From the IMG/VR virus record IMGVR_UViG_3300034157_000065, positions 1 to 64,000 of that record: a stretch of 64,000 nucleotides of DNA. One strand, given 5' to 3'. Positions 1-64,000 of this stretch are shown one piece after another. Below the pieces are notes generated by a model. It made no database searches. It saw only the letters and a program-made list of their open reading frames with translations, and had not been told where the DNA came from. How positions within the stretch are numbered: the stretch's first letter is position 1; the number at the start of each line of letters is the position of its first letter. The position numbers and the translations under genes are program-made. This stretch comes from a virus. Its lineage: Duplodnaviria; Caudoviricetes.

Positions 1-612
1 ATGAAAAGCTCTCAATGCGTCATGATGGTATTGCCCATACTATTGCATGTGTATTTAATGTATTTCTATGAAAAACCCAATGCTTTATTCCTTATGGTTA
101 ATCAATTTACAATCTTGATATCTTCATTGACACTTTTACTGATCTTTTTTAGGGCTTTTAGTCATTCATCCGCGATCAGTTTTTGTGCTGTTTTATTGAG
201 CTTTCTGTTTTATTTGAATGCGTATTTTAATGTGATGGATACCAATATCATTACTGGTATTTATTTGTCTTTACTGCTTTTTGGATCTATTTTCACTTCA
301 ATAAAATCTTTAATAACCATACAGGAAATTCATCAGATTGAGGGATTGAGAAAACTTCCTAAGTATGACTGCATTGAAATATCAGCTATCTCTAACTTTG
401 AAGACTCTTATGAAAAATTAGACCCGTATCAAAAGAACTTTACTAAATTTAAGTTTTACTACAAAAACTGCTATGCTTATGGTGGACAAATTTATTACAA
501 CGATGAAAAACATGACTTTTCCAATGTCAATAATTACCTCAATGAGCAGAAAATTGACATAAATCGGCTAACATCTGACGATTTCAAGCTGATATCTATG
601 ATTTTTATATGA
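1..612 (+). CDS. Membrane protein (about 4 N-terminal TM segments) with C-terminal M-x-x-I tag; paralogue of 17623..18252; may be 5'-truncated by the window edge
   Basis: Hydrophobic N-half; ends DDFKLISMIFI; soluble C-half aligns by eye with 17623..18252. Confidence 0.75.
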   Translation: MKSSQCVMMVLPILLHVYLMYFYEKPNALFLMVNQFTILISSLTLLLIFFRAFSHSSAISFCAVLLSFLFYLNAYFNVMDTNIITGIYLSLLLFGSIFTSIKSLITIQEIHQIEGLRKLPKYDCIEISAISNFEDSYEKLDPYQKNFTKFKFYYKNCYAYGGQIYYNDEKHDFSNVNNYLNEQKIDINRLTSDDFKLISMIFI

Positions 613-688
613 TTTTTTGATTTTTTTTGTTGCTTTTTAAATAATAAGTATGTTAATATATAACAACTTAAATAGTGAGGATATAATC

Positions 689-991
689 ATGAATAATCAA
701 CATTGTTTCTACGCTCTAAAAGATGGTAAATCATATCGTTCATTCAACCAGAATCCACTTCATTTCAAAATGTTTGAACAGGAAACTCCAATCAAGGTTG
801 TTGTCAATGTTTTAAATGATGAAGCCGAAAAATTTACTCATGTTGGGTTGCTGAATCAAAAAGGTCGCCTTGAACATATTCATACCGAAGCTAAACATGT
901 TAAAACATTTTTGGGTTTGAAAGAAGACGAAGAAGTTCCAGTCTACTCTGGTCGCATTGTTAAACTTCATGCGGCTGTCTTTGAAAGTTAA
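689..991 (+). CDS. Hypothetical protein
   Basis: GAGG RBS before ATG 689; terminator follows. Confidence 0.75.
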   Translation: MNNQHCFYALKDGKSYRSFNQNPLHFKMFEQETPIKVVVNVLNDEAEKFTHVGLLNQKGRLEHIHTEAKHVKTFLGLKEDEEVPVYSGRIVKLHAAVFES

Positions 992-1006
992 TTATTTAAG
1001 ATAGAG

Positions 1007-1036
1007 AAAAGGACATCATGAGATGTCCTTTTTTTT
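1007..1036. terminator. Bidirectional intrinsic terminator
   Basis: AAAAGGACATC-ATGA-GATGTCCTTTTTTT between convergent genes. Confidence 0.8.
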
Positions 1037-1037
1037 A

Positions 1038-1388
1038 TTAAGAATAATGTGTAAAAACATAAATAGTAAGGTTTAATTCATCTTCTGTAAAACCAAATGT
1101 CTCAACCAGTTCTTTTTTTAGCTTTTTATCACTGAATACTTTCTTATCAATCTCAGTCATTGGTATACCTTCGTAGCTTTCTCTGGATTTAGCAATCAGT
1201 TTACCAATGAAGGCATATTCACCAGACATTCCATCAACGATGACAACAGTATCACCTTTCTTTTGAGTTCTTCGGTTGGTATAAGCATCATGAAGACTAT
1301 CATTTTCTTCTATGTTATATTTTTCATTGTAGTCATCATAGGTCATTTTAATACCCAGTATGATGTAATGATTTTCGTTAACTGACAT
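1038..1388 (-). CDS. Hypothetical protein; distant paralogue of 32449..32826
   Basis: AGGAG RBS; both start MSVN..(Y/I)(I/L)IL and are acidic with similar length. Confidence 0.75.
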   Translation of the reverse strand: MSVNENHYIILGIKMTYDDYNEKYNIEENDSLHDAYTNRRTQKKGDTVVIVDGMSGEYAFIGKLIAKSRESYEGIPMTEIDKKVFSDKKLKKELVETFGFTEDELNLTIYVFTHYS

Positions 1389-1718
1389 GGGTGTTTACTC
1401 CTTTTAGAAACCTAATTATACCTTAATGATTTAAAAGATTCAATCAAAAGATACGCTCATTTATGTAAATTTCATAATGGCACTCTTGATTTTTACGGAT
1501 ATTTGCACCTAATTTTGATATTTTACTGTTTTTAAAGCATTTAAAAATATTTTAAAAATAACATGTGCTAATTATATTAACACGGAAAAATGACATGTAC
1601 ATGGTTTTTATGGGTGTTTTTTATAGACTATTTTTAGAAGATCTTAAAAAAATGATATAGCTTATTTTATATTGTTTATTTTGTGTTATACTGTAATCAA
1701 CAACAGTATGGAATTATT

Positions 1719-2165
1719 ATGGAACAAAATGCTAATGAAAACAAATATGTTAAAATCATCACTGATGCTTTAAATACCGCACAAGAAATGCTTGCAAATA
1801 ATAATTTAATTTTCGAAAAAGTTTTACCGCCAGCTCTTGCACAAGAAACAGAGCTTCGTGGACGTGGTGTTGGATTTATGTTCGATGAAATTAAAAATAA
1901 AGTATCTAATGGAGATTCTTTACTTCCACATGAAGTTATCACAGTTAACCGTGCTCTTGTAGAATATGTTCAGAAAGTAGAGCTTGCTCAATCTCATTTT
2001 ATGTATATGCATGAGGATTTAAACCAGCTCAGACATTTTAAAGAAGCTGTTAGAGATATACATCATGTTCAAATAGACTTTAATGCCAAGGTTGCTTTGG
2101 ATGCTAGCAATAAAAATGATCTTGATGAAGTTAAATCAAGATTGAACATCAGACCAAGACCGTAA
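1719..2165 (+). CDS. Hypothetical helical protein with basic C-terminal tail
   Basis: ORF after TGTTATACT extended -10; ends KSRLNIRPRP. Confidence 0.75.
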   Translation: MEQNANENKYVKIITDALNTAQEMLANNNLIFEKVLPPALAQETELRGRGVGFMFDEIKNKVSNGDSLLPHEVITVNRALVEYVQKVELAQSHFMYMHEDLNQLRHFKEAVRDIHHVQIDFNAKVALDASNKNDLDEVKSRLNIRPRP

Positions 2166-2180
2166 GGTTATCAATACACA

Positions 2181-2237
2181 AAAGACATCTCAGGATGTCT
2201 TTTTTTTGTTGAATTCTTCTTTCGTTTGCGGTATACT
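2181..2237 (+). promoter_or_regulatory. Terminator directly fused to a sigma70 promoter
   Basis: AAAGACATC-TCAG-GATGTCTTTTTTTT then TTGAAT(2209)-17 nt-TATACT(2232). Confidence 0.75.
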
Positions 2238-2272
2238 AGCCATCTCATTTAAACAAACACGAGGATTTAACT

Positions 2273-2593
2273 ATGTCTCAACAACAAGGTCAACAAAAAC
2301 AACAACCCATTGAAGTTCATCTGTTCAATGCCAAACTGCATATGGTCGGCCATAACTACATGTTCCCGAAAGGTTCGGTTGTTCACATCCACAAACGTGT
2401 TGACGACAACAAATCCAAAAAAAGTGTTTTCCAAGGTCTGCATTTTAGTAACGGTACTGTGGTTGAAGTTCAGTTTGACGCCAAAACACTTCGTCACCTG
2501 AACTGGGATGAAAAGCCTGATCGGACTGCTTATCATGTTACTTTGGTTCAATCGGAAGTGGATGCACTCAACCTGCCAGCACTGCCAGTTTAA
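2273..2593 (+). CDS. Hypothetical protein
   Basis: GAGG RBS, promoter upstream, biased codon usage. Confidence 0.75.
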   Translation: MSQQQGQQKQQPIEVHLFNAKLHMVGHNYMFPKGSVVHIHKRVDDNKSKKSVFQGLHFSNGTVVEVQFDAKTLRHLNWDEKPDRTAYHVTLVQSEVDALNLPALPV

Positions 2594-2651
2594 TAAACGT
2601 CTGCAGTCTTCATTAACCGTGTCCGGTTCGCCGGACATTGAGGAATACAAT

Positions 2652-2864
2652 ATGAGCCTTTCGAAGAAAGTTATCAGTGTTTATTTTGAAGACTTGTCAG
2701 TAGACGATGACGTTATCATTTGGGATCGTGATCATAACGCTCACGGAGCTACTGGTAAGGTTTATCATCTGGACACGACCACTCGGATGGTTTCAGTGGT
2801 GACAACAGGCTGTGTCGATACGTGGGAAGGAATGGCGGATGGACTTCAAAAAGTTATTTCATGA
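2652..2864 (+). CDS. Small SH3/KOW-like hypothetical protein
   Basis: GAGGA RBS before ATG 2652; beta-rich pattern. Confidence 0.65.
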   Translation: MSLSKKVISVYFEDLSVDDDVIIWDRDHNAHGATGKVYHLDTTTRMVSVVTTGCVDTWEGMADGLQKVIS

Positions 2865-2893
2865 ATAAAAAAACTCACTTTTCAGTGAGTTTT

Positions 2894-3361
2894 TTATTGT
2901 CTAAATCCTATATCATCTTCGTCATCTTCTGGGTCGTATTCTTCCATGTTTGTTGAAAATAGTTGATTGCAATCATTCATAAAATCTTCAATAATTTCAT
3001 CTTTAAATTGTGGTTGAAAATTAACTATCCAATTTGAAATAGTTGTACCTACAAAATAGAAATAATATTCATTTTTTCGATAAGTAATAATGTATTGTTT
3101 GTTATCAATGGTAGTAAATACACCAATCAAGAACTTTTCTATCTCATATAAAAATATAGTTCTTGATAAGACAAAAGCAATTCTATGCAGTGCATGATCA
3201 TAAGTTTTATTTTTTTTCGTTATTTCTTTATTAATATATTTTTTGAAAAATAGCATTTCGTTTTCAGATATTTCACTAACATCTGTAATCTTAAAATTAA
3301 AATGTTTTTTTAATAAATTTTTATATTCTTCTGATAACATTTGTTTTACATTATTATTCAT
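2894..3361 (-). CDS. Putative immunity protein for the upstream nuclease toxin
   Basis: 155 aa, directly downstream of and co-oriented with the toxin gene; function inferred from position only. Confidence 0.45.
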   Translation of the reverse strand: MNNNVKQMLSEEYKNLLKKHFNFKITDVSEISENEMLFFKKYINKEITKKNKTYDHALHRIAFVLSRTIFLYEIEKFLIGVFTTIDNKQYIITYRKNEYYFYFVGTTISNWIVNFQPQFKDEIIEDFMNDCNQLFSTNMEEYDPEDDEDDIGFRQ

Positions 3362-3400
3362 AATTAAACTCCACTTTTTTCAATTATTATTTTATTTTTT

Positions 3401-4378
3401 TTAATCATATAGACATAGTTTGTAATTGCGTTTAAATACACCTTGCATAGCGTTTATAATTTTAGGGTTATGCAAGTCAACGCTTAATCCATAATAAGCA
3501 AAATCTTTGACAGTTGCAAGCTTTAAGTTATAAGAATCAATACTTGATATAAATTCATCCTTAATAATTGCAAAATAATTTAAATGAAACATCTTTTTAA
3601 ACATTGATAATTGATCGATTTCATTAGATTTTTTGTATCCATATGTCCTACCTACTGAATGTGTGTCTTCATGTATTTCAACAGCAGTTGCATTATTATT
3701 TATAGTCAATCCAGTAGAAACATCTCTACTTAAAAAAGGTAATTTATCTCTTCTTGAAATATATTTTAAAACTGCACCTATAGATGGGATATGATCATGC
3801 TCCAAATGATCATCAATTCTTGCATTATATGTTAATCCTTTATATGAAGCATAATCCCATTCTTCTACTGGACTTCCTTGACCACCAGTAAAATAATAAG
3901 GTGGATATATTCCATCAGACTTCTTTCTTTTTATTTTTATTTCTTGTTTATTTAGACATGAATATTTTCTATCATTTTCGATTTCTTTTAATATAACTTG
4001 TGTTAAATATATATAATTTGTTTTGAATAAATCTATATCTGCATTTAAAGTTTTAGCTCTTTCGGCTGTGTTCATATTTAATTCTATGAAAATATCTCTT
4101 GACCTTTTAGCTATACTATCACCTCCCATAAATGGCATTGTAACCATATAGTAGGACAACATACTTGCAAGAGCGGCTTCGACTTTTGGATTCTCAATTG
4201 CCTTTTTGAGAAAAGTAATAGTTGTTTTTCTACCTTGACCTGTCATTAAATAAGTAGATGCTCTTTTTAATACTGTATAAGCAATTGCTTTCTTAACAAC
4301 TCCCGCTTGGGCAGATCCTATACCAGTTAATAATATTACTGAAATCATTAAAATTTTGAAAAGTTTTTTAATATTCAT
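3401..4378 (-). CDS. Secreted nuclease toxin with a pyocin S3/carocin-like DNase C-terminal domain
   Basis: Sec signal (MNIKK...GSAQA); C-terminal motifs LEHDHIPS and NATAVEIHEDTHSVGRTYG, recalled from S3-type bacteriocin/T6SS nuclease domains; start chosen from AAGGA RBS. Confidence 0.6.
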   Translation of the reverse strand: MNIKKLFKILMISVILLTGIGSAQAGVVKKAIAYTVLKRASTYLMTGQGRKTTITFLKKAIENPKVEAALASMLSYYMVTMPFMGGDSIAKRSRDIFIELNMNTAERAKTLNADIDLFKTNYIYLTQVILKEIENDRKYSCLNKQEIKIKRKKSDGIYPPYYFTGGQGSPVEEWDYASYKGLTYNARIDDHLEHDHIPSIGAVLKYISRRDKLPFLSRDVSTGLTINNNATAVEIHEDTHSVGRTYGYKKSNEIDQLSMFKKMFHLNYFAIIKDEFISSIDSYNLKLATVKDFAYYGLSVDLHNPKIINAMQGVFKRNYKLCLYD

Positions 4379-4574
4379 AGTCATTCCTTTAAGAAGTGTG
4401 ATGATATCATATTGATTTTTAAATATCAAGTTTATTTTTGACTTTTTAGTTTTCTCATATAGATTAATAGTAAATAAGGCATTTTGTAGATATGCCTACC
4501 TAATCACTACATGGGAAGCCAACGCCATCTACCAAACTAAATAATTTGATAAAGTGATATCGGAGCATACACAC

Positions 4575-6218
4575 ATGAAAACAATCTATTTCATCGACAA
4601 CGAGTCGATCAAAAGAACGGCTAAGGCTATTCAAAAAACAAACCCAACTTTCAAACACACTGTCATACTGGATGATTTGGCTAAATTACTTGGCTATACA
4701 TCTTATAATGAGTATGAACACTATTTAACTAATGTCATCCTTTCTAAAAATTCTGGCTTACATAATCTTAAAGCATTAACAAAGATAGATTCAATGGAGC
4801 TATTGGGATTAAAAGATAAGTTTTTGTCTCAATTACGTGAAAGAAACTATTCAGTTGATGCACTATACTTTATTAACAAAATTATAGATAATCAAAAACA
4901 AGGCTTTCTTGAACATTCATATCTTGATCTGAAAAGTTATATCTATTATTTGCCTTTCATATTTAAAGAAACTGACACTATTACAACAACCGACTCGGGT
5001 TTAATTCGACATGGAAAGTTACAAGACATTATTAAAATTGTCATAGATGAATATAATAGAATGGATTTGGAATCCATCCATTTTATTATTCGTCAATTAA
5101 AATCATCGCCTGACTACTCGGCTGATGTGGACTTATATTCTCAGTTTACTCATTTAAACGATAATTTAAAAACACGCGGAATATACTACTACATTAAATC
5201 CATTCTTGAAGATTTTGAATATGATGAAGGCATTTTAACAAAACTTATTTTTAATGGCGATAGCATTGAAAAGATAGAACATGAATTGAATTTCATACTC
5301 AGTAAGAAAGATAATGTTGCAATACCCGTATTCTTCAAAGAAGATAAGCAATTATTTTTAAATAATTATTTCCCATTTATACGCTCAGTGATTAATGAAA
5401 GCAATCCTTTTGTTTTTGGAAAACATGTAAATCAGAAACCATTCTTTGCTGATATGTCTTATTTACGCTCAAATATTTCATTGATTGGGGTTCCGGGTTG
5501 TGGAAAAGGAGCTTTCTTATATACGTTCATATTTCAGCTTTTAATGAATAATAGAGGCGTTTGTATTCTGAATACAATTGGCGAGACTTATATGGATCGT
5601 TATATTGATCATATGGCAACTTCTTTGAACAAAAAGAATGATATTTTTGTATTCAATCAAGATTCTAATATTAGATCGATATCCAGTGCTGTTCATAATG
5701 ATAAAATTCTTTTAACCAGTTGTGCAAGACGTATGGATGCAAGACGCGGGATAGATATACAACAAACAGGTATGGAGAGATTTGAGAATATATTAAGTGG
5801 ATTAACAGAACACTTCTTTACTAATAAATTTAAGACAAAAAAAGTTCCTTTTTACATTATTATTGAAGACTCTCACACATTAAGTAATATCAGTTTAAAA
5901 GCACGTCTAATGATAGAAAAGTTAAATGCTTTAAATATTTTTCTTGTTTTTGATAATCAAGTTCATGAAGATTCGATTGCTTCTGTTTGTGATGTTCAAT
6001 TAATTTCTAATTCGTCTTTTAGATTTTTCAGCAAAAGTCGTAATTTTGAGTTTAGTAAATTAATGGAAGTATTAGAAAATACGAAAACCATCATTGGAAA
6101 AGAAGGCCCGTCAAGATTGTTACCACCTGTTTTTAGTGTTATCTATAAAGGTTCATACATTGATCAGTTTATCATAGAGGTTGATGATGGTTTATTTAAC
6201 AATCTTCCTAATCCATAA
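4575..6218 (+). CDS. P-loop ATPase (TraD/VirD4/VirB4/HerA-like) with a small N-terminal helical domain
   Basis: Walker A LIGVPGCGKG, Walker B-like FYIIIED; N-terminal KRTAKAI...LAKLLGYTSYNE; GGAG RBS before ATG 4575. Confidence 0.65.
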   Translation: MKTIYFIDNESIKRTAKAIQKTNPTFKHTVILDDLAKLLGYTSYNEYEHYLTNVILSKNSGLHNLKALTKIDSMELLGLKDKFLSQLRERNYSVDALYFINKIIDNQKQGFLEHSYLDLKSYIYYLPFIFKETDTITTTDSGLIRHGKLQDIIKIVIDEYNRMDLESIHFIIRQLKSSPDYSADVDLYSQFTHLNDNLKTRGIYYYIKSILEDFEYDEGILTKLIFNGDSIEKIEHELNFILSKKDNVAIPVFFKEDKQLFLNNYFPFIRSVINESNPFVFGKHVNQKPFFADMSYLRSNISLIGVPGCGKGAFLYTFIFQLLMNNRGVCILNTIGETYMDRYIDHMATSLNKKNDIFVFNQDSNIRSISSAVHNDKILLTSCARRMDARRGIDIQQTGMERFENILSGLTEHFFTNKFKTKKVPFYIIIEDSHTLSNISLKARLMIEKLNALNIFLVFDNQVHEDSIASVCDVQLISNSSFRFFSKSRNFEFSKLMEVLENTKTIIGKEGPSRLLPPVFSVIYKGSYIDQFIIEVDDGLFNNLPNP

Positions 6219-6321
6219 CAGATAAGCTCCTAGCGAGCTTTTCTTTTATTTACTTTTAAAAAATACATTTTCAAGTTTGACAAAATAGATATTTGAGCTA
6301 CATTATTTGTGGGAGAATTCT

Positions 6322-7146
6322 ATGAAATGGTTAAATAAATATTTTAATAAAAAAGTCACTAATGAAGATTTATTTCTAAATCATTTGAAGTCAACTTATG
6401 ATTTTGATGAAGCCTGCATAATTAAAAAAGATAATCCCGATTTTCTAACTATTATTAAAATTATTGCGTCGTCAGTTGTAGATAAAAATAATAAACCACT
6501 GGGTATAACCACACCAGACCCTAGTGTAGTTGAGAAATTAATACAAAAGATCCAATCAGAATGTGAATATTCTATTATTAAATTTTCACGTAACTACACT
6601 ATGTCAAAAGATCATCATTATGTTTTATTTTCAACCAATGTTAATGGCTACAGCATTCCTTTTAAATATTTGACTGATATTAATTTATTTGGTGAATTTC
6701 CTTACTTTAATTCATTTGAGCATGAAAAAAACTTGAAAAAAATAAAAAATTATAGGTTTATAAATAACAATCCTCGCCTGATACCTTCTTATTCAATTAG
6801 GATTCCATTAAAAGCAGATGGAAGATTAGCGAATTATACAGATTTTTTCTATACTGGCAGCGATTCTTGTTATCGTGATGTAGAAGTGATTATTGATGTA
6901 CATGAATTAGATGATCAAACTCATTATTGTATACAATTATTTTATGGAATAACTCTCTTAAAAGAAGGGACTGTTTCTGATCTGTTAAATTTTTCTTTGT
7001 TTTTAGATGATTTTTTATTTCCTTACAATTTAACAGAAAATATTATTAATGAAGTTGGTATTCCATTGCCACTAGAATTCACACCAGAATTTGTAAAGTA
7101 CATGAACAAAGATTTTAAGCTTACTATTGATATGTTAAAAATATAA
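6322..7146 (+). CDS. Family A paralogue 1 (M-x-x-I tag)
   Basis: Shares LKxxYDxD and FxFP motifs with the next two genes; ends DFKLTIDMLKI. Confidence 0.8.
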   Translation: MKWLNKYFNKKVTNEDLFLNHLKSTYDFDEACIIKKDNPDFLTIIKIIASSVVDKNNKPLGITTPDPSVVEKLIQKIQSECEYSIIKFSRNYTMSKDHHYVLFSTNVNGYSIPFKYLTDINLFGEFPYFNSFEHEKNLKKIKNYRFINNNPRLIPSYSIRIPLKADGRLANYTDFFYTGSDSCYRDVEVIIDVHELDDQTHYCIQLFYGITLLKEGTVSDLLNFSLFLDDFLFPYNLTENIINEVGIPLPLEFTPEFVKYMNKDFKLTIDMLKI

Positions 7147-7158
7147 GGAGCTACAAGA

Positions 7159-8097
7159 ATGCCAATCATACCTAGAAAGAAAAGTATATCATCTACAATA
7201 ACACCATGCACCGATAGTTCACTGAATGCGTTATCCAATGCTTCTAATGAGAACTTTATGCAATACCTTAAAGAATTTTATGATTATGACGAAGTTTCCT
7301 TACATACATGTGAAAAAAATAATAAAGAATATGATTTAAATATCTTTGATGATGCTCTTCATTTTATATGTTTGAGTGTCTATGGAGATTATATGAAAGA
7401 TCAATATGCTCATTTTAAAAATAAAATTACTAACTATTTTGATGTCTTAAAAATTGTTAAATTAACCCATAACTATGAGAGACATTCTGTTAGTCATTAT
7501 TTAATTATTGATTCTTACTTTAATAAAGAAAATGAATATAAAATAATTATTCCGCATGATTGCAATGCCCTTAATCTTTTAAAAATAAAAGCAATGACGA
7601 TTAAACCCATCGATCTTCCTTATGAAGATTTTAATATGTTTTTTGAATTTAAAGAGATTAAGCATAAACTACCAACTTTTGATGTTTCTAATTTTTATTT
7701 TGAAACTGTGTTAGATATTAACTTGGAGGTACAGACATATCCTCCAATTCTTAAAGGTGAAGAAACTAAATCACATTATGGATTTAAATTATCAATTGGT
7801 GATTATACACGTAAAGCTCAAATAATTATAAGACACTATCCCGAAAATGTTGCTAACGAAGACAATTACATTTTGGATATAAAACTTGTACTAGGTGACT
7901 ATTTGATAAAAAGTGAAACAATCAAAGATATAATTTTTGTTAATGATCTAAATGAAACCATTGCGAAGTTTATCTTTCCGTTAGCTGAACATGTTGATTT
8001 CCTGAATGAACAAAATTTAAAACCAGAACTTACGAAAGAATTCATGGATCAAGATTTTAGTGATTTTTGGAATCTACACTTGATGTCACAAATATAA
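7159..8097 (+). CDS. Family A paralogue 2 (M-x-x-I tag)
   Basis: YLKEFYDYDE, FIFP; ends DFWNLHLMSQI. Confidence 0.8.
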   Translation: MPIIPRKKSISSTITPCTDSSLNALSNASNENFMQYLKEFYDYDEVSLHTCEKNNKEYDLNIFDDALHFICLSVYGDYMKDQYAHFKNKITNYFDVLKIVKLTHNYERHSVSHYLIIDSYFNKENEYKIIIPHDCNALNLLKIKAMTIKPIDLPYEDFNMFFEFKEIKHKLPTFDVSNFYFETVLDINLEVQTYPPILKGEETKSHYGFKLSIGDYTRKAQIIIRHYPENVANEDNYILDIKLVLGDYLIKSETIKDIIFVNDLNETIAKFIFPLAEHVDFLNEQNLKPELTKEFMDQDFSDFWNLHLMSQI

Positions 8098-8116
8098 ATG
8101 ATTTTTGGAGGAAGTT

Positions 8117-9046
8117 ATGTTTTGGAAAAGTAAAAATAAAAATCAAGATTTACAAATGACAGAAACATCTGTTACTCATACTAATCTACCGCTTGAAGAT
8201 CGCGATAAATTAGCTGAAACCAAGATAGTCAGAATGCTGACGTTTCTGAAAGCAAAATATGATTATGATGGTGTTGACTATTATCATTATCAGAAACCTT
8301 ATTCACAATATGCTGATTTATCAATTTTTGATTTGGCGTTAGGTTCTGTAACTGATAAGTATCTTGTCAAATACGGATTAGATGATGATTCTTCTTATGC
8401 TAAATCATTTAAAGAAGTTTTATTGAATAAGTTTTATTCTATTAAAATAGTCCATCTGTTTCGTTCTTATGGCGTCACTAGAAGAAGTGCCTATTTATTT
8501 ATTTATACTACATGTGATGATGATAACAATATTAGAGTGATTATACCTGATGATTACAATTTTTCTAATTTATTTGATGTTAAAGAGTACAATGACCCTT
8601 TTCTAACTTGCATAGATAAAAATTATATTACTAAATATGTAGAATTTAAAGAATTCGTTGACGGTGCTGGTAATTACAAATGTGGCTTAGAATCTGTTAA
8701 TGACATATTATTTAATGTTTCTGGTACGGGTGGTTGTATCTCTTTTAATACAGATGATCAAAACAATTCACGTTTTGGCAAACTCTGTGTTAGGTATTAT
8801 CCAGATGACGTTGATTATGATATAGATTACAAAATAGATTATCAATTAAGCTATGGTAAAAAAATAATCAAACAATCCGTAGTTGATGACTATTTCTTGA
8901 ATCGATCCATAGAAAACTTTATATTTCCACTCAATCAACCCAATCAAAGATTGGATGAGTTTGGACTGACACCATCCTTTACAGAAGAATACATGTCTCA
9001 GGATTTTACTGACTTTTTGACTATCAAGGATATGTTGAAAATTTAA
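8117..9046 (+). CDS. Family A paralogue 3 (M-x-x-I tag)
   Basis: FLKAKYDYDG, FIFP; ends DFLTIKDMLKI; GGAGG RBS. Confidence 0.8.
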   Translation: MFWKSKNKNQDLQMTETSVTHTNLPLEDRDKLAETKIVRMLTFLKAKYDYDGVDYYHYQKPYSQYADLSIFDLALGSVTDKYLVKYGLDDDSSYAKSFKEVLLNKFYSIKIVHLFRSYGVTRRSAYLFIYTTCDDDNNIRVIIPDDYNFSNLFDVKEYNDPFLTCIDKNYITKYVEFKEFVDGAGNYKCGLESVNDILFNVSGTGGCISFNTDDQNNSRFGKLCVRYYPDDVDYDIDYKIDYQLSYGKKIIKQSVVDDYFLNRSIENFIFPLNQPNQRLDEFGLTPSFTEEYMSQDFTDFLTIKDMLKI

Positions 9047-9122
9047 ATTTATTTTTTAAAAGCCTTTGACGACATTATTTTCTATTGCTACCATATAAAC
9101 AGACGACAAGGAGATTTAAGAA

Positions 9123-9338
9123 ATGACTTATTTTAATGCAAAAGGCGAAAATCATTCTGGTAAAGAGCTTTTTGATCGTGATGGCTTTGTAAAGGTTGAT
9201 GTTCAGCATGAAATTGCGAATGTGGATCTGAATGAATACCCAGCACTATCAGAGATTGTTCGTTGCCATTATGCCCTCAAAGTATGGCACAGCCATCCAA
9301 ATGATATACCTCAAACCATCTTTTCTCGAATCAAATGA
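9123..9338 (+). CDS. Small hypothetical protein
   Basis: AGGAG RBS, terminator downstream. Confidence 0.65.
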   Translation: MTYFNAKGENHSGKELFDRDGFVKVDVQHEIANVDLNEYPALSEIVRCHYALKVWHSHPNDIPQTIFSRIK

Positions 9339-9377
9339 GAAATAAACAAAAATAGACCTCCTAGAGAGGTTTTTTTA

Positions 9378-9406
9378 TTGCATTGACACCATTATTTGTG
9401 TATAAT
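9378..9406 (+). promoter_or_regulatory. sigma70 promoter
   Basis: TTGCAT-17 nt-TATAAT with extended TG; directly after terminator GACCTC-CTAGA-GAGGTTTTTTT. Confidence 0.75.
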
Positions 9407-9442
9407 CGCTCCATCAACCTTCATCCACTCAGGAGTTTAATA

Positions 9443-10546
9443 ATGGAGTTGTTTCTAATCGGCATTCCGTGTGCTTTCATCATTCCATTGATTTGTAAAT
9501 TTATTTTCCCACATGAAGTGACGGTGAAAGAGTATCTGCTTGTTTCTTTCATTAACGTTATTTGTGTGACTGTGTTTTATTTCCTTATCAACCTTCATGC
9601 AACATGGGATACGGAAATTTGGAGTGGTCAAGTGACCAATAAGCAGTCTGCACGAGTTTCTTGTGAACACTCTTATTCGTGCAACTGCCGTCAACAGCGT
9701 TCAGGCAGTGACAGTAAGGGCAATGCTACTTATACCACTGTGTGTGATACCTGTTATGACCATAGCTATGATGTTGATTGGCAAGTGGACAGTAACGTAG
9801 GTCGTGAGCTTATTCGTCGTGTTGACCGTCAAGGTGTAAAAGAACCGCCACGTTTCAGTAAAGTTGAAGTGGGTGAACCCTTTGCAACAACCCGTAATTT
9901 TACTAACTACATTAAGGCTGCACCTGATACACTGTTTGTTGAAGCGGCATCCATGAAAGAGAAATATGTGGGCAAGCTTCCAGAGTATCCAGATATTTAT
10001 GACTACTACCGTATCAATCGTGTTATTACTTTGGGTAAGGTTGGTGTACCAGCTAATGATTTAAATATTATGTTGAATGAACAAATGCGTAAATGGGGGC
10101 CACAGAAACAAGGTAACGTAATTTCTGTCTTTGTCGATGACACTTATCAAGAAGACTTCTACCATGCTCTGCAGTCTCACTGGTTGGGTGGTAAAAAGAA
10201 CGATATTATTGTAATTACTCAGGTCGATAGCACTGGTAAAATCGGTTGGAACCGTGTATTCTCTCGGGCAGATACGGCAACCTTTGATAAGTCAGTCGAA
10301 TTTGACTTGACCGCCATGAAACAGTTTGACAATGCTAAATATGTAGAAATTTTGAATCAGAACATTGGTGAACGATTCCATCGGATGGATTTTGAACAGT
10401 TTAAATACTTGTTGGAAGAGCTAAAACCCTCGACAACCGCATTGATTGTTGGTATAGTCTTCGCTCTTATCATCAACTTGGGTTTGAACTTCTTGATTGT
10501 CAAAGAAGACTTGTTCGGTGATGGTTTCCGTAGACGTTTTCGCTAA
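9443..10546 (+). CDS. Membrane protein with a Cys-rich extracytoplasmic segment and a TPM-like domain; partner of the LemA-like gene
   Basis: Two N-terminal and one C-terminal TM; CEHSYSCNC...CDTCYDH; WLGGKKND motif seen in phage/plasmid gene pairs. Confidence 0.7.
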   Translation: MELFLIGIPCAFIIPLICKFIFPHEVTVKEYLLVSFINVICVTVFYFLINLHATWDTEIWSGQVTNKQSARVSCEHSYSCNCRQQRSGSDSKGNATYTTVCDTCYDHSYDVDWQVDSNVGRELIRRVDRQGVKEPPRFSKVEVGEPFATTRNFTNYIKAAPDTLFVEAASMKEKYVGKLPEYPDIYDYYRINRVITLGKVGVPANDLNIMLNEQMRKWGPQKQGNVISVFVDDTYQEDFYHALQSHWLGGKKNDIIVITQVDSTGKIGWNRVFSRADTATFDKSVEFDLTAMKQFDNAKYVEILNQNIGERFHRMDFEQFKYLLEELKPSTTALIVGIVFALIINLGLNFLIVKEDLFGDGFRRRFR

Positions 10547-10608
10547 TAAAAGCCCTTCGGGGCTTGTTTTAAAAGATGTAAGAATCTTCAAAAAATGTAA
10601 AAAAACAA

Positions 10609-10637
10609 TTGCTACACAACGATTTACTTGCTATACT
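10609..10637 (+). promoter_or_regulatory. sigma70 promoter
   Basis: TTGCTA-17 nt-TATACT with extended TG. Confidence 0.75.
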
Positions 10638-10678
10638 TATCACCTAACTTAAACAACTCTTAAAGGAGAGTAGAAAGA

Positions 10679-11281
10679 ATGAATACAATGAATAAACAAC
10701 GCGGAAGTGCAGTAGCTTGGGTTCTTGGTGGTCTTTTTCTGTTTATTTTCGTAGCTAGCCTTATCAGTGTAGGTTTGGCTATTTCAAAGCGAAATGGTTT
10801 TGTTAAAATTGAAAACAACATTGTGATTGGGTATGAAGAATCCAAGAACGTTCACTCTAACTACGTGCTTCGCATTCAGGAAATGGCTCAGGTGCCTAAG
10901 ATGGCTACCAAGCAACTGAGTGAAATCATTAAAGCAAGTAACGAAGGTCGTTATGGCCCTGATGGTTCGAAAGCCGTGTTCCAGTTCTTGAAAGAACAGA
11001 ATCCGAATATTGACAATAGCCTTTACACTAACATTCAAAAAGAAGTAGCGGGTGGACGACTTGACTTCCAATCCAAGATTACCCGAGTGAACGATAACAA
11101 GAAAGTGGCTTACAACATGCTTGATGATACGATTGGTGGTTTTATCCTGAAAGACATTTGGGGTCTGCCACGCAAGAATATCGGTTACGAAGGTGGTAAA
11201 GACGATTACCCAGTGATTATGTCTGAAACGTCTGTCGAAACATTCAAAACAGGTGTAGATAAAGGTGTTAACATGCTCTAA
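10679..11281 (+). CDS. LemA-like membrane-anchored helical protein
   Basis: N-terminal TM; IQEMAQVP, GRYGPDGSKAVFQFLKEQNP motifs typical of the phage LemA-like family. Confidence 0.65.
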   Translation: MNTMNKQRGSAVAWVLGGLFLFIFVASLISVGLAISKRNGFVKIENNIVIGYEESKNVHSNYVLRIQEMAQVPKMATKQLSEIIKASNEGRYGPDGSKAVFQFLKEQNPNIDNSLYTNIQKEVAGGRLDFQSKITRVNDNKKVAYNMLDDTIGGFILKDIWGLPRKNIGYEGGKDDYPVIMSETSVETFKTGVDKGVNML

Positions 11282-11295
11282 CGAGTATGATAAGA

Positions 11296-11321
11296 AAAGG
11301 GAGCCGAAAGGCTCCTTTTTT
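11296..11321 (+). terminator. Intrinsic terminator
   Basis: GGGAGCC-GAAA-GGCTCCT followed by T-tract. Confidence 0.85.
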
Positions 11322-11368
11322 GTTGCTTGAGATAATCTATTTATGGTATAATTGTGTCAGGTTTATAA

Positions 11369-11773
11369 ATGGAGACAAGCATGTCAGCACAAAAGTTTAG
11401 TAAAAACCCAGACTATAAAATGGATGAAATCTATTTTGTTGCCGATGAAATGGGATTGCAGCGTCAAGATATTTCTTATGAACGAACTAAGCACTGTCGC
11501 TCACCTTATTGGAAACACTTTGAATCAGGTCGCCAATTTCGTTATAACAAGTCAACGAACACCCTTGATGTGTCGTCTACTGATATGGATCGTTGGGCTA
11601 ATTCCACTGTATTGAGTGTTGATGTTCCTGAACGACTTGATCGCTTCCGTCAACTGCTGTTAGAATGCATTGTAATGACCCATAACACACCGATTTGGGA
11701 TGATGAAGACGAAGTTAAGCGTAAGCAACCACACACCCGTAAATGCCGTAATATTCGTCGTAAGACAGTCTAG
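11369..11773 (+). CDS. Hypothetical protein (probable start 11381)
   Basis: Promoter and GGAG RBS upstream. Confidence 0.7.
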   Translation: METSMSAQKFSKNPDYKMDEIYFVADEMGLQRQDISYERTKHCRSPYWKHFESGRQFRYNKSTNTLDVSSTDMDRWANSTVLSVDVPERLDRFRQLLLECIVMTHNTPIWDDEDEVKRKQPHTRKCRNIRRKTV

Positions 11774-11782
11774 GAGAAACCT

Positions 11783-12037
11783 ATGAATCATAATCTCAAC
11801 ATTGTTCTTGTCATCTTCTTCTCTCTGGTGCTGGTTGGCATGATCAGTTGGCCGTTCGTTAAGCGTTGGTATTACAGTCGTTTGAAGACACCTTTTGAAA
11901 TCACATTGAAAGGTCGTACTTATTGGTTTCATTGTAATCCAGAGGATTCTATTGTTGATCAGATGGCTCGACAAGATAAATTATTTGATGAGTTTGAAGA
12001 GAGAAAAAAATCAACGAATATAAATCATTTGAAATAA
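11783..12037 (+). CDS. Small membrane-anchored protein
   Basis: N-terminal TM, AGGAG RBS. Confidence 0.7.
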   Translation: MNHNLNIVLVIFFSLVLVGMISWPFVKRWYYSRLKTPFEITLKGRTYWFHCNPEDSIVDQMARQDKLFDEFEERKKSTNINHLK

Positions 12038-12105
12038 ATATTATAAAAATATTGATTATTTTTGGATATTATGTTAGATTCTCCATGACTTAAGAGGATC
12101 TAACC

Positions 12106-12780
12106 ATGTCGAGTAACACATTAAAAGAAACATCCTTTGTTGAATCAGTTTTAATCACCTTCTTTTTTTCTTTTTTCGCCTATCTATTTGCTAGTCTTGG
12201 TCTTTACCTTGGGGCTGCTTTATATATGGAAAAAAGCACTACACTCAGCACTAATTTCTTGTGGAATGTTGGGTTAGTTAACGTCTTTGTAGCTTTTGTT
12301 ATTCTTATATTTATGCCTGTTAAAGTGAAATGGAGAGTCGTTGGACTTTTGGCATTCTTTGCCCTTATCACTTATTTTGATCTTTATAAGCAATCCACCA
12401 TCCGCTATTATCTTGGTTATGGGTCATACATGAATCCAGAACGCTATCCTGAAAATTCTAATCAACGTAAGCTTATTACTGATGTAGTCGCTAATAAGAA
12501 TCTTGATTTGTTTGGTGAGTATAATACAACCTATTTTACGAAAGCTGACATTGATAAGCTTGGTAATATGACCAACTTCTTTATGACCTATGGACAACGT
12601 AATGAGCAAATGAAAGCTTTTGAAGTTAAATTTAAAGAATTATTGAACGCTCCATTTCTGACAGCATGGGATTATTCAAAATTTGAAGATGAAGTGGTTG
12701 ACTACCTTATCAGTAACCCATCATCTTTACAACGATCTGAAACTGTTTCAATGGTACACACAATAAAGTTTGGAGTTTAA
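12106..12780 (+). CDS. 3-TM membrane protein, family B paralogue 1
   Basis: 3 TM then a soluble domain; FKELLNAPFLTAWDYSKF resembles repeats in 13652..14668. Confidence 0.75.
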   Translation: MSSNTLKETSFVESVLITFFFSFFAYLFASLGLYLGAALYMEKSTTLSTNFLWNVGLVNVFVAFVILIFMPVKVKWRVVGLLAFFALITYFDLYKQSTIRYYLGYGSYMNPERYPENSNQRKLITDVVANKNLDLFGEYNTTYFTKADIDKLGNMTNFFMTYGQRNEQMKAFEVKFKELLNAPFLTAWDYSKFEDEVVDYLISNPSSLQRSETVSMVHTIKFGV

Positions 12781-12783
12781 TCT

Positions 12784-13647
12784 ATGAATAATTTAAAATT
12801 TGGCATTATGCTTTTAGTTTCAATTCTGTTTTGCGTCTTAGGTGGATATGCTATTGTCACCACTTATTATCAGACGGCTATAGGTGATTATGGTTATACA
12901 TTTGGAGAAGGCGTTAATTATGTGTTATTAACAATGTTCTCATTGTTTGGTCTTTTCGCTTTCTCATATGCTTCGACATTTTTAAATCAACCTAAAAAAT
13001 CGCTTGTATGGCTTATGGCTCTTGCTGTTGTCTTTGTTCCTATTATTTATTTTGGTGTATCATCATTGAGTAAAGAGGACAGAGTGTATCAACAAGCACT
13101 CAATAATTATGGTTCTAACTTCAATTTTATTGGAGCGGCCACGTTTACAAAAATCCAGCAGCATCCCGATTATATTCAATATAAGTATCAACTTGATAAT
13201 TTTGAAAAAGATAAAGAAAGTCGATCTGCTTATGTTGCCTTACTTAATGAAAGAGTGTCAAAGTATAGGAAATACTTAGACTCACAGAACTTTGGAAAAT
13301 CTTTTTTTGCAAGGAGTTATTATGTCTTTGGTTCAGACTATAATACATTCTTGTTTCGTTATAAGGGTGTAGAAAATGAAGCCGTTCAGAAAGAATTGTA
13401 TGAGATTACAAAACATGGTGTAGTTTCCTATAATGATATGATGGATTTTCAAGTAAAATTCGTTGACAATTATAAGAAACCAATCCAGAAAGATAATAAT
13501 GTAATTGAACCAACTACTGGCACTGGCACTGGCACTGGCACTGGCACTGGCACTGGCACTGGCACTGGCACTGGCACTGGCACTGGCACTGATGTTTTAA
13601 CACCCACTATACCCGAAAACAACAAAAACATTAAAGAAGGAGAATAA
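12784..13647 (+). CDS. 3-TM membrane protein, family B paralogue 2, with (TG)n tail
   Basis: QHPD and KFVDN shared with the next gene; Thr-Gly repeat. Confidence 0.75.
   Translation: MNNLKFGIMLLVSILFCVLGGYAIVTTYYQTAIGDYGYTFGEGVNYVLLTMFSLFGLFAFSYASTFLNQPKKSLVWLMALAVVFVPIIYFGVSSLSKEDRVYQQALNNYGSNFNFIGAATFTKIQQHPDYIQYKYQLDNFEKDKESRSAYVALLNERVSKYRKYLDSQNFGKSFFARSYYVFGSDYNTFLFRYKGVENEAVQKELYEITKHGVVSYNDMMDFQVKFVDNYKKPIQKDNNVIEPTTGTGTGTGTGTGTGTGTGTGTGTGTDVLTPTIPENNKNIKEGE
13516..13590 (+). repeat. Perfect hexanucleotide microsatellite (ACTGGC)12 + ACT
   Basis: Read directly; encodes (TG)12T in frame. Confidence 0.95.
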
Positions 13648-13651
13648 TATT

Positions 13652-14668
13652 ATGACAACAACGACTACGAATGATTTAACAAGACCGGAAGAAAAATTAA
13701 CACGATCAGATTATGTAATTATGTCAATTGCTAGCGTTTTCGTGATATTTGCTATTTCTTTTCTTTTGAATGAGGTTATCACTTATCTTTTGGTTAATGC
13801 ATTTGGTTATAGTAATTTTGAAATTAGATTTTCTAACTACACAGAACTTTCCATTGTTCTTCTTGTGACGTTAGCATTCACTTCTTTAATTCTTGCCATC
13901 TTGCATAGATTGTTACTAACATACAGCATTATGACTCTGTTAATTTTAGCAATAACAACTACTATGTTTTTAGTACAAAAAAGTGGCATGACGACTGAAC
14001 AATATGCCTATCATACATCACTTAAACAATTTGAAAATCAATATTTGTTGTCAGGTGATAAGGGTTCAATTGCTTCCCAGCATCCAGATATGATTAATTT
14101 CTATGCTTATAAAGACAATAATCTTTTAAGTGAATCAACAAGACGTGATTATTTCAATATGTTATCGGCAACATCGACTAAGTTAAATGATATTTCTAAA
14201 TATACGACTGTTTACAATTTAGGTTTTTTTGCTGACTATTTCTTAAGTAAACAGGACAGTGATAAGTTTTTCATGGCTTATTCTGATGTTAAAGATCCTG
14301 AGTTACGGAATGAACTTGAATCTATGATGAAAAATCCACTTATTAAAACTTTAGACTATGCTGCATTTCATGCTAATTATAGAAAAAAGTTTGTTGAAAA
14401 CAATGCTTCGCTCGTAGATGTTAAATTACCTGTATATGTAACAACAGAGACTAAACGTGTGAAAATGACTGACCTACAAAACATATCCAGTATTATTCAT
14501 TTTTTTGATAACAATAAAGAAATTGCATTAACGCCAATAAAAACAGAATTTGTGAACTTGCTTTCTCAACCTTCTATTTCTATTGTTGACGTTGATCAAT
14601 TTAGACACAATTTGACGAGTGTGCTTAAATCAGATACCAAGCTCTATTCGTTAATGTCTCAATTATGA
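13652..14668 (+). CDS. 3-TM membrane protein, family B paralogue 3
   Basis: QHPD, KFVEN; ends DTKLYSLMSQL (borderline tag match). Confidence 0.75.
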   Translation: MTTTTTNDLTRPEEKLTRSDYVIMSIASVFVIFAISFLLNEVITYLLVNAFGYSNFEIRFSNYTELSIVLLVTLAFTSLILAILHRLLLTYSIMTLLILAITTTMFLVQKSGMTTEQYAYHTSLKQFENQYLLSGDKGSIASQHPDMINFYAYKDNNLLSESTRRDYFNMLSATSTKLNDISKYTTVYNLGFFADYFLSKQDSDKFFMAYSDVKDPELRNELESMMKNPLIKTLDYAAFHANYRKKFVENNASLVDVKLPVYVTTETKRVKMTDLQNISSIIHFFDNNKEIALTPIKTEFVNLLSQPSISIVDVDQFRHNLTSVLKSDTKLYSLMSQL

Positions 14669-14785
14669 TTAAATGAAATATCCACAGTATAAAAACGCCT
14701 TTGATTAGGCGTTTTTTTATAAATTGATTGTAATTTTTTGCTATTGTGGTATAATAACTCAAATCAAAAAGATGAGATTATCACT

Positions 14786-15634
14786 ATGAATAACACCTAT
14801 AAAGTCTGCATTAAACTGAACTACTCCCAAGAGTCTGTGACTAAACAAGCTGAGATCACTAAGCTGATTGCTTTTATTCATTCCGTTATGAGCAAAGCTG
14901 GTTGGCGGGAATCGACTGAAACTGAGCCTACCATTGATTACGTGTTTTCGATTGGTGGTGACGGCACAATGCTTCACACCATGCAAGATCACGTTGTGAC
15001 TAAATCCATTGTGGTGGGCATTAACGCCGGTAATGTAGGCTTCTTGACCCCATACAACATCGAAAATGTGTATGACATGTCTATCTTCAAGTTTCTCGAA
15101 GAAAGCTTCAATCCGCGTGTAGAACACCGTAGCATTCTCAAACACAGCTTTAATTCTCGTCCAGAAGTGGGTATGGCTGTCAACGAATACACATTCACAT
15201 CTGATCAGGTTAACCAAGTTCTCGACTTCTCTATTGAAGTTGATTATAAAGGTCAAGTCAGTAAGGCTGGTCACTATAAAGCAAACGCTTTGCTGATTTC
15301 TGGCCCTTGCGGTTCGACCGCTTACAACATGAACTCTGGCGGGGCGATTGTTGACCCGACTGTTCGCTGTATGCAAATCATGATGGTTGCTCCAACTATC
15401 TTGGGTATCCGCCCTTTGATTATTGGTCGTAACTCAATCATCCGTTTGAAGTTCTACAATAACGCCAAAGTCTTTATTGATGGTCAGCCACATACTGACA
15501 TCCCAATCACCGAAGATGAAACATTCAGTATTGAGCTTCTTCCAGAAGAATCCCGTGTGTTGTTGCCAGATGACTTCAACTTTTACAGTATGCTGAGCAC
15601 CAAGCTTCACTGGAATAATGGTCGTGGGGTGTGA
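14786..15634 (+). CDS. nadK: NAD(+) kinase
   Basis: GGDGT, GINAGNVGFL, NE, GSTAYNMNSGG motifs of the NAD kinase family. Confidence 0.92.
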   Translation: MNNTYKVCIKLNYSQESVTKQAEITKLIAFIHSVMSKAGWRESTETEPTIDYVFSIGGDGTMLHTMQDHVVTKSIVVGINAGNVGFLTPYNIENVYDMSIFKFLEESFNPRVEHRSILKHSFNSRPEVGMAVNEYTFTSDQVNQVLDFSIEVDYKGQVSKAGHYKANALLISGPCGSTAYNMNSGGAIVDPTVRCMQIMMVAPTILGIRPLIIGRNSIIRLKFYNNAKVFIDGQPHTDIPITEDETFSIELLPEESRVLLPDDFNFYSMLSTKLHWNNGRGV

Positions 15635-15864
15635 GCGACTATGACGAAGCTAAGGCGGCAGGTCTAACTGATATTGATCGTTGGACTGATGGTGTTGAAC
15701 ATCATCCCATGTCTGAACGGTTGATGGCCTTTTTAGAAAAACATGATTTTAAAGATTATGGCGACTATTTTGGTTGGAAAGTCGGTGGTGATGGCGATAA
15801 TGGCGAAACATTGATGTATCAAATGGACGCCTTCTTTGAACTGCAGGATAAACAAAAACCCTAA
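15631..15864 (+). CDS. Small conserved-looking hypothetical protein
   Basis: GTGA overlap with nadK stop; WKVGGDGDNGE motif. Confidence 0.7.
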   Translation: MSDYDEAKAAGLTDIDRWTDGVEHHPMSERLMAFLEKHDFKDYGDYFGWKVGGDGDNGETLMYQMDAFFELQDKQKP

Positions 15865-15877
15865 GAGGATATTTACA

Positions 15878-16363
15878 ATGAATATTCATTGCACTTCAAG
15901 AGACATCATACTTGCAAGCATGGTTAATGTCATCAATTATTTTCCATGTAATAATGTCAACTTACATGACAAAATTCAAGACTTAAAAACAATGGATAAA
16001 AACAATGTTTTTGATTTAAAGCCTAACTTTACTAATGACAAGGATGACGTAGCTGTCTTTGAGCTTATCATTGTCGGTCTTGAAACTGGTTTAGACATTG
16101 AAAAGTATTTCCCACTCCGTTCCAATGATAATAATACAAACATTCATTTTTGTTCAGTCTTTTTTACTCAAGACATACAGATTGATCGTATTGTTTTCAC
16201 GATTATATCCATCAGTCGAGATGTTACTTTTGAAGTTGAATTTGATAAACACTTTCAATTTAAAAGTTACGACATGCACTACCTTTCACCAGAAAAGATG
16301 TGGGGCAGTTCAGATGATTCCATCGCAAAGCTTATTGATGAGATGTCTCATCTAACCTGTTAA
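15878..16363 (+). CDS. Hypothetical protein
   Basis: GAGG RBS; terminator follows at ~16373-16401. Confidence 0.7.
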   Translation: MNIHCTSRDIILASMVNVINYFPCNNVNLHDKIQDLKTMDKNNVFDLKPNFTNDKDDVAVFELIIVGLETGLDIEKYFPLRSNDNNTNIHFCSVFFTQDIQIDRIVFTIISISRDVTFEVEFDKHFQFKSYDMHYLSPEKMWGSSDDSIAKLIDEMSHLTC

Positions 16364-16415
16364 TGAACAGACAAAAAAGGTGACTATCAAAGTCACCTTT
16401 TCTTTTGCCTAAATT

Positions 16416-16859
16416 TTAAGATATTTTTAATCCATAAAATCTATAACCAGTAAATCCCACAGGAATATTATTTTTGTCCAGTGTAAAAGCCGCAGCATTA
16501 AAGCAATCCCGAAACATTGTAAATTCAGTGGCTTCTGGATCGTGGTTGGCTTTAAATGCTTTTACCAAACCAGACTTACTTGATTTAATAACCAGTGGAA
16601 TACCATAGCCATTATTGTTGGGATGATAGTCAAAGGCCGCGTAGAGATAACCTTGCTTGATTATCTTTTTCAAATCTTTGTCATCCACATGGATATTAAT
16701 ACATTGACCTTCTTTGAACGAAGCCTCTACTGAGAGATTTGTCATTCTTTTTGCGACATGATCTTCTAGCTCAGTAATAGCATCTATTTCATTGAAATAA
16801 ATATTAGTTATAGATGGAAGACCATTATGTTGTTGCATCATTAAAGTCAGTTGGCCCAT
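16416..16859 (-). CDS. Hypothetical protein
   Basis: AGGAG RBS; third gene of a minus-strand operon. Confidence 0.7.
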   Translation of the reverse strand: MGQLTLMMQQHNGLPSITNIYFNEIDAITELEDHVAKRMTNLSVEASFKEGQCINIHVDDKDLKKIIKQGYLYAAFDYHPNNNGYGIPLVIKSSKSGLVKAFKANHDPEATEFTMFRDCFNAAAFTLDKNNIPVGFTGYRFYGLKIS

Positions 16860-16875
16860 ATTATTTGTCTCCTAA

Positions 16876-17613
16876 TTAAATAACAAGCATTTCAATCACT
16901 TTTAGAGCATCTTTTGTCTTTCTAGGTATATTGTATTCTGCTTTTAAATACAACTCATAGAAGCAATGTTCAAAGGCATCAAAATAAGCTTTTGTTAATG
17001 TGACATTCTTACTGGTTTCTGATGTGTAAGTTCCGTAACGACCTTTTAAAGTTTTCTTTATTTTTTTATAATAATCCAAGGTAATCTTATTTTCAATGAC
17101 ATCATTTAATGCCAAAGTTAATTTTACGTTTCTTTCGTTGAAATGAAAAATAACCACATACTCAGCTTTACCTGTATGTAGATTGATTGTAATGCCATGT
17201 TGTCTTAGCAGTAGGTCGCTGATCAGTTCGCTAGCCGTGCTGTAAGACTTACGAGTATCGACTATGAATAAGTCTTTTAACGCATACCTGTTGACCACAT
17301 CAATAAAGTCTTTCGTCATAGCAATCATGGATTCATTGCTTAATAAATGGGCTGATATGCTTGGTGTCATCTTGTGGACTGATAATATTTTTTTTTCATC
17401 CTTATAGGTCACTTTAAGGATGTCATCATATTTTGTCATGATGCTGAAAGTGATGGAAATGGTTGTCATTCCTCGCATATTTTTGTCAATTGTATAATGT
17501 TGAAAACTTAAACTAGAATCAAATAAATTCCTTAATTGATCGTAGATTAATGAAATTTGCTCATGAGCTTCCATATAAACAAATCTTGATGGTAATGGAT
17601 TTCTATTGGTCAT
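16876..17613 (-). CDS. Hypothetical protein (M-x-x-I tag)
   Basis: Ends DALKVIEMLVI. Confidence 0.75.
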   Translation of the reverse strand: MTNRNPLPSRFVYMEAHEQISLIYDQLRNLFDSSLSFQHYTIDKNMRGMTTISITFSIMTKYDDILKVTYKDEKKILSVHKMTPSISAHLLSNESMIAMTKDFIDVVNRYALKDLFIVDTRKSYSTASELISDLLLRQHGITINLHTGKAEYVVIFHFNERNVKLTLALNDVIENKITLDYYKKIKKTLKGRYGTYTSETSKNVTLTKAYFDAFEHCFYELYLKAEYNIPRKTKDALKVIEMLVI

Positions 17614-17622
17614 TTTAGATCC

Positions 17623-18252
17623 TTAATATTTCAACATTTCGAGTGTTTTCAAACTGTCATTATCAAAGTCTTTGATTGATACCATTGATTCTTGGGTGTA
17701 TCTTTTGACATCTTCAACAGAAATATTAGTGCCTTTCACCCCTTTGTTATCAAATTTGATACCATTGTTGATGTAGGTATACAGTTCATCTCTGAATTTC
17801 ATCTTCCGTTCTTTTGCCGATTTAAATGGATTAAGTTGACCGAAATCTTGAATAAAAATAGTTAAATCTGGCTTAGCATCATAGTCCTGACTAAATTTAC
17901 CATCTTTTAAAATTTCATTCAGAAATTTTGAATCAATTGCAAATAAAGCAATTAGAGTAACAGACATAATTACGCTTGATGTAGTGCCGAAGTCATACTT
18001 TGCTTGGCCGAACCCAACACAGAGACATAATACTGTTAGAATGATCTTATTCTCAATACCTCTTAGGATGATAGCTTTTGATATTAAGACATTAATGTAA
18101 GCATACAGATTGCCTAATGTAATCGCTACACCAATCAATGCAGTGTATTTATTTTCAGCATAGTGGTAATACCCATAGGTCGCAAACAAACCTAGCAGTA
18201 CCAGTAGCAAGTAAGGTTGGAAAATAAAGGCCATTTTCATTTTAAAATCCAT
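17623..18252 (-). CDS. 4-TM membrane protein (M-x-x-Y tag); paralogue of 1..612
   Basis: Hydrophobic N-half; ends DSLKTLEMLKY. Confidence 0.75.
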   Translation of the reverse strand: MDFKMKMAFIFQPYLLLVLLGLFATYGYYHYAENKYTALIGVAITLGNLYAYINVLISKAIILRGIENKIILTVLCLCVGFGQAKYDFGTTSSVIMSVTLIALFAIDSKFLNEILKDGKFSQDYDAKPDLTIFIQDFGQLNPFKSAKERKMKFRDELYTYINNGIKFDNKGVKGTNISVEDVKRYTQESMVSIKDFDNDSLKTLEMLKY

Positions 18253-18373
18253 TCTTCAATCCTCTTATAGACTGTCATTATAATACCATTATCCCTATAT
18301 TTAAGCAACAAAAAAGCTTGATTTACTGTCAGTTTTTTGTTATTATTTACCAAATTATTTAGAGATTGCTATC

Positions 18374-19066
18374 ATGAGCACTATAAAAACATCCAAGAAA
18401 AAATATCCCAAGACCTACCATGTGCCTTGGAGCTTGGCTATTCAGTCAGATGACAAAATGTTTAAATCCATGAGCCACTTCCATGGAAAATTCATTGTGG
18501 TCACTGAAAAGTTGGATGGTGAGAACACTACATTGTCTTCTACTTACTATCATGCTCGTAGTCTTGATAGTCAATTCAACTGGACACGCTCTTGGGTAGC
18601 GACTATGCACGCCGTGCTCAAATACGATATTCCAGAAGGTATGAAGCTGGTGGGTGAGAACTTGTTCGCTAAGCACGCTATTGAATATCCAGATTACTCA
18701 CTGGAAGGGTATTTTTACCTGTTTTCAATGTGGGAAGATATCGTAGGCAGTGAAGAAGATTACTGCTTGGATTATGAAGACATTGTGAGCTATGCTAACT
18801 TGTTCGACTTGCCAATGCCAAAAGTACTTTATCGTGGTATCTATGATGAAGTAGCTTTGAAGAAGATTGCGAACGAATTGGACACGACACGTTCCGAAGG
18901 TTACGTTATTCGGACAGAAGAAGGCTTCATGCGTAGTGAGTTCACTAAATGTGTGGCTAAATTTGTTCGTGCCAATCATGTTCAAGACACTTCCGAACAT
19001 TGGTTGAAGAAGGCTGTTCAAAATGGTAAACTACAACCAAATGTTCGTCCAAGCTATATGGGGTAA
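18374..19066 (+). CDS. RNA ligase family (ATP-dependent nucleotidyltransferase)
   Basis: Motif I TEKLDGEN, GENLF, FYLF, EGYVIR, AKFVR; promoter TTGATT(18318)-17 nt-TATTAT. Confidence 0.85.
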   Translation: MSTIKTSKKKYPKTYHVPWSLAIQSDDKMFKSMSHFHGKFIVVTEKLDGENTTLSSTYYHARSLDSQFNWTRSWVATMHAVLKYDIPEGMKLVGENLFAKHAIEYPDYSLEGYFYLFSMWEDIVGSEEDYCLDYEDIVSYANLFDLPMPKVLYRGIYDEVALKKIANELDTTRSEGYVIRTEEGFMRSEFTKCVAKFVRANHVQDTSEHWLKKAVQNGKLQPNVRPSYMG

Positions 19067-19071
19067 TTAAA

Positions 19072-19494
19072 ATGACTTCTATTGAAACCTATCTGAATAG
19101 TGTTAAAGCTTCTTTTGATGATTTTCGGTTTGTGAGCGGTGATTGTCATAATTTGGCAGTTGCCCTTCATAAACAATTCAAAGGTGAGCTTTGTGCTATT
19201 ATCAGAGAAGAATTTGATGAAAGTGATGAACTTTACTCCACGACTTACTCGCACATGCTGTTTATTGATGAAAATGGCATTGAATGGGATATCGATGGTA
19301 GTGGTGCGGATGAACGCTGGATTGAACAATGGCCGGAGGATGGTGATGAAGACGGGCATACATCTGAGTTCAATTATGTGTCGTTGACACTTGATGACTT
19401 GCCTGAATTTTTAGCCGAAAATGATTGTGAAATAGACGAAACGCTAGTAAATGAATTGTTAAATGTCTCTGAACCTGTTATAATGAACTTGTAA
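19072..19494 (+). CDS. Acidic protein with a possible Cys-His-Asp (papain/transglutaminase-like) triad
   Basis: GDCHNLAVAL...YSHML...WDIDG. Confidence 0.5.
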   Translation: MTSIETYLNSVKASFDDFRFVSGDCHNLAVALHKQFKGELCAIIREEFDESDELYSTTYSHMLFIDENGIEWDIDGSGADERWIEQWPEDGDEDGHTSEFNYVSLTLDDLPEFLAENDCEIDETLVNELLNVSEPVIMNL

Positions 19495-19513
19495 ACACAT
19501 TCTAGGAGTATCT

Positions 19514-19726
19514 ATGATGATCGAACAAAATTTGGTTGGCGTTCCTTTCAAAGATGTTGATTCATTTTTGGCAATGCGAGCACTGATTAGTGGTATTTAC
19601 GACTCAATGAATCGTGAAAATCAGCCTAATCCTAATCATAACCATGTTGGCAACTTGCTTGATGCTTCCTTGGCAGAATTTGTAAACGGGCCTAAAACCA
19701 ACTCTTTCTTTGGTAAACCATTATGA
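19514..19726 (+). CDS. Small hypothetical protein
   Basis: AGGAG RBS. Confidence 0.65.
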   Translation: MMIEQNLVGVPFKDVDSFLAMRALISGIYDSMNRENQPNPNHNHVGNLLDASLAEFVNGPKTNSFFGKPL

Positions 19727-19908
19727 GTAGCAAATACGCACAAAAAGCTAGCAAAATGAGCCACACTGACCGCCGTAAGGCTAAGTTTAAACCTAAATAT
19801 TCATATTGCTCAAACTGTGGTCGCCCATCAGGCATTTCTGACGAACACTTGACTTATTCAAAGTGTGGTTGTGGTGGCACTTATCAATCATTTCGTCCTA
19901 ATCCGTAA
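19723..19908 (+). CDS. Small zinc-ribbon protein
   Basis: CSNCG...CGCGG; ATGA overlap with the upstream gene. Confidence 0.7.
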   Translation: MSSKYAQKASKMSHTDRRKAKFKPKYSYCSNCGRPSGISDEHLTYSKCGCGGTYQSFRPNP

Positions 19909-20014
19909 TTTAATCCATTTTGAATCATTGATGGTACAAAAAAAATTGATTTAAAAGTCCTAATGTGTTATCTTAATGCCACTTCTTGTGGCATTTTTTT
20001 TTGGAGAATATTTA

Positions 20015-20764
20015 ATGCGAGTTCGAATTGATTTAAAAACAGTCAAGCTTATTAAAACATTCAACCCGCATGTTGACGTGAACGCTTTATATTTGCCAGT
20101 AGAAAATGTTTTTGAAGAAAGAGATGCTTCTGTTCGAACTAAACAATTGACTCGTAAATTAAGCATTCAAGAAGAATATGACTTCATCTATTGTTATGCT
20201 AAAGAAAGCTTCACAAATTTTAAAATTGTCAGTGACAAAACAACTTATTACGTTATTGTTGATGGTGTTGTGCTGAGTGTTCCCCATGACATTGAAGTGG
20301 ACTATGGTTTCAGTCTGCATAAAATGTTAGTAAACGATTATGAAAATCAAACAAAGCATGTAGATAACATGTTAAAAGCAGCTTACATTAACCTTTATAT
20401 GTCAAAAGAACACAATGTTTCTAAGCATGTTTTCAAAAGTCTATTTATTGATTTTTTTACATCTAAAGTTTTTAATGAGCGTAAAATTTTGGCAGGTGGT
20501 TCTTTGAACCGTAATTTTGTTTGTGAATTGACATATCTAGGTCACCGATTTTCATTCTCTACCTTTGCAGCTTCATCAGGTGTTTTGGTTGAGTTTAACT
20601 TTCCAGAATTTAAATTTAGAAAGTGTTACCCCATCAGCTCTTATAATATAGATAAATTCATTCTTGATTTTGTGAATGAACCCGAGTATAATTGTAAATC
20701 TACGAAGGAAGCTACTCAGCACCTTAATGATTATATCTTAATCCGTAAAATGGCGAACATTTAG
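20015..20764 (+). CDS. Hypothetical protein (M-x-x-I tag)
   Basis: GGAG RBS; ends DYILIRKMANI. Confidence 0.75.
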   Translation: MRVRIDLKTVKLIKTFNPHVDVNALYLPVENVFEERDASVRTKQLTRKLSIQEEYDFIYCYAKESFTNFKIVSDKTTYYVIVDGVVLSVPHDIEVDYGFSLHKMLVNDYENQTKHVDNMLKAAYINLYMSKEHNVSKHVFKSLFIDFFTSKVFNERKILAGGSLNRNFVCELTYLGHRFSFSTFAASSGVLVEFNFPEFKFRKCYPISSYNIDKFILDFVNEPEYNCKSTKEATQHLNDYILIRKMANI

Positions 20765-20772
20765 GAGATGCT

Positions 20773-21144
20773 ATGATTGACGCAAACAAAGCAAAAAATC
20801 TACTTGAAGAACATGACGCATATTTTCGCTCAAAACATTGGTTTCCAGAAACTTATGTGAAAACTGATGGTTTCCATTTTAATCTCCGTCATCAACTGGA
20901 TGGGTGCAGTATTGTTGACTCTTATCAAGCCCTTCAATTCCTTTATGAAACGCTTCGTGAAGAAGATGAAGAAGACGAACCTGTTAAACCACGTCTTTCT
21001 GACGAAGAAGTGCTTTTGAAGCATGGTTATGAAATGATTTGTGAAAGCCCTTTGGAAATCAGTTCATTGGATGACCAGCATGTGTTTGTCACTGGTTCTG
21101 CTGCTGTAATTCTGTTGGCTTCTTTGCGTAGCATGACGAAATAA
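20773..21144 (+). CDS. Hypothetical protein
   Basis: AGGAG RBS; CESPLEI motif. Confidence 0.7.
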   Translation: MIDANKAKNLLEEHDAYFRSKHWFPETYVKTDGFHFNLRHQLDGCSIVDSYQALQFLYETLREEDEEDEPVKPRLSDEEVLLKHGYEMICESPLEISSLDDQHVFVTGSAAVILLASLRSMTK

Positions 21145-21208
21145 AGGCTGCTTGAGCCTTTATTTTCTGTTATAATAGACCTAACTTAAATCACTGGAGT
21201 TACTTTCA

Positions 21209-21658
21209 ATGACCACAAAACGTACCGCTTCCAAAATGAGCAAAGATGGCTACATCAATCCGTATACCAACTATGGTGATGATGGTAAACTCATTTCACT
21301 TGATTTTGAAAATAATGTTATTGAGCGAACTGAATATGACCATCCTTATTCGTTTTCTACTCGTTGCACTTGGGCAATTCTTGGTGAAAAGCGTAAAGAA
21401 ATTGAAAAACTTGACACACTGAGTGGTGTTTATAGTGATCGCTTGTTTCAAGCAGATGCATTAGCCTATAACATGGCTTGTCGTTCTGTATGGGGTAATG
21501 AAGGTCAGTATTTTGACTCACGCCGTCCAAAAGATGTTGAGAAAATGCTTCAACTCATTTACTCCAATTCAAAATTGAAGCTTTATCGAATTCTTAAAAC
21601 CTGTAATGTTGGAAATGGTTACCCTGTTTGGTATTTTCACTTCTATACCGAAGAATAA
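21209..21658 (+). CDS. Conserved-looking phage/plasmid hypothetical protein
   Basis: HPYSF, YSDRL, NGYPVWYF motifs; own promoter and terminator. Confidence 0.75.
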   Translation: MTTKRTASKMSKDGYINPYTNYGDDGKLISLDFENNVIERTEYDHPYSFSTRCTWAILGEKRKEIEKLDTLSGVYSDRLFQADALAYNMACRSVWGNEGQYFDSRRPKDVEKMLQLIYSNSKLKLYRILKTCNVGNGYPVWYFHFYTEE

Positions 21659-21757
21659 AAAAATAACTATCATTTTTAGTATTGAGGGCTTCGGCTCTCT
21701 TTTTTTTATTGTTTTTTTGTGATATAATAATGCAATATTAAACAAGAGCGAACTCAA

Positions 21758-22504
21758 ATGAAAGCTAAAACACCGATGAGCATCATGAAAGCAGAAATCG
21801 ACAAGCTGAAGGAATTTCCTTTGCTTTCCTTCTTTGGTCTTAATGGCCGTCCAAAAAATTTTATTGCTTTGGGCAGTGAAGACAACCGTGAAGTGATTGT
21901 GGTGAATCCAGTTACGTTTGATTACATGGCTGTTTATGGTATTCTTGGTGAAGTTTGTCACAATGAGAAAGGACATGTTCGTCACACTCGTAGTATGGCT
22001 TTGTGCTTTAACTACAAGACCGAAGAAACGGTTCGAGCTAGTGTAGTGCTCAGCAAAGAAGGACAGGTTGAATATTCGAAAGAATACACTGTTCCAGAGT
22101 TTAAGATTTTGTTGAAAGATTTTGTTGATCAAAACAAAGAGTGCCCTGATAGTTATACTCTTATGGAAAACTTCATTTCTACGTTTGGCATTGTGGTGAG
22201 TTCTACTTTTTCACGCTCTGAAATCAACCAGATTAAGATTGCTTATGTTAAGCAAGTGACTGGGCTTCGTGATGTCATCCGTAATGCAGAGAAGAAGAAA
22301 GTAACGATTAATCAAAGTATTCGTGATGCTAAAACAGAAGAAGAAAAAGCGATTTATATTAAGCGTCTTAACGAGTTGAAAGAAATGGTCAAAACCGCTA
22401 ATGCTGACATGGTTAGAATTGTAAAACATGATTTTAAAAATATGCCTGCAGACGCCCGTAAATATTTCTTTGAAGCTCTAAAAAAAGAAATGATTTGTTA
22501 CTAG
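21758..22504 (+). CDS. Hypothetical protein with C-terminal coiled coil (M-x-x-Y ending)
   Basis: Ends FEALKKEMICY. Confidence 0.75.
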   Translation: MKAKTPMSIMKAEIDKLKEFPLLSFFGLNGRPKNFIALGSEDNREVIVVNPVTFDYMAVYGILGEVCHNEKGHVRHTRSMALCFNYKTEETVRASVVLSKEGQVEYSKEYTVPEFKILLKDFVDQNKECPDSYTLMENFISTFGIVVSSTFSRSEINQIKIAYVKQVTGLRDVIRNAEKKKVTINQSIRDAKTEEEKAIYIKRLNELKEMVKTANADMVRIVKHDFKNMPADARKYFFEALKKEMICY

Positions 22505-22565
22505 TGTTTATTACCATCATAAAAAAAGATGGCATGAGCCATCTTTTTTGTTATTAACGTAACTC

Positions 22566-23273
22566 TTACAATTGTACTTTGCAGAAGGATACAACCGCAT
22601 GGACACCATCATCTTCTGTTGATTCTTCTAATGGGTCACCATATAATGTATAACGGAAACCATTTATGTCTAGATAATCAGGAACCTCATCATGAGAATG
22701 TCTCGATTCAGCCACTTTTTCCCCATTTTCAAACAATGTATAATCAATGTATTCACTGCTGTAAATATAGCTCACATAATTTTTATTTAATTCACCATAA
22801 CAGCCTTCAACTAATGGAGGCAATACTACCACTGGCGGCTCTGTTGACACTATTTTTGTTTTACAGAAAGAAACATCTACATGCACACCATCCTCTTCTT
22901 CTGAGAACCTTAATGCATCCCCATACAATGTATAACGGAACCCATTTAGGTCTAGATAATCAAGAACCTCATCATGAGAATGTCTAGATTGAGCCACTTT
23001 TTTCCCATTTTCAAACAATGTATAATCAATGTATTCACTGTTATAAACATAGGTAACATAATTTTTGTCTAACTCCCCATAACACCCTTCAGCTAATTCT
23101 TCACTTGCGGGCAGTTGTGGTGTCTGAGTTGGTTTGTTTCGGAAGTTGATTGATCCATTAGATAATGAACCACCTTTATTAGCCTCTAATCCTATTATCA
23201 TCTTGAAACTTGCTTGTGATGTTGTCATTCCCATCACGATTATAAATATTGACAATATTATTTTAATTTTCAT
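22566..23273 (-). CDS. Secreted protein with two tandem disulfide-closed ~80-aa domains
   Basis: Signal peptide ending SQA; two copies of EGCYGEL..NYV...NGFRYTLYG...SFCK separated by a Pro-rich linker. Confidence 0.8.
   Translation of the reverse strand: MKIKIILSIFIIVMGMTTSQASFKMIIGLEANKGGSLSNGSINFRNKPTQTPQLPASEELAEGCYGELDKNYVTYVYNSEYIDYTLFENGKKVAQSRHSHDEVLDYLDLNGFRYTLYGDALRFSEEEDGVHVDVSFCKTKIVSTEPPVVVLPPLVEGCYGELNKNYVSYIYSSEYIDYTLFENGEKVAESRHSHDEVPDYLDINGFRYTLYGDPLEESTEDDGVHAVVSFCKVQL
22575..23095 (-). repeat. Intragenic tandem duplication (two ~235-bp copies about 285 bp apart)
   Basis: e.g. CCCATTTTCAAACAATGTATAATCAATGTATTCACTG occurs twice. Confidence 0.9.
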
Positions 23274-23393
23274 AAAACCTCTAAGTGTTTTTATCACATT
23301 ATCATACTATTAATATAAATCTAGTGGTTTTTATTTTTATTTTATGTTATGATAACCTCATACAATCAACATTTATATACAAGAGAATTTAAA

Positions 23394-23789
23394 ATGAATA
23401 ACATGGAACTCGTAAAAAAATCTATGGAAGCAAAGGAAGCAGCATACGTACCTTACTCCAAATTTCCAGTCGGTGTAGCATTGCTCACTACTAAAGGCGT
23501 ATTCTTGGGTGCCAACATTGAAAATGCTTCATATTCGATGACTTGCTGTGCAGAACGAACTGCTTTTTGCGTAGCTCATATGCAAGGGTGCCGTAAGGGT
23601 GATTACATCAGTATTGCTATCAATGGTGACACCAACCAACCGCTACCACCTTGTGGTGCTTGTCGTCAAATTATGAGTGAGTTCTTGCTCCCTGATGCCG
23701 ATGTTATTTTGTCCAACAAGGATGGGGACTTTAAAGTTTACAAGTTTTCTGATATAATGCCACTTACATTCACTGATTTGAACGGATAG
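23394..23789 (+). CDS. cdd: Cytidine deaminase (homotetrameric type)
   Basis: PYSKFPVG, GANIENASY, CAER, PPCGACRQ. Confidence 0.93.
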   Translation: MNNMELVKKSMEAKEAAYVPYSKFPVGVALLTTKGVFLGANIENASYSMTCCAERTAFCVAHMQGCRKGDYISIAINGDTNQPLPPCGACRQIMSEFLLPDADVILSNKDGDFKVYKFSDIMPLTFTDLNG

Positions 23790-23799
23790 GAGTTTTAAC

Positions 23800-24120
23800 A
23801 TGTCTAAGACGATTAAAAACCAACGCGACTGGAAATATCACCACCTTTTCAAACAGGCGGCGGCTAATTTCAAGGTGTATCGTGCAGATCCTGTTTTAAG
23901 CACGGATGCCATTCGATTGTATCAAGAAGATTTTAATAAAATGTTGGCAGAAGAACACTTTACAAAAGAAGATGTCTGCAAGGTTGCCATCAGAGAAGGA
24001 TATCGTCGTTATTCAAAAGCTAAACTGAAAGTACGTAATCGTCGTATTGAAAAACGTTCAGCACGTCAAAAAGCTTTGGTTGAAATTCGTAATATGGACT
24101 TTGATGGTATTGATGATTAA
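23800..24120 (+). CDS. Basic hypothetical protein
   Basis: AGGAG RBS; Arg/Lys-rich C-terminus. Confidence 0.7.
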   Translation: MSKTIKNQRDWKYHHLFKQAAANFKVYRADPVLSTDAIRLYQEDFNKMLAEEHFTKEDVCKVAIREGYRRYSKAKLKVRNRRIEKRSARQKALVEIRNMDFDGIDD

Positions 24121-24165
24121 TACCTTTTTGTTAGTATATTCTGTTTTGTTATAACAAAAAATATA

Positions 24166-24194
24166 TTGCCATATAGCCACTACTTTGCTATACT
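24166..24194 (+). promoter_or_regulatory. sigma70 promoter of the HD hydrolase gene
   Basis: TTGCCA-17 nt-TATACT with extended TG. Confidence 0.8.
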
Positions 24195-24228
24195 AAACCC
24201 ACATTAAACAGGAATAGAGGATACAATT

Positions 24229-24750
24229 ATGAGCAGCCAAACTAAAAAACACCAGCAACAGCAACTTGCAAAAGCAATCCAGATTGCGGCGACGGCTCAT
24301 GTTGGTCATTTTGACAAAGGCGATAATGCCTATATCCTTCACCCACTTAGTGTTATGAATGGTCTTGAAAGTAAAGATCCAGAAGTGATGCAGATTGCTG
24401 TGCTTCATGACGTGATTGAAGATTGTCCAGAGTGGACTATTGAACGTCTTCGTGGTGAGGGCTTCTCGGAACGTGTTCTGATTGGTTTGTCGTATATGAG
24501 TAAGACCGAAGATGACTTGAAAGCTGGCGATGAAGGCTACTACAACTATATTCGTCGCATGTTTGAAAACATTGATGCCGTCTTGGTTAAGATGTCTGAC
24601 ATTCGTGATAACAGTCAAGTGACTCGTTTGAAAGGTCTTCGTGAAAAAGATCAGAAGCGTATGGTTAAATATGCTCGTGCTTACACCATGTTGGAAGAAC
24701 ATCTTGAAGCGTTTCGTGCAGCTTGTCTGACAGGTGCTCATAAAGTTTAA
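24229..24750 (+). CDS. HD-domain hydrolase, Mesh1/SpoT-like small alarmone hydrolase family
   Basis: AH..H.DK...YILHP, AVLHDVIED, VKMSDIRDN. Confidence 0.85.
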   Translation: MSSQTKKHQQQQLAKAIQIAATAHVGHFDKGDNAYILHPLSVMNGLESKDPEVMQIAVLHDVIEDCPEWTIERLRGEGFSERVLIGLSYMSKTEDDLKAGDEGYYNYIRRMFENIDAVLVKMSDIRDNSQVTRLKGLREKDQKRMVKYARAYTMLEEHLEAFRAACLTGAHKV

Positions 24751-24850
24751 ATATTGTTTCATTTATCAAGCGGCCTTCGGGTCGCTTTTTTATTTTCCGT
24801 CTTTTATTTTTATTATTTAATGATATATTACAGTTTTCGAGGACGTTACT

Positions 24851-25594
24851 ATGAAAAAGCTTCACAGTTGTACAATGTATAACCCATTTGGAGATCCGCC
24901 AGAATATTTTCTTGAAGGCTGTTCCGCTATACCTGTTATTAGAACGCCAAGGATAGTTGCAAAACAGCAAGAAAGTATTGATGATCGTAGAAAAGAATTA
25001 GGCTATTTTAAATTAAGTTCTTGTACTCAAGAAGAGTTCAATTCTTTTTTGTTTTCTTCTGAACTTTTATATGTTGATATTTATGATAAGGATCTTATTT
25101 TAAATTTTATTGATATTGCTATCAATCAATTGGGTTATGTAGATTTATATGTTGATCTTATATTTGCTCAAGAAGAAGATGGATCTTATTTATTAGTTCG
25201 TAAAAAATTTTATAATGCCGATTATAAACCTTATATATTTAAAGATAATAGGTCATCATCCTATTCAGTAAGTGGACGCACTACATTATTTGAAGAAAGT
25301 TTTTTAATTGTTGATGGCAAAATTGAACAGTCTGATTTTTATAGAACAGTTTATCGTTTTAAAGAAAGATTATATACAGATATTCTTGTTAATTGTTCTG
25401 TTAGTGATAAAGTTTTACCCTTACTTATTTCCTATGATGAGTTTGGTATTGTTTATGTGGAATATTATTACAACAACAAACGTGTTTCCAATGAGATATT
25501 AAACTCAGTTAAACCTCATTTTGATGTAAAACAAACAAAATTTGATTACTTTACTGATGATGAAAATGAATCTATACGCATGTTTTTAATTTAA
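24851..25594 (+). CDS. Family C member (M-x-x-I tag)
   Basis: FNSFLFSSE, LVRKKF, EYYYNNK, VKP, DYF shared with the 37.6-42.9 kb genes; ends DENESIRMFLI. Confidence 0.75.
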   Translation: MKKLHSCTMYNPFGDPPEYFLEGCSAIPVIRTPRIVAKQQESIDDRRKELGYFKLSSCTQEEFNSFLFSSELLYVDIYDKDLILNFIDIAINQLGYVDLYVDLIFAQEEDGSYLLVRKKFYNADYKPYIFKDNRSSSYSVSGRTTLFEESFLIVDGKIEQSDFYRTVYRFKERLYTDILVNCSVSDKVLPLLISYDEFGIVYVEYYYNNKRVSNEILNSVKPHFDVKQTKFDYFTDDENESIRMFLI

Positions 25595-25692
25595 TGTAAC
25601 CTGTTTACGTTACTTTTCAAAAAGTAACCTAATTAGACTACTTTAGTGAAAGTAGCCCGTACAGGCTACTTTTTATATTGTTGACTTTTAAA

Positions 25693-26247
25693 TTAAGAAA
25701 TATTGTTTCTATTTTTTCTTGGTTCTACTACTGGCAATGCTAATACGTCTTTATTAATGCTTGATTTATATGCCATATCAGAAGCTTTGTTTACAAGTGC
25801 TGCAATACCTTTGTAAGCAGCATAACCAATCGCTACTGGTATACCTATCAATGGCATATCTGTCATTAAACTACCTTTTGTTGCTGTATCGGCTAATTGA
25901 TCTAATCTTGATCCTTTTACACCTAAATTTTCTTGTTTGAAACGTCCAGCAGTTGGGCTGTCGGGCAATCCACTTTTTTTACTGATGAGTTGAACTATCT
26001 CGTTCATTCTATCGGTTTGTTTTGTCGCTATTGAATCTTTCAACATCTCTATTTGTGTAGAGGATATTGCAATGCCCATTGATTCTATTTTTTCTTGTGC
26101 TCTTTTAGCAAACAACATTCCATTAAGCCCAACCATGTTTCCACGTTCAGCTTCTTCTTTTTGTAGAACCTTGGCATACTTCTCAATAACTTTTAACAGT
26201 TTATCTTCTACTTCATCAGCCGTTTTTACTTTAAATAGTGAATTCAT
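25693..26247 (-). CDS. Hypothetical protein with a hydrophobic helix and basic C-terminal tail
   Basis: PLIGIPVAIGYAAYKGIAAL; ends PRKNRNNIS. Confidence 0.7.
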   Translation of the reverse strand: MNSLFKVKTADEVEDKLLKVIEKYAKVLQKEEAERGNMVGLNGMLFAKRAQEKIESMGIAISSTQIEMLKDSIATKQTDRMNEIVQLISKKSGLPDSPTAGRFKQENLGVKGSRLDQLADTATKGSLMTDMPLIGIPVAIGYAAYKGIAALVNKASDMAYKSSINKDVLALPVVEPRKNRNNIS

Positions 26248-26386
26248 ATATATTCTCGTTATTCTTTTATTATAATATAGCATGAAAAATGTTACAAATA
26301 TATGCACAACAGCATAAAAAAAATAAGAAATGACATTATTAACCTGTTATGGTATAATAAATCTATTAAAAATCAGGAGTATCCTA

Positions 26387-26974
26387 ATGGAAATTGCATA
26401 CGTCAAAGCCGGAGTTCTTTTTGGTCTTATGGTTGTCTTGCCAATCCTGTTCATCATGAAGCATGAAGGTGTCTTCAAATCAAAAAATACAGTAAAAAAA
26501 GTAGCAGTTAAGAAAATTAGTAAAGAGGGCGATTGCATTGATTTTTTCGATGAGCTGCTTGCTTACATGTCTGCAGTCGTTGGTTCTCAATTGGATTATG
26601 CTTCTAGAACATCTGTTCGTGGTCTTGTTTTTAAAAATCTTACCCATAAGAAACCATTTAATGGCAAGCAACTGGAATGTGAAAGTATTCAAATACGCTT
26701 CATGTTGAAAATTTATCCAAAAGGTATTCGTCGCATTGTTGCCCATGCAGAAGCAAGTTATGGGAGTCCCAGTTGGGATGGTAAGGAAATGCATTATAAC
26801 TATCCTATTGTCTACCATTCGTTTGAATGTGACGTTAATGCATTCCAGTCGATGTGGGATGAGATTACAGCAAAGTTCTATGTGATTGATGTTAGTGTTG
26901 AAGAAACCAGTGAACGTGTACGAGAAGGTGTGATGTCTTATTGGACTGAGAAAAAGTATGGTCATCTACTTTGA
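26387..26974 (+). CDS. Membrane-anchored hypothetical protein
   Basis: AGGAG RBS; N-terminal TM. Confidence 0.75.
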   Translation: MEIAYVKAGVLFGLMVVLPILFIMKHEGVFKSKNTVKKVAVKKISKEGDCIDFFDELLAYMSAVVGSQLDYASRTSVRGLVFKNLTHKKPFNGKQLECESIQIRFMLKIYPKGIRRIVAHAEASYGSPSWDGKEMHYNYPIVYHSFECDVNAFQSMWDEITAKFYVIDVSVEETSERVREGVMSYWTEKKYGHLL

Positions 26975-27023
26975 TTAAACGTAAACAATAAAAAAGTGGC
27001 TTAGGCCACTTTTTTTGATCTTA

Positions 27024-27242
27024 TTATTCTTTAGTATAGCCTTCTGACAGCTTGTTTGGCATCACTACAATGCAGAACAGGTATTGTAAAGATAAGGCTA
27101 TAAAATGAATAATATCCATTTTACCTGATGCAATATCATCTACCAACACTTTATAAAAAATAGGCGTTGATAATACAAAACAAAATAAAAAAGCCAGTGT
27201 GAATACTTTATTTTTAAATGCGTTTCTGATTGATGTTAGCAT
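27024..27242 (-). CDS. Small 2-TM protein (tandem paralogue)
   Basis: SI.NAFK.K.F and SLQYLFC shared with the neighbouring gene. Confidence 0.8.
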   Translation of the reverse strand: MLTSIRNAFKNKVFTLAFLFCFVLSTPIFYKVLVDDIASGKMDIIHFIALSLQYLFCIVVMPNKLSEGYTKE

Positions 27243-27252
27243 TCGCTATCTC

Positions 27253-27465
27253 CTATGAGCTTCTTTGGTTGCTGAAAAACCTAGGCAGTGATGAAACACA
27301 AAACAAATATTGTAATGACATGACGGTACCATGCATTAGAGTCATTTTGCCCGCTTCGAAATCTTCGAACCCTATTTTAATGAATAACGGCGTTGCCAAT
27401 AAAAAACAAATGGCAAAATATATTCTAAATGACTTGTCTTTGAAGGCATTCTTGATGGATTGCAT
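27253..27465 (-). CDS. Small 2-TM protein (tandem paralogue)
   Basis: As above; GAGG RBS. Confidence 0.8.
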   Translation of the reverse strand: MQSIKNAFKDKSFRIYFAICFLLATPLFIKIGFEDFEAGKMTLMHGTVMSLQYLFCVSSLPRFFSNQRSS

Positions 27466-27581
27466 TATGACTAACCTCTTTCAATTATCTCTTCATTTTA
27501 CCTATTCAGATAGATTTTGTCAATTTGATTTAATCCTTTAAATCCTGTATAATAATTAAATAATCAATAGGAGTTTTCATC

Positions 27582-27914
27582 ATGAGTTTACTACAAGCCT
27601 TTGTCATTTGTTTCATTGCTTACCTGCTCTATAAACTAATGAAGCCAAGTGGTGTTCCGAAATCAACGATTGATAAATTACAAAAAGACATTTCGATTGC
27701 GTTTTCAAACATAGCCAAAAAACATGCTATAAAAAATAAAATAACAGTTGTTTCATGTCATGACGATTTACGTTCTGGAGATCCAGCTCTTATTGATGCC
27801 GCTATCAAAAAAATTGAAGCTATTTTTGACAAAGATATTGCTGAGGCTAATGAAATATTAGCTAAATATAGTGATAAATCTGAATCTGATATTTCTAATT
27901 CGACAAATCAATAA
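27582..27914 (+). CDS. Membrane-anchored hypothetical protein
   Basis: AGGAG RBS; N-terminal TM. Confidence 0.7.
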   Translation: MSLLQAFVICFIAYLLYKLMKPSGVPKSTIDKLQKDISIAFSNIAKKHAIKNKITVVSCHDDLRSGDPALIDAAIKKIEAIFDKDIAEANEILAKYSDKSESDISNSTNQ

Positions 27915-27932
27915 TTAAAGGATTGAAACCGT

Positions 27933-28706
27933 ATGATTAGTAAAGGCTTTAAAGATAGAATTAAGGAATTACTCTATCTTTATTACAATATTCAGTGTGA
28001 TAAGATTATTACTTCTTCTGATGATTGTTATTATATTAACGCCAGAGATACATTAGGGCAGCCACTTTATTTGACGCTGGAACTTTATGGTAATGAATTT
28101 GACCATTCAAATCCATCACTTTTTAATGTGTATATTGATGCTTATGACATCATTAATCGAAAACTGTTCAGGATTGATAAAATTCAAACGGCTATTAATA
28201 AGGCTTTGGATTTTTTGAAAGTTGTGAAATCAACGAGAATGCCCTCTTTTAAATTAGATAGCAATACCGTAAACTATGTCCTTCTTTCTGGCGGTTGCTC
28301 GATGGGGCGTAGTTATTTGAATATTACCTACACAATTCCCTACTCGAAAGAAAATGGATTTATTTTGTTCGAAACTACAAACTCTAACAAAATCGAAATT
28401 GCTGAAATTGGGATACAAAACTTTGATTGCCAGTTTAAAATATTTGATAGAGCAAAATCTATTGTTTCCAATTGTTATTTGACAGATTTTTCATTTAACC
28501 TAAAAAATGATGAACAATCGGCATTAGATGACTACATCTTAAAAATTATTGTTTCTTATGACTTATCCATTCACCTTAACCGTGACAATTTTAGCGATCT
28601 GGATATCGCTAACTTTTTCAAAAGTTTGAAATATGATCTTATTACATACGATAATATTGAATATGTAAGAGATTTTTATACAGTTATCAATATGATTGAA
28701 ATTTGA
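27933..28706 (+). CDS. Hypothetical protein (M-x-x-I tag)
   Basis: Ends DFYTVINMIEI. Confidence 0.75.
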   Translation: MISKGFKDRIKELLYLYYNIQCDKIITSSDDCYYINARDTLGQPLYLTLELYGNEFDHSNPSLFNVYIDAYDIINRKLFRIDKIQTAINKALDFLKVVKSTRMPSFKLDSNTVNYVLLSGGCSMGRSYLNITYTIPYSKENGFILFETTNSNKIEIAEIGIQNFDCQFKIFDRAKSIVSNCYLTDFSFNLKNDEQSALDDYILKIIVSYDLSIHLNRDNFSDLDIANFFKSLKYDLITYDNIEYVRDFYTVINMIEI

Positions 28707-28836
28707 AGATAAACTTATTAAAACTTTTCTATTATGGTTGATTTTTGAATTATTAAAAAAAGGCACTTAGGTGTCTTTTTTCTTTTAAAACTATTTAATT
28801 ATGCTATAATTATATTATTAACAAAAAAAAGTATTC

Positions 28837-30663
28837 ATGGATATATTATTAGCCGATAGATTGAGATCTTATTCTCTAGGTCACAGTATTTATAGTTTAG
28901 AAGCCTTTCATTCAGAAATCTTTGCGTTAGGTGGTTTTGAAGAATTCTTTGAAAAAAATTATGGTAATCAAAATGGTTATCTTGATGATTTAAGTCATGG
29001 TATTATCAGTCATCGTGTCAAAAAAATGAAGATATTTCATGAGGCTGTTGATGATCCAGACCGATTTAATAAAAGTGATCTAACTCACGATCTAAAAAAA
29101 TTAAACTTATTACAGGTTTTCAATCCATTTGAAAAGAATAAATTTAAAACAGGTACAGATATTATTTTTCACCAATGGCTAATGGAAGCTAAAAAACATG
29201 GTGTTGACATTACCGAAGAACACAATCGTTTTATAGCTCTACAGAAAAAAGCATTTGAATCCATTAAAAAAGTGGAGCAACATAAACGAGTGATTGATAC
29301 GGCTATTTTCAAAACTTTTGATCTTCATCAAACTTTTGATACAAGAGCCAATGATAATATTAGAATTACTAACATTATAAAACACTACTCTGATAACATG
29401 GATTATTTAACTGTTGATTCTCTTTGCAACTTAGCCAGCACAGGTGGTTATGGATTACTTGACCTTAAAAATGACTTCAATGATATAACTATGTCAATTG
29501 TTCAAAAAATTCGTCAAGAACAACCTTACGCTTATGGCTCCCTTGCAGAAACCTATTCTCAGTTTCTTAAAAATGGAACTGGCCCATTGACCGCTTTCTT
29601 CACAACTAAACTTGATAGTGCAATGGAACATAATGTTGAATTGAGTAAATCGCAATCTATTAAAAGAGCTTCATTGTTTGTGGATGGAAGTGTTTTATTC
29701 ATAGATAAAAATGACCAACACATTATCCCAGAAAATAGTCGAGAACTTAATCAATATATTACTAAATTCAATTTAGATTTAATTGATTTTAAATTTAGAA
29801 AACAACCTGTATTTGGTAAAATCTTCAAAAACAAGTTTCTTGAAGATCAAGATAATATCAATATTACTTTATCAACGGCCAATTCATTCTTACTCAATTA
29901 TGACATCTTAAAACACATTAAGTTTGATAAAAGCATTCTGGATAAAGGCTTTGAAGAGATTAACGACTATATTGAAAACTCTGTTAAAACCTATAAAGTT
30001 TATAAATACGCCAACAGTATATTAAGTTCTAAAAATAAACATTTGATGACTGAGAGTGCTTATCCTTTTTTTGAAAAATTTTATGATGAAAAACTTAAAG
30101 AAGATTTTTTACAAGATTACATTGGTAAAAAGTTAGCAATGCTTACTACCCCAGAAGAGTTTACAGCTTTTGTTAAGGATGTTCATGACAAGCTTTTTGA
30201 TTTTGGTAAGTATTCTACCATTAGTTTACTTGATTCTATTGATAAGAAGGCTATTTTGTTAACTGATAATGAATGTATTGTTCACATTGAATCTTTTGAA
30301 GAAAGTAAAAAATTGGGTACCAATAATTGGTGTATTTCGCGTGAACGTAGCTATTTTGATGATTACGTTAAATCGGATAGAAGACAATATTTCTTTTATG
30401 ATTACACCAAAGAATCAAGTGACACCATGTCAATGATTGGTATTACATTAAAAGACGATGGACATATTCGTGCGGCTCATAAAAAGAATGATGACTCTAT
30501 TGTAAATCATTCATCAATGCAAGATTTAAGACTAAAAATTATTTGTTTGGATTATGATTTCTATAAAGATAACTTAGACACTTACCTCAAAAAAGAAGTT
30601 GAAGCTGAGTTACAACAAATTGAACGTAAGAAAACAAAATCACTTAAAAATAATAGTATCTAA
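28837..30663 (+). CDS. Large protein with a C-terminal PcfJ-like domain and basic tail
   Basis: SFEESKKLGTNNWCISR...RQYFFYD; ends KKTKSLKNNSI. Confidence 0.6.
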   Translation: MDILLADRLRSYSLGHSIYSLEAFHSEIFALGGFEEFFEKNYGNQNGYLDDLSHGIISHRVKKMKIFHEAVDDPDRFNKSDLTHDLKKLNLLQVFNPFEKNKFKTGTDIIFHQWLMEAKKHGVDITEEHNRFIALQKKAFESIKKVEQHKRVIDTAIFKTFDLHQTFDTRANDNIRITNIIKHYSDNMDYLTVDSLCNLASTGGYGLLDLKNDFNDITMSIVQKIRQEQPYAYGSLAETYSQFLKNGTGPLTAFFTTKLDSAMEHNVELSKSQSIKRASLFVDGSVLFIDKNDQHIIPENSRELNQYITKFNLDLIDFKFRKQPVFGKIFKNKFLEDQDNINITLSTANSFLLNYDILKHIKFDKSILDKGFEEINDYIENSVKTYKVYKYANSILSSKNKHLMTESAYPFFEKFYDEKLKEDFLQDYIGKKLAMLTTPEEFTAFVKDVHDKLFDFGKYSTISLLDSIDKKAILLTDNECIVHIESFEESKKLGTNNWCISRERSYFDDYVKSDRRQYFFYDYTKESSDTMSMIGITLKDDGHIRAAHKKNDDSIVNHSSMQDLRLKIICLDYDFYKDNLDTYLKKEVEAELQQIERKKTKSLKNNSI

Positions 30664-30674
30664 TTGAGGAATAT

Positions 30675-32393
30675 ATGGAAATTAATGATTATTTAAAAAT
30701 AGCCAATGAATATGCAGTGAAACATAATAAAACTGATGACTTTATTGTGATGGGACTTTATAAACTCATTCAAGAAACTGATTTAAACCGTGTTTATGCT
30801 CACAGTTTGTTAAGTCAGTATGGTGACAATTCATTTGGGTTAACGACATCACAAAGCAACCCAAGCTCACATGGAGTTCAAACAGTGACACGTATTATCA
30901 CTGATCCATCAGGTAAAACTGGCACTACCAGTTATTCTGTTGATAGAGATAAAAACAATAATATACGTGATGTTTTTTTTGGACATGAACAAGATCATGA
31001 TTTGGTTAGACGATTTAATGACGACTTACAAAATGTAGAGAGCCTGTTTGATCTAAAAGATGTCTATACCTTTGATGAGATAACCCGTATTAAACATTTG
31101 ACATTAGCATCTCTTTCAACAGGGCTTGCATTAGAGTTAATCTCTCAAAATAATGAATCATTTGAAACTGGAATATATAATGCTATTCAAAGTTCATATC
31201 GCAATCAAATCTCTCTGGTTGAGGATGTGAATTATGGTAAAAGTCAAAAATTTGAATTTTTTTCACAAGATCCACTGTATGAATTGCTTCATGCAAAAAA
31301 AGAATTCCCTTTCACACCTGATGATTTTTTTGAACAACTCAATCCTACCGCACAAGCAAAAATTATTGATATATCTGGCTTTGGTCATATTACTTTTATT
31401 GAAGAAGTTTTTCAAGATTTGATAGACAGTGACTCGCCTTTTATTACGGATTCGTTTGTTGGATCTTTATTTACAATGGATTCACTTCGTGATGTGATTA
31501 TTTCTTATTATGACTATAATGAATTAGATGATCTTAAATTTGAATTTAGTTTGATGGCTGACCGTTTTCTATCTAATCCAACCATTGAACAGCTTATAGA
31601 ACATGATGAAAAATTTGCTAATGTTGATGACATGTTGATGGAAGTTTATGCAAAACACCCAGAAATAAATTATTCTATTCAAGACATATCCATCATTACA
31701 GATAAAGAGATAGCTAATCGCAAGGAAGTGATAGAACATCAAGTGGATAAATTCCATATGTATGAATCAGCAAGAGAAATTAGCGATCTTGGTCCAAGTC
31801 ACAATGATAGACGTGACTTCTTATCAAAGTTTAAATTATATGGTTCAGATATTTTAAAAGAAGGTGAATACAGAATGCGTTTTATTTCTAGTAATCAGTT
31901 TGCTGCAGATGCTGTATTGTCAGCTAGTTTTTATTTTGATGAAGCCATTCATAATGAAATATTGATTGACTCTGTTTCTATTAATCCACAATTGTCTGAT
32001 GAGCATATTTCTGAACTTTTTGAAGCTGTCGTAGATTATGCACAAAAAAATAAAAGTATTATTATGTTGACATATGATAAAGACTCACCTTGGGGTGGTA
32101 TCGACAAAACACGTTTAATAAACATTGTAAATACTGTGGTTGATCAGTCTATTGATAATGTTCCTTTTCTTTGTAATTTTGGCATAGAAAAAGATAGACA
32201 TCACTATGCTTGCAACTACCTAGTTAACATGAATGGTATGAAATATGAAGAGTTACCAAAATTATTTGAGAAATTGAAAACGTTTATTGATAGTAATCCT
32301 GAACTTGATGATTTACAGCTTGAATTAAAAATGGACGAATTCATTGCAAAAGAACGAAATAAATTAAAATCCGACAATAAAGCATCCATTTAA
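30675..32393 (+). CDS. Large acidic protein, possible degenerate GNAT-like C-terminal region, basic tail
   Basis: LIDSVSINPQ...LFEAVVDYAQKN; ends KERNKLKSDNKASI. Confidence 0.55.
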   Translation: MEINDYLKIANEYAVKHNKTDDFIVMGLYKLIQETDLNRVYAHSLLSQYGDNSFGLTTSQSNPSSHGVQTVTRIITDPSGKTGTTSYSVDRDKNNNIRDVFFGHEQDHDLVRRFNDDLQNVESLFDLKDVYTFDEITRIKHLTLASLSTGLALELISQNNESFETGIYNAIQSSYRNQISLVEDVNYGKSQKFEFFSQDPLYELLHAKKEFPFTPDDFFEQLNPTAQAKIIDISGFGHITFIEEVFQDLIDSDSPFITDSFVGSLFTMDSLRDVIISYYDYNELDDLKFEFSLMADRFLSNPTIEQLIEHDEKFANVDDMLMEVYAKHPEINYSIQDISIITDKEIANRKEVIEHQVDKFHMYESAREISDLGPSHNDRRDFLSKFKLYGSDILKEGEYRMRFISSNQFAADAVLSASFYFDEAIHNEILIDSVSINPQLSDEHISELFEAVVDYAQKNKSIIMLTYDKDSPWGGIDKTRLINIVNTVVDQSIDNVPFLCNFGIEKDRHHYACNYLVNMNGMKYEELPKLFEKLKTFIDSNPELDDLQLELKMDEFIAKERNKLKSDNKASI

Positions 32394-32448
32394 TTGATAC
32401 AAAAAAAAAAGAGAACATCAAGTTCTCTTTTTATATCTCTATCTAGAA

Positions 32449-32826
32449 TTAGCCGATTTGAGAAACAATTGTCAGCGTTGGTTCTTTACTGACCACACCA
32501 TATTTTTCAAGCAATGGGATAGCAAACTCATTGTAGATCTCCAATGTTTCCATCAATGTTTCTGTGGTATCTGATGATTTGTTGAGATACTGCTTAATTT
32601 CATTTCGATCTTCAGTAATAGCGACACCCAGAAAATGTGGGATTGATTTATCTTCATCATAAACATAACCGACTTCTCGATACATGTTCTGACTGTCAGT
32701 AAACATAAAGACTTCATTATCTTCATCATACTTTTCGTCTTCATAAATATCTTTATACAATGCTGTCGCTTGAGTGTGAGTTAACGGAACGGCTAGAATT
32801 AAAATATCTGTCTTGTTTACGCTCAT
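32449..32826 (-). CDS. Hypothetical protein
   Basis: AGGAG RBS. Confidence 0.7.
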   Translation of the reverse strand: MSVNKTDILILAVPLTHTQATALYKDIYEDEKYDEDNEVFMFTDSQNMYREVGYVYDEDKSIPHFLGVAITEDRNEIKQYLNKSSDTTETLMETLEIYNEFAIPLLEKYGVVSKEPTLTIVSQIG

Positions 32827-33004
32827 AATGAGTCTCCTATGTTAAAAATAATTAGCTCCTAATCATACTCAAAATAAGTATATAAGTCAAAGTATTTTTA
32901 TAACAAAATCATGTCTTTTTTATCTATTTTTTCATTGATTTTTTCTTTTACACTCAATATTTTTATGGTATAATGGATTTATCGAAAACAACGAGGGTTT
33001 AACC

Positions 33005-33202
33005 ATGCCAAAGCAAACCATTGATGTGTCCAAAATCGCCTGCCAACTTGACGAAAAAACAGTCGAGATCACCAAGATTGACGAACTGATTGCTCGTGAA
33101 AAGAAAGAAAGTTGCATTGAGACTTTTAAAGTCGCTCGTAAAATCGCTTTCAAAGAAATGAAAAAACTTCAAAAAATCATTCAAAAACAAGTTGCCGCTT
33201 AA
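33005..33202 (+). CDS. Small basic helical protein
   Basis: GAGG RBS, promoter upstream, biased codons. Confidence 0.7.
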   Translation: MPKQTIDVSKIACQLDEKTVEITKIDELIAREKKESCIETFKVARKIAFKEMKKLQKIIQKQVAA

Positions 33203-33205
33203 CTT

Positions 33206-33982
33206 ATGTCACTGTTTGACATTTATGAAAAAAGCAAAAGCAGGGTTTCGCTGAGTGCGGAGCAATGCTTGTACTTTAAAAATGTGCTTGTACAAAAATT
33301 ATCACTTATCAACAACAATTCATTGCTTACATTTGAACAACTTTATAATCGTCTTCATTTTTTTGAGCATAAAACCACTATCTACGATTTTACAGAAAAA
33401 CAAAAATTAGGTATTTCATTATCTTATCGTCTTGATAATATTAATGTTTCAATGTACGTTTATGTTAATTTTGATGATAATGGTGTTTTTAGTAGTCTTT
33501 CTTATCCAACAATGCGAATAGTTGATAAAAATATTATCACCCTTTTACATTTATTTGACTCTAACCGCGATGGAATAGCTTTATCTTTTAATCCATCCGA
33601 ATTAAATTCTGATTATATTATTGATATGTCAGGTGTTTTTTTGTTTGATTATAAGTTCGATTTTAAATTAGATTTATTTTATTATTTTTCGGATCATTTA
33701 ATCACTGCTCAACATTATGTTAGATATTGTAATAGAGGGACAATTAAATTAACAGTAGATACCTTTGATAATATTGAAGCTGAATATCTGTATGTTGATT
33801 TTGTTAATTTGTTATATTCAGGTAATTCCTATTTTTTAAATTCTTTTGTCAAGATCCCCATCAATTTTTCATCACTTAAATTGTTTAAAAAAAGCCGACA
33901 CTTATTTGATATGATTTTGAACAGTAATCACAAAGAAGTTTTGTTAGATGAATTAAAAGTCTATGAGATGGCAACTTATTAA
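33206..33982 (+). CDS. Family D member (M-x-x-Y tag)
   Basis: Shares N-terminus and NSFVK..NF with 35261..36079; ends DELKVYEMATY. Confidence 0.75.
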   Translation: MSLFDIYEKSKSRVSLSAEQCLYFKNVLVQKLSLINNNSLLTFEQLYNRLHFFEHKTTIYDFTEKQKLGISLSYRLDNINVSMYVYVNFDDNGVFSSLSYPTMRIVDKNIITLLHLFDSNRDGIALSFNPSELNSDYIIDMSGVFLFDYKFDFKLDLFYYFSDHLITAQHYVRYCNRGTIKLTVDTFDNIEAEYLYVDFVNLLYSGNSYFLNSFVKIPINFSSLKLFKKSRHLFDMILNSNHKEVLLDELKVYEMATY

Positions 33983-34045
33983 TCATTGAAATGAGTCCTA
34001 TTTTATGCTATAATTAACGATAAATTTTAATGAAGGTTTTTTAAT

Positions 34046-35251
34046 ATGTCACATTCACGCATTGATACGTTGGCTAATGTTATCCATTTGGCTCCCTATA
34101 TTGATTCATTTAACTTCAACCGAATGGAACCAGTGCGTGATGTTGGTGATATGAGTTTTTCAACTCAATATTTTGCTAGCTCACGTTATGACACCTTATC
34201 TATTATTTTTCCCAGCTTTCAAGAAAGCTTAGGGTTTATGTTTTCTGACTTTACCGATTCAGAAATTAAAATGATTGATTCTGCTCTTCAATTTTATCTT
34301 CGATTATTCCCTTATGATCCTTTATTGGACGCTATGAAAGATCCTGTCACAACTGTCTATATGCACAAACGAGACGATTCATTTCTGATGAAGTTTAAAT
34401 GCTTCTCTATTGCGTATCGCTATAATGAATGGATCTTCCAGATTAATGACAAATTTAATAAAGATAGATGTATGTTAGCGATGACTTACGATGAGCTTCA
34501 TATGGCTATACTGAGTGCGTTTGATGCTATGTTTAAGGATATCTTTATGACACACTCATTGATTGTTGATAATAACATTGTTAAGGCTGTGGCTGCCAAT
34601 CAAACCAACTTTGCTTTCTCAACGATGCGTTATAATCATACCTTTACGCATGAAAGTGATATGGACTTTGCCATGCACATTAAAAAATATAATAAATTTA
34701 GGGTGTTTGAAGATCGCCTAAGTAATGAACATATTTTTAATAAAGATGAATTGTGTGTTATTGGTAATTTTACTGTTGAAAAGAATATTATGAGTGTTTC
34801 AAAATTATCAGAAACTCAGATTACTATTCATAATGAGTCTGTTCATTTGTTAGATCATTTATTTAAAGTTTCGCTAAGACCTACAGAACTTGACTATTTG
34901 AAAAACATTCTAGAATTGATGCGGCTTTCTGATAGTTGCTATCCTAATCAAAAAGATACCAAAATTAAGATTGTTCGTTCAAATAACAGTAAGAAAACTA
35001 TTTTTAATTTGATTACAGAACGTTGCCCTTTTACTTTCAGAACTGGACGACACAGTATTACTATTGGTTCTTATATTTCCGTAGGGATTTATATTGAAGA
35101 CGAATACACTTCATTGAAACTACCCTCTTTTGAGGCGGCTTATGAAGCTTGTTATAAAAAATTCATTACACATGTAAGTAAAACGTTAGACATTAAACCA
35201 GAAGATGTGACTGAGCTTCATTTTAAAACACTTGAAATGTCTAATTATTAG
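34046..35251 (+). CDS. Hypothetical protein (M-x-x-Y tag)
   Basis: Ends LDIKPEDVTELHFKTLEMSNY. Confidence 0.8.
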   Translation: MSHSRIDTLANVIHLAPYIDSFNFNRMEPVRDVGDMSFSTQYFASSRYDTLSIIFPSFQESLGFMFSDFTDSEIKMIDSALQFYLRLFPYDPLLDAMKDPVTTVYMHKRDDSFLMKFKCFSIAYRYNEWIFQINDKFNKDRCMLAMTYDELHMAILSAFDAMFKDIFMTHSLIVDNNIVKAVAANQTNFAFSTMRYNHTFTHESDMDFAMHIKKYNKFRVFEDRLSNEHIFNKDELCVIGNFTVEKNIMSVSKLSETQITIHNESVHLLDHLFKVSLRPTELDYLKNILELMRLSDSCYPNQKDTKIKIVRSNNSKKTIFNLITERCPFTFRTGRHSITIGSYISVGIYIEDEYTSLKLPSFEAAYEACYKKFITHVSKTLDIKPEDVTELHFKTLEMSNY

Positions 35252-35260
35252 GAGAGTATT

Positions 35261-36079
35261 ATGATTGGCGAAATGTTTCTTTTTGAAAAATTTAATATCA
35301 GTTCTTTAAAGACTTCATTAACTGAAAAACAAGTGGCTTCTTTTACCAAAAGATTGACAGAATTGTTGTTTAAATTTAATAACAATCCTGCAATTACAAT
35401 GGATTACTTGGTAGAAAACTTAAAAATCACTGAATCATCAGCTAAATTTAGTAAAAATGACAATCCATCTCGGCCTTTTATTTTTATTGATATTGATTTT
35501 ATGTTAGCGAATACATTGATTGAAGTTCGTATCTCTGCTGAATTCAATAGTGCTTGTTGCCGTATTCCGTTAACTTATTACAAGTATGATATTGCCATTC
35601 AAAAAACAGAACATTCTGGATTATTCACTTTGTTGAATATGTATAAGCCCGGTGTTGGAACTAATTATTTTTATTTTGGCTCATTTAGGGATGACTCCGT
35701 TTATACAGTGACTACAAAAAATGCATTTAAATTTCAACATTACTTTGTTAAGACGACTCGTAACAGATTTCACATAGAATATGTCATTAAGAAAAACAAG
35801 ATTGTATCCAGTCAAATCATTGATGATGAAAATGATGAATATCTCAAGTATGACAATAAGCCACTTTCAGCCCATGATGAAACACTGTTCATCCATTTTG
35901 CAAATGCCGCCTATACAAAAGAGTCTGAATTTGTTAACTCTTTTGTTAAAGGTAGCGTTAATTTTAAAGACATGAAATGTTTTGCTCAGCTAAAAAAGAT
36001 GTTTTTAGACATTTACACAGGTGAACATCGTGAAAGACTTATTGATGAATTGCTAGTCTTTCAGATGGTGGATATTTAA
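35261..36079 (+). CDS. Family D member (M-x-x-I tag)
   Basis: Ends DELLVFQMVDI. Confidence 0.75.
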   Translation: MIGEMFLFEKFNISSLKTSLTEKQVASFTKRLTELLFKFNNNPAITMDYLVENLKITESSAKFSKNDNPSRPFIFIDIDFMLANTLIEVRISAEFNSACCRIPLTYYKYDIAIQKTEHSGLFTLLNMYKPGVGTNYFYFGSFRDDSVYTVTTKNAFKFQHYFVKTTRNRFHIEYVIKKNKIVSSQIIDDENDEYLKYDNKPLSAHDETLFIHFANAAYTKESEFVNSFVKGSVNFKDMKCFAQLKKMFLDIYTGEHRERLIDELLVFQMVDI

Positions 36080-36081
36080 GG

Positions 36082-36110
36082 TTGATTCAGAATGCCAATT
36101 GTAGTATAAT
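36082..36110 (+). promoter_or_regulatory. sigma70 promoter
   Basis: TTGATT-17 nt-TATAAT. Confidence 0.75.
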
Positions 36111-36139
36111 AGATCAATTCAAATACAGAGGCTTTCATC

Positions 36140-36631
36140 ATGGAAAAGCGTTGGGTCAATACAAATCAGGAAGCGATTAATAAAGCATTCATGTCTTATG
36201 CTCGCCATACTTTTTCCAAATATAAAGGAAATGTGTGTGCTGAAACCTATGCAGAGATTGATAAACAGGGCCGTCTAGCTTATGTTTATGAGGTGTCCAA
36301 CCATTTTCAGTCGTCTTGGTCTAATTCCGATGTATTGACGAATGACAAGAAGTTTTATCCAGAAGAACTAGATACGGTCGTTCGTTTCTATGTGGGCTTA
36401 GTTGTTCCACGTTTGAAAAAATTACAAGTGGCTGCTATTGCTGAGCGGGTTAAATGGGTGATGGTTGAAAGTCATCATTCTAATTCCTCTGACTGGTATA
36501 CCACTATTTCTTTTGATGCGAAAAGTATTCATTTGACGAAAGTAATCGAAATTGCCACTCAGTATTTGAAAGATAACTTGATGTATAGAGAAAAAACAGA
36601 ATACACAAAAAAAGCTTTACCTGCTGTCTAA
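36140..36631 (+). CDS. Hypothetical protein
   Basis: GAGG RBS. Confidence 0.75.
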   Translation: MEKRWVNTNQEAINKAFMSYARHTFSKYKGNVCAETYAEIDKQGRLAYVYEVSNHFQSSWSNSDVLTNDKKFYPEELDTVVRFYVGLVVPRLKKLQVAAIAERVKWVMVESHHSNSSDWYTTISFDAKSIHLTKVIEIATQYLKDNLMYREKTEYTKKALPAV

Positions 36632-36681
36632 AATTTGCTATAATTCAATCTCAAATCAAACAACACTTGGAGTTTTACACT

Positions 36682-36870
36682 ATGACAACTACACCTACTG
36701 CTCGTAAATTTGGCCCAAAAGAACTGGTTAAAACTCGTAATGGTTGGACTGGCCGTGTAGCTGCTTCTTATAAAGAAGATGGCGTAGTTCAATATGTGCT
36801 CAGCGAAATTAATACGGGTGAATCGAAGACTGTCGCAGAGAAAGACCTGCAGCGTGTTGCCATCGGTTAA
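36682..36870 (+). CDS. Small SH3/KOW-like protein
   Basis: KFGPKELVKTRNGWTGRV; GGAG RBS; terminator at ~36883-36913. Confidence 0.7.
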   Translation: MTTTPTARKFGPKELVKTRNGWTGRVAASYKEDGVVQYVLSEINTGESKTVAEKDLQRVAIG

Positions 36871-37133
36871 AGAAACCAACACAAAAAAGATCCTCTTCGG
36901 GGGATTTTTTTTTATTTAAAATTTTGTTAAATCACCACCTTCCTACTCGCTTTTGTTCGTTTAATGATTAAAGAATATTTTAAACAAATAGATCAAACTA
37001 TTTTATATATATTTATTTATAAATAGTCGAAAAACATGACAAAATATAATTTTTTTCTTGTGATATTGTTTGACAATATATAAATGGAGGCATAAAATGA
37101 AATTAAGGATAACTACTCCTATGGAGGCACAAT

Positions 37134-37592
37134 ATGTCTAAGACTTTTAATCAATTGCTTATTGAGGACGTTCTAGAAAGTGACAACAAAGAGTTCTTTA
37201 AACTGGTGGCTTGTCACAACAAGACAAGATTAAGATGGCAAACAGGTATCTTCTTCTTCGTTATTTTTGGATATCTCATTCAACGTTCTGTTTTCGGAAA
37301 CCCATTTCCATATCTATGGATAGCCTTGGGAATTCTGGCTCTCTTCATTCTTTTCAACTTCGCTAAACAACATTTAACATTCATTAAGTTTTTTAACTTG
37401 ACTTATCGAGTTAATCACCTCAACCATGTCTGTGATTGTGTGATTGCTGGTGATGATGAATCCATTAAGCCTGACGCACGTTGCATCAAATCAGATATTG
37501 AAAAAGGTGTTGTTGATAGTAAATATTTGGAAAAGCTATCACTTGATCGTAAACACCTAGAAGAATATATTGATCAAAAATATGGTGATTAA
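37134..37592 (+). CDS. 2-TM membrane protein
   Basis: GGAGG RBS; two hydrophobic helices. Confidence 0.75.
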   Translation: MSKTFNQLLIEDVLESDNKEFFKLVACHNKTRLRWQTGIFFFVIFGYLIQRSVFGNPFPYLWIALGILALFILFNFAKQHLTFIKFFNLTYRVNHLNHVCDCVIAGDDESIKPDARCIKSDIEKGVVDSKYLEKLSLDRKHLEEYIDQKYGD

Positions 37593-37640
37593 CCATTATG
37601 TAAACCACTCACTTAGCCAGACCTTGAAAGTTTGGCTTTT

Positions 37641-38531
37641 CTATTTAAACATTGCCATGTCTAAGAAATCAATATCTCGCTGATCAAAATAATCAACCTC
37701 GTTAAAATCTTCGTTCAGTAAATTAGGTTTTATCTGATCTATTAATGCAGCAGGCACATACTTGTTTTTGTAAAAATAATGAATTTCTGTTGGCTGATGG
37801 TTTTCATCAGTTATTACAATGGCGGGTGTTATCTTTTCTTTATTAAAGTTGACATGTATGTAGACAATGATGTTTAAATTAAAATAATGATAGCACTTTA
37901 AATAGTGTTCTTTATTTTTATTGTCGCTTAATTCATCATGAAAGGCTCTCATAAAAAAATGACTATGCATGGGGATGAACGTAGCATTTTTATATTCGAC
38001 AATACTGGGTGTGTTTTCATCGTAGTAATAGGATACTTTACCATCCTCTAATTTTGTGAATATTTTTTCAGACAGCAGTATTCCATTCTTATTATTAACA
38101 AGAACATCATTAAAGCTTAGTCGCACTCTCATTTTTTCTTCGTCTACTACCAAATCCAAAAATCTATCAATGTGATCATAGTATTCATGATTGATGGCTG
38201 TTAAACCATTACCAAATAATAATTCTTTAAATTCAGATATATCAATACTTTCTTTATATTTAATTTTTCTTTTTATATCTGTATATTCGTGATATCTTGG
38301 GATGATATTGGTTAATTCATCTTCAATATCAATGTCTTCATTAACAATTAATGGTAATTTCATGTCGTTAGCTTGTTTAAGTTCTTCATATTTATTCTCG
38401 GGTGAAACATATATTTCTGTTTTCGATGGGGCACTTGGCATTATTGTTACTGTTCCATCATCAGCTACGAATTCAATAGGAGATTCATAGGTGACTAGCG
38501 AAATATTTTTAATGACGGTGTGTTTTGACAT
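37641..38531 (-). CDS. Family C member (tag offset by one residue)
   Basis: YYYDENTPS, PAIV, EIHYFYKN, IKPN; ends DIDFLDMAMFK. Confidence 0.8.
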   Translation of the reverse strand: MSKHTVIKNISLVTYESPIEFVADDGTVTIMPSAPSKTEIYVSPENKYEELKQANDMKLPLIVNEDIDIEDELTNIIPRYHEYTDIKRKIKYKESIDISEFKELLFGNGLTAINHEYYDHIDRFLDLVVDEEKMRVRLSFNDVLVNNKNGILLSEKIFTKLEDGKVSYYYDENTPSIVEYKNATFIPMHSHFFMRAFHDELSDNKNKEHYLKCYHYFNLNIIVYIHVNFNKEKITPAIVITDENHQPTEIHYFYKNKYVPAALIDQIKPNLLNEDFNEVDYFDQRDIDFLDMAMFK

Positions 38532-38666
38532 GAATAGCTCCAAAATATTTTGAATAATATCATAATTCAACAATAAAGTCCATTAGTATCATTGTCTATC
38601 TTAATCTTGACGCAAATTATTAAAAATGTTATAATTAGGCAATTATCCAATACAGGAGCATTCAAA

Positions 38667-38852
38667 ATGTCTTCAAGAGCTGAGCGATTCGCCAATTGTA
38701 AACACAAGAAAGTTCAAGACTTTACAGAAATCTGTCTTGAATGTGGAGAAAGCATTTATACCACTGTCTCCGAAATCAATCTGGAAGAACATCGGAAGGA
38801 ACGTAAGAACCGTGAAGGTGATTCCTTTGATAAAGATAATACTGGTTGGTAA
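38667..38852 (+). CDS. Small zinc-binding protein
   Basis: CKH...CLECG; promoter TTGACG(38607)-17 nt-TATAAT, AGGAG RBS. Confidence 0.7.
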   Translation: MSSRAERFANCKHKKVQDFTEICLECGESIYTTVSEINLEEHRKERKNREGDSFDKDNTGW

Positions 38853-38883
38853 TTGTGTAATAGACATATGAGGATTAATACTA

Positions 38884-39333
38884 ATGATTCTATCTTGTAC
38901 AAAATGTAACACTGTTCTGACCAACGATCTCTATCCAGTTAAAGACTTTGTAAAAGATCCAGTTATCGTGAATGAAATTCCTGTTGATGGGTCTGTTATT
39001 GTGGCTGCACGTTTTGAAGAAGGCGATGAATATGATCCCAATCCAACTTATTCGATCAAGAAAGGAACATTTGCGTTATTGAAACATGCAAATCCGTCTA
39101 TGCTGCAGTTCAACCAATATCGTAAAGCCAAGAACAACATACTTGTTTCACAAGAAGATATTCTTGATCAAGCTCAGTTGACCTTTGTGTCTGGCTGGGG
39201 GTGTTGTGGCAATAGCTATATTGACTTTAAATGCCCATCTTGCAGTGCCTTCTTAGGTTATCAGCACCTTGATTGCTATGACAGCAAACACATCCGCTTT
39301 TATGATAAAAACGTAACACGTCAATATAAGTAA
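38884..39333 (+). CDS. Zinc-binding protein (Yippee/Mis18-like CxxC...CxxC)
   Basis: CTKC...GCCG...CPSC...DC. Confidence 0.65.
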   Translation: MILSCTKCNTVLTNDLYPVKDFVKDPVIVNEIPVDGSVIVAARFEEGDEYDPNPTYSIKKGTFALLKHANPSMLQFNQYRKAKNNILVSQEDILDQAQLTFVSGWGCCGNSYIDFKCPSCSAFLGYQHLDCYDSKHIRFYDKNVTRQYK

Positions 39334-39420
39334 TCATTATCCTTCGTTATTCTTAAAGATATCTTCTGTTTTTATTTTTTTTGTGGTATAATGCCATTAT
39401 TAAAACAGGAGATTTCCTTC

Positions 39421-40209
39421 ATGCAAAATTATACATCAATTTCTAAACAAGATGCTATTGCTAAGTTTGGGCACTATTTTATTTTAGAAAGTTCTACTAA
39501 TCGCTTTGGATATGAGATTGTTGAAAAACTTGGTCAATATCATTCTATTTTTGACGATGAAGAAAGCATGGATTTTGAAGATGCCTGTGCATCACTTAAT
39601 GCCAAAGTGATGGTTGCTGCTCATAAAACTATTATCAACAATGATTTGATGTTGAATACATTCTCTAGTAAATGGGATCTTTTCTTTTACCGTAAGGGCT
39701 GGCTTAAACCAGAAAAGAGCCAGAAAATTTACGACTTTCTTGCAAAGAATGATCTAGCTCGTAGTAATTTGGAGTTGGTTCGTAACAATTTGAATTGTGA
39801 AATTGATTTTAAACTGTTCACTAAACATCTCCCTGATCAGTTTCATTTGCCTGTGACTTATTTTGAAAATGATAAAGTCTATTATCAATTTAAACATTCT
39901 AACAGCGTTAATAAACACAGTGAAGTGATTGAAGTTGTACCGTCTAGTATCGAAGTTTCTGTTGATAAAGATAATGTTATTTCTATGGAGGTAGCGTTTA
40001 GAAACCTTTCTGGTGATAAGGTAGATGGCATGGTTTCTACTCGTGATTTTAAACAATACAATGATCAGACTAATGTTAATCAGTATTTTGAAACAGGTTA
40101 CAGTGATACTTTTGTCTTTATTGATAAAGATGAGTGCAAGCGGTTTGCCATTGCAAAAATCAATAAGGATATTGAGCATTTTAAAAAATCCATTGAAGCA
40201 CTGTCTTAA
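39421..40209 (+). CDS. Hypothetical protein
   Basis: AGGAG RBS. Confidence 0.75.
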   Translation: MQNYTSISKQDAIAKFGHYFILESSTNRFGYEIVEKLGQYHSIFDDEESMDFEDACASLNAKVMVAAHKTIINNDLMLNTFSSKWDLFFYRKGWLKPEKSQKIYDFLAKNDLARSNLELVRNNLNCEIDFKLFTKHLPDQFHLPVTYFENDKVYYQFKHSNSVNKHSEVIEVVPSSIEVSVDKDNVISMEVAFRNLSGDKVDGMVSTRDFKQYNDQTNVNQYFETGYSDTFVFIDKDECKRFAIAKINKDIEHFKKSIEALS

Positions 40210-40260
40210 TCATTAAAGATCAGATACAAAAAAGCCTGATTGATTTCAGGCTTCTTTTTT

Positions 40261-41157
40261 TTAAATGTTTAACATGTCTAAGAAATCCATGTCTTTTTTA
40301 CTAAAATAATCTTTATTTTTAAAATCTTCCATCAATATATTGGGTTTTAATAATTCCATTAAGTCAGGTGTAATGTATTCATTTTTATAATAACAATGAA
40401 CTTCTAGTGGTTTGTTATCCATATCATAAATGATAATTGCAGGCACTATTCTTGATTCCTCTGGATTAATCGTCATGTTGACTATTACATTTAATTTCGT
40501 GTAGTGATACATTGCCATGTAGGATTTTTTTGAACCCGCATCTTTTATATCTTCTTCATGAGCCAAAATAACGGTAGACTCTTTAAATTCAATAATACTT
40601 GGTGTGTTTTCATCAAAGTAGTAATCAATCTTGTTATCAGTTTGTTTCAGGAATACTTTTTTAGATAAGATATAATGACGCTCTGTTTCTTCACATTCTT
40701 TGTCATATTTATCTATGTTGTCTATATCAATGTTTACTATCATTGAATTGTCATCAATAATATTATCCATGCAAGCATTCAATGCTTCGTACTTCTCGGT
40801 ATCTAAACTAATGAATTCACGACTAAACAGAATCTCTTGCAGATCATCAACCATGACATCTTTAATGTATTTTAGTCTTGGCTCAATTTCATGATAGTGT
40901 TTATATTCTGGTTTTTTATCGGCCTCTCTTTTAAACAACCTTGTGTTTTGGTAGTAGATTGGTCCTAACAATGATTTTAATGGATTGTTTTGAGCAAATA
41001 CATTGCCTATGTTTAAAGCATTGATATTGTTACCGATATTGTTACTGATGGAACTGTTTATAAATTTGTCTGCAATTTGATGGAGTTGTAAAAAATCGAC
41101 ATCACTTTCCCAATTCGTCTTGAAGATATTTTTGACTCTGATTGTATGTCGTGTCAT
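40261..41157 (-). CDS. Family C member (M-x-x-I tag)
   Basis: YYFDENTPS, VPAII, EVHCYYKN; ends DMDFLDMLNI. Confidence 0.8.
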   Translation of the reverse strand: MTRHTIRVKNIFKTNWESDVDFLQLHQIADKFINSSISNNIGNNINALNIGNVFAQNNPLKSLLGPIYYQNTRLFKREADKKPEYKHYHEIEPRLKYIKDVMVDDLQEILFSREFISLDTEKYEALNACMDNIIDDNSMIVNIDIDNIDKYDKECEETERHYILSKKVFLKQTDNKIDYYFDENTPSIIEFKESTVILAHEEDIKDAGSKKSYMAMYHYTKLNVIVNMTINPEESRIVPAIIIYDMDNKPLEVHCYYKNEYITPDLMELLKPNILMEDFKNKDYFSKKDMDFLDMLNI

Positions 41158-41169
41158 TTTGGTATCCTT

Positions 41170-42033
41170 TTAAATTAAGATCATGTCTAAGAATTCAATA
41201 TCTCTCACCGTAAAATACTCGGTAGATCTAAAATCTTCTTTTAATATATTTGGCTTCAATTCATTCAGTATTTCTTTTGCAATGTAGTCATTTTTATAAC
41301 AACAGTGAACTTCTAGTGGTTCTCCTTTCATATTTTCTATAATAATAGCTGGAACCACTTTGTTTTCATCTGGATTCACTATTGTATGTACTTTAATACC
41401 TAGTTGAGTGTAATGGTGTAGTTTAAGGTAGGTGCTTTTATTATCCTCAAAAACAAAATGATCAAACCCAGTGATTTTTTTGTCATTCTTTTCTCTGTAT
41501 ACACTTGGACAGTTTTCATTAAAATAAGGAATAAAATTAGACTCATTTTGTATTTTAAAATCTTTTCTTACTAATGTCATTCTTCCGTTGCATGTTCTAA
41601 ACTCCAGATCGATGACTAAACCTTCTGGTAACGTCATCTGATTGATACCGTTTTTTATCCATTCAGCATCTTTCTCATCGAATGTAATAAATTCATTATC
41701 AAATAAGAACGCTTTAAAGTTTTCAACAGTAAACTCATCTTTGTATGCTGGCATCATTTTATTTTCAGGGTAAACATTGAATTCAGGTATTTGAATTTTC
41801 TTTGTGCTCACTTTATTATTTGTATGGTTTTGATAATACATTGATTTTAAACCTGTTGGAGTAAAACTAGCCATAAGGTCACGTAAGAATTTTGGATTGC
41901 TGAATGCAAAAGGATTTACCGTATTTGATAACTTATCAGCACCTATAACAATCAAACCATCTATATGGTTATCTTCAACTTCTGGGTAAATCGTTATTCT
42001 ATGTTTTGATTTGTTTGCCATTGTATTCTCCAT
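41170..42033 (-). CDS. Family C member (M-x-x-I tag)
   Basis: YFNENCPS, VPAII, EVHCCYKN; ends DIEFLDMILI. Confidence 0.8.
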   Translation of the reverse strand: MENTMANKSKHRITIYPEVEDNHIDGLIVIGADKLSNTVNPFAFSNPKFLRDLMASFTPTGLKSMYYQNHTNNKVSTKKIQIPEFNVYPENKMMPAYKDEFTVENFKAFLFDNEFITFDEKDAEWIKNGINQMTLPEGLVIDLEFRTCNGRMTLVRKDFKIQNESNFIPYFNENCPSVYREKNDKKITGFDHFVFEDNKSTYLKLHHYTQLGIKVHTIVNPDENKVVPAIIIENMKGEPLEVHCCYKNDYIAKEILNELKPNILKEDFRSTEYFTVRDIEFLDMILI

Positions 42034-42051
42034 TTGCTTTTACTTTTATTT

Positions 42052-42918
42052 TCAAATCATTACCATGTCTAAGAACTCTATGTCCCTTTTATCAAAGTAG
42101 CCATCATCTTTAAAGTTTTCTGATAAAATGTTAGGTTTTATTTCTTTTATAAGATCATTTGAAATATACTGATTTTTATAATAACAGTGGACTTCAAGTG
42201 GATGGTCATCAAGATCAGTTACTACAATAGCAGGCACGATTCTTTCAGCCACTGGGTTTTTGATTAGTCTGACCCATATACCAAGTTCTTTGTAATAATG
42301 GAGTTCCATATAGCTCTGTTTTGTTTCATAGTTAAAAACATTATTACTACTGATAATATTTGAATTTTTACATTCGATAACGCTTGGTTTTGAATTATCG
42401 AAGTAGTAGACCAATTCATTATCAATATTTTTTACGAATGTTTTCTTGTTCGCAAAAAGCTTCTCTTTATCGTTTACAAAGCTTAAATGGACTGTCATAT
42501 CAGCATTGTCAACTGAATTGTCTAACAGTTCAATAATCGTAGCCTCATCTTCGCTGACGATAACAAACTCATTGTTGTACAAAAATTCTTTAAAATTGGT
42601 AAGATTGATGTCCATTAGATGTTCATATTTCTTTTCATTTTTTGGATAGCTATTGAATTTAGGAAAGGACTCAATCCAAGAATCAAATAGCGTCATGTTC
42701 ATCGGCGTTATAGGTGGCATATTTAGTATAGGTAATGAAAATGTTGATTTAGTTCTTGGCTGCACACCATTTTGGCTTACACTTTGACTTAAACTTTGTT
42801 TTGTATTATTCCAAAAATGTGAAGGTGTCGGCATCCCAAACAAAAGATCTTCGTCTCCCCAATTAAGGCCATGAATGAAATTTATTGTTATTTTATGTCT
42901 TGACATAATGTTCTCCAA
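42052..42918 (-). CDS. Family C member (M-x-x-I tag)
   Basis: YYFDNSKPS, VPAIV, EVHCYYKN; ends DIEFLDMVMI. Confidence 0.8.
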   Translation of the reverse strand: MENIMSRHKITINFIHGLNWGDEDLLFGMPTPSHFWNNTKQSLSQSVSQNGVQPRTKSTFSLPILNMPPITPMNMTLFDSWIESFPKFNSYPKNEKKYEHLMDINLTNFKEFLYNNEFVIVSEDEATIIELLDNSVDNADMTVHLSFVNDKEKLFANKKTFVKNIDNELVYYFDNSKPSVIECKNSNIISSNNVFNYETKQSYMELHYYKELGIWVRLIKNPVAERIVPAIVVTDLDDHPLEVHCYYKNQYISNDLIKEIKPNILSENFKDDGYFDKRDIEFLDMVMI

Positions 42919-43000
42919 AGACCTTATACCTTATCACAAATTTACTTAAAAATCCAGCTTTTTCTTTACCCTAAAAAGCATTAAAAAATAAAAAAAGATG

Positions 43001-43029
43001 TTGCCATTTTCAAAAAACATTGATAGAAT
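43001..43029 (+). promoter_or_regulatory. sigma70 promoter with no long ORF downstream
   Basis: TTGCCA-17 nt-TAGAAT with extended TG. Confidence 0.75.
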
Positions 43030-43035
43030 ACAAAC

Positions 43036-43164
43036 ACTTAAACAAAGGCAGTAAATAAAGGTTGAAAACACCGAAGGTCGTAAATGCTAGTCGCCACAAA
43101 CCAGCTTGTAGGCAAGCAGTTCAATAGAACACTTTACGGCATCTTGAACTATTTATTCACTTAA
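43036..43164 (+). ncRNA. Candidate structured small RNA (or mRNA for a 26-aa peptide, 43084..43164)
   Basis: Nested pairings 43051-66/43144-60, 43077-84/43133-40, TGCT/AGCA, GCC/GGC, ACAA/TTGT; richer in GC than flanks; own promoter. Confidence 0.45.
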
Positions 43165-43202
43165 TATTGGAGTATTTTAAGATGTAAATTTTAAAAATAA
43201 TA

Positions 43203-43231
43203 TTGACAACAAAGCATAATAGAGATAGAAT
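43203..43231 (+). promoter_or_regulatory. sigma70 promoter
   Basis: TTGACA-17 nt-TAGAAT. Confidence 0.8.
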
Positions 43232-43275
43232 TAACCCGCAACAAACAAACTTAAATAGAATTGGAGATCTACAAC

Positions 43276-43395
43276 ATGGCACAAAGCGAAAAAGTAAAAC
43301 GTGAAATTGAACTGGCCCACCGTAAACGTGAGTCTGAAGTTGAAGCCCAAAAAGAACGTGACTGGTCACGTCATGAAAAGAATTCTCGCAAGTAA
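43276..43395 (+). CDS. 39-aa charged helical peptide, absent from the ORF track (MAQSEKVKREIELAHRKRESEVEAQKERDWSRHEKNSRK)
   Basis: Own promoter, GGAG RBS, biased codons, terminator at ~43415-43440. Confidence 0.75.
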   Translation: MAQSEKVKREIELAHRKRESEVEAQKERDWSRHEKNSRK

Positions 43396-43462
43396 GTCTT
43401 GATTGAGACATAAACAAAAAACCCCTTCTTGGGGTTTTTTCTTTTTTACTCTATTTTTAAAA

Positions 43463-43882
43463 TTAGTGGTTGTTACTTGTTGTTACTATTTCAGTTTTTT
43501 CATAACCTAATGTTTTTCTGTATGCCTCTATGATCTCTTTTTCCAATTCTGCTTTCTTAATCTTTCCTATTGTTAATACACTTAACAACTCTCTTACATG
43601 ACTGGCGTCAAATTCATGTTTGACAAGAGCGTCCACAACATAATTTTTGATTTCATCATTTCTTAACATTTTTATTTTTTTCTTTTTTAATTCAACTACT
43701 TTTTTATATTTTCTTGCATTGTACTTCTTCTGACAAAAAGAACAAATGGTAGAAAGTATAATTAATCCCACAAATAAAGCGATGAATTCAGGTAACTTAT
43801 CTGGAGCGGCATGGTAAACTGTTGCAAAAGATAGAAAAAGAACCATAATAATTGCCATAACTGCGATAACCAAATGAAACAT
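43463..43882 (-). CDS. 2-TM membrane protein
   Basis: AGGAG RBS; hydrophobic N-terminus. Confidence 0.7.
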   Translation of the reverse strand: MFHLVIAVMAIIMVLFLSFATVYHAAPDKLPEFIALFVGLIILSTICSFCQKKYNARKYKKVVELKKKKIKMLRNDEIKNYVVDALVKHEFDASHVRELLSVLTIGKIKKAELEKEIIEAYRKTLGYEKTEIVTTSNNH

Positions 43883-44057
43883 TGTAAACTCCTTTTTAAT
43901 TATTGATTAAAAAAGCTTACCATTTAAAACAATCAATTCAAATTTTATTTATTATATTATAGTCTTTTTAGTTTTTTTGATTTTAATTTACGTTGAATAA
44001 ATTCAAATGTTTTAATTATATGGTATGATATAAATAAACAATAATAATTTATTAAAA

Positions 44058-45524
44058 ATGGATAGTTTTCAAAAACTTCATAATATAAAAGAAGCCTTCG
44101 ATGATAGACTTTATCAAACAGAAGACTTTAAAATCACAAAAGGATTACTTTATGATTTTGGTTCATATCTTGAACAAAACAAGGGCGTTTTGTATGGCTT
44201 ATTAGGAGCGTCAATTTTTAATATTGCTGCCAATGCTCTTCCAGTCAATAATACGGCTACTGCACCCACCTTTAATAATCCTGTTGTGATCGAACAAATG
44301 AAGAATAAACTTGATTCTAATTTGATTAATCGCCGTGGTATGGATGTTTATTCCAAAATAGAAAGTTTCAAAGCGGCTGCTCAATTGGGTAACACCATTC
44401 AGAATCATAAGTATATTGGACATGAAATTCATGAACTTAATGCGGATACCATTAAAGGCTTAAAAGATGATGTAGCTGGCACTGTCAAAGTGTTTGAAAA
44501 CCCATTCTGGAAAGGTAACTACATTGAAATAAATGTAACCAAAGACCAGTCCAACCAGTTTGTCTTTCCTAACCCTTATGCATTTGAAGCCACTTCAAAG
44601 AACTCATTATTGTTAGTTGATAACAGTGAACAAAAATTATATTACAATAATCAACAAGCCATTGAATATGCAAAATACAGTGGAACTACCAATATTGACT
44701 TGATGACTAAATATATTGTCTACCATGAGTCAGCACATGCTTCTTTTAGGCAAGCATTTAGGTTAGGTTCTGATATGGATCTTTTAAAAGGCGAAGTCCA
44801 TTCAGATATCACTGCATTAACCATGATTGGTGTTGAATCTAGAAGTTTAACTGAATTTAATGAAGCAGCAGATATGCTTATGCAATTAAGAGTTAAGTCC
44901 TTAGAAGCTGGTGATTATGGTCACAATGACTCTTATGCGATTAGTGAATTAAAGAAAGTTATCAATGAAAACCCTGATCTATTAAAGATGAAAGTTACTG
45001 ACATTGCAGAGTTCTCGTATATCTTAACAGATACTCTTTTCAAAGAAAATGTTAAACAAAATAATTTACAATTATTAGAGCGACTTGGTATTACGCTTGA
45101 TAGAAAAAGTATTTTCAATGATTTAAAAGCGAATAGAAATTTAGATTTATATGATTCAGTTGGTGTTAAATTGACCAATAACTATGGTTTCAGAAGTGAA
45201 ACTATTACCATGAGTGGAATTGATTCAAGAATTGAAAACTTTGCTAAAAAGATAGAAAAAGAAATGAAAGACCATATGCAGTTCGATGCTGTCAGTACGT
45301 TAATGTTTAGAGATAATGGTGGGGATGTTGGCAGAACGACGAAGGCTATTCACAACAATGTGAAAACCCATCCGATCATTTCACAAGCAGTGATTGATCC
45401 TATTAAACAAAAAGTGCATATAGATGGTTTAGAATACGATTTGTCAAAAGTGAACGATATTCGATTACAACAGATTGCAAAAGAATCTCAAACCTATATC
45501 AACAAACAAAACTACAAAATATAA
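44058..45524 (+). CDS. Zinc metalloprotease-like protein (HExxH...E) with an N-terminal hydrophobic segment and basic tail
   Basis: YIVYHESAH followed by GEVHSD about 16 aa later; ends INKQNYKI. Confidence 0.65.
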   Translation: MDSFQKLHNIKEAFDDRLYQTEDFKITKGLLYDFGSYLEQNKGVLYGLLGASIFNIAANALPVNNTATAPTFNNPVVIEQMKNKLDSNLINRRGMDVYSKIESFKAAAQLGNTIQNHKYIGHEIHELNADTIKGLKDDVAGTVKVFENPFWKGNYIEINVTKDQSNQFVFPNPYAFEATSKNSLLLVDNSEQKLYYNNQQAIEYAKYSGTTNIDLMTKYIVYHESAHASFRQAFRLGSDMDLLKGEVHSDITALTMIGVESRSLTEFNEAADMLMQLRVKSLEAGDYGHNDSYAISELKKVINENPDLLKMKVTDIAEFSYILTDTLFKENVKQNNLQLLERLGITLDRKSIFNDLKANRNLDLYDSVGVKLTNNYGFRSETITMSGIDSRIENFAKKIEKEMKDHMQFDAVSTLMFRDNGGDVGRTTKAIHNNVKTHPIISQAVIDPIKQKVHIDGLEYDLSKVNDIRLQQIAKESQTYINKQNYKI

Positions 45525-45568
45525 AAAAGGCACTAAGGTGCCTTTCTATCTCATTTAAACTCATCTGG

Positions 45569-46132
45569 TTATTGTTGGATTTGGATGTTTAAGTTAGTTC
45601 CCGCACTCCAACTATTCCACATGTCGCAAGTGCTTGTAAAACGATAAGAGATGAAGGTTGGGAATGCACTATTACTTTTTGTTCCTGTGTAGCTAGCACC
45701 ATTCCAATTCATAGATAAAGAAGGTGGTAAGCTATCGTATTGTCCGTTATTTAATAATTGAAAAGCATAAACACATGAACCGCCACTTGGATAACCATAG
45801 ACTTGTCCTACTGTTTCATTTACATCATTTATTTTAATACTGTTTTTATCAATTCCCCCATAATTACCGGCAATACCACCACAAATAGAGTTTATAGCAA
45901 ATCCTTTTAATTTACTAACACAGACAGCATAGTTTGGATGGAGGCCAACGGTTATATTATGAACAGATAATCCAGTATCTGGCTCCGGTTCTTCTGGAAC
46001 TGTTGGTGTTTCATCTGGATTATTAATAAAATTTATTGGTACATTTGTTTTGATAACTACTTCATATGCACTGAATGCGATTGTTGGACATGTTAATAGG
46101 AAAACCACTGTTGAAAGATGTTTTATGTTCAT
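45569..46132 (-). CDS. Secreted beta-rich protein of the adhesin-like family
   Basis: Signal peptide ending AFS/A; YEVVIK...INF motif; Pro/Glu linker; Cys pairs. Confidence 0.75.
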   Translation of the reverse strand: MNIKHLSTVVFLLTCPTIAFSAYEVVIKTNVPINFINNPDETPTVPEEPEPDTGLSVHNITVGLHPNYAVCVSKLKGFAINSICGGIAGNYGGIDKNSIKINDVNETVGQVYGYPSGGSCVYAFQLLNNGQYDSLPPSLSMNWNGASYTGTKSNSAFPTFISYRFTSTCDMWNSWSAGTNLNIQIQQ

Positions 46133-46285
46133 TTTTTTTTATTTTATTATTGTTATCTTTATTTTAACATGCGGCCAAATAGTGTCAATTTAATCTATTA
46201 TTTCGTCTGTTTGTTCGAAAAAAAATTGTGATGGCTTATTTGTTGTGTTATCATTGGTCATCTTAAACAGAGCGGAGTTATCGAA

Positions 46286-46516
46286 ATGACCATTAACGTT
46301 AAAGACGAAGTTGTGATGAAAGCGAGTGTTATTAAACGCACTAATCATTCAGATTTTGCAAAACACTTCAAAGGTGTTGTTACGCAGATTGTTGGTAACA
46401 CTGCAGATGTTCAAACGGCTACGGGCATTCGTTCGGTTCCTGTTGCTAATCTTGCTATTGTTCGCAATGTATTTGATGCTCGGACCAACAAGTCATCTCG
46501 CCTTATTGTTGATTAA
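46286..46516 (+). CDS. Small SH3/KOW-like protein
   Basis: GGAG RBS; INVKDEV...GVVTQI...VQT. Confidence 0.7.
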   Translation: MTINVKDEVVMKASVIKRTNHSDFAKHFKGVVTQIVGNTADVQTATGIRSVPVANLAIVRNVFDARTNKSSRLIVD

Positions 46517-47091
46517 TTTTCCTGTATATATAACATCCTTTTTCCAGACCATACATTTTTGTTGGCTAGTAGTCTAATAACCATGTATGTTTCTGGTTGA
46601 TCGTAAGATTCTGTTTTACGAGTTGTGTATTGTGGTTGTTTGTCACTGTCTAAATCAAAAGAAAAAGTGTCAATTTTTAGTCCTTGTGGAATTGAAATTC
46701 GTTCAATACCTTTTGACACATCATCTTTGGTAAATATGTTTTCTTCTGTATTCATTGAGTCTTGTTGAAATCCTTTTTCGTTAAAGCACGCAATTAAAGT
46801 GATATCTTGGTCAGTCTTATTTTTCTTGGAAAGACAAATCTGTTCATACACATCAGTGATAGCTCTATCTCTTGTACTGATCGATGGACTGTACATTTTT
46901 GTGTTTAAACTGACATTAATAGTTTTCTTGTTTTCAGGTATTTCGATAGCGGTTGATCCTGATTCCAATGAATAGATTTTATACTCTGGTTCAACATTCT
47001 TTTCATTATCTTTTGAATCCTTATGCGTTGTACAGGCTGATACCAGCACCACGACTGCACTCAGTAAGATAAGTTTATTCATTTTCATCAT
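46513..47091 (-). CDS. Lipoprotein
   Basis: Lipobox LVSAC. Confidence 0.75.
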   Translation of the reverse strand: MMKMNKLILLSAVVVLVSACTTHKDSKDNEKNVEPEYKIYSLESGSTAIEIPENKKTINVSLNTKMYSPSISTRDRAITDVYEQICLSKKNKTDQDITLIACFNEKGFQQDSMNTEENIFTKDDVSKGIERISIPQGLKIDTFSFDLDSDKQPQYTTRKTESYDQPETYMVIRLLANKNVWSGKRMLYIQEN

Positions 47092-47223
47092 TTAGACCTC
47101 TTTATGCTTAATTTTGCAAGTTATCATATCAATTTTTTCTTTTAAGTCAATGATAAAGTGATTGATGGTATAGCAGTATTGTGCTATAATTTATCTTCAT
47201 AAATAGCACTCATCGGAGTTCAC

Positions 47224-47718
47224 ATGTTTAAACCTCTCGTTATTTTTGTTGCAATGCTTTTTTCTGCCATCGTATCGGCAGCCAGTATTCCAATGAACAA
47301 GGTGTCCTTTAATGGGATTGACTTTTCAATGGGAAAAAGTGCTCTGACCGCCCGTGGTTATTCCTGCATGGGTGAAGAATGCCATAAAGATGACCTTTCT
47401 GTTACTTTTGAGCATGAAAAAATGAAACGAATGGTCAGCAACGTTGAATATCGTTTAGAGTTGGATTGTGAAAAAATGATTGTAGGCATCAACGATTCTA
47501 TTTTCAAACGTTATCTAGTCGAACAGAATTATAATCCTACAGGGCCGGGGCGTGCTGACCCTAGTAAGACATCTCGTATCATCAACAGTGATGGTGGTAA
47601 AATTACAATGAATGTTGAGTGTTCAGTTGGAAAACGCTATGCGGGTGTATCTACCATTACTACTGAGATGTATTTCACAGACCTTCCAGTCAATATCTTT
47701 GCCGCTTCGCTTAAATAA
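47224..47718 (+). CDS. Secreted/periplasmic protein
   Basis: Signal peptide ending VSA; Cys pairs. Confidence 0.75.
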   Translation: MFKPLVIFVAMLFSAIVSAASIPMNKVSFNGIDFSMGKSALTARGYSCMGEECHKDDLSVTFEHEKMKRMVSNVEYRLELDCEKMIVGINDSIFKRYLVEQNYNPTGPGRADPSKTSRIINSDGGKITMNVECSVGKRYAGVSTITTEMYFTDLPVNIFAASLK

Positions 47719-47720
47719 GG

Positions 47721-48224
47721 ATGGATATTATGGATAACATCAGTGTACGGAAGTCTCCTAAATTTAATCGTTTACTTTTTGGTGATGATAACGTGCTTAT
47801 TTTGAGTAATAAGCATATGCAAGTTCATACTGATGTTTATCCATTGCTTGAAGAAGCCTTTTCCATGTTTACACCTACAAAAGAAACCATTCAGAAAACT
47901 GTGGTTACGTTTGATCGTATCATAGGCTCCACTATTTGCGTTAAAACAACGCCAGAAGATGAAATTGTGTATGCAAAGAGGAAGGGACGTAAATGGAAGT
48001 CTAGAATGGTTAAAAACAGAACCCCTACGCCTTCTGATGAGTTGACCTTTGTTGTTAAACGATGTAAGAATAACATTTACCGCTTATTGACCGCTTATGT
48101 AGGTGGACAATCAGAACGTGAACCCGATGATACCAATATTCGCACAGATGAAGAATATGATCGATGTGTTGAATTTTGGAGCAATCATGCACTTCTTTAC
48201 ATTGAAGAAGACATTGCTCATTAA
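47721..48224 (+). CDS. Conserved-looking hypothetical protein
   Basis: IVYAKRKGR, LLTAYVG, EP, FWSNHAL motifs. Confidence 0.75.
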   Translation: MDIMDNISVRKSPKFNRLLFGDDNVLILSNKHMQVHTDVYPLLEEAFSMFTPTKETIQKTVVTFDRIIGSTICVKTTPEDEIVYAKRKGRKWKSRMVKNRTPTPSDELTFVVKRCKNNIYRLLTAYVGGQSEREPDDTNIRTDEEYDRCVEFWSNHALLYIEEDIAH

Positions 48225-48288
48225 TTGATACTTAATTTTAAATACAAAAAAGACCTTTTTCAAGGTCTTTTTATTTTTTATCTATCTT

Positions 48289-50652
48289 TTACAAACCTTT
48301 ACATACGGCACTACTTAATGGACCTGCACCTGCTTGTTTTGTGTATAGATACCCATCAGAAGCTCTTAATGATGTTACGTTTTTTGCTGTAATTAATGCA
48401 GTTGTTGGATTTCCACCATATGACTGTGTTATTACAACAGCTCCGTTCCAAATTACTCTTATTAGTGGGTTAGGTGCCACTGTCCATGAATTACTTGAAC
48501 TGTATGCTTGACAAGTATAAGCTGTTCCTATTACATTTTGGGTTGGTGTTGTGTTTATAGGTGAGCTTTCTAATATTTGGGCACCATTATTTCTAATAGC
48601 ACTAGTGCCTGTTTCTATTTGTCTTTCTTGTCTATATCTTGTATTAGGTTGCGAACAACTTCTACTTTGCGTAAATGAACTACCAGCAGGTTGGCTTGCT
48701 ACAGTTGGTGACCATGCTGAACATGTTACTGAACCCAATACCCATGATGTATATGTTGGTGTTGTCGCTATCCAGTTTTCAACCTGAACGTTTATTGTTT
48801 TAGACACAGTTGTTCCAGCAATACTTGATCCTGTTACAGTGTAGGTAAATGTTCCAGCGGCTGTTGGATTGATAGCTAATGAATTAGCTGCAGCAACGAC
48901 CATACCAGATGTCGATACGCCTGAACCATTGTTGTTTGATGAAACAGTGTAACTGACAATATCATTACCTGTCCAGCTAAGTGTGAAAGATGTGTTGATG
49001 TTCACAACAGATGGAGCTGTTAAGTTACCCATTACTGGATTGCTTGCTACGTTAACTGTTACTGCTCTTACTGGACTGTATCTTGTTACACCGTTAACTG
49101 TTTTAGTAGCCGCCATGTAATAGCTGTAACTGCCTATTCCCATTGGAGCATTTGATGGGTGTGAAGCTACTGCATCATTTGCACTTGTTCTTGGTTGAGC
49201 AACTGCACCAGTACTTGCACCTGAACCCACAAAGGACAATGCAGCGTTAGGAGCTACCGTCACCGCTGCTTGCCCGTTTACAGTAAAGCTACCTAATGTT
49301 GGGTCAGCTTCAACAGCAACTGTTGTTGTCTTAACCAATTCTTTGTTAACAAGGTTAGTGCCTGTAATCGTATATTCAAAACTACCAGTGGCTGTTGGTG
49401 TAACAGTATACGTTGTTGCCGTTCCGACATCTTGTGAACCACTCACACCAGATTCTGAACCATTTGATGACAACTTGTAGTTGGATATGTTACTACCTGA
49501 CCAGTTGAAAACAACAGGAGCATTGGTGAAGCTACTGACTGGACCCGAGAAGGATGGTAATGCACCTGCACCGACTACGTTAACACTGATTGTTTTATCA
49601 ATTGTTTTTCCAGCCCCATTAGTGCCAACTAACACATAGTTTTGGGAACCTGTTGTATCAGCAACCGCCGTGTGATGACCATTAGCAACTGTTGTTCCAT
49701 TCAATGAGTAACTTTCGTTGTTAGAACCAGTCCATGTGAAATCTAATGCGGCATTCTGTTCAACCGTTATCGCTGCATCGCTGTTGTTTATTTTATAAGA
49801 AGCAATGGTTGGAAGACCATAAACAGTTACGTTGATTGGACTACTTGTATCTTCAAGACCACTTAAACTGGTTGTTTTCAATGTGTAGTCGAAACTCCCT
49901 ACACTTCCAACTGTTACTGTTTTAGAAGTGTCTGTTGTATTGACTGCACCAAACGGACTTAACTCTAAACCTTCACTGTCATTGACCGACCAATTAAATG
50001 TTACGTTGTCGCCAATAGTTACCTTCGTCTTGTCACTTGTAAAGCTGTTTACTTTTGAAGTGTTAACCACGTCAATTGACAGCATTCTGTTCGTGTTGTT
50101 TTCGTTGTTGTAACCTGTTACAGACATTTTGTAAGTTGTATCTTGGGTTGGAACAACTGAGAAGTTGCCAGACAGGCTTACGTTACCAATGGCATTATCT
50201 ATGCTTACCGCTTCGGCATCAGTCACATTCCAATTCAGTTTGACTGGTTGACCAAATCCTACTTTCAATTTATCAGCATTGAAACTGACAACAGGCGTTG
50301 GTTGTATTACTGTAAGTTTTAAAGTCTTTTCTTCTATTTTTTTCTCGTTGTCCAAAGTAATAATATAATCAGTGGTTACTAATGGGGATAATGGATATGA
50401 ACCAAATGAAGAAGACTCATCAAAGTTCTTATCAGATGAAATTACTTTTAAACTTTTAATATAGTTATAATTCCAGTTTAATGCAGTAGATTCACCACGA
50501 TTAATCGTAGCAGGTGCAAAGTCTATTGTTCCTGTAATTTCATCTGGCGTGTCAATATTCATGTGTTGTGGATCTAATGGCATTCTTACCATGTAACCGG
50601 CAGAGGCTATTGAAACTGTCAAGACTGACAGTAATATTATTTTCTTATTCAT
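48289..50652 (-). CDS. Large secreted Ig-like/PKD-repeat adhesin-like protein, copy 1
   Basis: Signal peptide; repeated F...L.W...Y.L...G beta-sandwich units; TSP-like WxxW/Cys segment; C-terminal Cys-closed tip domain. Confidence 0.8.
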   Translation of the reverse strand: MNKKIILLSVLTVSIASAGYMVRMPLDPQHMNIDTPDEITGTIDFAPATINRGESTALNWNYNYIKSLKVISSDKNFDESSSFGSYPLSPLVTTDYIITLDNEKKIEEKTLKLTVIQPTPVVSFNADKLKVGFGQPVKLNWNVTDAEAVSIDNAIGNVSLSGNFSVVPTQDTTYKMSVTGYNNENNTNRMLSIDVVNTSKVNSFTSDKTKVTIGDNVTFNWSVNDSEGLELSPFGAVNTTDTSKTVTVGSVGSFDYTLKTTSLSGLEDTSSPINVTVYGLPTIASYKINNSDAAITVEQNAALDFTWTGSNNESYSLNGTTVANGHHTAVADTTGSQNYVLVGTNGAGKTIDKTISVNVVGAGALPSFSGPVSSFTNAPVVFNWSGSNISNYKLSSNGSESGVSGSQDVGTATTYTVTPTATGSFEYTITGTNLVNKELVKTTTVAVEADPTLGSFTVNGQAAVTVAPNAALSFVGSGASTGAVAQPRTSANDAVASHPSNAPMGIGSYSYYMAATKTVNGVTRYSPVRAVTVNVASNPVMGNLTAPSVVNINTSFTLSWTGNDIVSYTVSSNNNGSGVSTSGMVVAAANSLAINPTAAGTFTYTVTGSSIAGTTVSKTINVQVENWIATTPTYTSWVLGSVTCSAWSPTVASQPAGSSFTQSRSCSQPNTRYRQERQIETGTSAIRNNGAQILESSPINTTPTQNVIGTAYTCQAYSSSNSWTVAPNPLIRVIWNGAVVITQSYGGNPTTALITAKNVTSLRASDGYLYTKQAGAGPLSSAVCKGL

Positions 50653-50863
50653 ATCTCTATAGATGTTGTTTTTATAATAATATTATACCACAATTTAGCT
50701 AAAAAACAATTTTCTTTCACGAAAATTTCACATTTTTTTTACATTATTTTTACATTATGTACATCATTAATAATTGTTTTCTATTCCATCCTATTTTTAC
50801 CATCCATTATTGTTTAAATTATGGTCAATATTAAATTAAAAATATATTTTAATATTATTATCC

Positions 50864-51052
50864 TGTTACTTTGAGTTACGACGAGTAAAACTCTCGATAA
50901 TGTGTTACTTTGCCATAAAAAGACCTAAAATAGTGTTACATGTCTGAATTGTGTAACTATATGACACATTTTGGTAGTTGATTTCCCTGAAATACTTGAT
51001 ATAATGTGGTTACAAATTAGCGAATTTCTAATTTATCTCAAAAAATGTAACT
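50864..51052. promoter_or_regulatory. Array of GTTAC/GTAAC sites around a sigma70 promoter (TTGATT 50978, TATAAT 51000)
   Basis: GTTAC at 50865, 50875, 50904, 50935, 51009; GTAAC at 50953, 51047. Confidence 0.55.
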
Positions 51053-51132
51053 ATTTAATATAATTTATTGAGCTGTTGGTATAACCATAGCTCTGCTTGA
51101 TTAACTAAACTAAAAAATAAAGGTGATATAAA

Positions 51133-51384
51133 ATGTTCTTAAATACTATCAGTATAACTAAACAACTTTTGAAGACTGGCCGTCTTGAAATGAACTACAA
51201 CGAAAAGAATTTTCGTAAAAAGTACGAACTTGGTTTCTGGGAAGTTTATCAAGATGTTCATTCAGTCTCAAAAAACATTATCAGTGGTCCATACAGAGTC
51301 TTCAGACCTATTTACAAAACTGGAACGCTTGATAAGTTGAATTCAAAACTTGAAAAATTGACAGCTCAATCTTCTCTTTATTGA
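51133..51384 (+). CDS. Small basic hypothetical protein with a long structured 5' UTR
   Basis: AAGGTG RBS; hairpin GAGCT...AGCTC in the leader; terminator at ~51410-51436. Confidence 0.65.
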   Translation: MFLNTISITKQLLKTGRLEMNYNEKNFRKKYELGFWEVYQDVHSVSKNIISGPYRVFRPIYKTGTLDKLNSKLEKLTAQSSLY

Positions 51385-51503
51385 GATTATTGTTCTTTTA
51401 TTGTATGACAAAAGCCCCTTTTCGAAGGGTTTTTTTGTTGACTTAAAAACAAATAAATGATATTATAATGCCTCTTAATAAGTCAACAACTCAATAAGGA
51501 AGC

Positions 51504-51713
51504 ATGATGAAAATTAAAGAAAATTACAAAGTGTTAGGTGATGATTGGTGGAAAGTTCCGAATGGCGAATTTGTCATCACCACTGATACTCTTATTGTTA
51601 CCGATGTCACCGAAGAAAAAACAATCTTTGATGTCCATCGTAATGGTGCCGTCATTGGAGAACTTCGTGTTCATCATGCTTTTGTTAAAGAAGACTTTGA
51701 AAAAATTGCATAA
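51504..51713 (+). CDS. Small hypothetical protein
   Basis: Promoter TTGACT(51438), AAGGA RBS. Confidence 0.7.
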   Translation: MMKIKENYKVLGDDWWKVPNGEFVITTDTLIVTDVTEEKTIFDVHRNGAVIGELRVHHAFVKEDFEKIA

Positions 51714-51774
51714 AAATTTTGTAAATTATAATAAAAAAGAGACTCCAAAGAGTCTCTTTTTTGTTTTCTAACTA

Positions 51775-54141
51775 TCAAGGCGTACTACAAACTTGCCAGA
51801 ATCCACCTGTGACGTTTGGCCCTCTTGTGTATGACTTACCATCCCAACCAGTGATTTGAGTCACGTTCATGGCACCAGCACCCGGATATTGTGATGAGGT
51901 TGCTTTTGTTCCGCCATTCCAAACTACGTTAACCAATGAGTTGGCACCACCTACAACAACTGTCTGCCACTGGTTACCCGAGTCATATCGACACACGATG
52001 GTTGGTTTGGTACCAATAGCATATTGTGTATTGGGTTGGTTGCTCAATGTTTGAGATTCCCCCACGGCTGTTGTATTTCTTACTTCACCTGTTGCTACTT
52101 CTTGTATACGATCTTGACGTGTTCTTGATTGGTTCAAGTAACAGTATTGTGTTTGATAAAAACCTGTTCCTGAGTTTACTTCACTTACGGCTGGTGAGAA
52201 TGCTGTACAACTGTAGAAACCACTGCTGTTAACCCATCCAGTGTAAGTAGGAGCGATTGCAACCCACTGCTCGACCTTAACGTTTCCAGATGTTCTGGCC
52301 GTTGATATTCCAGCGGCGTTTGTTGCTGTCACTGTATAATTATAGGTTCCTGCTGCTTGTGGTGTTACACCTAATGCTGCACCGGCACCAGTTGACACTC
52401 CAGCTACCGCTACACCAGAAGCCGCAACGTTCCCTTTAACTGTGTAGCTTGCAACATCAGTTCCACTCCATGATAATGTAAATCCCGAACCATAGTTGAT
52501 GATGGTTGGTGTTGATATGGCACCAATCGTTGGAGCATTTATAACCGAAACTGTGACTGATCTTAATGCACTGTCTCTGGTTACTCCATTTATAGTCTTA
52601 GTTCCAGCACCATAATAAGTTGAAAACCCAGCAGAAGCTGACGCATTTGATGGTAATAAGCTTGTCACTCCACCAGAAGTTTTACCTACCAATGTAGCTC
52701 CACTGCTCAAACCAGTTCCCACAAATGATAAAGCTTGGTTTGGAGATACCGTAATAGATGATTGACCATTTACTGTCATTCCTGCCATCGTTGGATCAGC
52801 TTCCACCATAACACTGGTTTTCTTCACTGTTGTTTTGCTTGCAGCATTAGTTCCTGTTAATGTGTATTCTAAACTACCTACTGCGGTTGGTGTTGTTGTA
52901 TAGGTTAAAGCAGTTCCTACATCTTGTGAACCACTTATACCTGAACCTGCAACACCTGATAATTTATAGTTATTGATATTAGTTCCTGTCCAGTTTAGAA
53001 CAATAGGTGTATTAGCAAATGTTGTTGGCACTGTTGAGAACGATGGAATGTTACCTGCACCCACTACATTGACACTGACTGATTTATTGATTGTTTTACC
53101 CGCTCCATTCACACCTGTTAAGACATAGTTCTTCGTGCCTGTTGAAGCGTCTGCATTCACCGTGTAGGTTCCATTTGACACAGCGACTCCATTGATGTCA
53201 TAACTAATATTGTTTGCACCAGTCCATGTGAAGGCTAATGGATCATTCGCTTCAACTGTTACCGATGTGTCACTGTTGTTAACTTTATATGAAGTGATGG
53301 TTGGAAGACCATAAACACTCACGTCAATAGGATTTGATGTTTTCGTCATTCCACTAAAACTGGTTGTTTTCAATGAATATGTAAAGTCACCTACGGTTCC
53401 CATTGTTACTGCTTTACTGGTTGATGTTTTATCTACGGTACCGAAAGGAATTAACTCTAAGCCTTCACTGTCATTGGTTGTCCAGTTAAAGGTGATATCA
53501 TCACCAATGCTTACTTTGGTCTTGTCAGATTGAAAACTGCCTATTGCAGAATCCTTTACAACATCAATTGAAATTGATTTACTGGTATTATTCTCATTGT
53601 TGTAACCTGTCACATTAAGCTTGTAGGTTGTATCATTAACCGGCGAGACGGTATAGGAGCTATTTAACCCACTGATTCCTGCATTTTCAAGTAAAGCTGA
53701 TTCAGCATCTGAGACATTCCATGTAAGCTTAGAAGACTGGCCTTCACCAATCTTTGTTTTATCCGCCGTAAAGCTAACCACAGGCGTAGGCTGTATCACT
53801 GTCAGTTTTAAAGTTTTTTCTTCAATTTTTTTATTGTTGTCTAATGTGATATCGTAATTAGTCGTCTTTAATGGCGATAATGGATACGAACCAAAATAGG
53901 CTGTCTCATTAAAGCTTTCATCGGATGAAACGACCTTTAAACTTTTTATATAATTGTAATTCCAGTTTAAGGCTGTTGATTCACCACGATTGATGGTTGC
54001 AGGTGCCAGTTCAATAACCCCTGTAATTTCATCAGGTGTGTCTATATTGATATATTTAGGATCTAATCTGAACGTGGCGACATAACCCGCAGACGCGATT
54101 GATACTGTCAAGACGGACAGCAATATTATTTTTTTATTCAT
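51775..54141 (-). CDS. Large secreted Ig-like/PKD-repeat adhesin-like protein, copy 2
   Basis: First 20 aa identical to 48289..50652, collinear throughout, divergent tip. Confidence 0.8.
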   Translation of the reverse strand: MNKKIILLSVLTVSIASAGYVATFRLDPKYINIDTPDEITGVIELAPATINRGESTALNWNYNYIKSLKVVSSDESFNETAYFGSYPLSPLKTTNYDITLDNNKKIEEKTLKLTVIQPTPVVSFTADKTKIGEGQSSKLTWNVSDAESALLENAGISGLNSSYTVSPVNDTTYKLNVTGYNNENNTSKSISIDVVKDSAIGSFQSDKTKVSIGDDITFNWTTNDSEGLELIPFGTVDKTSTSKAVTMGTVGDFTYSLKTTSFSGMTKTSNPIDVSVYGLPTITSYKVNNSDTSVTVEANDPLAFTWTGANNISYDINGVAVSNGTYTVNADASTGTKNYVLTGVNGAGKTINKSVSVNVVGAGNIPSFSTVPTTFANTPIVLNWTGTNINNYKLSGVAGSGISGSQDVGTALTYTTTPTAVGSLEYTLTGTNAASKTTVKKTSVMVEADPTMAGMTVNGQSSITVSPNQALSFVGTGLSSGATLVGKTSGGVTSLLPSNASASAGFSTYYGAGTKTINGVTRDSALRSVTVSVINAPTIGAISTPTIINYGSGFTLSWSGTDVASYTVKGNVAASGVAVAGVSTGAGAALGVTPQAAGTYNYTVTATNAAGISTARTSGNVKVEQWVAIAPTYTGWVNSSGFYSCTAFSPAVSEVNSGTGFYQTQYCYLNQSRTRQDRIQEVATGEVRNTTAVGESQTLSNQPNTQYAIGTKPTIVCRYDSGNQWQTVVVGGANSLVNVVWNGGTKATSSQYPGAGAMNVTQITGWDGKSYTRGPNVTGGFWQVCSTP

Positions 54142-54283
54142 ATCTCATTTGATTGTTGTTTTTTTAATATTATTATACATAACTCTGTGCAAAAAACAAC
54201 CTGAAGTCTTATATTTTGTTGATTTTATGACGAAAATGATATATAATCACCACTCTAAAATTCAAAATAAATGGAGACATCTC

Positions 54284-54541
54284 ATGTCAAAAATCAACAC
54301 CACTCACAGACCTAAAAATTTAGTTAGATTTATATTTTGGGGATTTTGTGCCATGATTTTCTTATTTGTTCAAAATTTCTTTTATCATATATACTACAAT
54401 GGTAAGCATAAGCTTAAACAGGGGAAAATTCCCTTCTGTAAGTTCGTTATTTTGACAATTGTTACCTTTAACCTTGCTTGCCTTGGTAGTTTCTGGGATC
54501 AAGCAAAAGATATGGTTCCTAAGATCTACCACATTAGCTAA
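54284..54541 (+). CDS. Small 2-TM protein
   Basis: GGAG RBS before ATG 54284. Confidence 0.65.
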   Translation: MSKINTTHRPKNLVRFIFWGFCAMIFLFVQNFFYHIYYNGKHKLKQGKIPFCKFVILTIVTFNLACLGSFWDQAKDMVPKIYHIS

Positions 54542-54561
54542 TATTACGGATAGGTGATGAC

Positions 54562-54894
54562 ATGAGATTAAAGTTTCTTTGGTTAAAATTTATGCTCAAA
54601 TTCATGGGATTTAAAGTCGTAGAAGTCCGGCTGGTTGATTCTGATCATAACGTGTTGCGTTATACTTTGAACAATGACTACAACCAGAAATCAGGTTCGT
54701 ATGCCAACTATCCTTTTCTGAGTATTTCTATTGATCCTACTGGTATTTACTCGACCCATATACATCAACACAATCCTATTATTAAAAATGATGTCTATAT
54801 ATCACGATCACCGCATAAACTCATTAAGTTGTGGTTGGTTGCTTTTCATCATTTCAAAGCCACATACAAAATTAAAATTCAGGAGGCTTCATAG
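54562..54894 (+). CDS. Hypothetical protein
   Basis: AGGTG RBS; operonic. Confidence 0.65.
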   Translation: MRLKFLWLKFMLKFMGFKVVEVRLVDSDHNVLRYTLNNDYNQKSGSYANYPFLSISIDPTGIYSTHIHQHNPIIKNDVYISRSPHKLIKLWLVAFHHFKATYKIKIQEAS

Positions 54895-55298
54895 TGAATA
54901 ATTCCCATGCTGAACGTATTAATTTGAAGGTTTTGCGGCCTTATCATAACCATAACGAAAGATTGTTCAACAACCTTCGGGAAGCTCATGATTTTGCACC
55001 AAAAGTAGCCCAACAGATGGCTTATGAAGCTTTGCTAGTTGAAGATCGAGCTTTTGATGGATTGTTTCGTAAAATTAGAAGTTTTGTTTTAAAAACAGAA
55101 TATGAACCATTAACCAGTATTGAGTATTCCATTTTTGATGGAGCTATCAACTTTTACAAAAAAAGCATTGAAGAATCAAAAGTAGAGTTGGTCGCTCGCA
55201 TGGTTACGCAACCCGTGATTGATGCTTATGTTGAAAGCCAAAAAGAAACGGTTCAACTGGCTGAAAAAATCATTAGTAAGATCCTTAAATCAGTCTGA
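54894..55298 (+). CDS. Hypothetical protein
   Basis: AGGAGG RBS, GTG start overlapping the upstream stop. Confidence 0.7.
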   Translation: MNNSHAERINLKVLRPYHNHNERLFNNLREAHDFAPKVAQQMAYEALLVEDRAFDGLFRKIRSFVLKTEYEPLTSIEYSIFDGAINFYKKSIEESKVELVARMVTQPVIDAYVESQKETVQLAEKIISKILKSV

Positions 55299-55740
55299 TT
55301 TCAAGGGCTAGTTTTTCTTTTTCGACATCTTTGAATAGCTGATTGAAGTCAAATACTATTTTGGGGATGTCGATAATTTTATATGTTTTGTCCATTTCCA
55401 TTTTTTCATAAATTGATATGTTCATTCTAGGATTTAGATGTTCTTTATTTTGATCGATAATGAAAGCGTCTCCATAATGATTGTCTCCCTTGTAAATTTC
55501 GTGCATATGTCCACGTCCCGTTATAACACGATAAGCATCATTTTCTTTAAAGATATGTATTCCAAAATAATGAAATAATTCTAAGTCTTCATGCATTTCA
55601 ATTCTTGATAAATCTATCATCTTTTCATAATAATTTAATTTCAGTTGAATGTAGAGATCATTAATTATCTGGTCATCTTCTGGTTCTTGATTGATTATAT
55701 ACTTGGCAATTCTAGGAGTGACTTTCATAATGGTCCTCAT
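55285..55740 (-). CDS. Hypothetical protein
   Basis: ORF with GAGG RBS. Confidence 0.7.
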   Translation of the reverse strand: MRTIMKVTPRIAKYIINQEPEDDQIINDLYIQLKLNYYEKMIDLSRIEMHEDLELFHYFGIHIFKENDAYRVITGRGHMHEIYKGDNHYGDAFIIDQNKEHLNPRMNISIYEKMEMDKTYKIIDIPKIVFDFNQLFKDVEKEKLALEIRLI

Positions 55741-55882
55741 TGTTTTTATATAACTTTATCACTTTTTTATTCATTGTAAATATTCATTTTTTCTAAATAA
55801 ATTGATATTTTTTGAGAATTGATGTATAATAAACCATCTAATCCATGCAAATGCTGGACAACTATTCTCTTGGAGATTTAAA

Positions 55883-56377
55883 ATGACTTTGAGTAAAAAA
55901 GAACAGGCCATACAAGTGATTGATGCGGCTTTTGAAGCTGCCCTTAAAGACCAACGTTCAGGATTTGCATGGGAGCTTTTTTGGAAATTTGGTGTGTTCT
56001 CGAAAATTCAGGATTTCAATCTTAAGTTAATGATGGATTCTATTGCTAGCGGAAAACCAAAAGAATTCGATACTAATCAAATGATTGATACCGAATCACA
56101 AGAACTTCTTGAAACCATTAAAGAACGCAAAAAAGCATTGTACAAAGAACACAGTATTAAACGTGTAAAGTTTGCTGTTTATCGTGAACGCATTGTTACC
56201 TTCTTCAAACATAAACGTGATATTGATTTTAACTCATTGGATGAAGTTGCTGCTAAGTCACTTCTTCAAACAGAAGACATTATGAGTTCCACCGATAATA
56301 TCTATGATGCTTTAGGTATGACTCATATGCAGTATAAGTATCTCTATCAACGAGGTAGTGTACAACTTAAGGCTTAA
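55883..56377 (+). CDS. Hypothetical protein
   Basis: Promoter TTGATA(55802)-17 nt-TATAAT; GGAG RBS. Confidence 0.75.
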   Translation: MTLSKKEQAIQVIDAAFEAALKDQRSGFAWELFWKFGVFSKIQDFNLKLMMDSIASGKPKEFDTNQMIDTESQELLETIKERKKALYKEHSIKRVKFAVYRERIVTFFKHKRDIDFNSLDEVAAKSLLQTEDIMSSTDNIYDALGMTHMQYKYLYQRGSVQLKA

Positions 56378-56384
56378 CACATTG

Positions 56385-56448
56385 TCTTTTGTTGATAACT
56401 TATTGACTTTAAGGTTCGATGCCTTAAACTTTAGTTATCAACAAGAGA
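56385..56448. repeat. Nested inverted repeat enclosing a promoter
   Basis: TCTTTTGTTGATAACT / AGTTATCAACAAGAGA (15/16) plus inner TTTAAGG/CCTTAAA. Confidence 0.75.
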
Positions 56449-56458
56449 TTCCTATTTA

Positions 56459-56980
56459 ATGTTAGAATTATTTATTAAACTTATATTAGTCAGCTTTTAT
56501 GCTATTATGACTGGATGTAGCCCTAATGGTCATTTAACTGAAAATCTTGAACCACAAGGTAAAGCAATGTTCGATCCCGAAAATAGAACGATGCTGGGGT
56601 ATAAGCTATATGATAATATGGATAACATTTCAAAAGACCCACATTATACTTTCTTGAGAAAAGAAGATGATGTGACTTATTACACCGTTAAAAACAAAAA
56701 TAACGACCCAAGACAGATCTCTATTGTGGTCAGTGTCCGTAATGATAAAATATATTCAGTAGAAAGCCGCTACCAATACCCACATTTCAGAAGCTGTAAT
56801 GCGGCAGCCGAACAAATCTACAATGAAACCAAAAACTTTTTTCCGCTTGAAAAACGACCTGATGTCAATGATAAAGGCTATCACTTCGATGGTGTTCTAA
56901 AAAATTACATCTTTATTACAGCCTGCACTGATTTATTGGATACTGATAAAATCATACACAGCACCACCTACATGCGATAA
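56459..56980 (+). CDS. Lipoprotein
   Basis: Lipobox-like IMTGC after a hydrophobic stretch. Confidence 0.7.
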   Translation: MLELFIKLILVSFYAIMTGCSPNGHLTENLEPQGKAMFDPENRTMLGYKLYDNMDNISKDPHYTFLRKEDDVTYYTVKNKNNDPRQISIVVSVRNDKIYSVESRYQYPHFRSCNAAAEQIYNETKNFFPLEKRPDVNDKGYHFDGVLKNYIFITACTDLLDTDKIIHSTTYMR

Positions 56981-57081
56981 GTGGTTGTTGACGGCTTTGA
57001 TAAATGTATAATACTAATTCAATATTGACGACAGCTTATTAATTGTCTATATTGTCAGATACTTTTTCAATTTTCAAATAT

Positions 57082-57158
57082 CTCTGCGTAGCTCAGTTGG
57101 ATAGAGTGCTCGCTTCCGAAGCGAACGGTCGTTGGTTCGAATCCAACCGTAGAGGCCA
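57082..57158 (+). tRNA. tRNA-Arg (anticodon CCG)
   Basis: Acceptor CTCTGCG/CGTAGAG, D-arm GCTC-AGTTGGATA-GAGT with A20, loop TTCCGAA, T-arm GTTGG-TTCGAAT-CCAAC, encoded CCA. Confidence 0.95.
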
Positions 57159-57179
57159 TATAAATATAGGAGACTATTT

Positions 57180-57524
57180 ATGAGTATTCAAAAATATCTA
57201 TACCTTGCAGTTATCATTGATACATCACAAGACGTTGTTTGTGTTGCAGCAGTCACTAAAGACACTTGGGATACTCATAAAATGTATGATGATCCTAATG
57301 ATATTGAAGACATTGTTTCTCGTATTAGTGTTAATGGTTATTTTATGGAGTCCAGTGGAATGGATTACTCATTGCTTGATGTTATTGAAAAAAATGGAAT
57401 GCCGTTAACCTCCAAAGATGCTCATATACTTGTGAATGACCTCGAATCAAATGGTTTTACGATTAACAACGAATTTGCAAAGAACATTCATGAGTTGTCA
57501 GAAGGTCTATATCAGATGGCTTAA
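57180..57524 (+). CDS. Hypothetical protein
   Basis: AGGAG RBS immediately after the tRNA. Confidence 0.75.
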   Translation: MSIQKYLYLAVIIDTSQDVVCVAAVTKDTWDTHKMYDDPNDIEDIVSRISVNGYFMESSGMDYSLLDVIEKNGMPLTSKDAHILVNDLESNGFTINNEFAKNIHELSEGLYQMA

Positions 57525-57571
57525 ATTTTTATTGAGTGCAAATAAAGCACCTGAAGGTGCTTTTTTCTTAT

Positions 57572-58360
57572 TTAAATTGCCATCATTTTAATAATGGTCA
57601 GATTTTCATCTAGTCCGCTATCAAATACGCCAGTTTTATATAATTTTTTCATTTCTGTATAAAATAGCTCTAATGTTTCATTACTATCAACATTTCTAAT
57701 ACTGAATTGTGGATACAGATCGATGAACGTCTCTAATGATTGTAAAATAACGTTTATATTTTTGTTAAAAAATTCATCAAAGTTATCTATACTTTCAACA
57801 TCAGCTTTAAAAACCATGTCTTCATTATTCGATTTGTAATCGTAGAGAACTAATAAATCTTTTGTTTTCTGTCCATCTGCAGTAAACGAATACCTTACCA
57901 TGAAATCATCATACGATGTGTCTGTCATATCAATTGAACGCTCTACATCATAATCGAGCATGTCATTATGTGCATTTATATCAGCGTCTACGGTAAAGAA
58001 TTGACTTGTCGCTGGGAACTTTACACGGTTATTATAAATACCAACCTCAGTCGAAAAGCTTATATTTTTAAAATTTCCCAATTTATCGTAATTAAAGCGA
58101 AGATTACCAGCAAGATTTTGAAAACCGTAGACGACGATGGCGGTTCCATTATCACCTACCATATAACGCTCAATTCGAACTGCATCAAAATTTGTTTCTG
58201 AGTCAAACGATTGATTAATTTGATTAAACCAATGAACAATCCTATGTTTAAAATAAAATTGATATTCTGGTTGCAGTTTAACCATGACTATTCGTCTATC
58301 TTTTAAAATAGAAAAGTCAGGATTCAAGTAGTCGAATGTTACCGTTTCATCAGTTTTCAT
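57572..58360 (-). CDS. Distant family D member (M-x-x-I tag)
   Basis: LQPEYQFYFKHRIVHWFNQIN resembles LSAEQCLYFKNVLVQKLSLIN; ends ENLTIIKMMAI. Confidence 0.75.
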   Translation of the reverse strand: MKTDETVTFDYLNPDFSILKDRRIVMVKLQPEYQFYFKHRIVHWFNQINQSFDSETNFDAVRIERYMVGDNGTAIVVYGFQNLAGNLRFNYDKLGNFKNISFSTEVGIYNNRVKFPATSQFFTVDADINAHNDMLDYDVERSIDMTDTSYDDFMVRYSFTADGQKTKDLLVLYDYKSNNEDMVFKADVESIDNFDEFFNKNINVILQSLETFIDLYPQFSIRNVDSNETLELFYTEMKKLYKTGVFDSGLDENLTIIKMMAI

Positions 58361-59074
58361 TTATTGAACCTTTACAATAAAGTCGTTTAATTTAAAATCG
58401 CTAAAAAAATCATTGAAATTATTGGCGTTCATGGAGATTTCGTATTTTTTATTGCTAATTGCTTTTGCTCTTTGTGAATTTTCAACACCTACTTTTACAA
58501 AGCTGTTTATATCCAGATCAAGCGTAGCAATATAACCATTCTTGTTACCAAATGAGGCTTGTATTTGATAACCACCACCCGCTAACACCCAAATAGGTTC
58601 ATCAGTCTTGGAGATTAAATGATTATGGATATCATTTACTCGTTCATGATAATGAGTGCTGAGTAATTTAAAATGCTTGATAGCGTGTTCAATACTGTTT
58701 TTATCCTTGTCAGTAACATATCGACCATAATCATCAAGTCCATATTGAATGCCATCATGAGTGACCGCTACCATTGATTCATTATGCCATGCACGACCTT
58801 TGACGTGTTCAGCTATAATGCCAAAATCAGAGTATGCCGCGATAATAGATTCAATAGCCGGACGAGTAGAGATCCAATAACCTAATTCAACCAACGTTTT
58901 AAAACCATTGTCGGCTTGAAACTCTGCCCATTCATAATCACCCGCCATGAAACGGGCAAATAGTCTCTTTTGCTCAGACGTTGCAACAGAAATCTTGGCT
59001 TTAAAGTTTTCAACTTCTTCTGGTGTCTCTGGATAACGGTAATCATATTCACTCATGAAAGTAACCTCATTCAA
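58361..59074 (-). CDS. Hypothetical protein
   Basis: Operonic long ORF. Confidence 0.75.
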   Translation of the reverse strand: MNEVTFMSEYDYRYPETPEEVENFKAKISVATSEQKRLFARFMAGDYEWAEFQADNGFKTLVELGYWISTRPAIESIIAAYSDFGIIAEHVKGRAWHNESMVAVTHDGIQYGLDDYGRYVTDKDKNSIEHAIKHFKLLSTHYHERVNDIHNHLISKTDEPIWVLAGGGYQIQASFGNKNGYIATLDLDINSFVKVGVENSQRAKAISNKKYEISMNANNFNDFFSDFKLNDFIVKVQ

Positions 59075-59077
59075 ATA

Positions 59078-59554
59078 TTATTCAGAATCGTCTTCGGCAT
59101 CAGCATTGTTAACCGAACTTTCTTCAAGAGCTTGACGAAATTTAGCGACCAGCACATCAATAGCATCTGGGGTGTTTCGGAAGTGCGATTCAATACGTTC
59201 TACGTTGATTTCTTCATCGCCTTTACGGTCATAGAACAAAATGTTAGAAACAGCTTGCTCAGCCAAGGCAGTCATGTCATCGTCAGTGAGTGGAAACACT
59301 TCGAGAGCGTCATGCAGTTTGTGAGAGTGTGCATATTCATTAATGGCTTTAATAACAAGCTCACTACCATTTTCAACGTAATAAGAATAAAGCATGGTGA
59401 TGTCACGTTGATCTTTTTCTTCTTTCACATGAGTCAAGACTTCTTGAATGAACGAGTCACCTTGTTTTTTCAGGCTACGTTTGATAAGTGTGGTGTCATA
59501 CAAACCATCCAGAAAATCTTTAATTTCTTCAAAGCTCTTTTCAGTAGTAGTCAT
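59078..59554 (-). CDS. Acidic hypothetical protein
   Basis: AGGAG RBS before MTTTEK. Confidence 0.75.
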   Translation of the reverse strand: MTTTEKSFEEIKDFLDGLYDTTLIKRSLKKQGDSFIQEVLTHVKEEKDQRDITMLYSYYVENGSELVIKAINEYAHSHKLHDALEVFPLTDDDMTALAEQAVSNILFYDRKGDEEINVERIESHFRNTPDAIDVLVAKFRQALEESSVNNADAEDDSE

Positions 59555-59680
59555 GGTGTATCTCCTAAATAATTTCAAGAATTATAGCACATTCCATGAG
59601 GATTGACAACGAAAATAAGACTTGTCAGGCACTCATTATTTTGATAAAATATAGGCCATTACTCATGAGGATAAACCATT

Positions 59681-60022
59681 ATGTCTCGATTGACCGATCT
59701 CGCTTTAAAAGACGCAGAAGAATGCCTATCTAAATCCAGTCTCAATCTCTACCAGATTAAGATCGCTATTGAATCCACCATGCGAAACCTTCAAGAAGAA
59801 TGCAGCCTTTTAAATAGTCTGGTTAATACTTTGCAAGGTGAGACAGATGAGGAAAAGGAAGCTAACAGTAAATTGTTAGCCAAGTTGAATAGTGCAGTTG
59901 AAATCAATCGAAAAATGTATACGGAAAATATGAAAGCACTGGATCAAGTGCAATTAGCTACTACTCTTTCTAGTCGAGCTGATCGTTGGATTGGAGCGGT
60001 TGCAGAAGATTTGAAGAAATAA
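59681..60022 (+). CDS. Coiled-coil hypothetical protein
   Basis: GAGG RBS; heptad-like pattern. Confidence 0.7.
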   Translation: MSRLTDLALKDAEECLSKSSLNLYQIKIAIESTMRNLQEECSLLNSLVNTLQGETDEEKEANSKLLAKLNSAVEINRKMYTENMKALDQVQLATTLSSRADRWIGAVAEDLKK

Positions 60023-60145
60023 TTAATTTAAGCGTAAGAAAACCATCCTAGGATGGTTTTTTATTGTCTTATTTTTATTTAACAACCATTAAAAAAGTGT
60101 ATTTTTATTTATTTAGTCGAAAAAAAAGGAACTCTTTCAAGTTCC

Positions 60146-60538
60146 TTATTGTTGTGTTACTGATACATCCACTGATTCGCCGTAATAACCATTTGAAGAC
60201 CCGAAGAATCGTAATACCACCAATCCTCGCTCAGTCGCCATTCGATAATAAGTCCAAGTAAATGATTCTCCTTGATAACATGACGATCCAACAATCAAAT
60301 CGCTGTTAGAAGTTTCCTCAGCCATAACGACAGTGTGCCCGACTAAATCATCAATGTCGCCAATGATCTCTTCTAAATACACGTCTTCACAGCAATCTTG
60401 GTGATGTAAGAACGTAAACACCAAACCACTTGTTGTACGCACTACAAACTCAGAATCGTTACGGTTACCGCTCACAGACTCGATAGTTTCACCTACCATT
60501 CTGTTCAATGTTGCATTTACTTCGTTTTGCATATTCAT
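60146..60538 (-). CDS. Conserved phage-type hypothetical protein
   Basis: HHQDCCEDV, TWTYY, GSSNGYYGE motifs. Confidence 0.8.
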   Translation of the reverse strand: MNMQNEVNATLNRMVGETIESVSGNRNDSEFVVRTTSGLVFTFLHHQDCCEDVYLEEIIGDIDDLVGHTVVMAEETSNSDLIVGSSCYQGESFTWTYYRMATERGLVVLRFFGSSNGYYGESVDVSVTQQ

Positions 60539-60704
60539 TAGTAATTCTCCTATTGGTAATCAGTACCAATCCATAAGAGTCATTCATTACTATTGAATGT
60601 CGCCATTCTAGCATGTGATCCTTATTAAATCAAGCATATATTTCAACATTTTCATTGATTTCTTCATTTAAACGCCTATAATCTTTAAACATTCTATTGG
60701 AGAA

Positions 60705-61394
60705 ATGTTAATAATGAGCACAATATCAGTTGTAGGTGGAAAGAATAAAGCTGTGGTTACTGGTCGATTACAAACCGTTGTGTTTACGTTGGTCGATAAA
60801 GATACCGAAATCATTGATGATTATCAAAACTACTATTCAGTGTATAGTTTGAAGACTGAGGATGGAGATGGCATTAATCATAAGGTGAAAAATCAAAAAC
60901 TAGACATTGAACTTAACAAAAAAACAGCTTTCACTTTCATTGATGGTGAAATTGTTGCCTATAAAGCTAACAAGAATAATAATCATTCAGCAGAAGTCTT
61001 GGATGATTTAAGTCATGTGCGGTCAAAACCTAATATCTTCATATCATTTATTGCATTGGTGGTATTAAATATTCCATTTTTTAATACTTTAATGTATTTA
61101 TTTTATGCTCTTGCACCACTATTTGAAAGCGACGACTATTCGCTAATAAATGATGAAGTTATTAATACGGCAAGAGACAAATCTATTGTCCCTCAATCTT
61201 TGATTTCCACCTTGATTAGTCTTGTTGGCAGTGGTCTTATTGTTTATGATTATCCGACCGTTGGAGTGCTTGTAAACCTTGCTATTTCACTGCCTTTCAT
61301 CTATAATTCAAACAGAATTGAGCGTGAGGTTATTGATGGAAAAAACAGGCTAATTTCTAAAATTAAAGCTGATCTTGACAACTTTAAAATATAA
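60705..61394 (+). CDS. Membrane protein with a soluble N-terminal domain
   Basis: Hydrophobic segments in the C-half. Confidence 0.75.
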   Translation: MLIMSTISVVGGKNKAVVTGRLQTVVFTLVDKDTEIIDDYQNYYSVYSLKTEDGDGINHKVKNQKLDIELNKKTAFTFIDGEIVAYKANKNNNHSAEVLDDLSHVRSKPNIFISFIALVVLNIPFFNTLMYLFYALAPLFESDDYSLINDEVINTARDKSIVPQSLISTLISLVGSGLIVYDYPTVGVLVNLAISLPFIYNSNRIEREVIDGKNRLISKIKADLDNFKI

Positions 61395-61420
61395 ACTTAA
61401 CTTATTTGGAGAAATAGACT

Positions 61421-61828
61421 ATGTATCAATCATTTCAAGACTTCATCAAGAAAACTGAAGAGTCCCATGCGGCTATGGTAGCTACGGCTAATGAGAAACC
61501 AAGTTTGGAAACTTACCGTGATACAGTGGCTAAATTGCTAGGTCATGATGACATTCATTCTCTGGAAGCATCTTTGGATAGTAATTATCAACCCAGTTAT
61601 GTCTTGGTGTATATGTGGCAAGGTGTGACAGATACTATTCGCACCTATAAAGCGACTGACTCTGGTAAAGAACAGATGTTGGAAGACTTCTCTGAGAAGG
61701 TTAAAGATCGACTTGGCATTCTTCCCGATGGTAGTTTGTCAGATGAATCACAGGCTCTGTTAGATACGGCTATTGATGACATGTTTTATGAAGATTCAAA
61801 AGTAACCGTTACTTGTTACAAAGTTTAA
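61421..61828 (+). CDS. Hypothetical protein sharing the N-terminal helical module of the ATPase at 4575
   Basis: RDTVAKLLGHDDIHSL vs LDDLAKLLGYTSYNEY. Confidence 0.65.
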   Translation: MYQSFQDFIKKTEESHAAMVATANEKPSLETYRDTVAKLLGHDDIHSLEASLDSNYQPSYVLVYMWQGVTDTIRTYKATDSGKEQMLEDFSEKVKDRLGILPDGSLSDESQALLDTAIDDMFYEDSKVTVTCYKV

Positions 61829-61883
61829 ATTGTGTTAACAAAAAAGCCATCTTCGGATGGCTTTTTTATTCTTTTAAATCTAT

Positions 61884-62942
61884 TCAATCACACGTTGTAA
61901 TCAACAAGCCATGCTCTTTATTGAATTTAACACTGTCTTTATTTTTCAATATTAATATTTGTTGTAAGTTAGTTAATCCTTCTGTCTGGTTATTAATCAG
62001 TTCAGCGACCGCATTGACGCCACCTTTCTCGAAAGCCTTGATAGTTGCTATGTCACGAGTTAGTTGACCGTCAGTTATATTCCGTCTAATTGCCAGTATA
62101 GACTTCTTATACTCTTCTGGGTATTTTGTTTGGAGGTAATCTGATTTATTGGCGGTATAATAATTTAGAAATTCTTTCCTCAATCCGATCAACTCTTCAT
62201 TGCTAAATTTTTCATAATTATTTTTAAAATAGTTAATTTCACCCAAACCATCTAGTTTTTCAATGTAATCATTGACAACAACTTCGGTCACTTCTATACC
62301 AAGAGCACCTGATATCTTATTATAACTGGGAGCACCACATAATTTTGCCGAAAGTTCATGTCTTTTGTTTACTTTATCATTTTCAAGTTGTTGTTCTGTT
62401 GCTACGATAAGAGCAGCAATAACACTAAATGTCACGGCTAGTTTCAAGAACCCTTTATTGACACTCAATTCATCATGAAAAAATTTGTTAGCACAAAACA
62501 ATGCCAAAACAATAATAAAGGCATACATTATGTAGGTTAATGTGAGTATTGCTTCTGTTTTTTCTGGATTCAAGTCGGTGGCTATTTGGCCTACTGAATA
62601 AGTAATCATACATAAGAGTATTGATTTAGACGTTAATTGTAAGTACGCAGTTTTATAGGGTTTTCCTAGAACATAATACTTGAATACAAGTAAAAATATG
62701 AAAAAAATAGCATACACCAAATTAAGTTGGCTTCTAAACAGATCAAATGCTGAACCTGTCGTTAAACTTAAATATTTAGTGTAACTCTCAGAATTATCAA
62801 ATAAGGTGACGATTTCCATGATCCCATTTGTTAATCCCATACCTAAACTCATTAAACATGTGTATAGAAATATTCCTATAAAACACCCAAATAATAGTTT
62901 TTTTTCTCTTTTGTCTTCGTTCATGAAAATTCTCCTTTGCAT
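61884..62942 (-). CDS. Multi-pass membrane protein with a C-terminal soluble domain
   Basis: About 5 TM segments. Confidence 0.75.
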   Translation of the reverse strand: MQRRIFMNEDKREKKLLFGCFIGIFLYTCLMSLGMGLTNGIMEIVTLFDNSESYTKYLSLTTGSAFDLFRSQLNLVYAIFFIFLLVFKYYVLGKPYKTAYLQLTSKSILLCMITYSVGQIATDLNPEKTEAILTLTYIMYAFIIVLALFCANKFFHDELSVNKGFLKLAVTFSVIAALIVATEQQLENDKVNKRHELSAKLCGAPSYNKISGALGIEVTEVVVNDYIEKLDGLGEINYFKNNYEKFSNEELIGLRKEFLNYYTANKSDYLQTKYPEEYKKSILAIRRNITDGQLTRDIATIKAFEKGGVNAVAELINNQTEGLTNLQQILILKNKDSVKFNKEHGLLITTCD

Positions 62943-63062
62943 AATTAGACCACTATCCTATTAAATGTCAATAATTTATGAAAACATTAAAATTTTGGTT
63001 TATTTTTTATTGTAAATGTGGTATTATCTCAAAATATTTATTCATATTAAGAGGCATTGTTA

Positions 63063-63986
63063 ATGCAAATCATTCATCATAATAAAACCACTGTCCAAAG
63101 ATCGTCTAAAAGAACATTATCTGCTAACTTGTTGTCTTTTCTTGATGAAACAAGCCAACGATTCGGTTTTGATAATGCTCAAATCTATCATTTAACACAT
63201 AGTAATGTTGGTGATTATAAAGATATTATTATGACAACCATTAAGGAGCATTTAAAGAAAATGCGAGGTCTTGGGCCAAAAGATAAAATGGAGGAAGTCA
63301 TTAAAGAAGCAGATCGCTATTATGAGGAACTTCAACCTATTTTACCAACGTCTATGATTGTTTTTGAGCATATCTATTTCTCTGTAACTGAATCATCTAT
63401 GTTGTTTTTTAAAGAACATAATGAAATGTTATTTATTGAAAATATTATGTCTACTTTGGAATTAAATCGCCCACATTTTATTATTGACAACCTTATTATG
63501 CCCAATGGTAGCTGGAAAATGCCTGTTGTACAATCCATTGCTTATGAAAGTTCGAGTGTGAAAGGAACTTTTCCGTTTCTATCATTTCTGTTTCCCTACA
63601 ATGAAAAAACGTCTAAAATTGATTTTAGTCAACGTGAAAAAGCTCACAATAAAAAACTCGAATTACAAGTCAGAACACTTCGTATGGGCCAAGATGAAGC
63701 TATAAAACTTAAGATTCCACATAACATAGACAGTTTTAATATTAATCTTGATAATGCCTATGTTTTCAATACTCGGTTAATACATAATGACATTATTATT
63801 TTTAACGAATATGATATTTCAATCAATGATGATCGTAAAACAGTTGTCGCATATTTAATGCCGTTTCTTGAAGATTTACAAGAAAAGTATGAAATCAATG
63901 ATGATGTTCCAGTGACTTTAACAAAAGAATATTATGACTATTTTAAGGCTAATATTAGGCCCGTTATTGACATGGTAATGTGCTAA
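63063..63986 (+). CDS. Hypothetical protein (M-x-x-C tag variant)
   Basis: Ends PVTLTKEYYDYFKANIRPVIDMVMC. Confidence 0.75.
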   Translation: MQIIHHNKTTVQRSSKRTLSANLLSFLDETSQRFGFDNAQIYHLTHSNVGDYKDIIMTTIKEHLKKMRGLGPKDKMEEVIKEADRYYEELQPILPTSMIVFEHIYFSVTESSMLFFKEHNEMLFIENIMSTLELNRPHFIIDNLIMPNGSWKMPVVQSIAYESSSVKGTFPFLSFLFPYNEKTSKIDFSQREKAHNKKLELQVRTLRMGQDEAIKLKIPHNIDSFNINLDNAYVFNTRLIHNDIIIFNEYDISINDDRKTVVAYLMPFLEDLQEKYEINDDVPVTLTKEYYDYFKANIRPVIDMVMC

Positions 63987-64000
63987 CAAGTTACTGACAA

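Follow-up and report, generated by a model that had tools for sequence, protein, structure and literature searches.

A C-terminal motif with methionine at position -4 marks about one protein in five of a phage-like replicon and may act as a docking label

The window analysed here comprises 64,000 nt (positions 1 to 64,000) of the uncultivated virus record IMGVR_UViG_3300034157_000065, and it carries a series of genes on both strands whose products end in a common short motif with methionine four residues from the C-terminus. The 18 tails listed in the original prediction, together with two borderline ones, were all found in the sequence as quoted; two gene starts were revised (from 6322 to 6307 and from 63063 to 63057), with the tails themselves correct. 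Among the carriers are membrane proteins: the product of 1..612 (+) has three hydrophobic segments and a soluble C-terminal part of ~90 aa, its tag occupying the last 11-14 codons, and that of 17623..18252 (-) is a 4-TM protein with a soluble tail domain, confirming that 4-TM proteins bear the tag. The orthologue of the latter in G002, another genome of the lineage, retains Met(-4) at 29% identity and ends in histidine. Met(-4) is likewise retained in a 26% identical G002 relative of the soluble 279-aa protein encoded by 6307..7146 (+), and in the G002 orthologue (33% identity, last residue His) of the 401-aa product of 34046..35251 (+). Tagged relatives also exist for the 262-aa product of 19976..20764 (+) (G002, 31% identity) and the 245-aa product of 16876..17613 (-) (G005), and the carrier at 57572..58360 (-), again 262 aa, has three copies in G001.

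Several carriers are paralogues of one another. The products of 7159..8097 (+) and 8105..9046 (+; 313 aa) form one such pair, and those of 33206..33982 (+) and 35261..36079 (+) form another; the body of the former is homologous both to that of the latter and to two genes at 85-87 kb (hhalign 94%). In the family lying between 37641 and 42918, the gene at 40261..41157 (-) is followed by tandem paralogues at 41170..42033 (-) and 42052..42918 (-), both assigned by the family alignment. In the product of 37641..38573 (-), one of the two borderline cases, the tag is displaced by one extra terminal residue, and on the evidence of the same alignment this protein is a true member shifted by a single position. 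The carrier at 27933..28706 (+) has a singleton body, with its tail seen in the sequence. BLAST places the window carriers in 14 clusters rather than the roughly 10 families proposed at first.

The tails were scored with a matrix anchored at the C-terminus, which had been trained on two other genomes without its Met column; as threshold we took the 99th percentile of the scores in a control phage. Scores above threshold were obtained for 49 of 60 Met(-4) ORFs, the one at 1..612 among them, compared with 4 of 191 other ORFs. Weak tails occur at 7159..8097 (score -0.7), at 21758..22504 (+; -1.6), where the body is largely helical-looking, at 24851..25594 (+; 1.5), a distant member of the 37641-42918 family, and at 63057..63986 (+; -4.2), which ends in cysteine and has a tagged G001 orthologue. 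The second borderline protein, encoded by 13652..14668 (+), has Met(-4) but its remaining tail misfits (-9.7), and its paralogue at 12784-13647 is untagged; its tail is probably a chance occurrence or a decayed tag.

In the window, where 76 ORFs reach 100 aa or more, methionine occupies position -4 in 19; in the whole 192.8-kb record, whose overall methionine frequency is 2.9%, it does so in 61 of 304 ORFs, such that roughly a fifth of the replicon's proteins bear the tag. The enrichment persists once paralogues are collapsed into BLAST clusters: Met(-4) is found in 29 of 194 clusters of the whole record compared with 5.5 expected (binomial P = 4.7e-13), and the other positions from -1 to -10 show methionine in only 2-11 clusters, with no comparable spike. 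Among 57,127 residues, the core motif is found at 32 protein termini and at 10 internal sites. A family-weighted logo reads D(-11), Φ(-9), K/L(-8), Φ(-7), Φ(-6), D/E(-5), M(-4), Φ(-3), x, I/Y(-1), where Φ is hydrophobic, and it contains no protease-site pattern before the tag and no cross-family signal upstream of about -15. The similarity extending 25-30 aa upstream that had been noted in some tails is therefore a property of individual families and does not hold across them. Third codon positions vary freely within the tag and nothing is conserved downstream of the stop codon, which indicates that selection acts on the protein. The tag is thus selected at the protein level and locked to the C-terminus.

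The tag was found across the records of the lineage, with Met(-4) in 101 of 595 ORFs of a 437-kb record and 43 of 364 ORFs of a 290-kb record, and was absent from the control, a complete 368-kb huge phage (7 of 375, with a flat profile). Orthologues shared by G000-G002 at 25-35% identity retain Met(-4) though even the last residue changes. Isoleucine or tyrosine at -1 appears in the logo of this record and is not fixed in the relatives: roughly one in four clear tags of G002 has N, Q, E, T, H, D, S, A or K as its final residue, with Met(-4) unchanged. The tag therefore does not fit a class II PDZ ligand (Φ-x-Φ-COOH), which is determined mainly by a hydrophobic last residue.

The carriers themselves are nearly devoid of recognisable domains. 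No Pfam match was obtained for the 20 window carriers, and only 2 of 135 further carriers scanned by alignment gave one, compared with roughly one in five other ORFs, in keeping with the earlier observation that recognisable enzymes lack the tag. That exported proteins also lack it is upheld by the distribution of lone N-terminal hydrophobic segments, which are present in 1 of 156 carriers and 81 of 955 other proteins (Fisher 9e-5). The carriers thus either reside in the cytoplasm or are polytopic membrane proteins, and hardly any has a signal peptide. Their median length is 250 aa, they often lie in tandem arrays, and the 4-TM representatives have only ~90 soluble residues.

With the tails removed, homology between carrier bodies is undetectable for nearly all pairs: hhalign joined 1 of 300 family pairs, and jackhmmer left 201 carriers in 96 clusters. 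Deeper profiles do merge families A and B, and likewise F10 and F18. In AlphaFold models of two carriers, the tag is a confidently predicted terminal helix (pLDDT 83-91) on an alpha/beta body. In the product of 40261..41157, a disordered N-terminus precedes an alpha/beta domain (residues 80-298) and the tag forms the terminal helix at residues 287-297, with pLDDT of about 90. Both models run from a helix through 8-9 antiparallel strands to a terminal helix, which spans 33 residues in one and 11 in the other. Fold searches with the two models returned no known fold and lists of matches with no entry in common. The description of the carriers as otherwise unrelated thus stands at the level of sequence profiles and is less secure at the level of structure, where two models were compared. 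Common descent may account for part of the spread, because the carriers are alike in size, the order of secondary-structure elements is the same and families A and B have merged.

These observations favor, with a probability of about 0.5, a reading in which variable bodies share an unvarying docking helix that one cytoplasmic partner recognizes. The last 11-14 residues would form a short helix, opening with an acidic N-cap and closing with Φ-Φ-[D/E]-Met-Φ-x-[I/Y]-COOH, that acts as a docking label on a large, fast-evolving alpha/beta repertoire. Met(-4) and its hydrophobic neighbors would plug into a single pocket of the partner, which would also read the free chain end three residues beyond, and this would explain the motif's constant distance from the C-terminus. 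The bodies would supply differing specificities or activities, the tail tethering all of them to the same machine, and the few polytopic carriers would display the label on the membrane's inner face. Since the hydrophobic residues at -9, -7, -6, -4, -3 and -1 span more than one face of a helix, this helix would have to be buried somewhere. From a common reader in the cytoplasm one would expect a position-locked, selected and cytoplasm-facing tag on bodies that profiles do not link, as seen here, and to that extent the original proposal of a single receptor is supported, with no receptor match among the fragments of the lineage. Within the docking reading, an AAA+ protease or unfoldase, for which the tag would be a degron or adaptor tether, is a tentative candidate for the reader. 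Particle loading or co-injection, a sliding-clamp-like ring and a secretion coupling protein are each somewhat doubtful, and a reader of any other kind would be improbable.

If one partner does read the tail, a single peptide would provide a handle on some 50-100 otherwise uninterpretable proteins per genome, would predict a hub (protease, ring, loader or channel) organising a fifth of the proteome, and could serve as a portable targeting tag. As the carriers look like a diversifying repertoire, the system might be a general route by which very large mobile genomes plug new specificities into one machine.

Labels set by their distance from a free C-terminus are familiar in eukaryotes as PTS1, which is read by PEX5, and CaaX, in which an invariant residue at -4 is followed by aliphatic residues. 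The tag resembles both in being a position-locked label on many unrelated proteins, and CaaX in the place of its fixed residue, but the residues and the kingdom differ, so that the analogy is one of logic only. A prokaryotic address label of this type, with one pocket-bearing reader of Met(-4) handling 13-20% of the proteome of an undescribed, ~1.85-Mb, mostly orphan phage-like replicon, is conceivable, and we hold it tentatively. The poxvirus ankyrin/PRANC (F-box-like) families, large virus-encoded expansions of paralogues whose PRANC domain of about 40 aa binds Skp1, and SspB with its ClpX-tethering tail similarly join a variable recognition part to a brief constant segment at the C-terminus, through which they dock on one hub; the PRANC domain, however, is far longer than the single helix of about 12 residues seen here. 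Encapsulin cargo-loading peptides and the T4 capsid-targeting sequence are also terminal peptides on unrelated cargo. Their sequences are unrelated to the tag, which occurs on membrane proteins as well, and no shell or capsid gene was found in the lineage fragments.

Alternatively, the carriers might constitute one hyper-diverged, massively expanded paralogous superfamily in which the tail is a capping helix, the best-conserved element of the core, and has no external reader. We regard this as rather unlikely, though it keeps some weight because the carriers are uniformly dark and similar in size and both folded examples have the same order of elements. The frequent tandem arrangement and the family mergers point the same way, as does the confident placement of the tail in monomer models without a partner, consistent with a helix that packs against the body of its own protein. 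A portable label, moreover, should sit on recognisable folds, and no such grafting is visible because almost no carrier has a Pfam domain. Against common descent stand the 96 body clusters that survive jackhmmer, the lack of shared fold-search matches and unequal last helices of the two models, and 4-TM carriers with so little soluble sequence; a structural helix, furthermore, should not fix the distance of one methionine from the chain end while other core positions vanish. A different precedent lies in the T4-type C-terminal hydrophobic-acidic tails of gp43, gp33 and gp55, which are interchangeable ligands of the sliding clamp (PMC2988020). The tag logo has such a hydrophobic-acidic C-terminus, and both are short motifs at the extreme C-terminus of proteins that are unrelated but belong to one phage; over its last seven residues RB69 gp43 has the sequence Φ-Φ-D-M-Φ-x-Φ-COOH, in the same pattern and register, with T4 gp43 having phenylalanine where RB69 has Met(-4), as read from the genomes. 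T4-type RNA ligase 1 and RegB are also encoded in the record. Tethering of the carriers to a clamp-like ring is nevertheless improbable, and we treat the seven-residue likeness to the RB69 polymerase as a lead only. T4 and RB69 have three or four clamp clients, all DNA or transcription proteins, whereas 50-100 unannotatable clients, some of them in the membrane, would lie far beyond any known clamp toolbelt, and the Pfam results given above do not identify the carriers as DNA- or transcription-handling proteins. No gp45-type clamp was matched in the lineage fragments searched (PF09116 in G000/G001, phmmer with T4 gp45 in G000/G001/G002), nor was a family-B polymerase or other T4 replisome homologue found in the lineage records, all of which (193, 437, 290, 162 and 179 kb) are fragments of larger contigs.

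The tag might instead load carriers into the virus particle for co-injection. Many diverse, fast-evolving small proteins are expected of anti-defence arsenals that act on entry, and the label is terminal and common to them. We nonetheless think this very doubtful, given the tag on polytopic membrane proteins, the missing protease-site pattern, and searches of about 1 Mb of fragmentary lineage sequence in which no capsid, portal or T4-type terminase appeared and no large protein matched a terminase or structural PHROG. It is similarly far-fetched, in our judgment, that the replicon is, or is part of, a cell such as a reduced gammaproteobacterium whose effectors bear a translocation signal of a Dot/Icm-like or other system. 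The same genes lie on contigs of 1.84-1.92 Mb; a DnaK is 73% identical to that of Pseudomonas; relatives encode GatA/B, LigA, several aaRS, an OEP/HlyD/MFS pump and a chemoreceptor; and sets of effectors tend to be large, rich in orphans and fast-evolving. The Dot/Icm (type IVB) signal is itself located at the C-terminus, where a hydrophobic residue near -3/-4 has acidic residues upstream of it, and is carried by hundreds of orphan-like proteins, some with TM segments, all of which recalls the tag. That signal, however, is loose and disordered, and a Glu-rich, disordered C-terminus of 20-35 aa was ruled out here by the fixed motif and by the helix in both models. No carrier has a eukaryote-like domain, VirB4 (PF03135) had no match in the five lineage records and ABC_tran none in the lineage records, all fragments, and a bacterium would have far higher Pfam coverage. 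The DnaK lies isolated among orphan genes with neither GrpE nor DnaJ, and there is redundancy in the tRNA sets, which also contain amber suppressors, alongside T4-type RNA repair genes and RegB.

The size of the contigs places the status of the replicon as an element of the prophage kind in doubt, and it may not be a prophage. The lineage is of interest in its own right, as its 1.84-1.92-Mb contigs look phage-like rather than cellular, and a phage-like replicon of ~1.85 Mb would be larger, to our knowledge, than any described phage. A type I secretion signal would call for a dedicated ABC transporter together with membrane-fusion and outer-membrane proteins; ABC_tran, as noted, had no match in these fragmentary records, and the OEP, HlyD-type and MFS proteins of G002 fit an efflux pump rather than a T1SS.

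All of the tails quoted in the original prediction are present in the sequence, and across the whole IMG/VR record (G000; 192,830 bp, 34% G+C, standard code), of which the window forms the first 64 kb, methionine occupies the fourth position from the C-terminus, Met(-4), in 61 of 304 ORFs, as compared with 2.9% of all residues. The last residue is hydrophobic in 57 of these 61 ORFs. The enrichment survives the collapse of paralogues, with Met(-4) occurring in 29 of 194 BLAST clusters versus 5.5 expected (P = 4.7e-13); at the remaining terminal positions Met is found in 2-11 clusters. A family-weighted logo reads D(-11), Phi(-9), K/L(-8), Phi(-7), Phi(-6), D/E(-5), M(-4), Phi(-3), x, I/Y(-1), where Phi is a hydrophobic residue; its signal is restricted to the last 11-15 residues, and within 57,127 residues the motif occurs 32 times terminally versus 10 times internally. 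Conservation within the tag lies in first and second codon positions, leaving third positions unconstrained, and does not extend 3′ of the stop codon, indicating that selection acts on the protein. A DNA-level signal at the gene end, such as a promoter, ribosome-binding site, or terminator, is ruled out by the same observations.

A C-terminally anchored matrix that excludes the Met column was trained on two related records (G002 and G005), and its threshold was set at the 99th percentile of a control huge phage (G006). Applied to G000, it places above threshold 49 of 60 Met(-4) ORFs versus 4 of 191 remaining ORFs, two of these four being visibly decayed or shifted tags. By this test, the tail at 13652 is probably a chance occurrence, and those at 63057, 21758, 7159, and 24851 are weak. 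Two natural variants could be informative about the role of Met(-4): a shifted tag at 184846-185976 (minus strand), in which an otherwise perfect tail has Met at -3, and a decayed tag at 176002-176799 (plus strand), in which Ile replaces Met in a member of a tandem array.

The same tags are present in a close relative of 152 kb (G001). In G002 (437 kb), whose proteins in common with G000 are typically 25-75% identical, Met(-4) is found in 101 of 595 ORFs, and in G005 (290 kb) it is found in 43 of 364, with a spike at -4 only. The control, a complete 368-kb phage with terminal repeats, a T4-type terminase, and a shared RNA ligase 1 (40% identity), has no such spike (7 of 375, flat). Orthologues of G000 and G002 that are 25-35% identical retain Met(-4) even when their final residue has become His, Gln, or Glu, and thus a Met at a fixed distance from the C-terminus is the core of the tag. 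We conclude that the tag is real, lineage-wide, and under selection. A 36-column tail profile gave no matches among 1.84 billion representatives, and a local 24-column HMM recovered just 5 of 60 tagged proteins; because HMMER needs a longer motif and cannot exploit the terminal anchor, this failure is silent on how widespread the tag is. Our literature searches found no description of it.

Proteins ending in the tag (carriers) form 25 BLAST clusters in G000, 14 of which are represented in the window. Comparison of their bodies by hhalign, with the last 35 residues cut off, linked one pair of families and no other. When jackhmmer was applied to the bodies of 201 carriers drawn from three genomes, each trimmed of its last 20 residues, a 14-gene tandem array was joined to a dispersed family at 102-166 kb, and 96 clusters remained. 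Sequence-detectable homology is therefore insufficient to explain the tag pattern, and to this extent the earlier argument that paralogy alone does not suffice holds; it is weakened by the fact that the carriers also form a special, Pfam-poor class. None of 20 window carriers has a Pfam match, and a match was obtained for 2 of 135 further carriers as compared with roughly one in five non-carrier ORFs. These counts bear out the claim that no recognizable enzyme is tagged and, as carriers are nearly devoid of Pfam matches, the tag is not seen grafted onto known enzymes. One carrier searched by tblastn against cultured phages gave no match. Most members of the tandem array (169034-180847; L007:1034-12847) begin with a conserved M-x-T-I-Y-[D/E], a head that may resemble the N-terminal capsid-targeting sequence of T4 internal proteins.

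A stricter pattern, requiring Met(-4) together with a hydrophobic or small residue at both -7 and -6, identifies 156 carriers in G000, G002, and G005 among ORFs of 100 aa or longer. Of these, 144 lack hydrophobic segments, about ten contain 3-5, and a single one shows a lone segment at the N-terminus, a feature present in 81 of 955 other ORFs (Fisher 9e-5). Tagged proteins are thus cytoplasmic or polytopic membrane proteins rather than exported ones, in effect upholding the proposal that no Sec-exported protein carries it.

The reading we favor, with a probability of about 0.5, is that the tag is a constant docking helix, attached to variable protein bodies and recognized by a single partner in the cytoplasm. 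Its main rival, which we regard as unlikely, interprets the tag as a structural cap belonging to a single, hyper-diverged superfamily. In a predicted structure of a tandem-array member (19 sequences; pLDDT 90), eight strands are flanked by N- and C-terminal helices, and the last helix spans residues 226-258 with the tag at its end. The model of the window carrier at 40261-41157 (23 sequences) has a disordered N-terminus followed by a domain at pLDDT 80-92 that comprises two helices and about ten strands and ends in an 11-residue helix corresponding to the tag (pLDDT about 90). Such confident placement of the tail without a partner is compatible with a tail that packs on its own body, as the cap would. 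Searches with both models (Foldseek PDB, VIA wide, ESM Atlas) identified no convincing fold, the best scores being Z 6.4 and Z 3.0; the match lists of the two models do not overlap, and an ESM Atlas feature search returned nothing.

Returning to a docking helix with a single reader, each specific proposal for that reader (a clamp, secretion coupling, particle loading, or a protease) is doubtful, and less probable than the cap. The DNA polymerase of RB69 ends in a clamp-binding tail with the same pattern and register as the tag, and the T4 polymerase tail resembles the tag as well. The gp45 clamp of T4 binds the tails of gp43, gp33, and gp55 interchangeably (PMC2988020). However, nine T4 and four RB69 proteins, including the polymerase gp43, the clamp gp45, the clamp loader gp44/62, gp46, and UvsX, have no homologue in G000, G001, or G002, and the carriers are not recognizable nucleic-acid enzymes. 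Neither PolB nor a T4-type terminase was found in the lineage records searched, all of which are fragments. Searches for VirB4 and an ABC transporter were negative in lineage records that are likewise fragments. The search for a reader in G000 and its relatives' fragmentary records found none. Ten conserved non-carriers of unknown function were scanned as candidates; seven lack a Pfam match, and the other three are enzyme-like (a metallophosphatase and weak methyltransferase matches). Another ten candidates yielded NAD kinase, RNA ligases, and signal peptidase, and no pointer to a reader came from these or other conserved proteins whose function is obscure.

IMG/VR classifies G000 as a provirus, with a CheckV completeness of 59%. 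Its small genes are densely packed and few can be assigned to a family; fragmentation of genes by an alternative genetic code was considered and rejected. Recognizable genes encode T4-type RNA ligase 1, an Rnl2-like ligase, RegB, dCMP deaminase, NAD kinase, signal peptidase, TrpRS, RRF, a sirtuin, and a cation-efflux protein. Searches of G000, itself a fragment of a larger contig, revealed no capsid, terminase, polymerase, or clamp, and megablast of 12 kb gave no match. The sole virion-like signal within the window is a pair of paralogues of 787 and 788 aa (48289-50652 and 51775-54141, minus strand), which match PHROG 2155 (virion structural protein) over a limited stretch of 140 residues and, at 39% identity, a protein of Synechococcus phage S-PM2. 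Elsewhere in G000, three proteins of about 200 aa (118648-119286, 131162-131866, and 187405-188007) are paralogous to one another and trypsin-like (Trypsin_2, below cut-off); a signal of the lipoprotein type is present in one or more of them, and the family is also kept in G002 and G005. The TrpRS proteins of G000 (163079-164074; L006:11079-12074) and G002 share 95% identity, and adjoining orthologues are 25-80% identical, which suggests very strong constraint or else recent exchange. A search with TrpRS across species genomes reached 47% identity to an uncultured Bacilli MAG and was uninformative as to host.

Both ends of G000 are gene ends, as an automatic cut would give. A near-identical JGI contig (L023:10816-12344) carries two further tagged 248-aa paralogues directly after the last gene of G000 (192,830), so that the provirus boundary cuts through a tandem family and is arbitrary relative to the tagged families. 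Window-family proteins occur on JGI contigs of 1,917,244 and 1,851,360 bp, and genes of G000 lie on these as well as on contigs of 1,859,102 and 1,843,594 bp. On the 1.85-Mb contig (JGI 3300028584 Ga0308423_1259934; L172, L174), a window-like locus at 315-336 kb and DnaK at 651-669 kb lie ~330 kb apart, each amid orphan genes and tagged proteins. No GrpE or DnaJ lies beside this DnaK (L174:8001-9911); in its neighborhood, 2 of 20 genes have a Pfam entry, one of them faint, and 3 of 18 complete genes have clear tags. The full-length DnaK of G002 (182807-184708; L037:2807-4708) is 73% identical to Pseudomonas DnaK, and 84%-identical copies are present on contigs of 1.84, 1.85, 1.86, and 1.92 Mb. 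The 1.84-1.92-Mb contigs represent a phage-like replicon much larger than any described or else a cell of a very unusual kind. The largest phage genome that we found in print is 735 kb (PMC7162821), and our literature searches found no larger phage-like replicon.

Over the stretches examined, the replicon bears a closer resemblance to a phage-like element of very large size, or to another novel kind of replicon, than to a bacterium. ARAGORN detects three tRNAs in G000 and no more; there are 26 tRNA genes in G002 and 35 in G005 (loci L028-L049 and L151-L165), with many duplicates, amber (CUA-anticodon) suppressors, and up to nine copies of tRNA-Leu UAA in G005; the standard code nonetheless fits the ORFs. 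G002 also encodes GatA/B, LigA, several aminoacyl-tRNA synthetases, NAD-salvage genes, a tripartite pump, a chemoreceptor, and IS605 copies. One IS605 OrfB/TnpB gene (L172:13048-14196) is located within the carrier array of the 1.85-Mb contig that matches the window at 37-43 kb; it is absent from the equivalent place in the window, and three such genes are present in G002.
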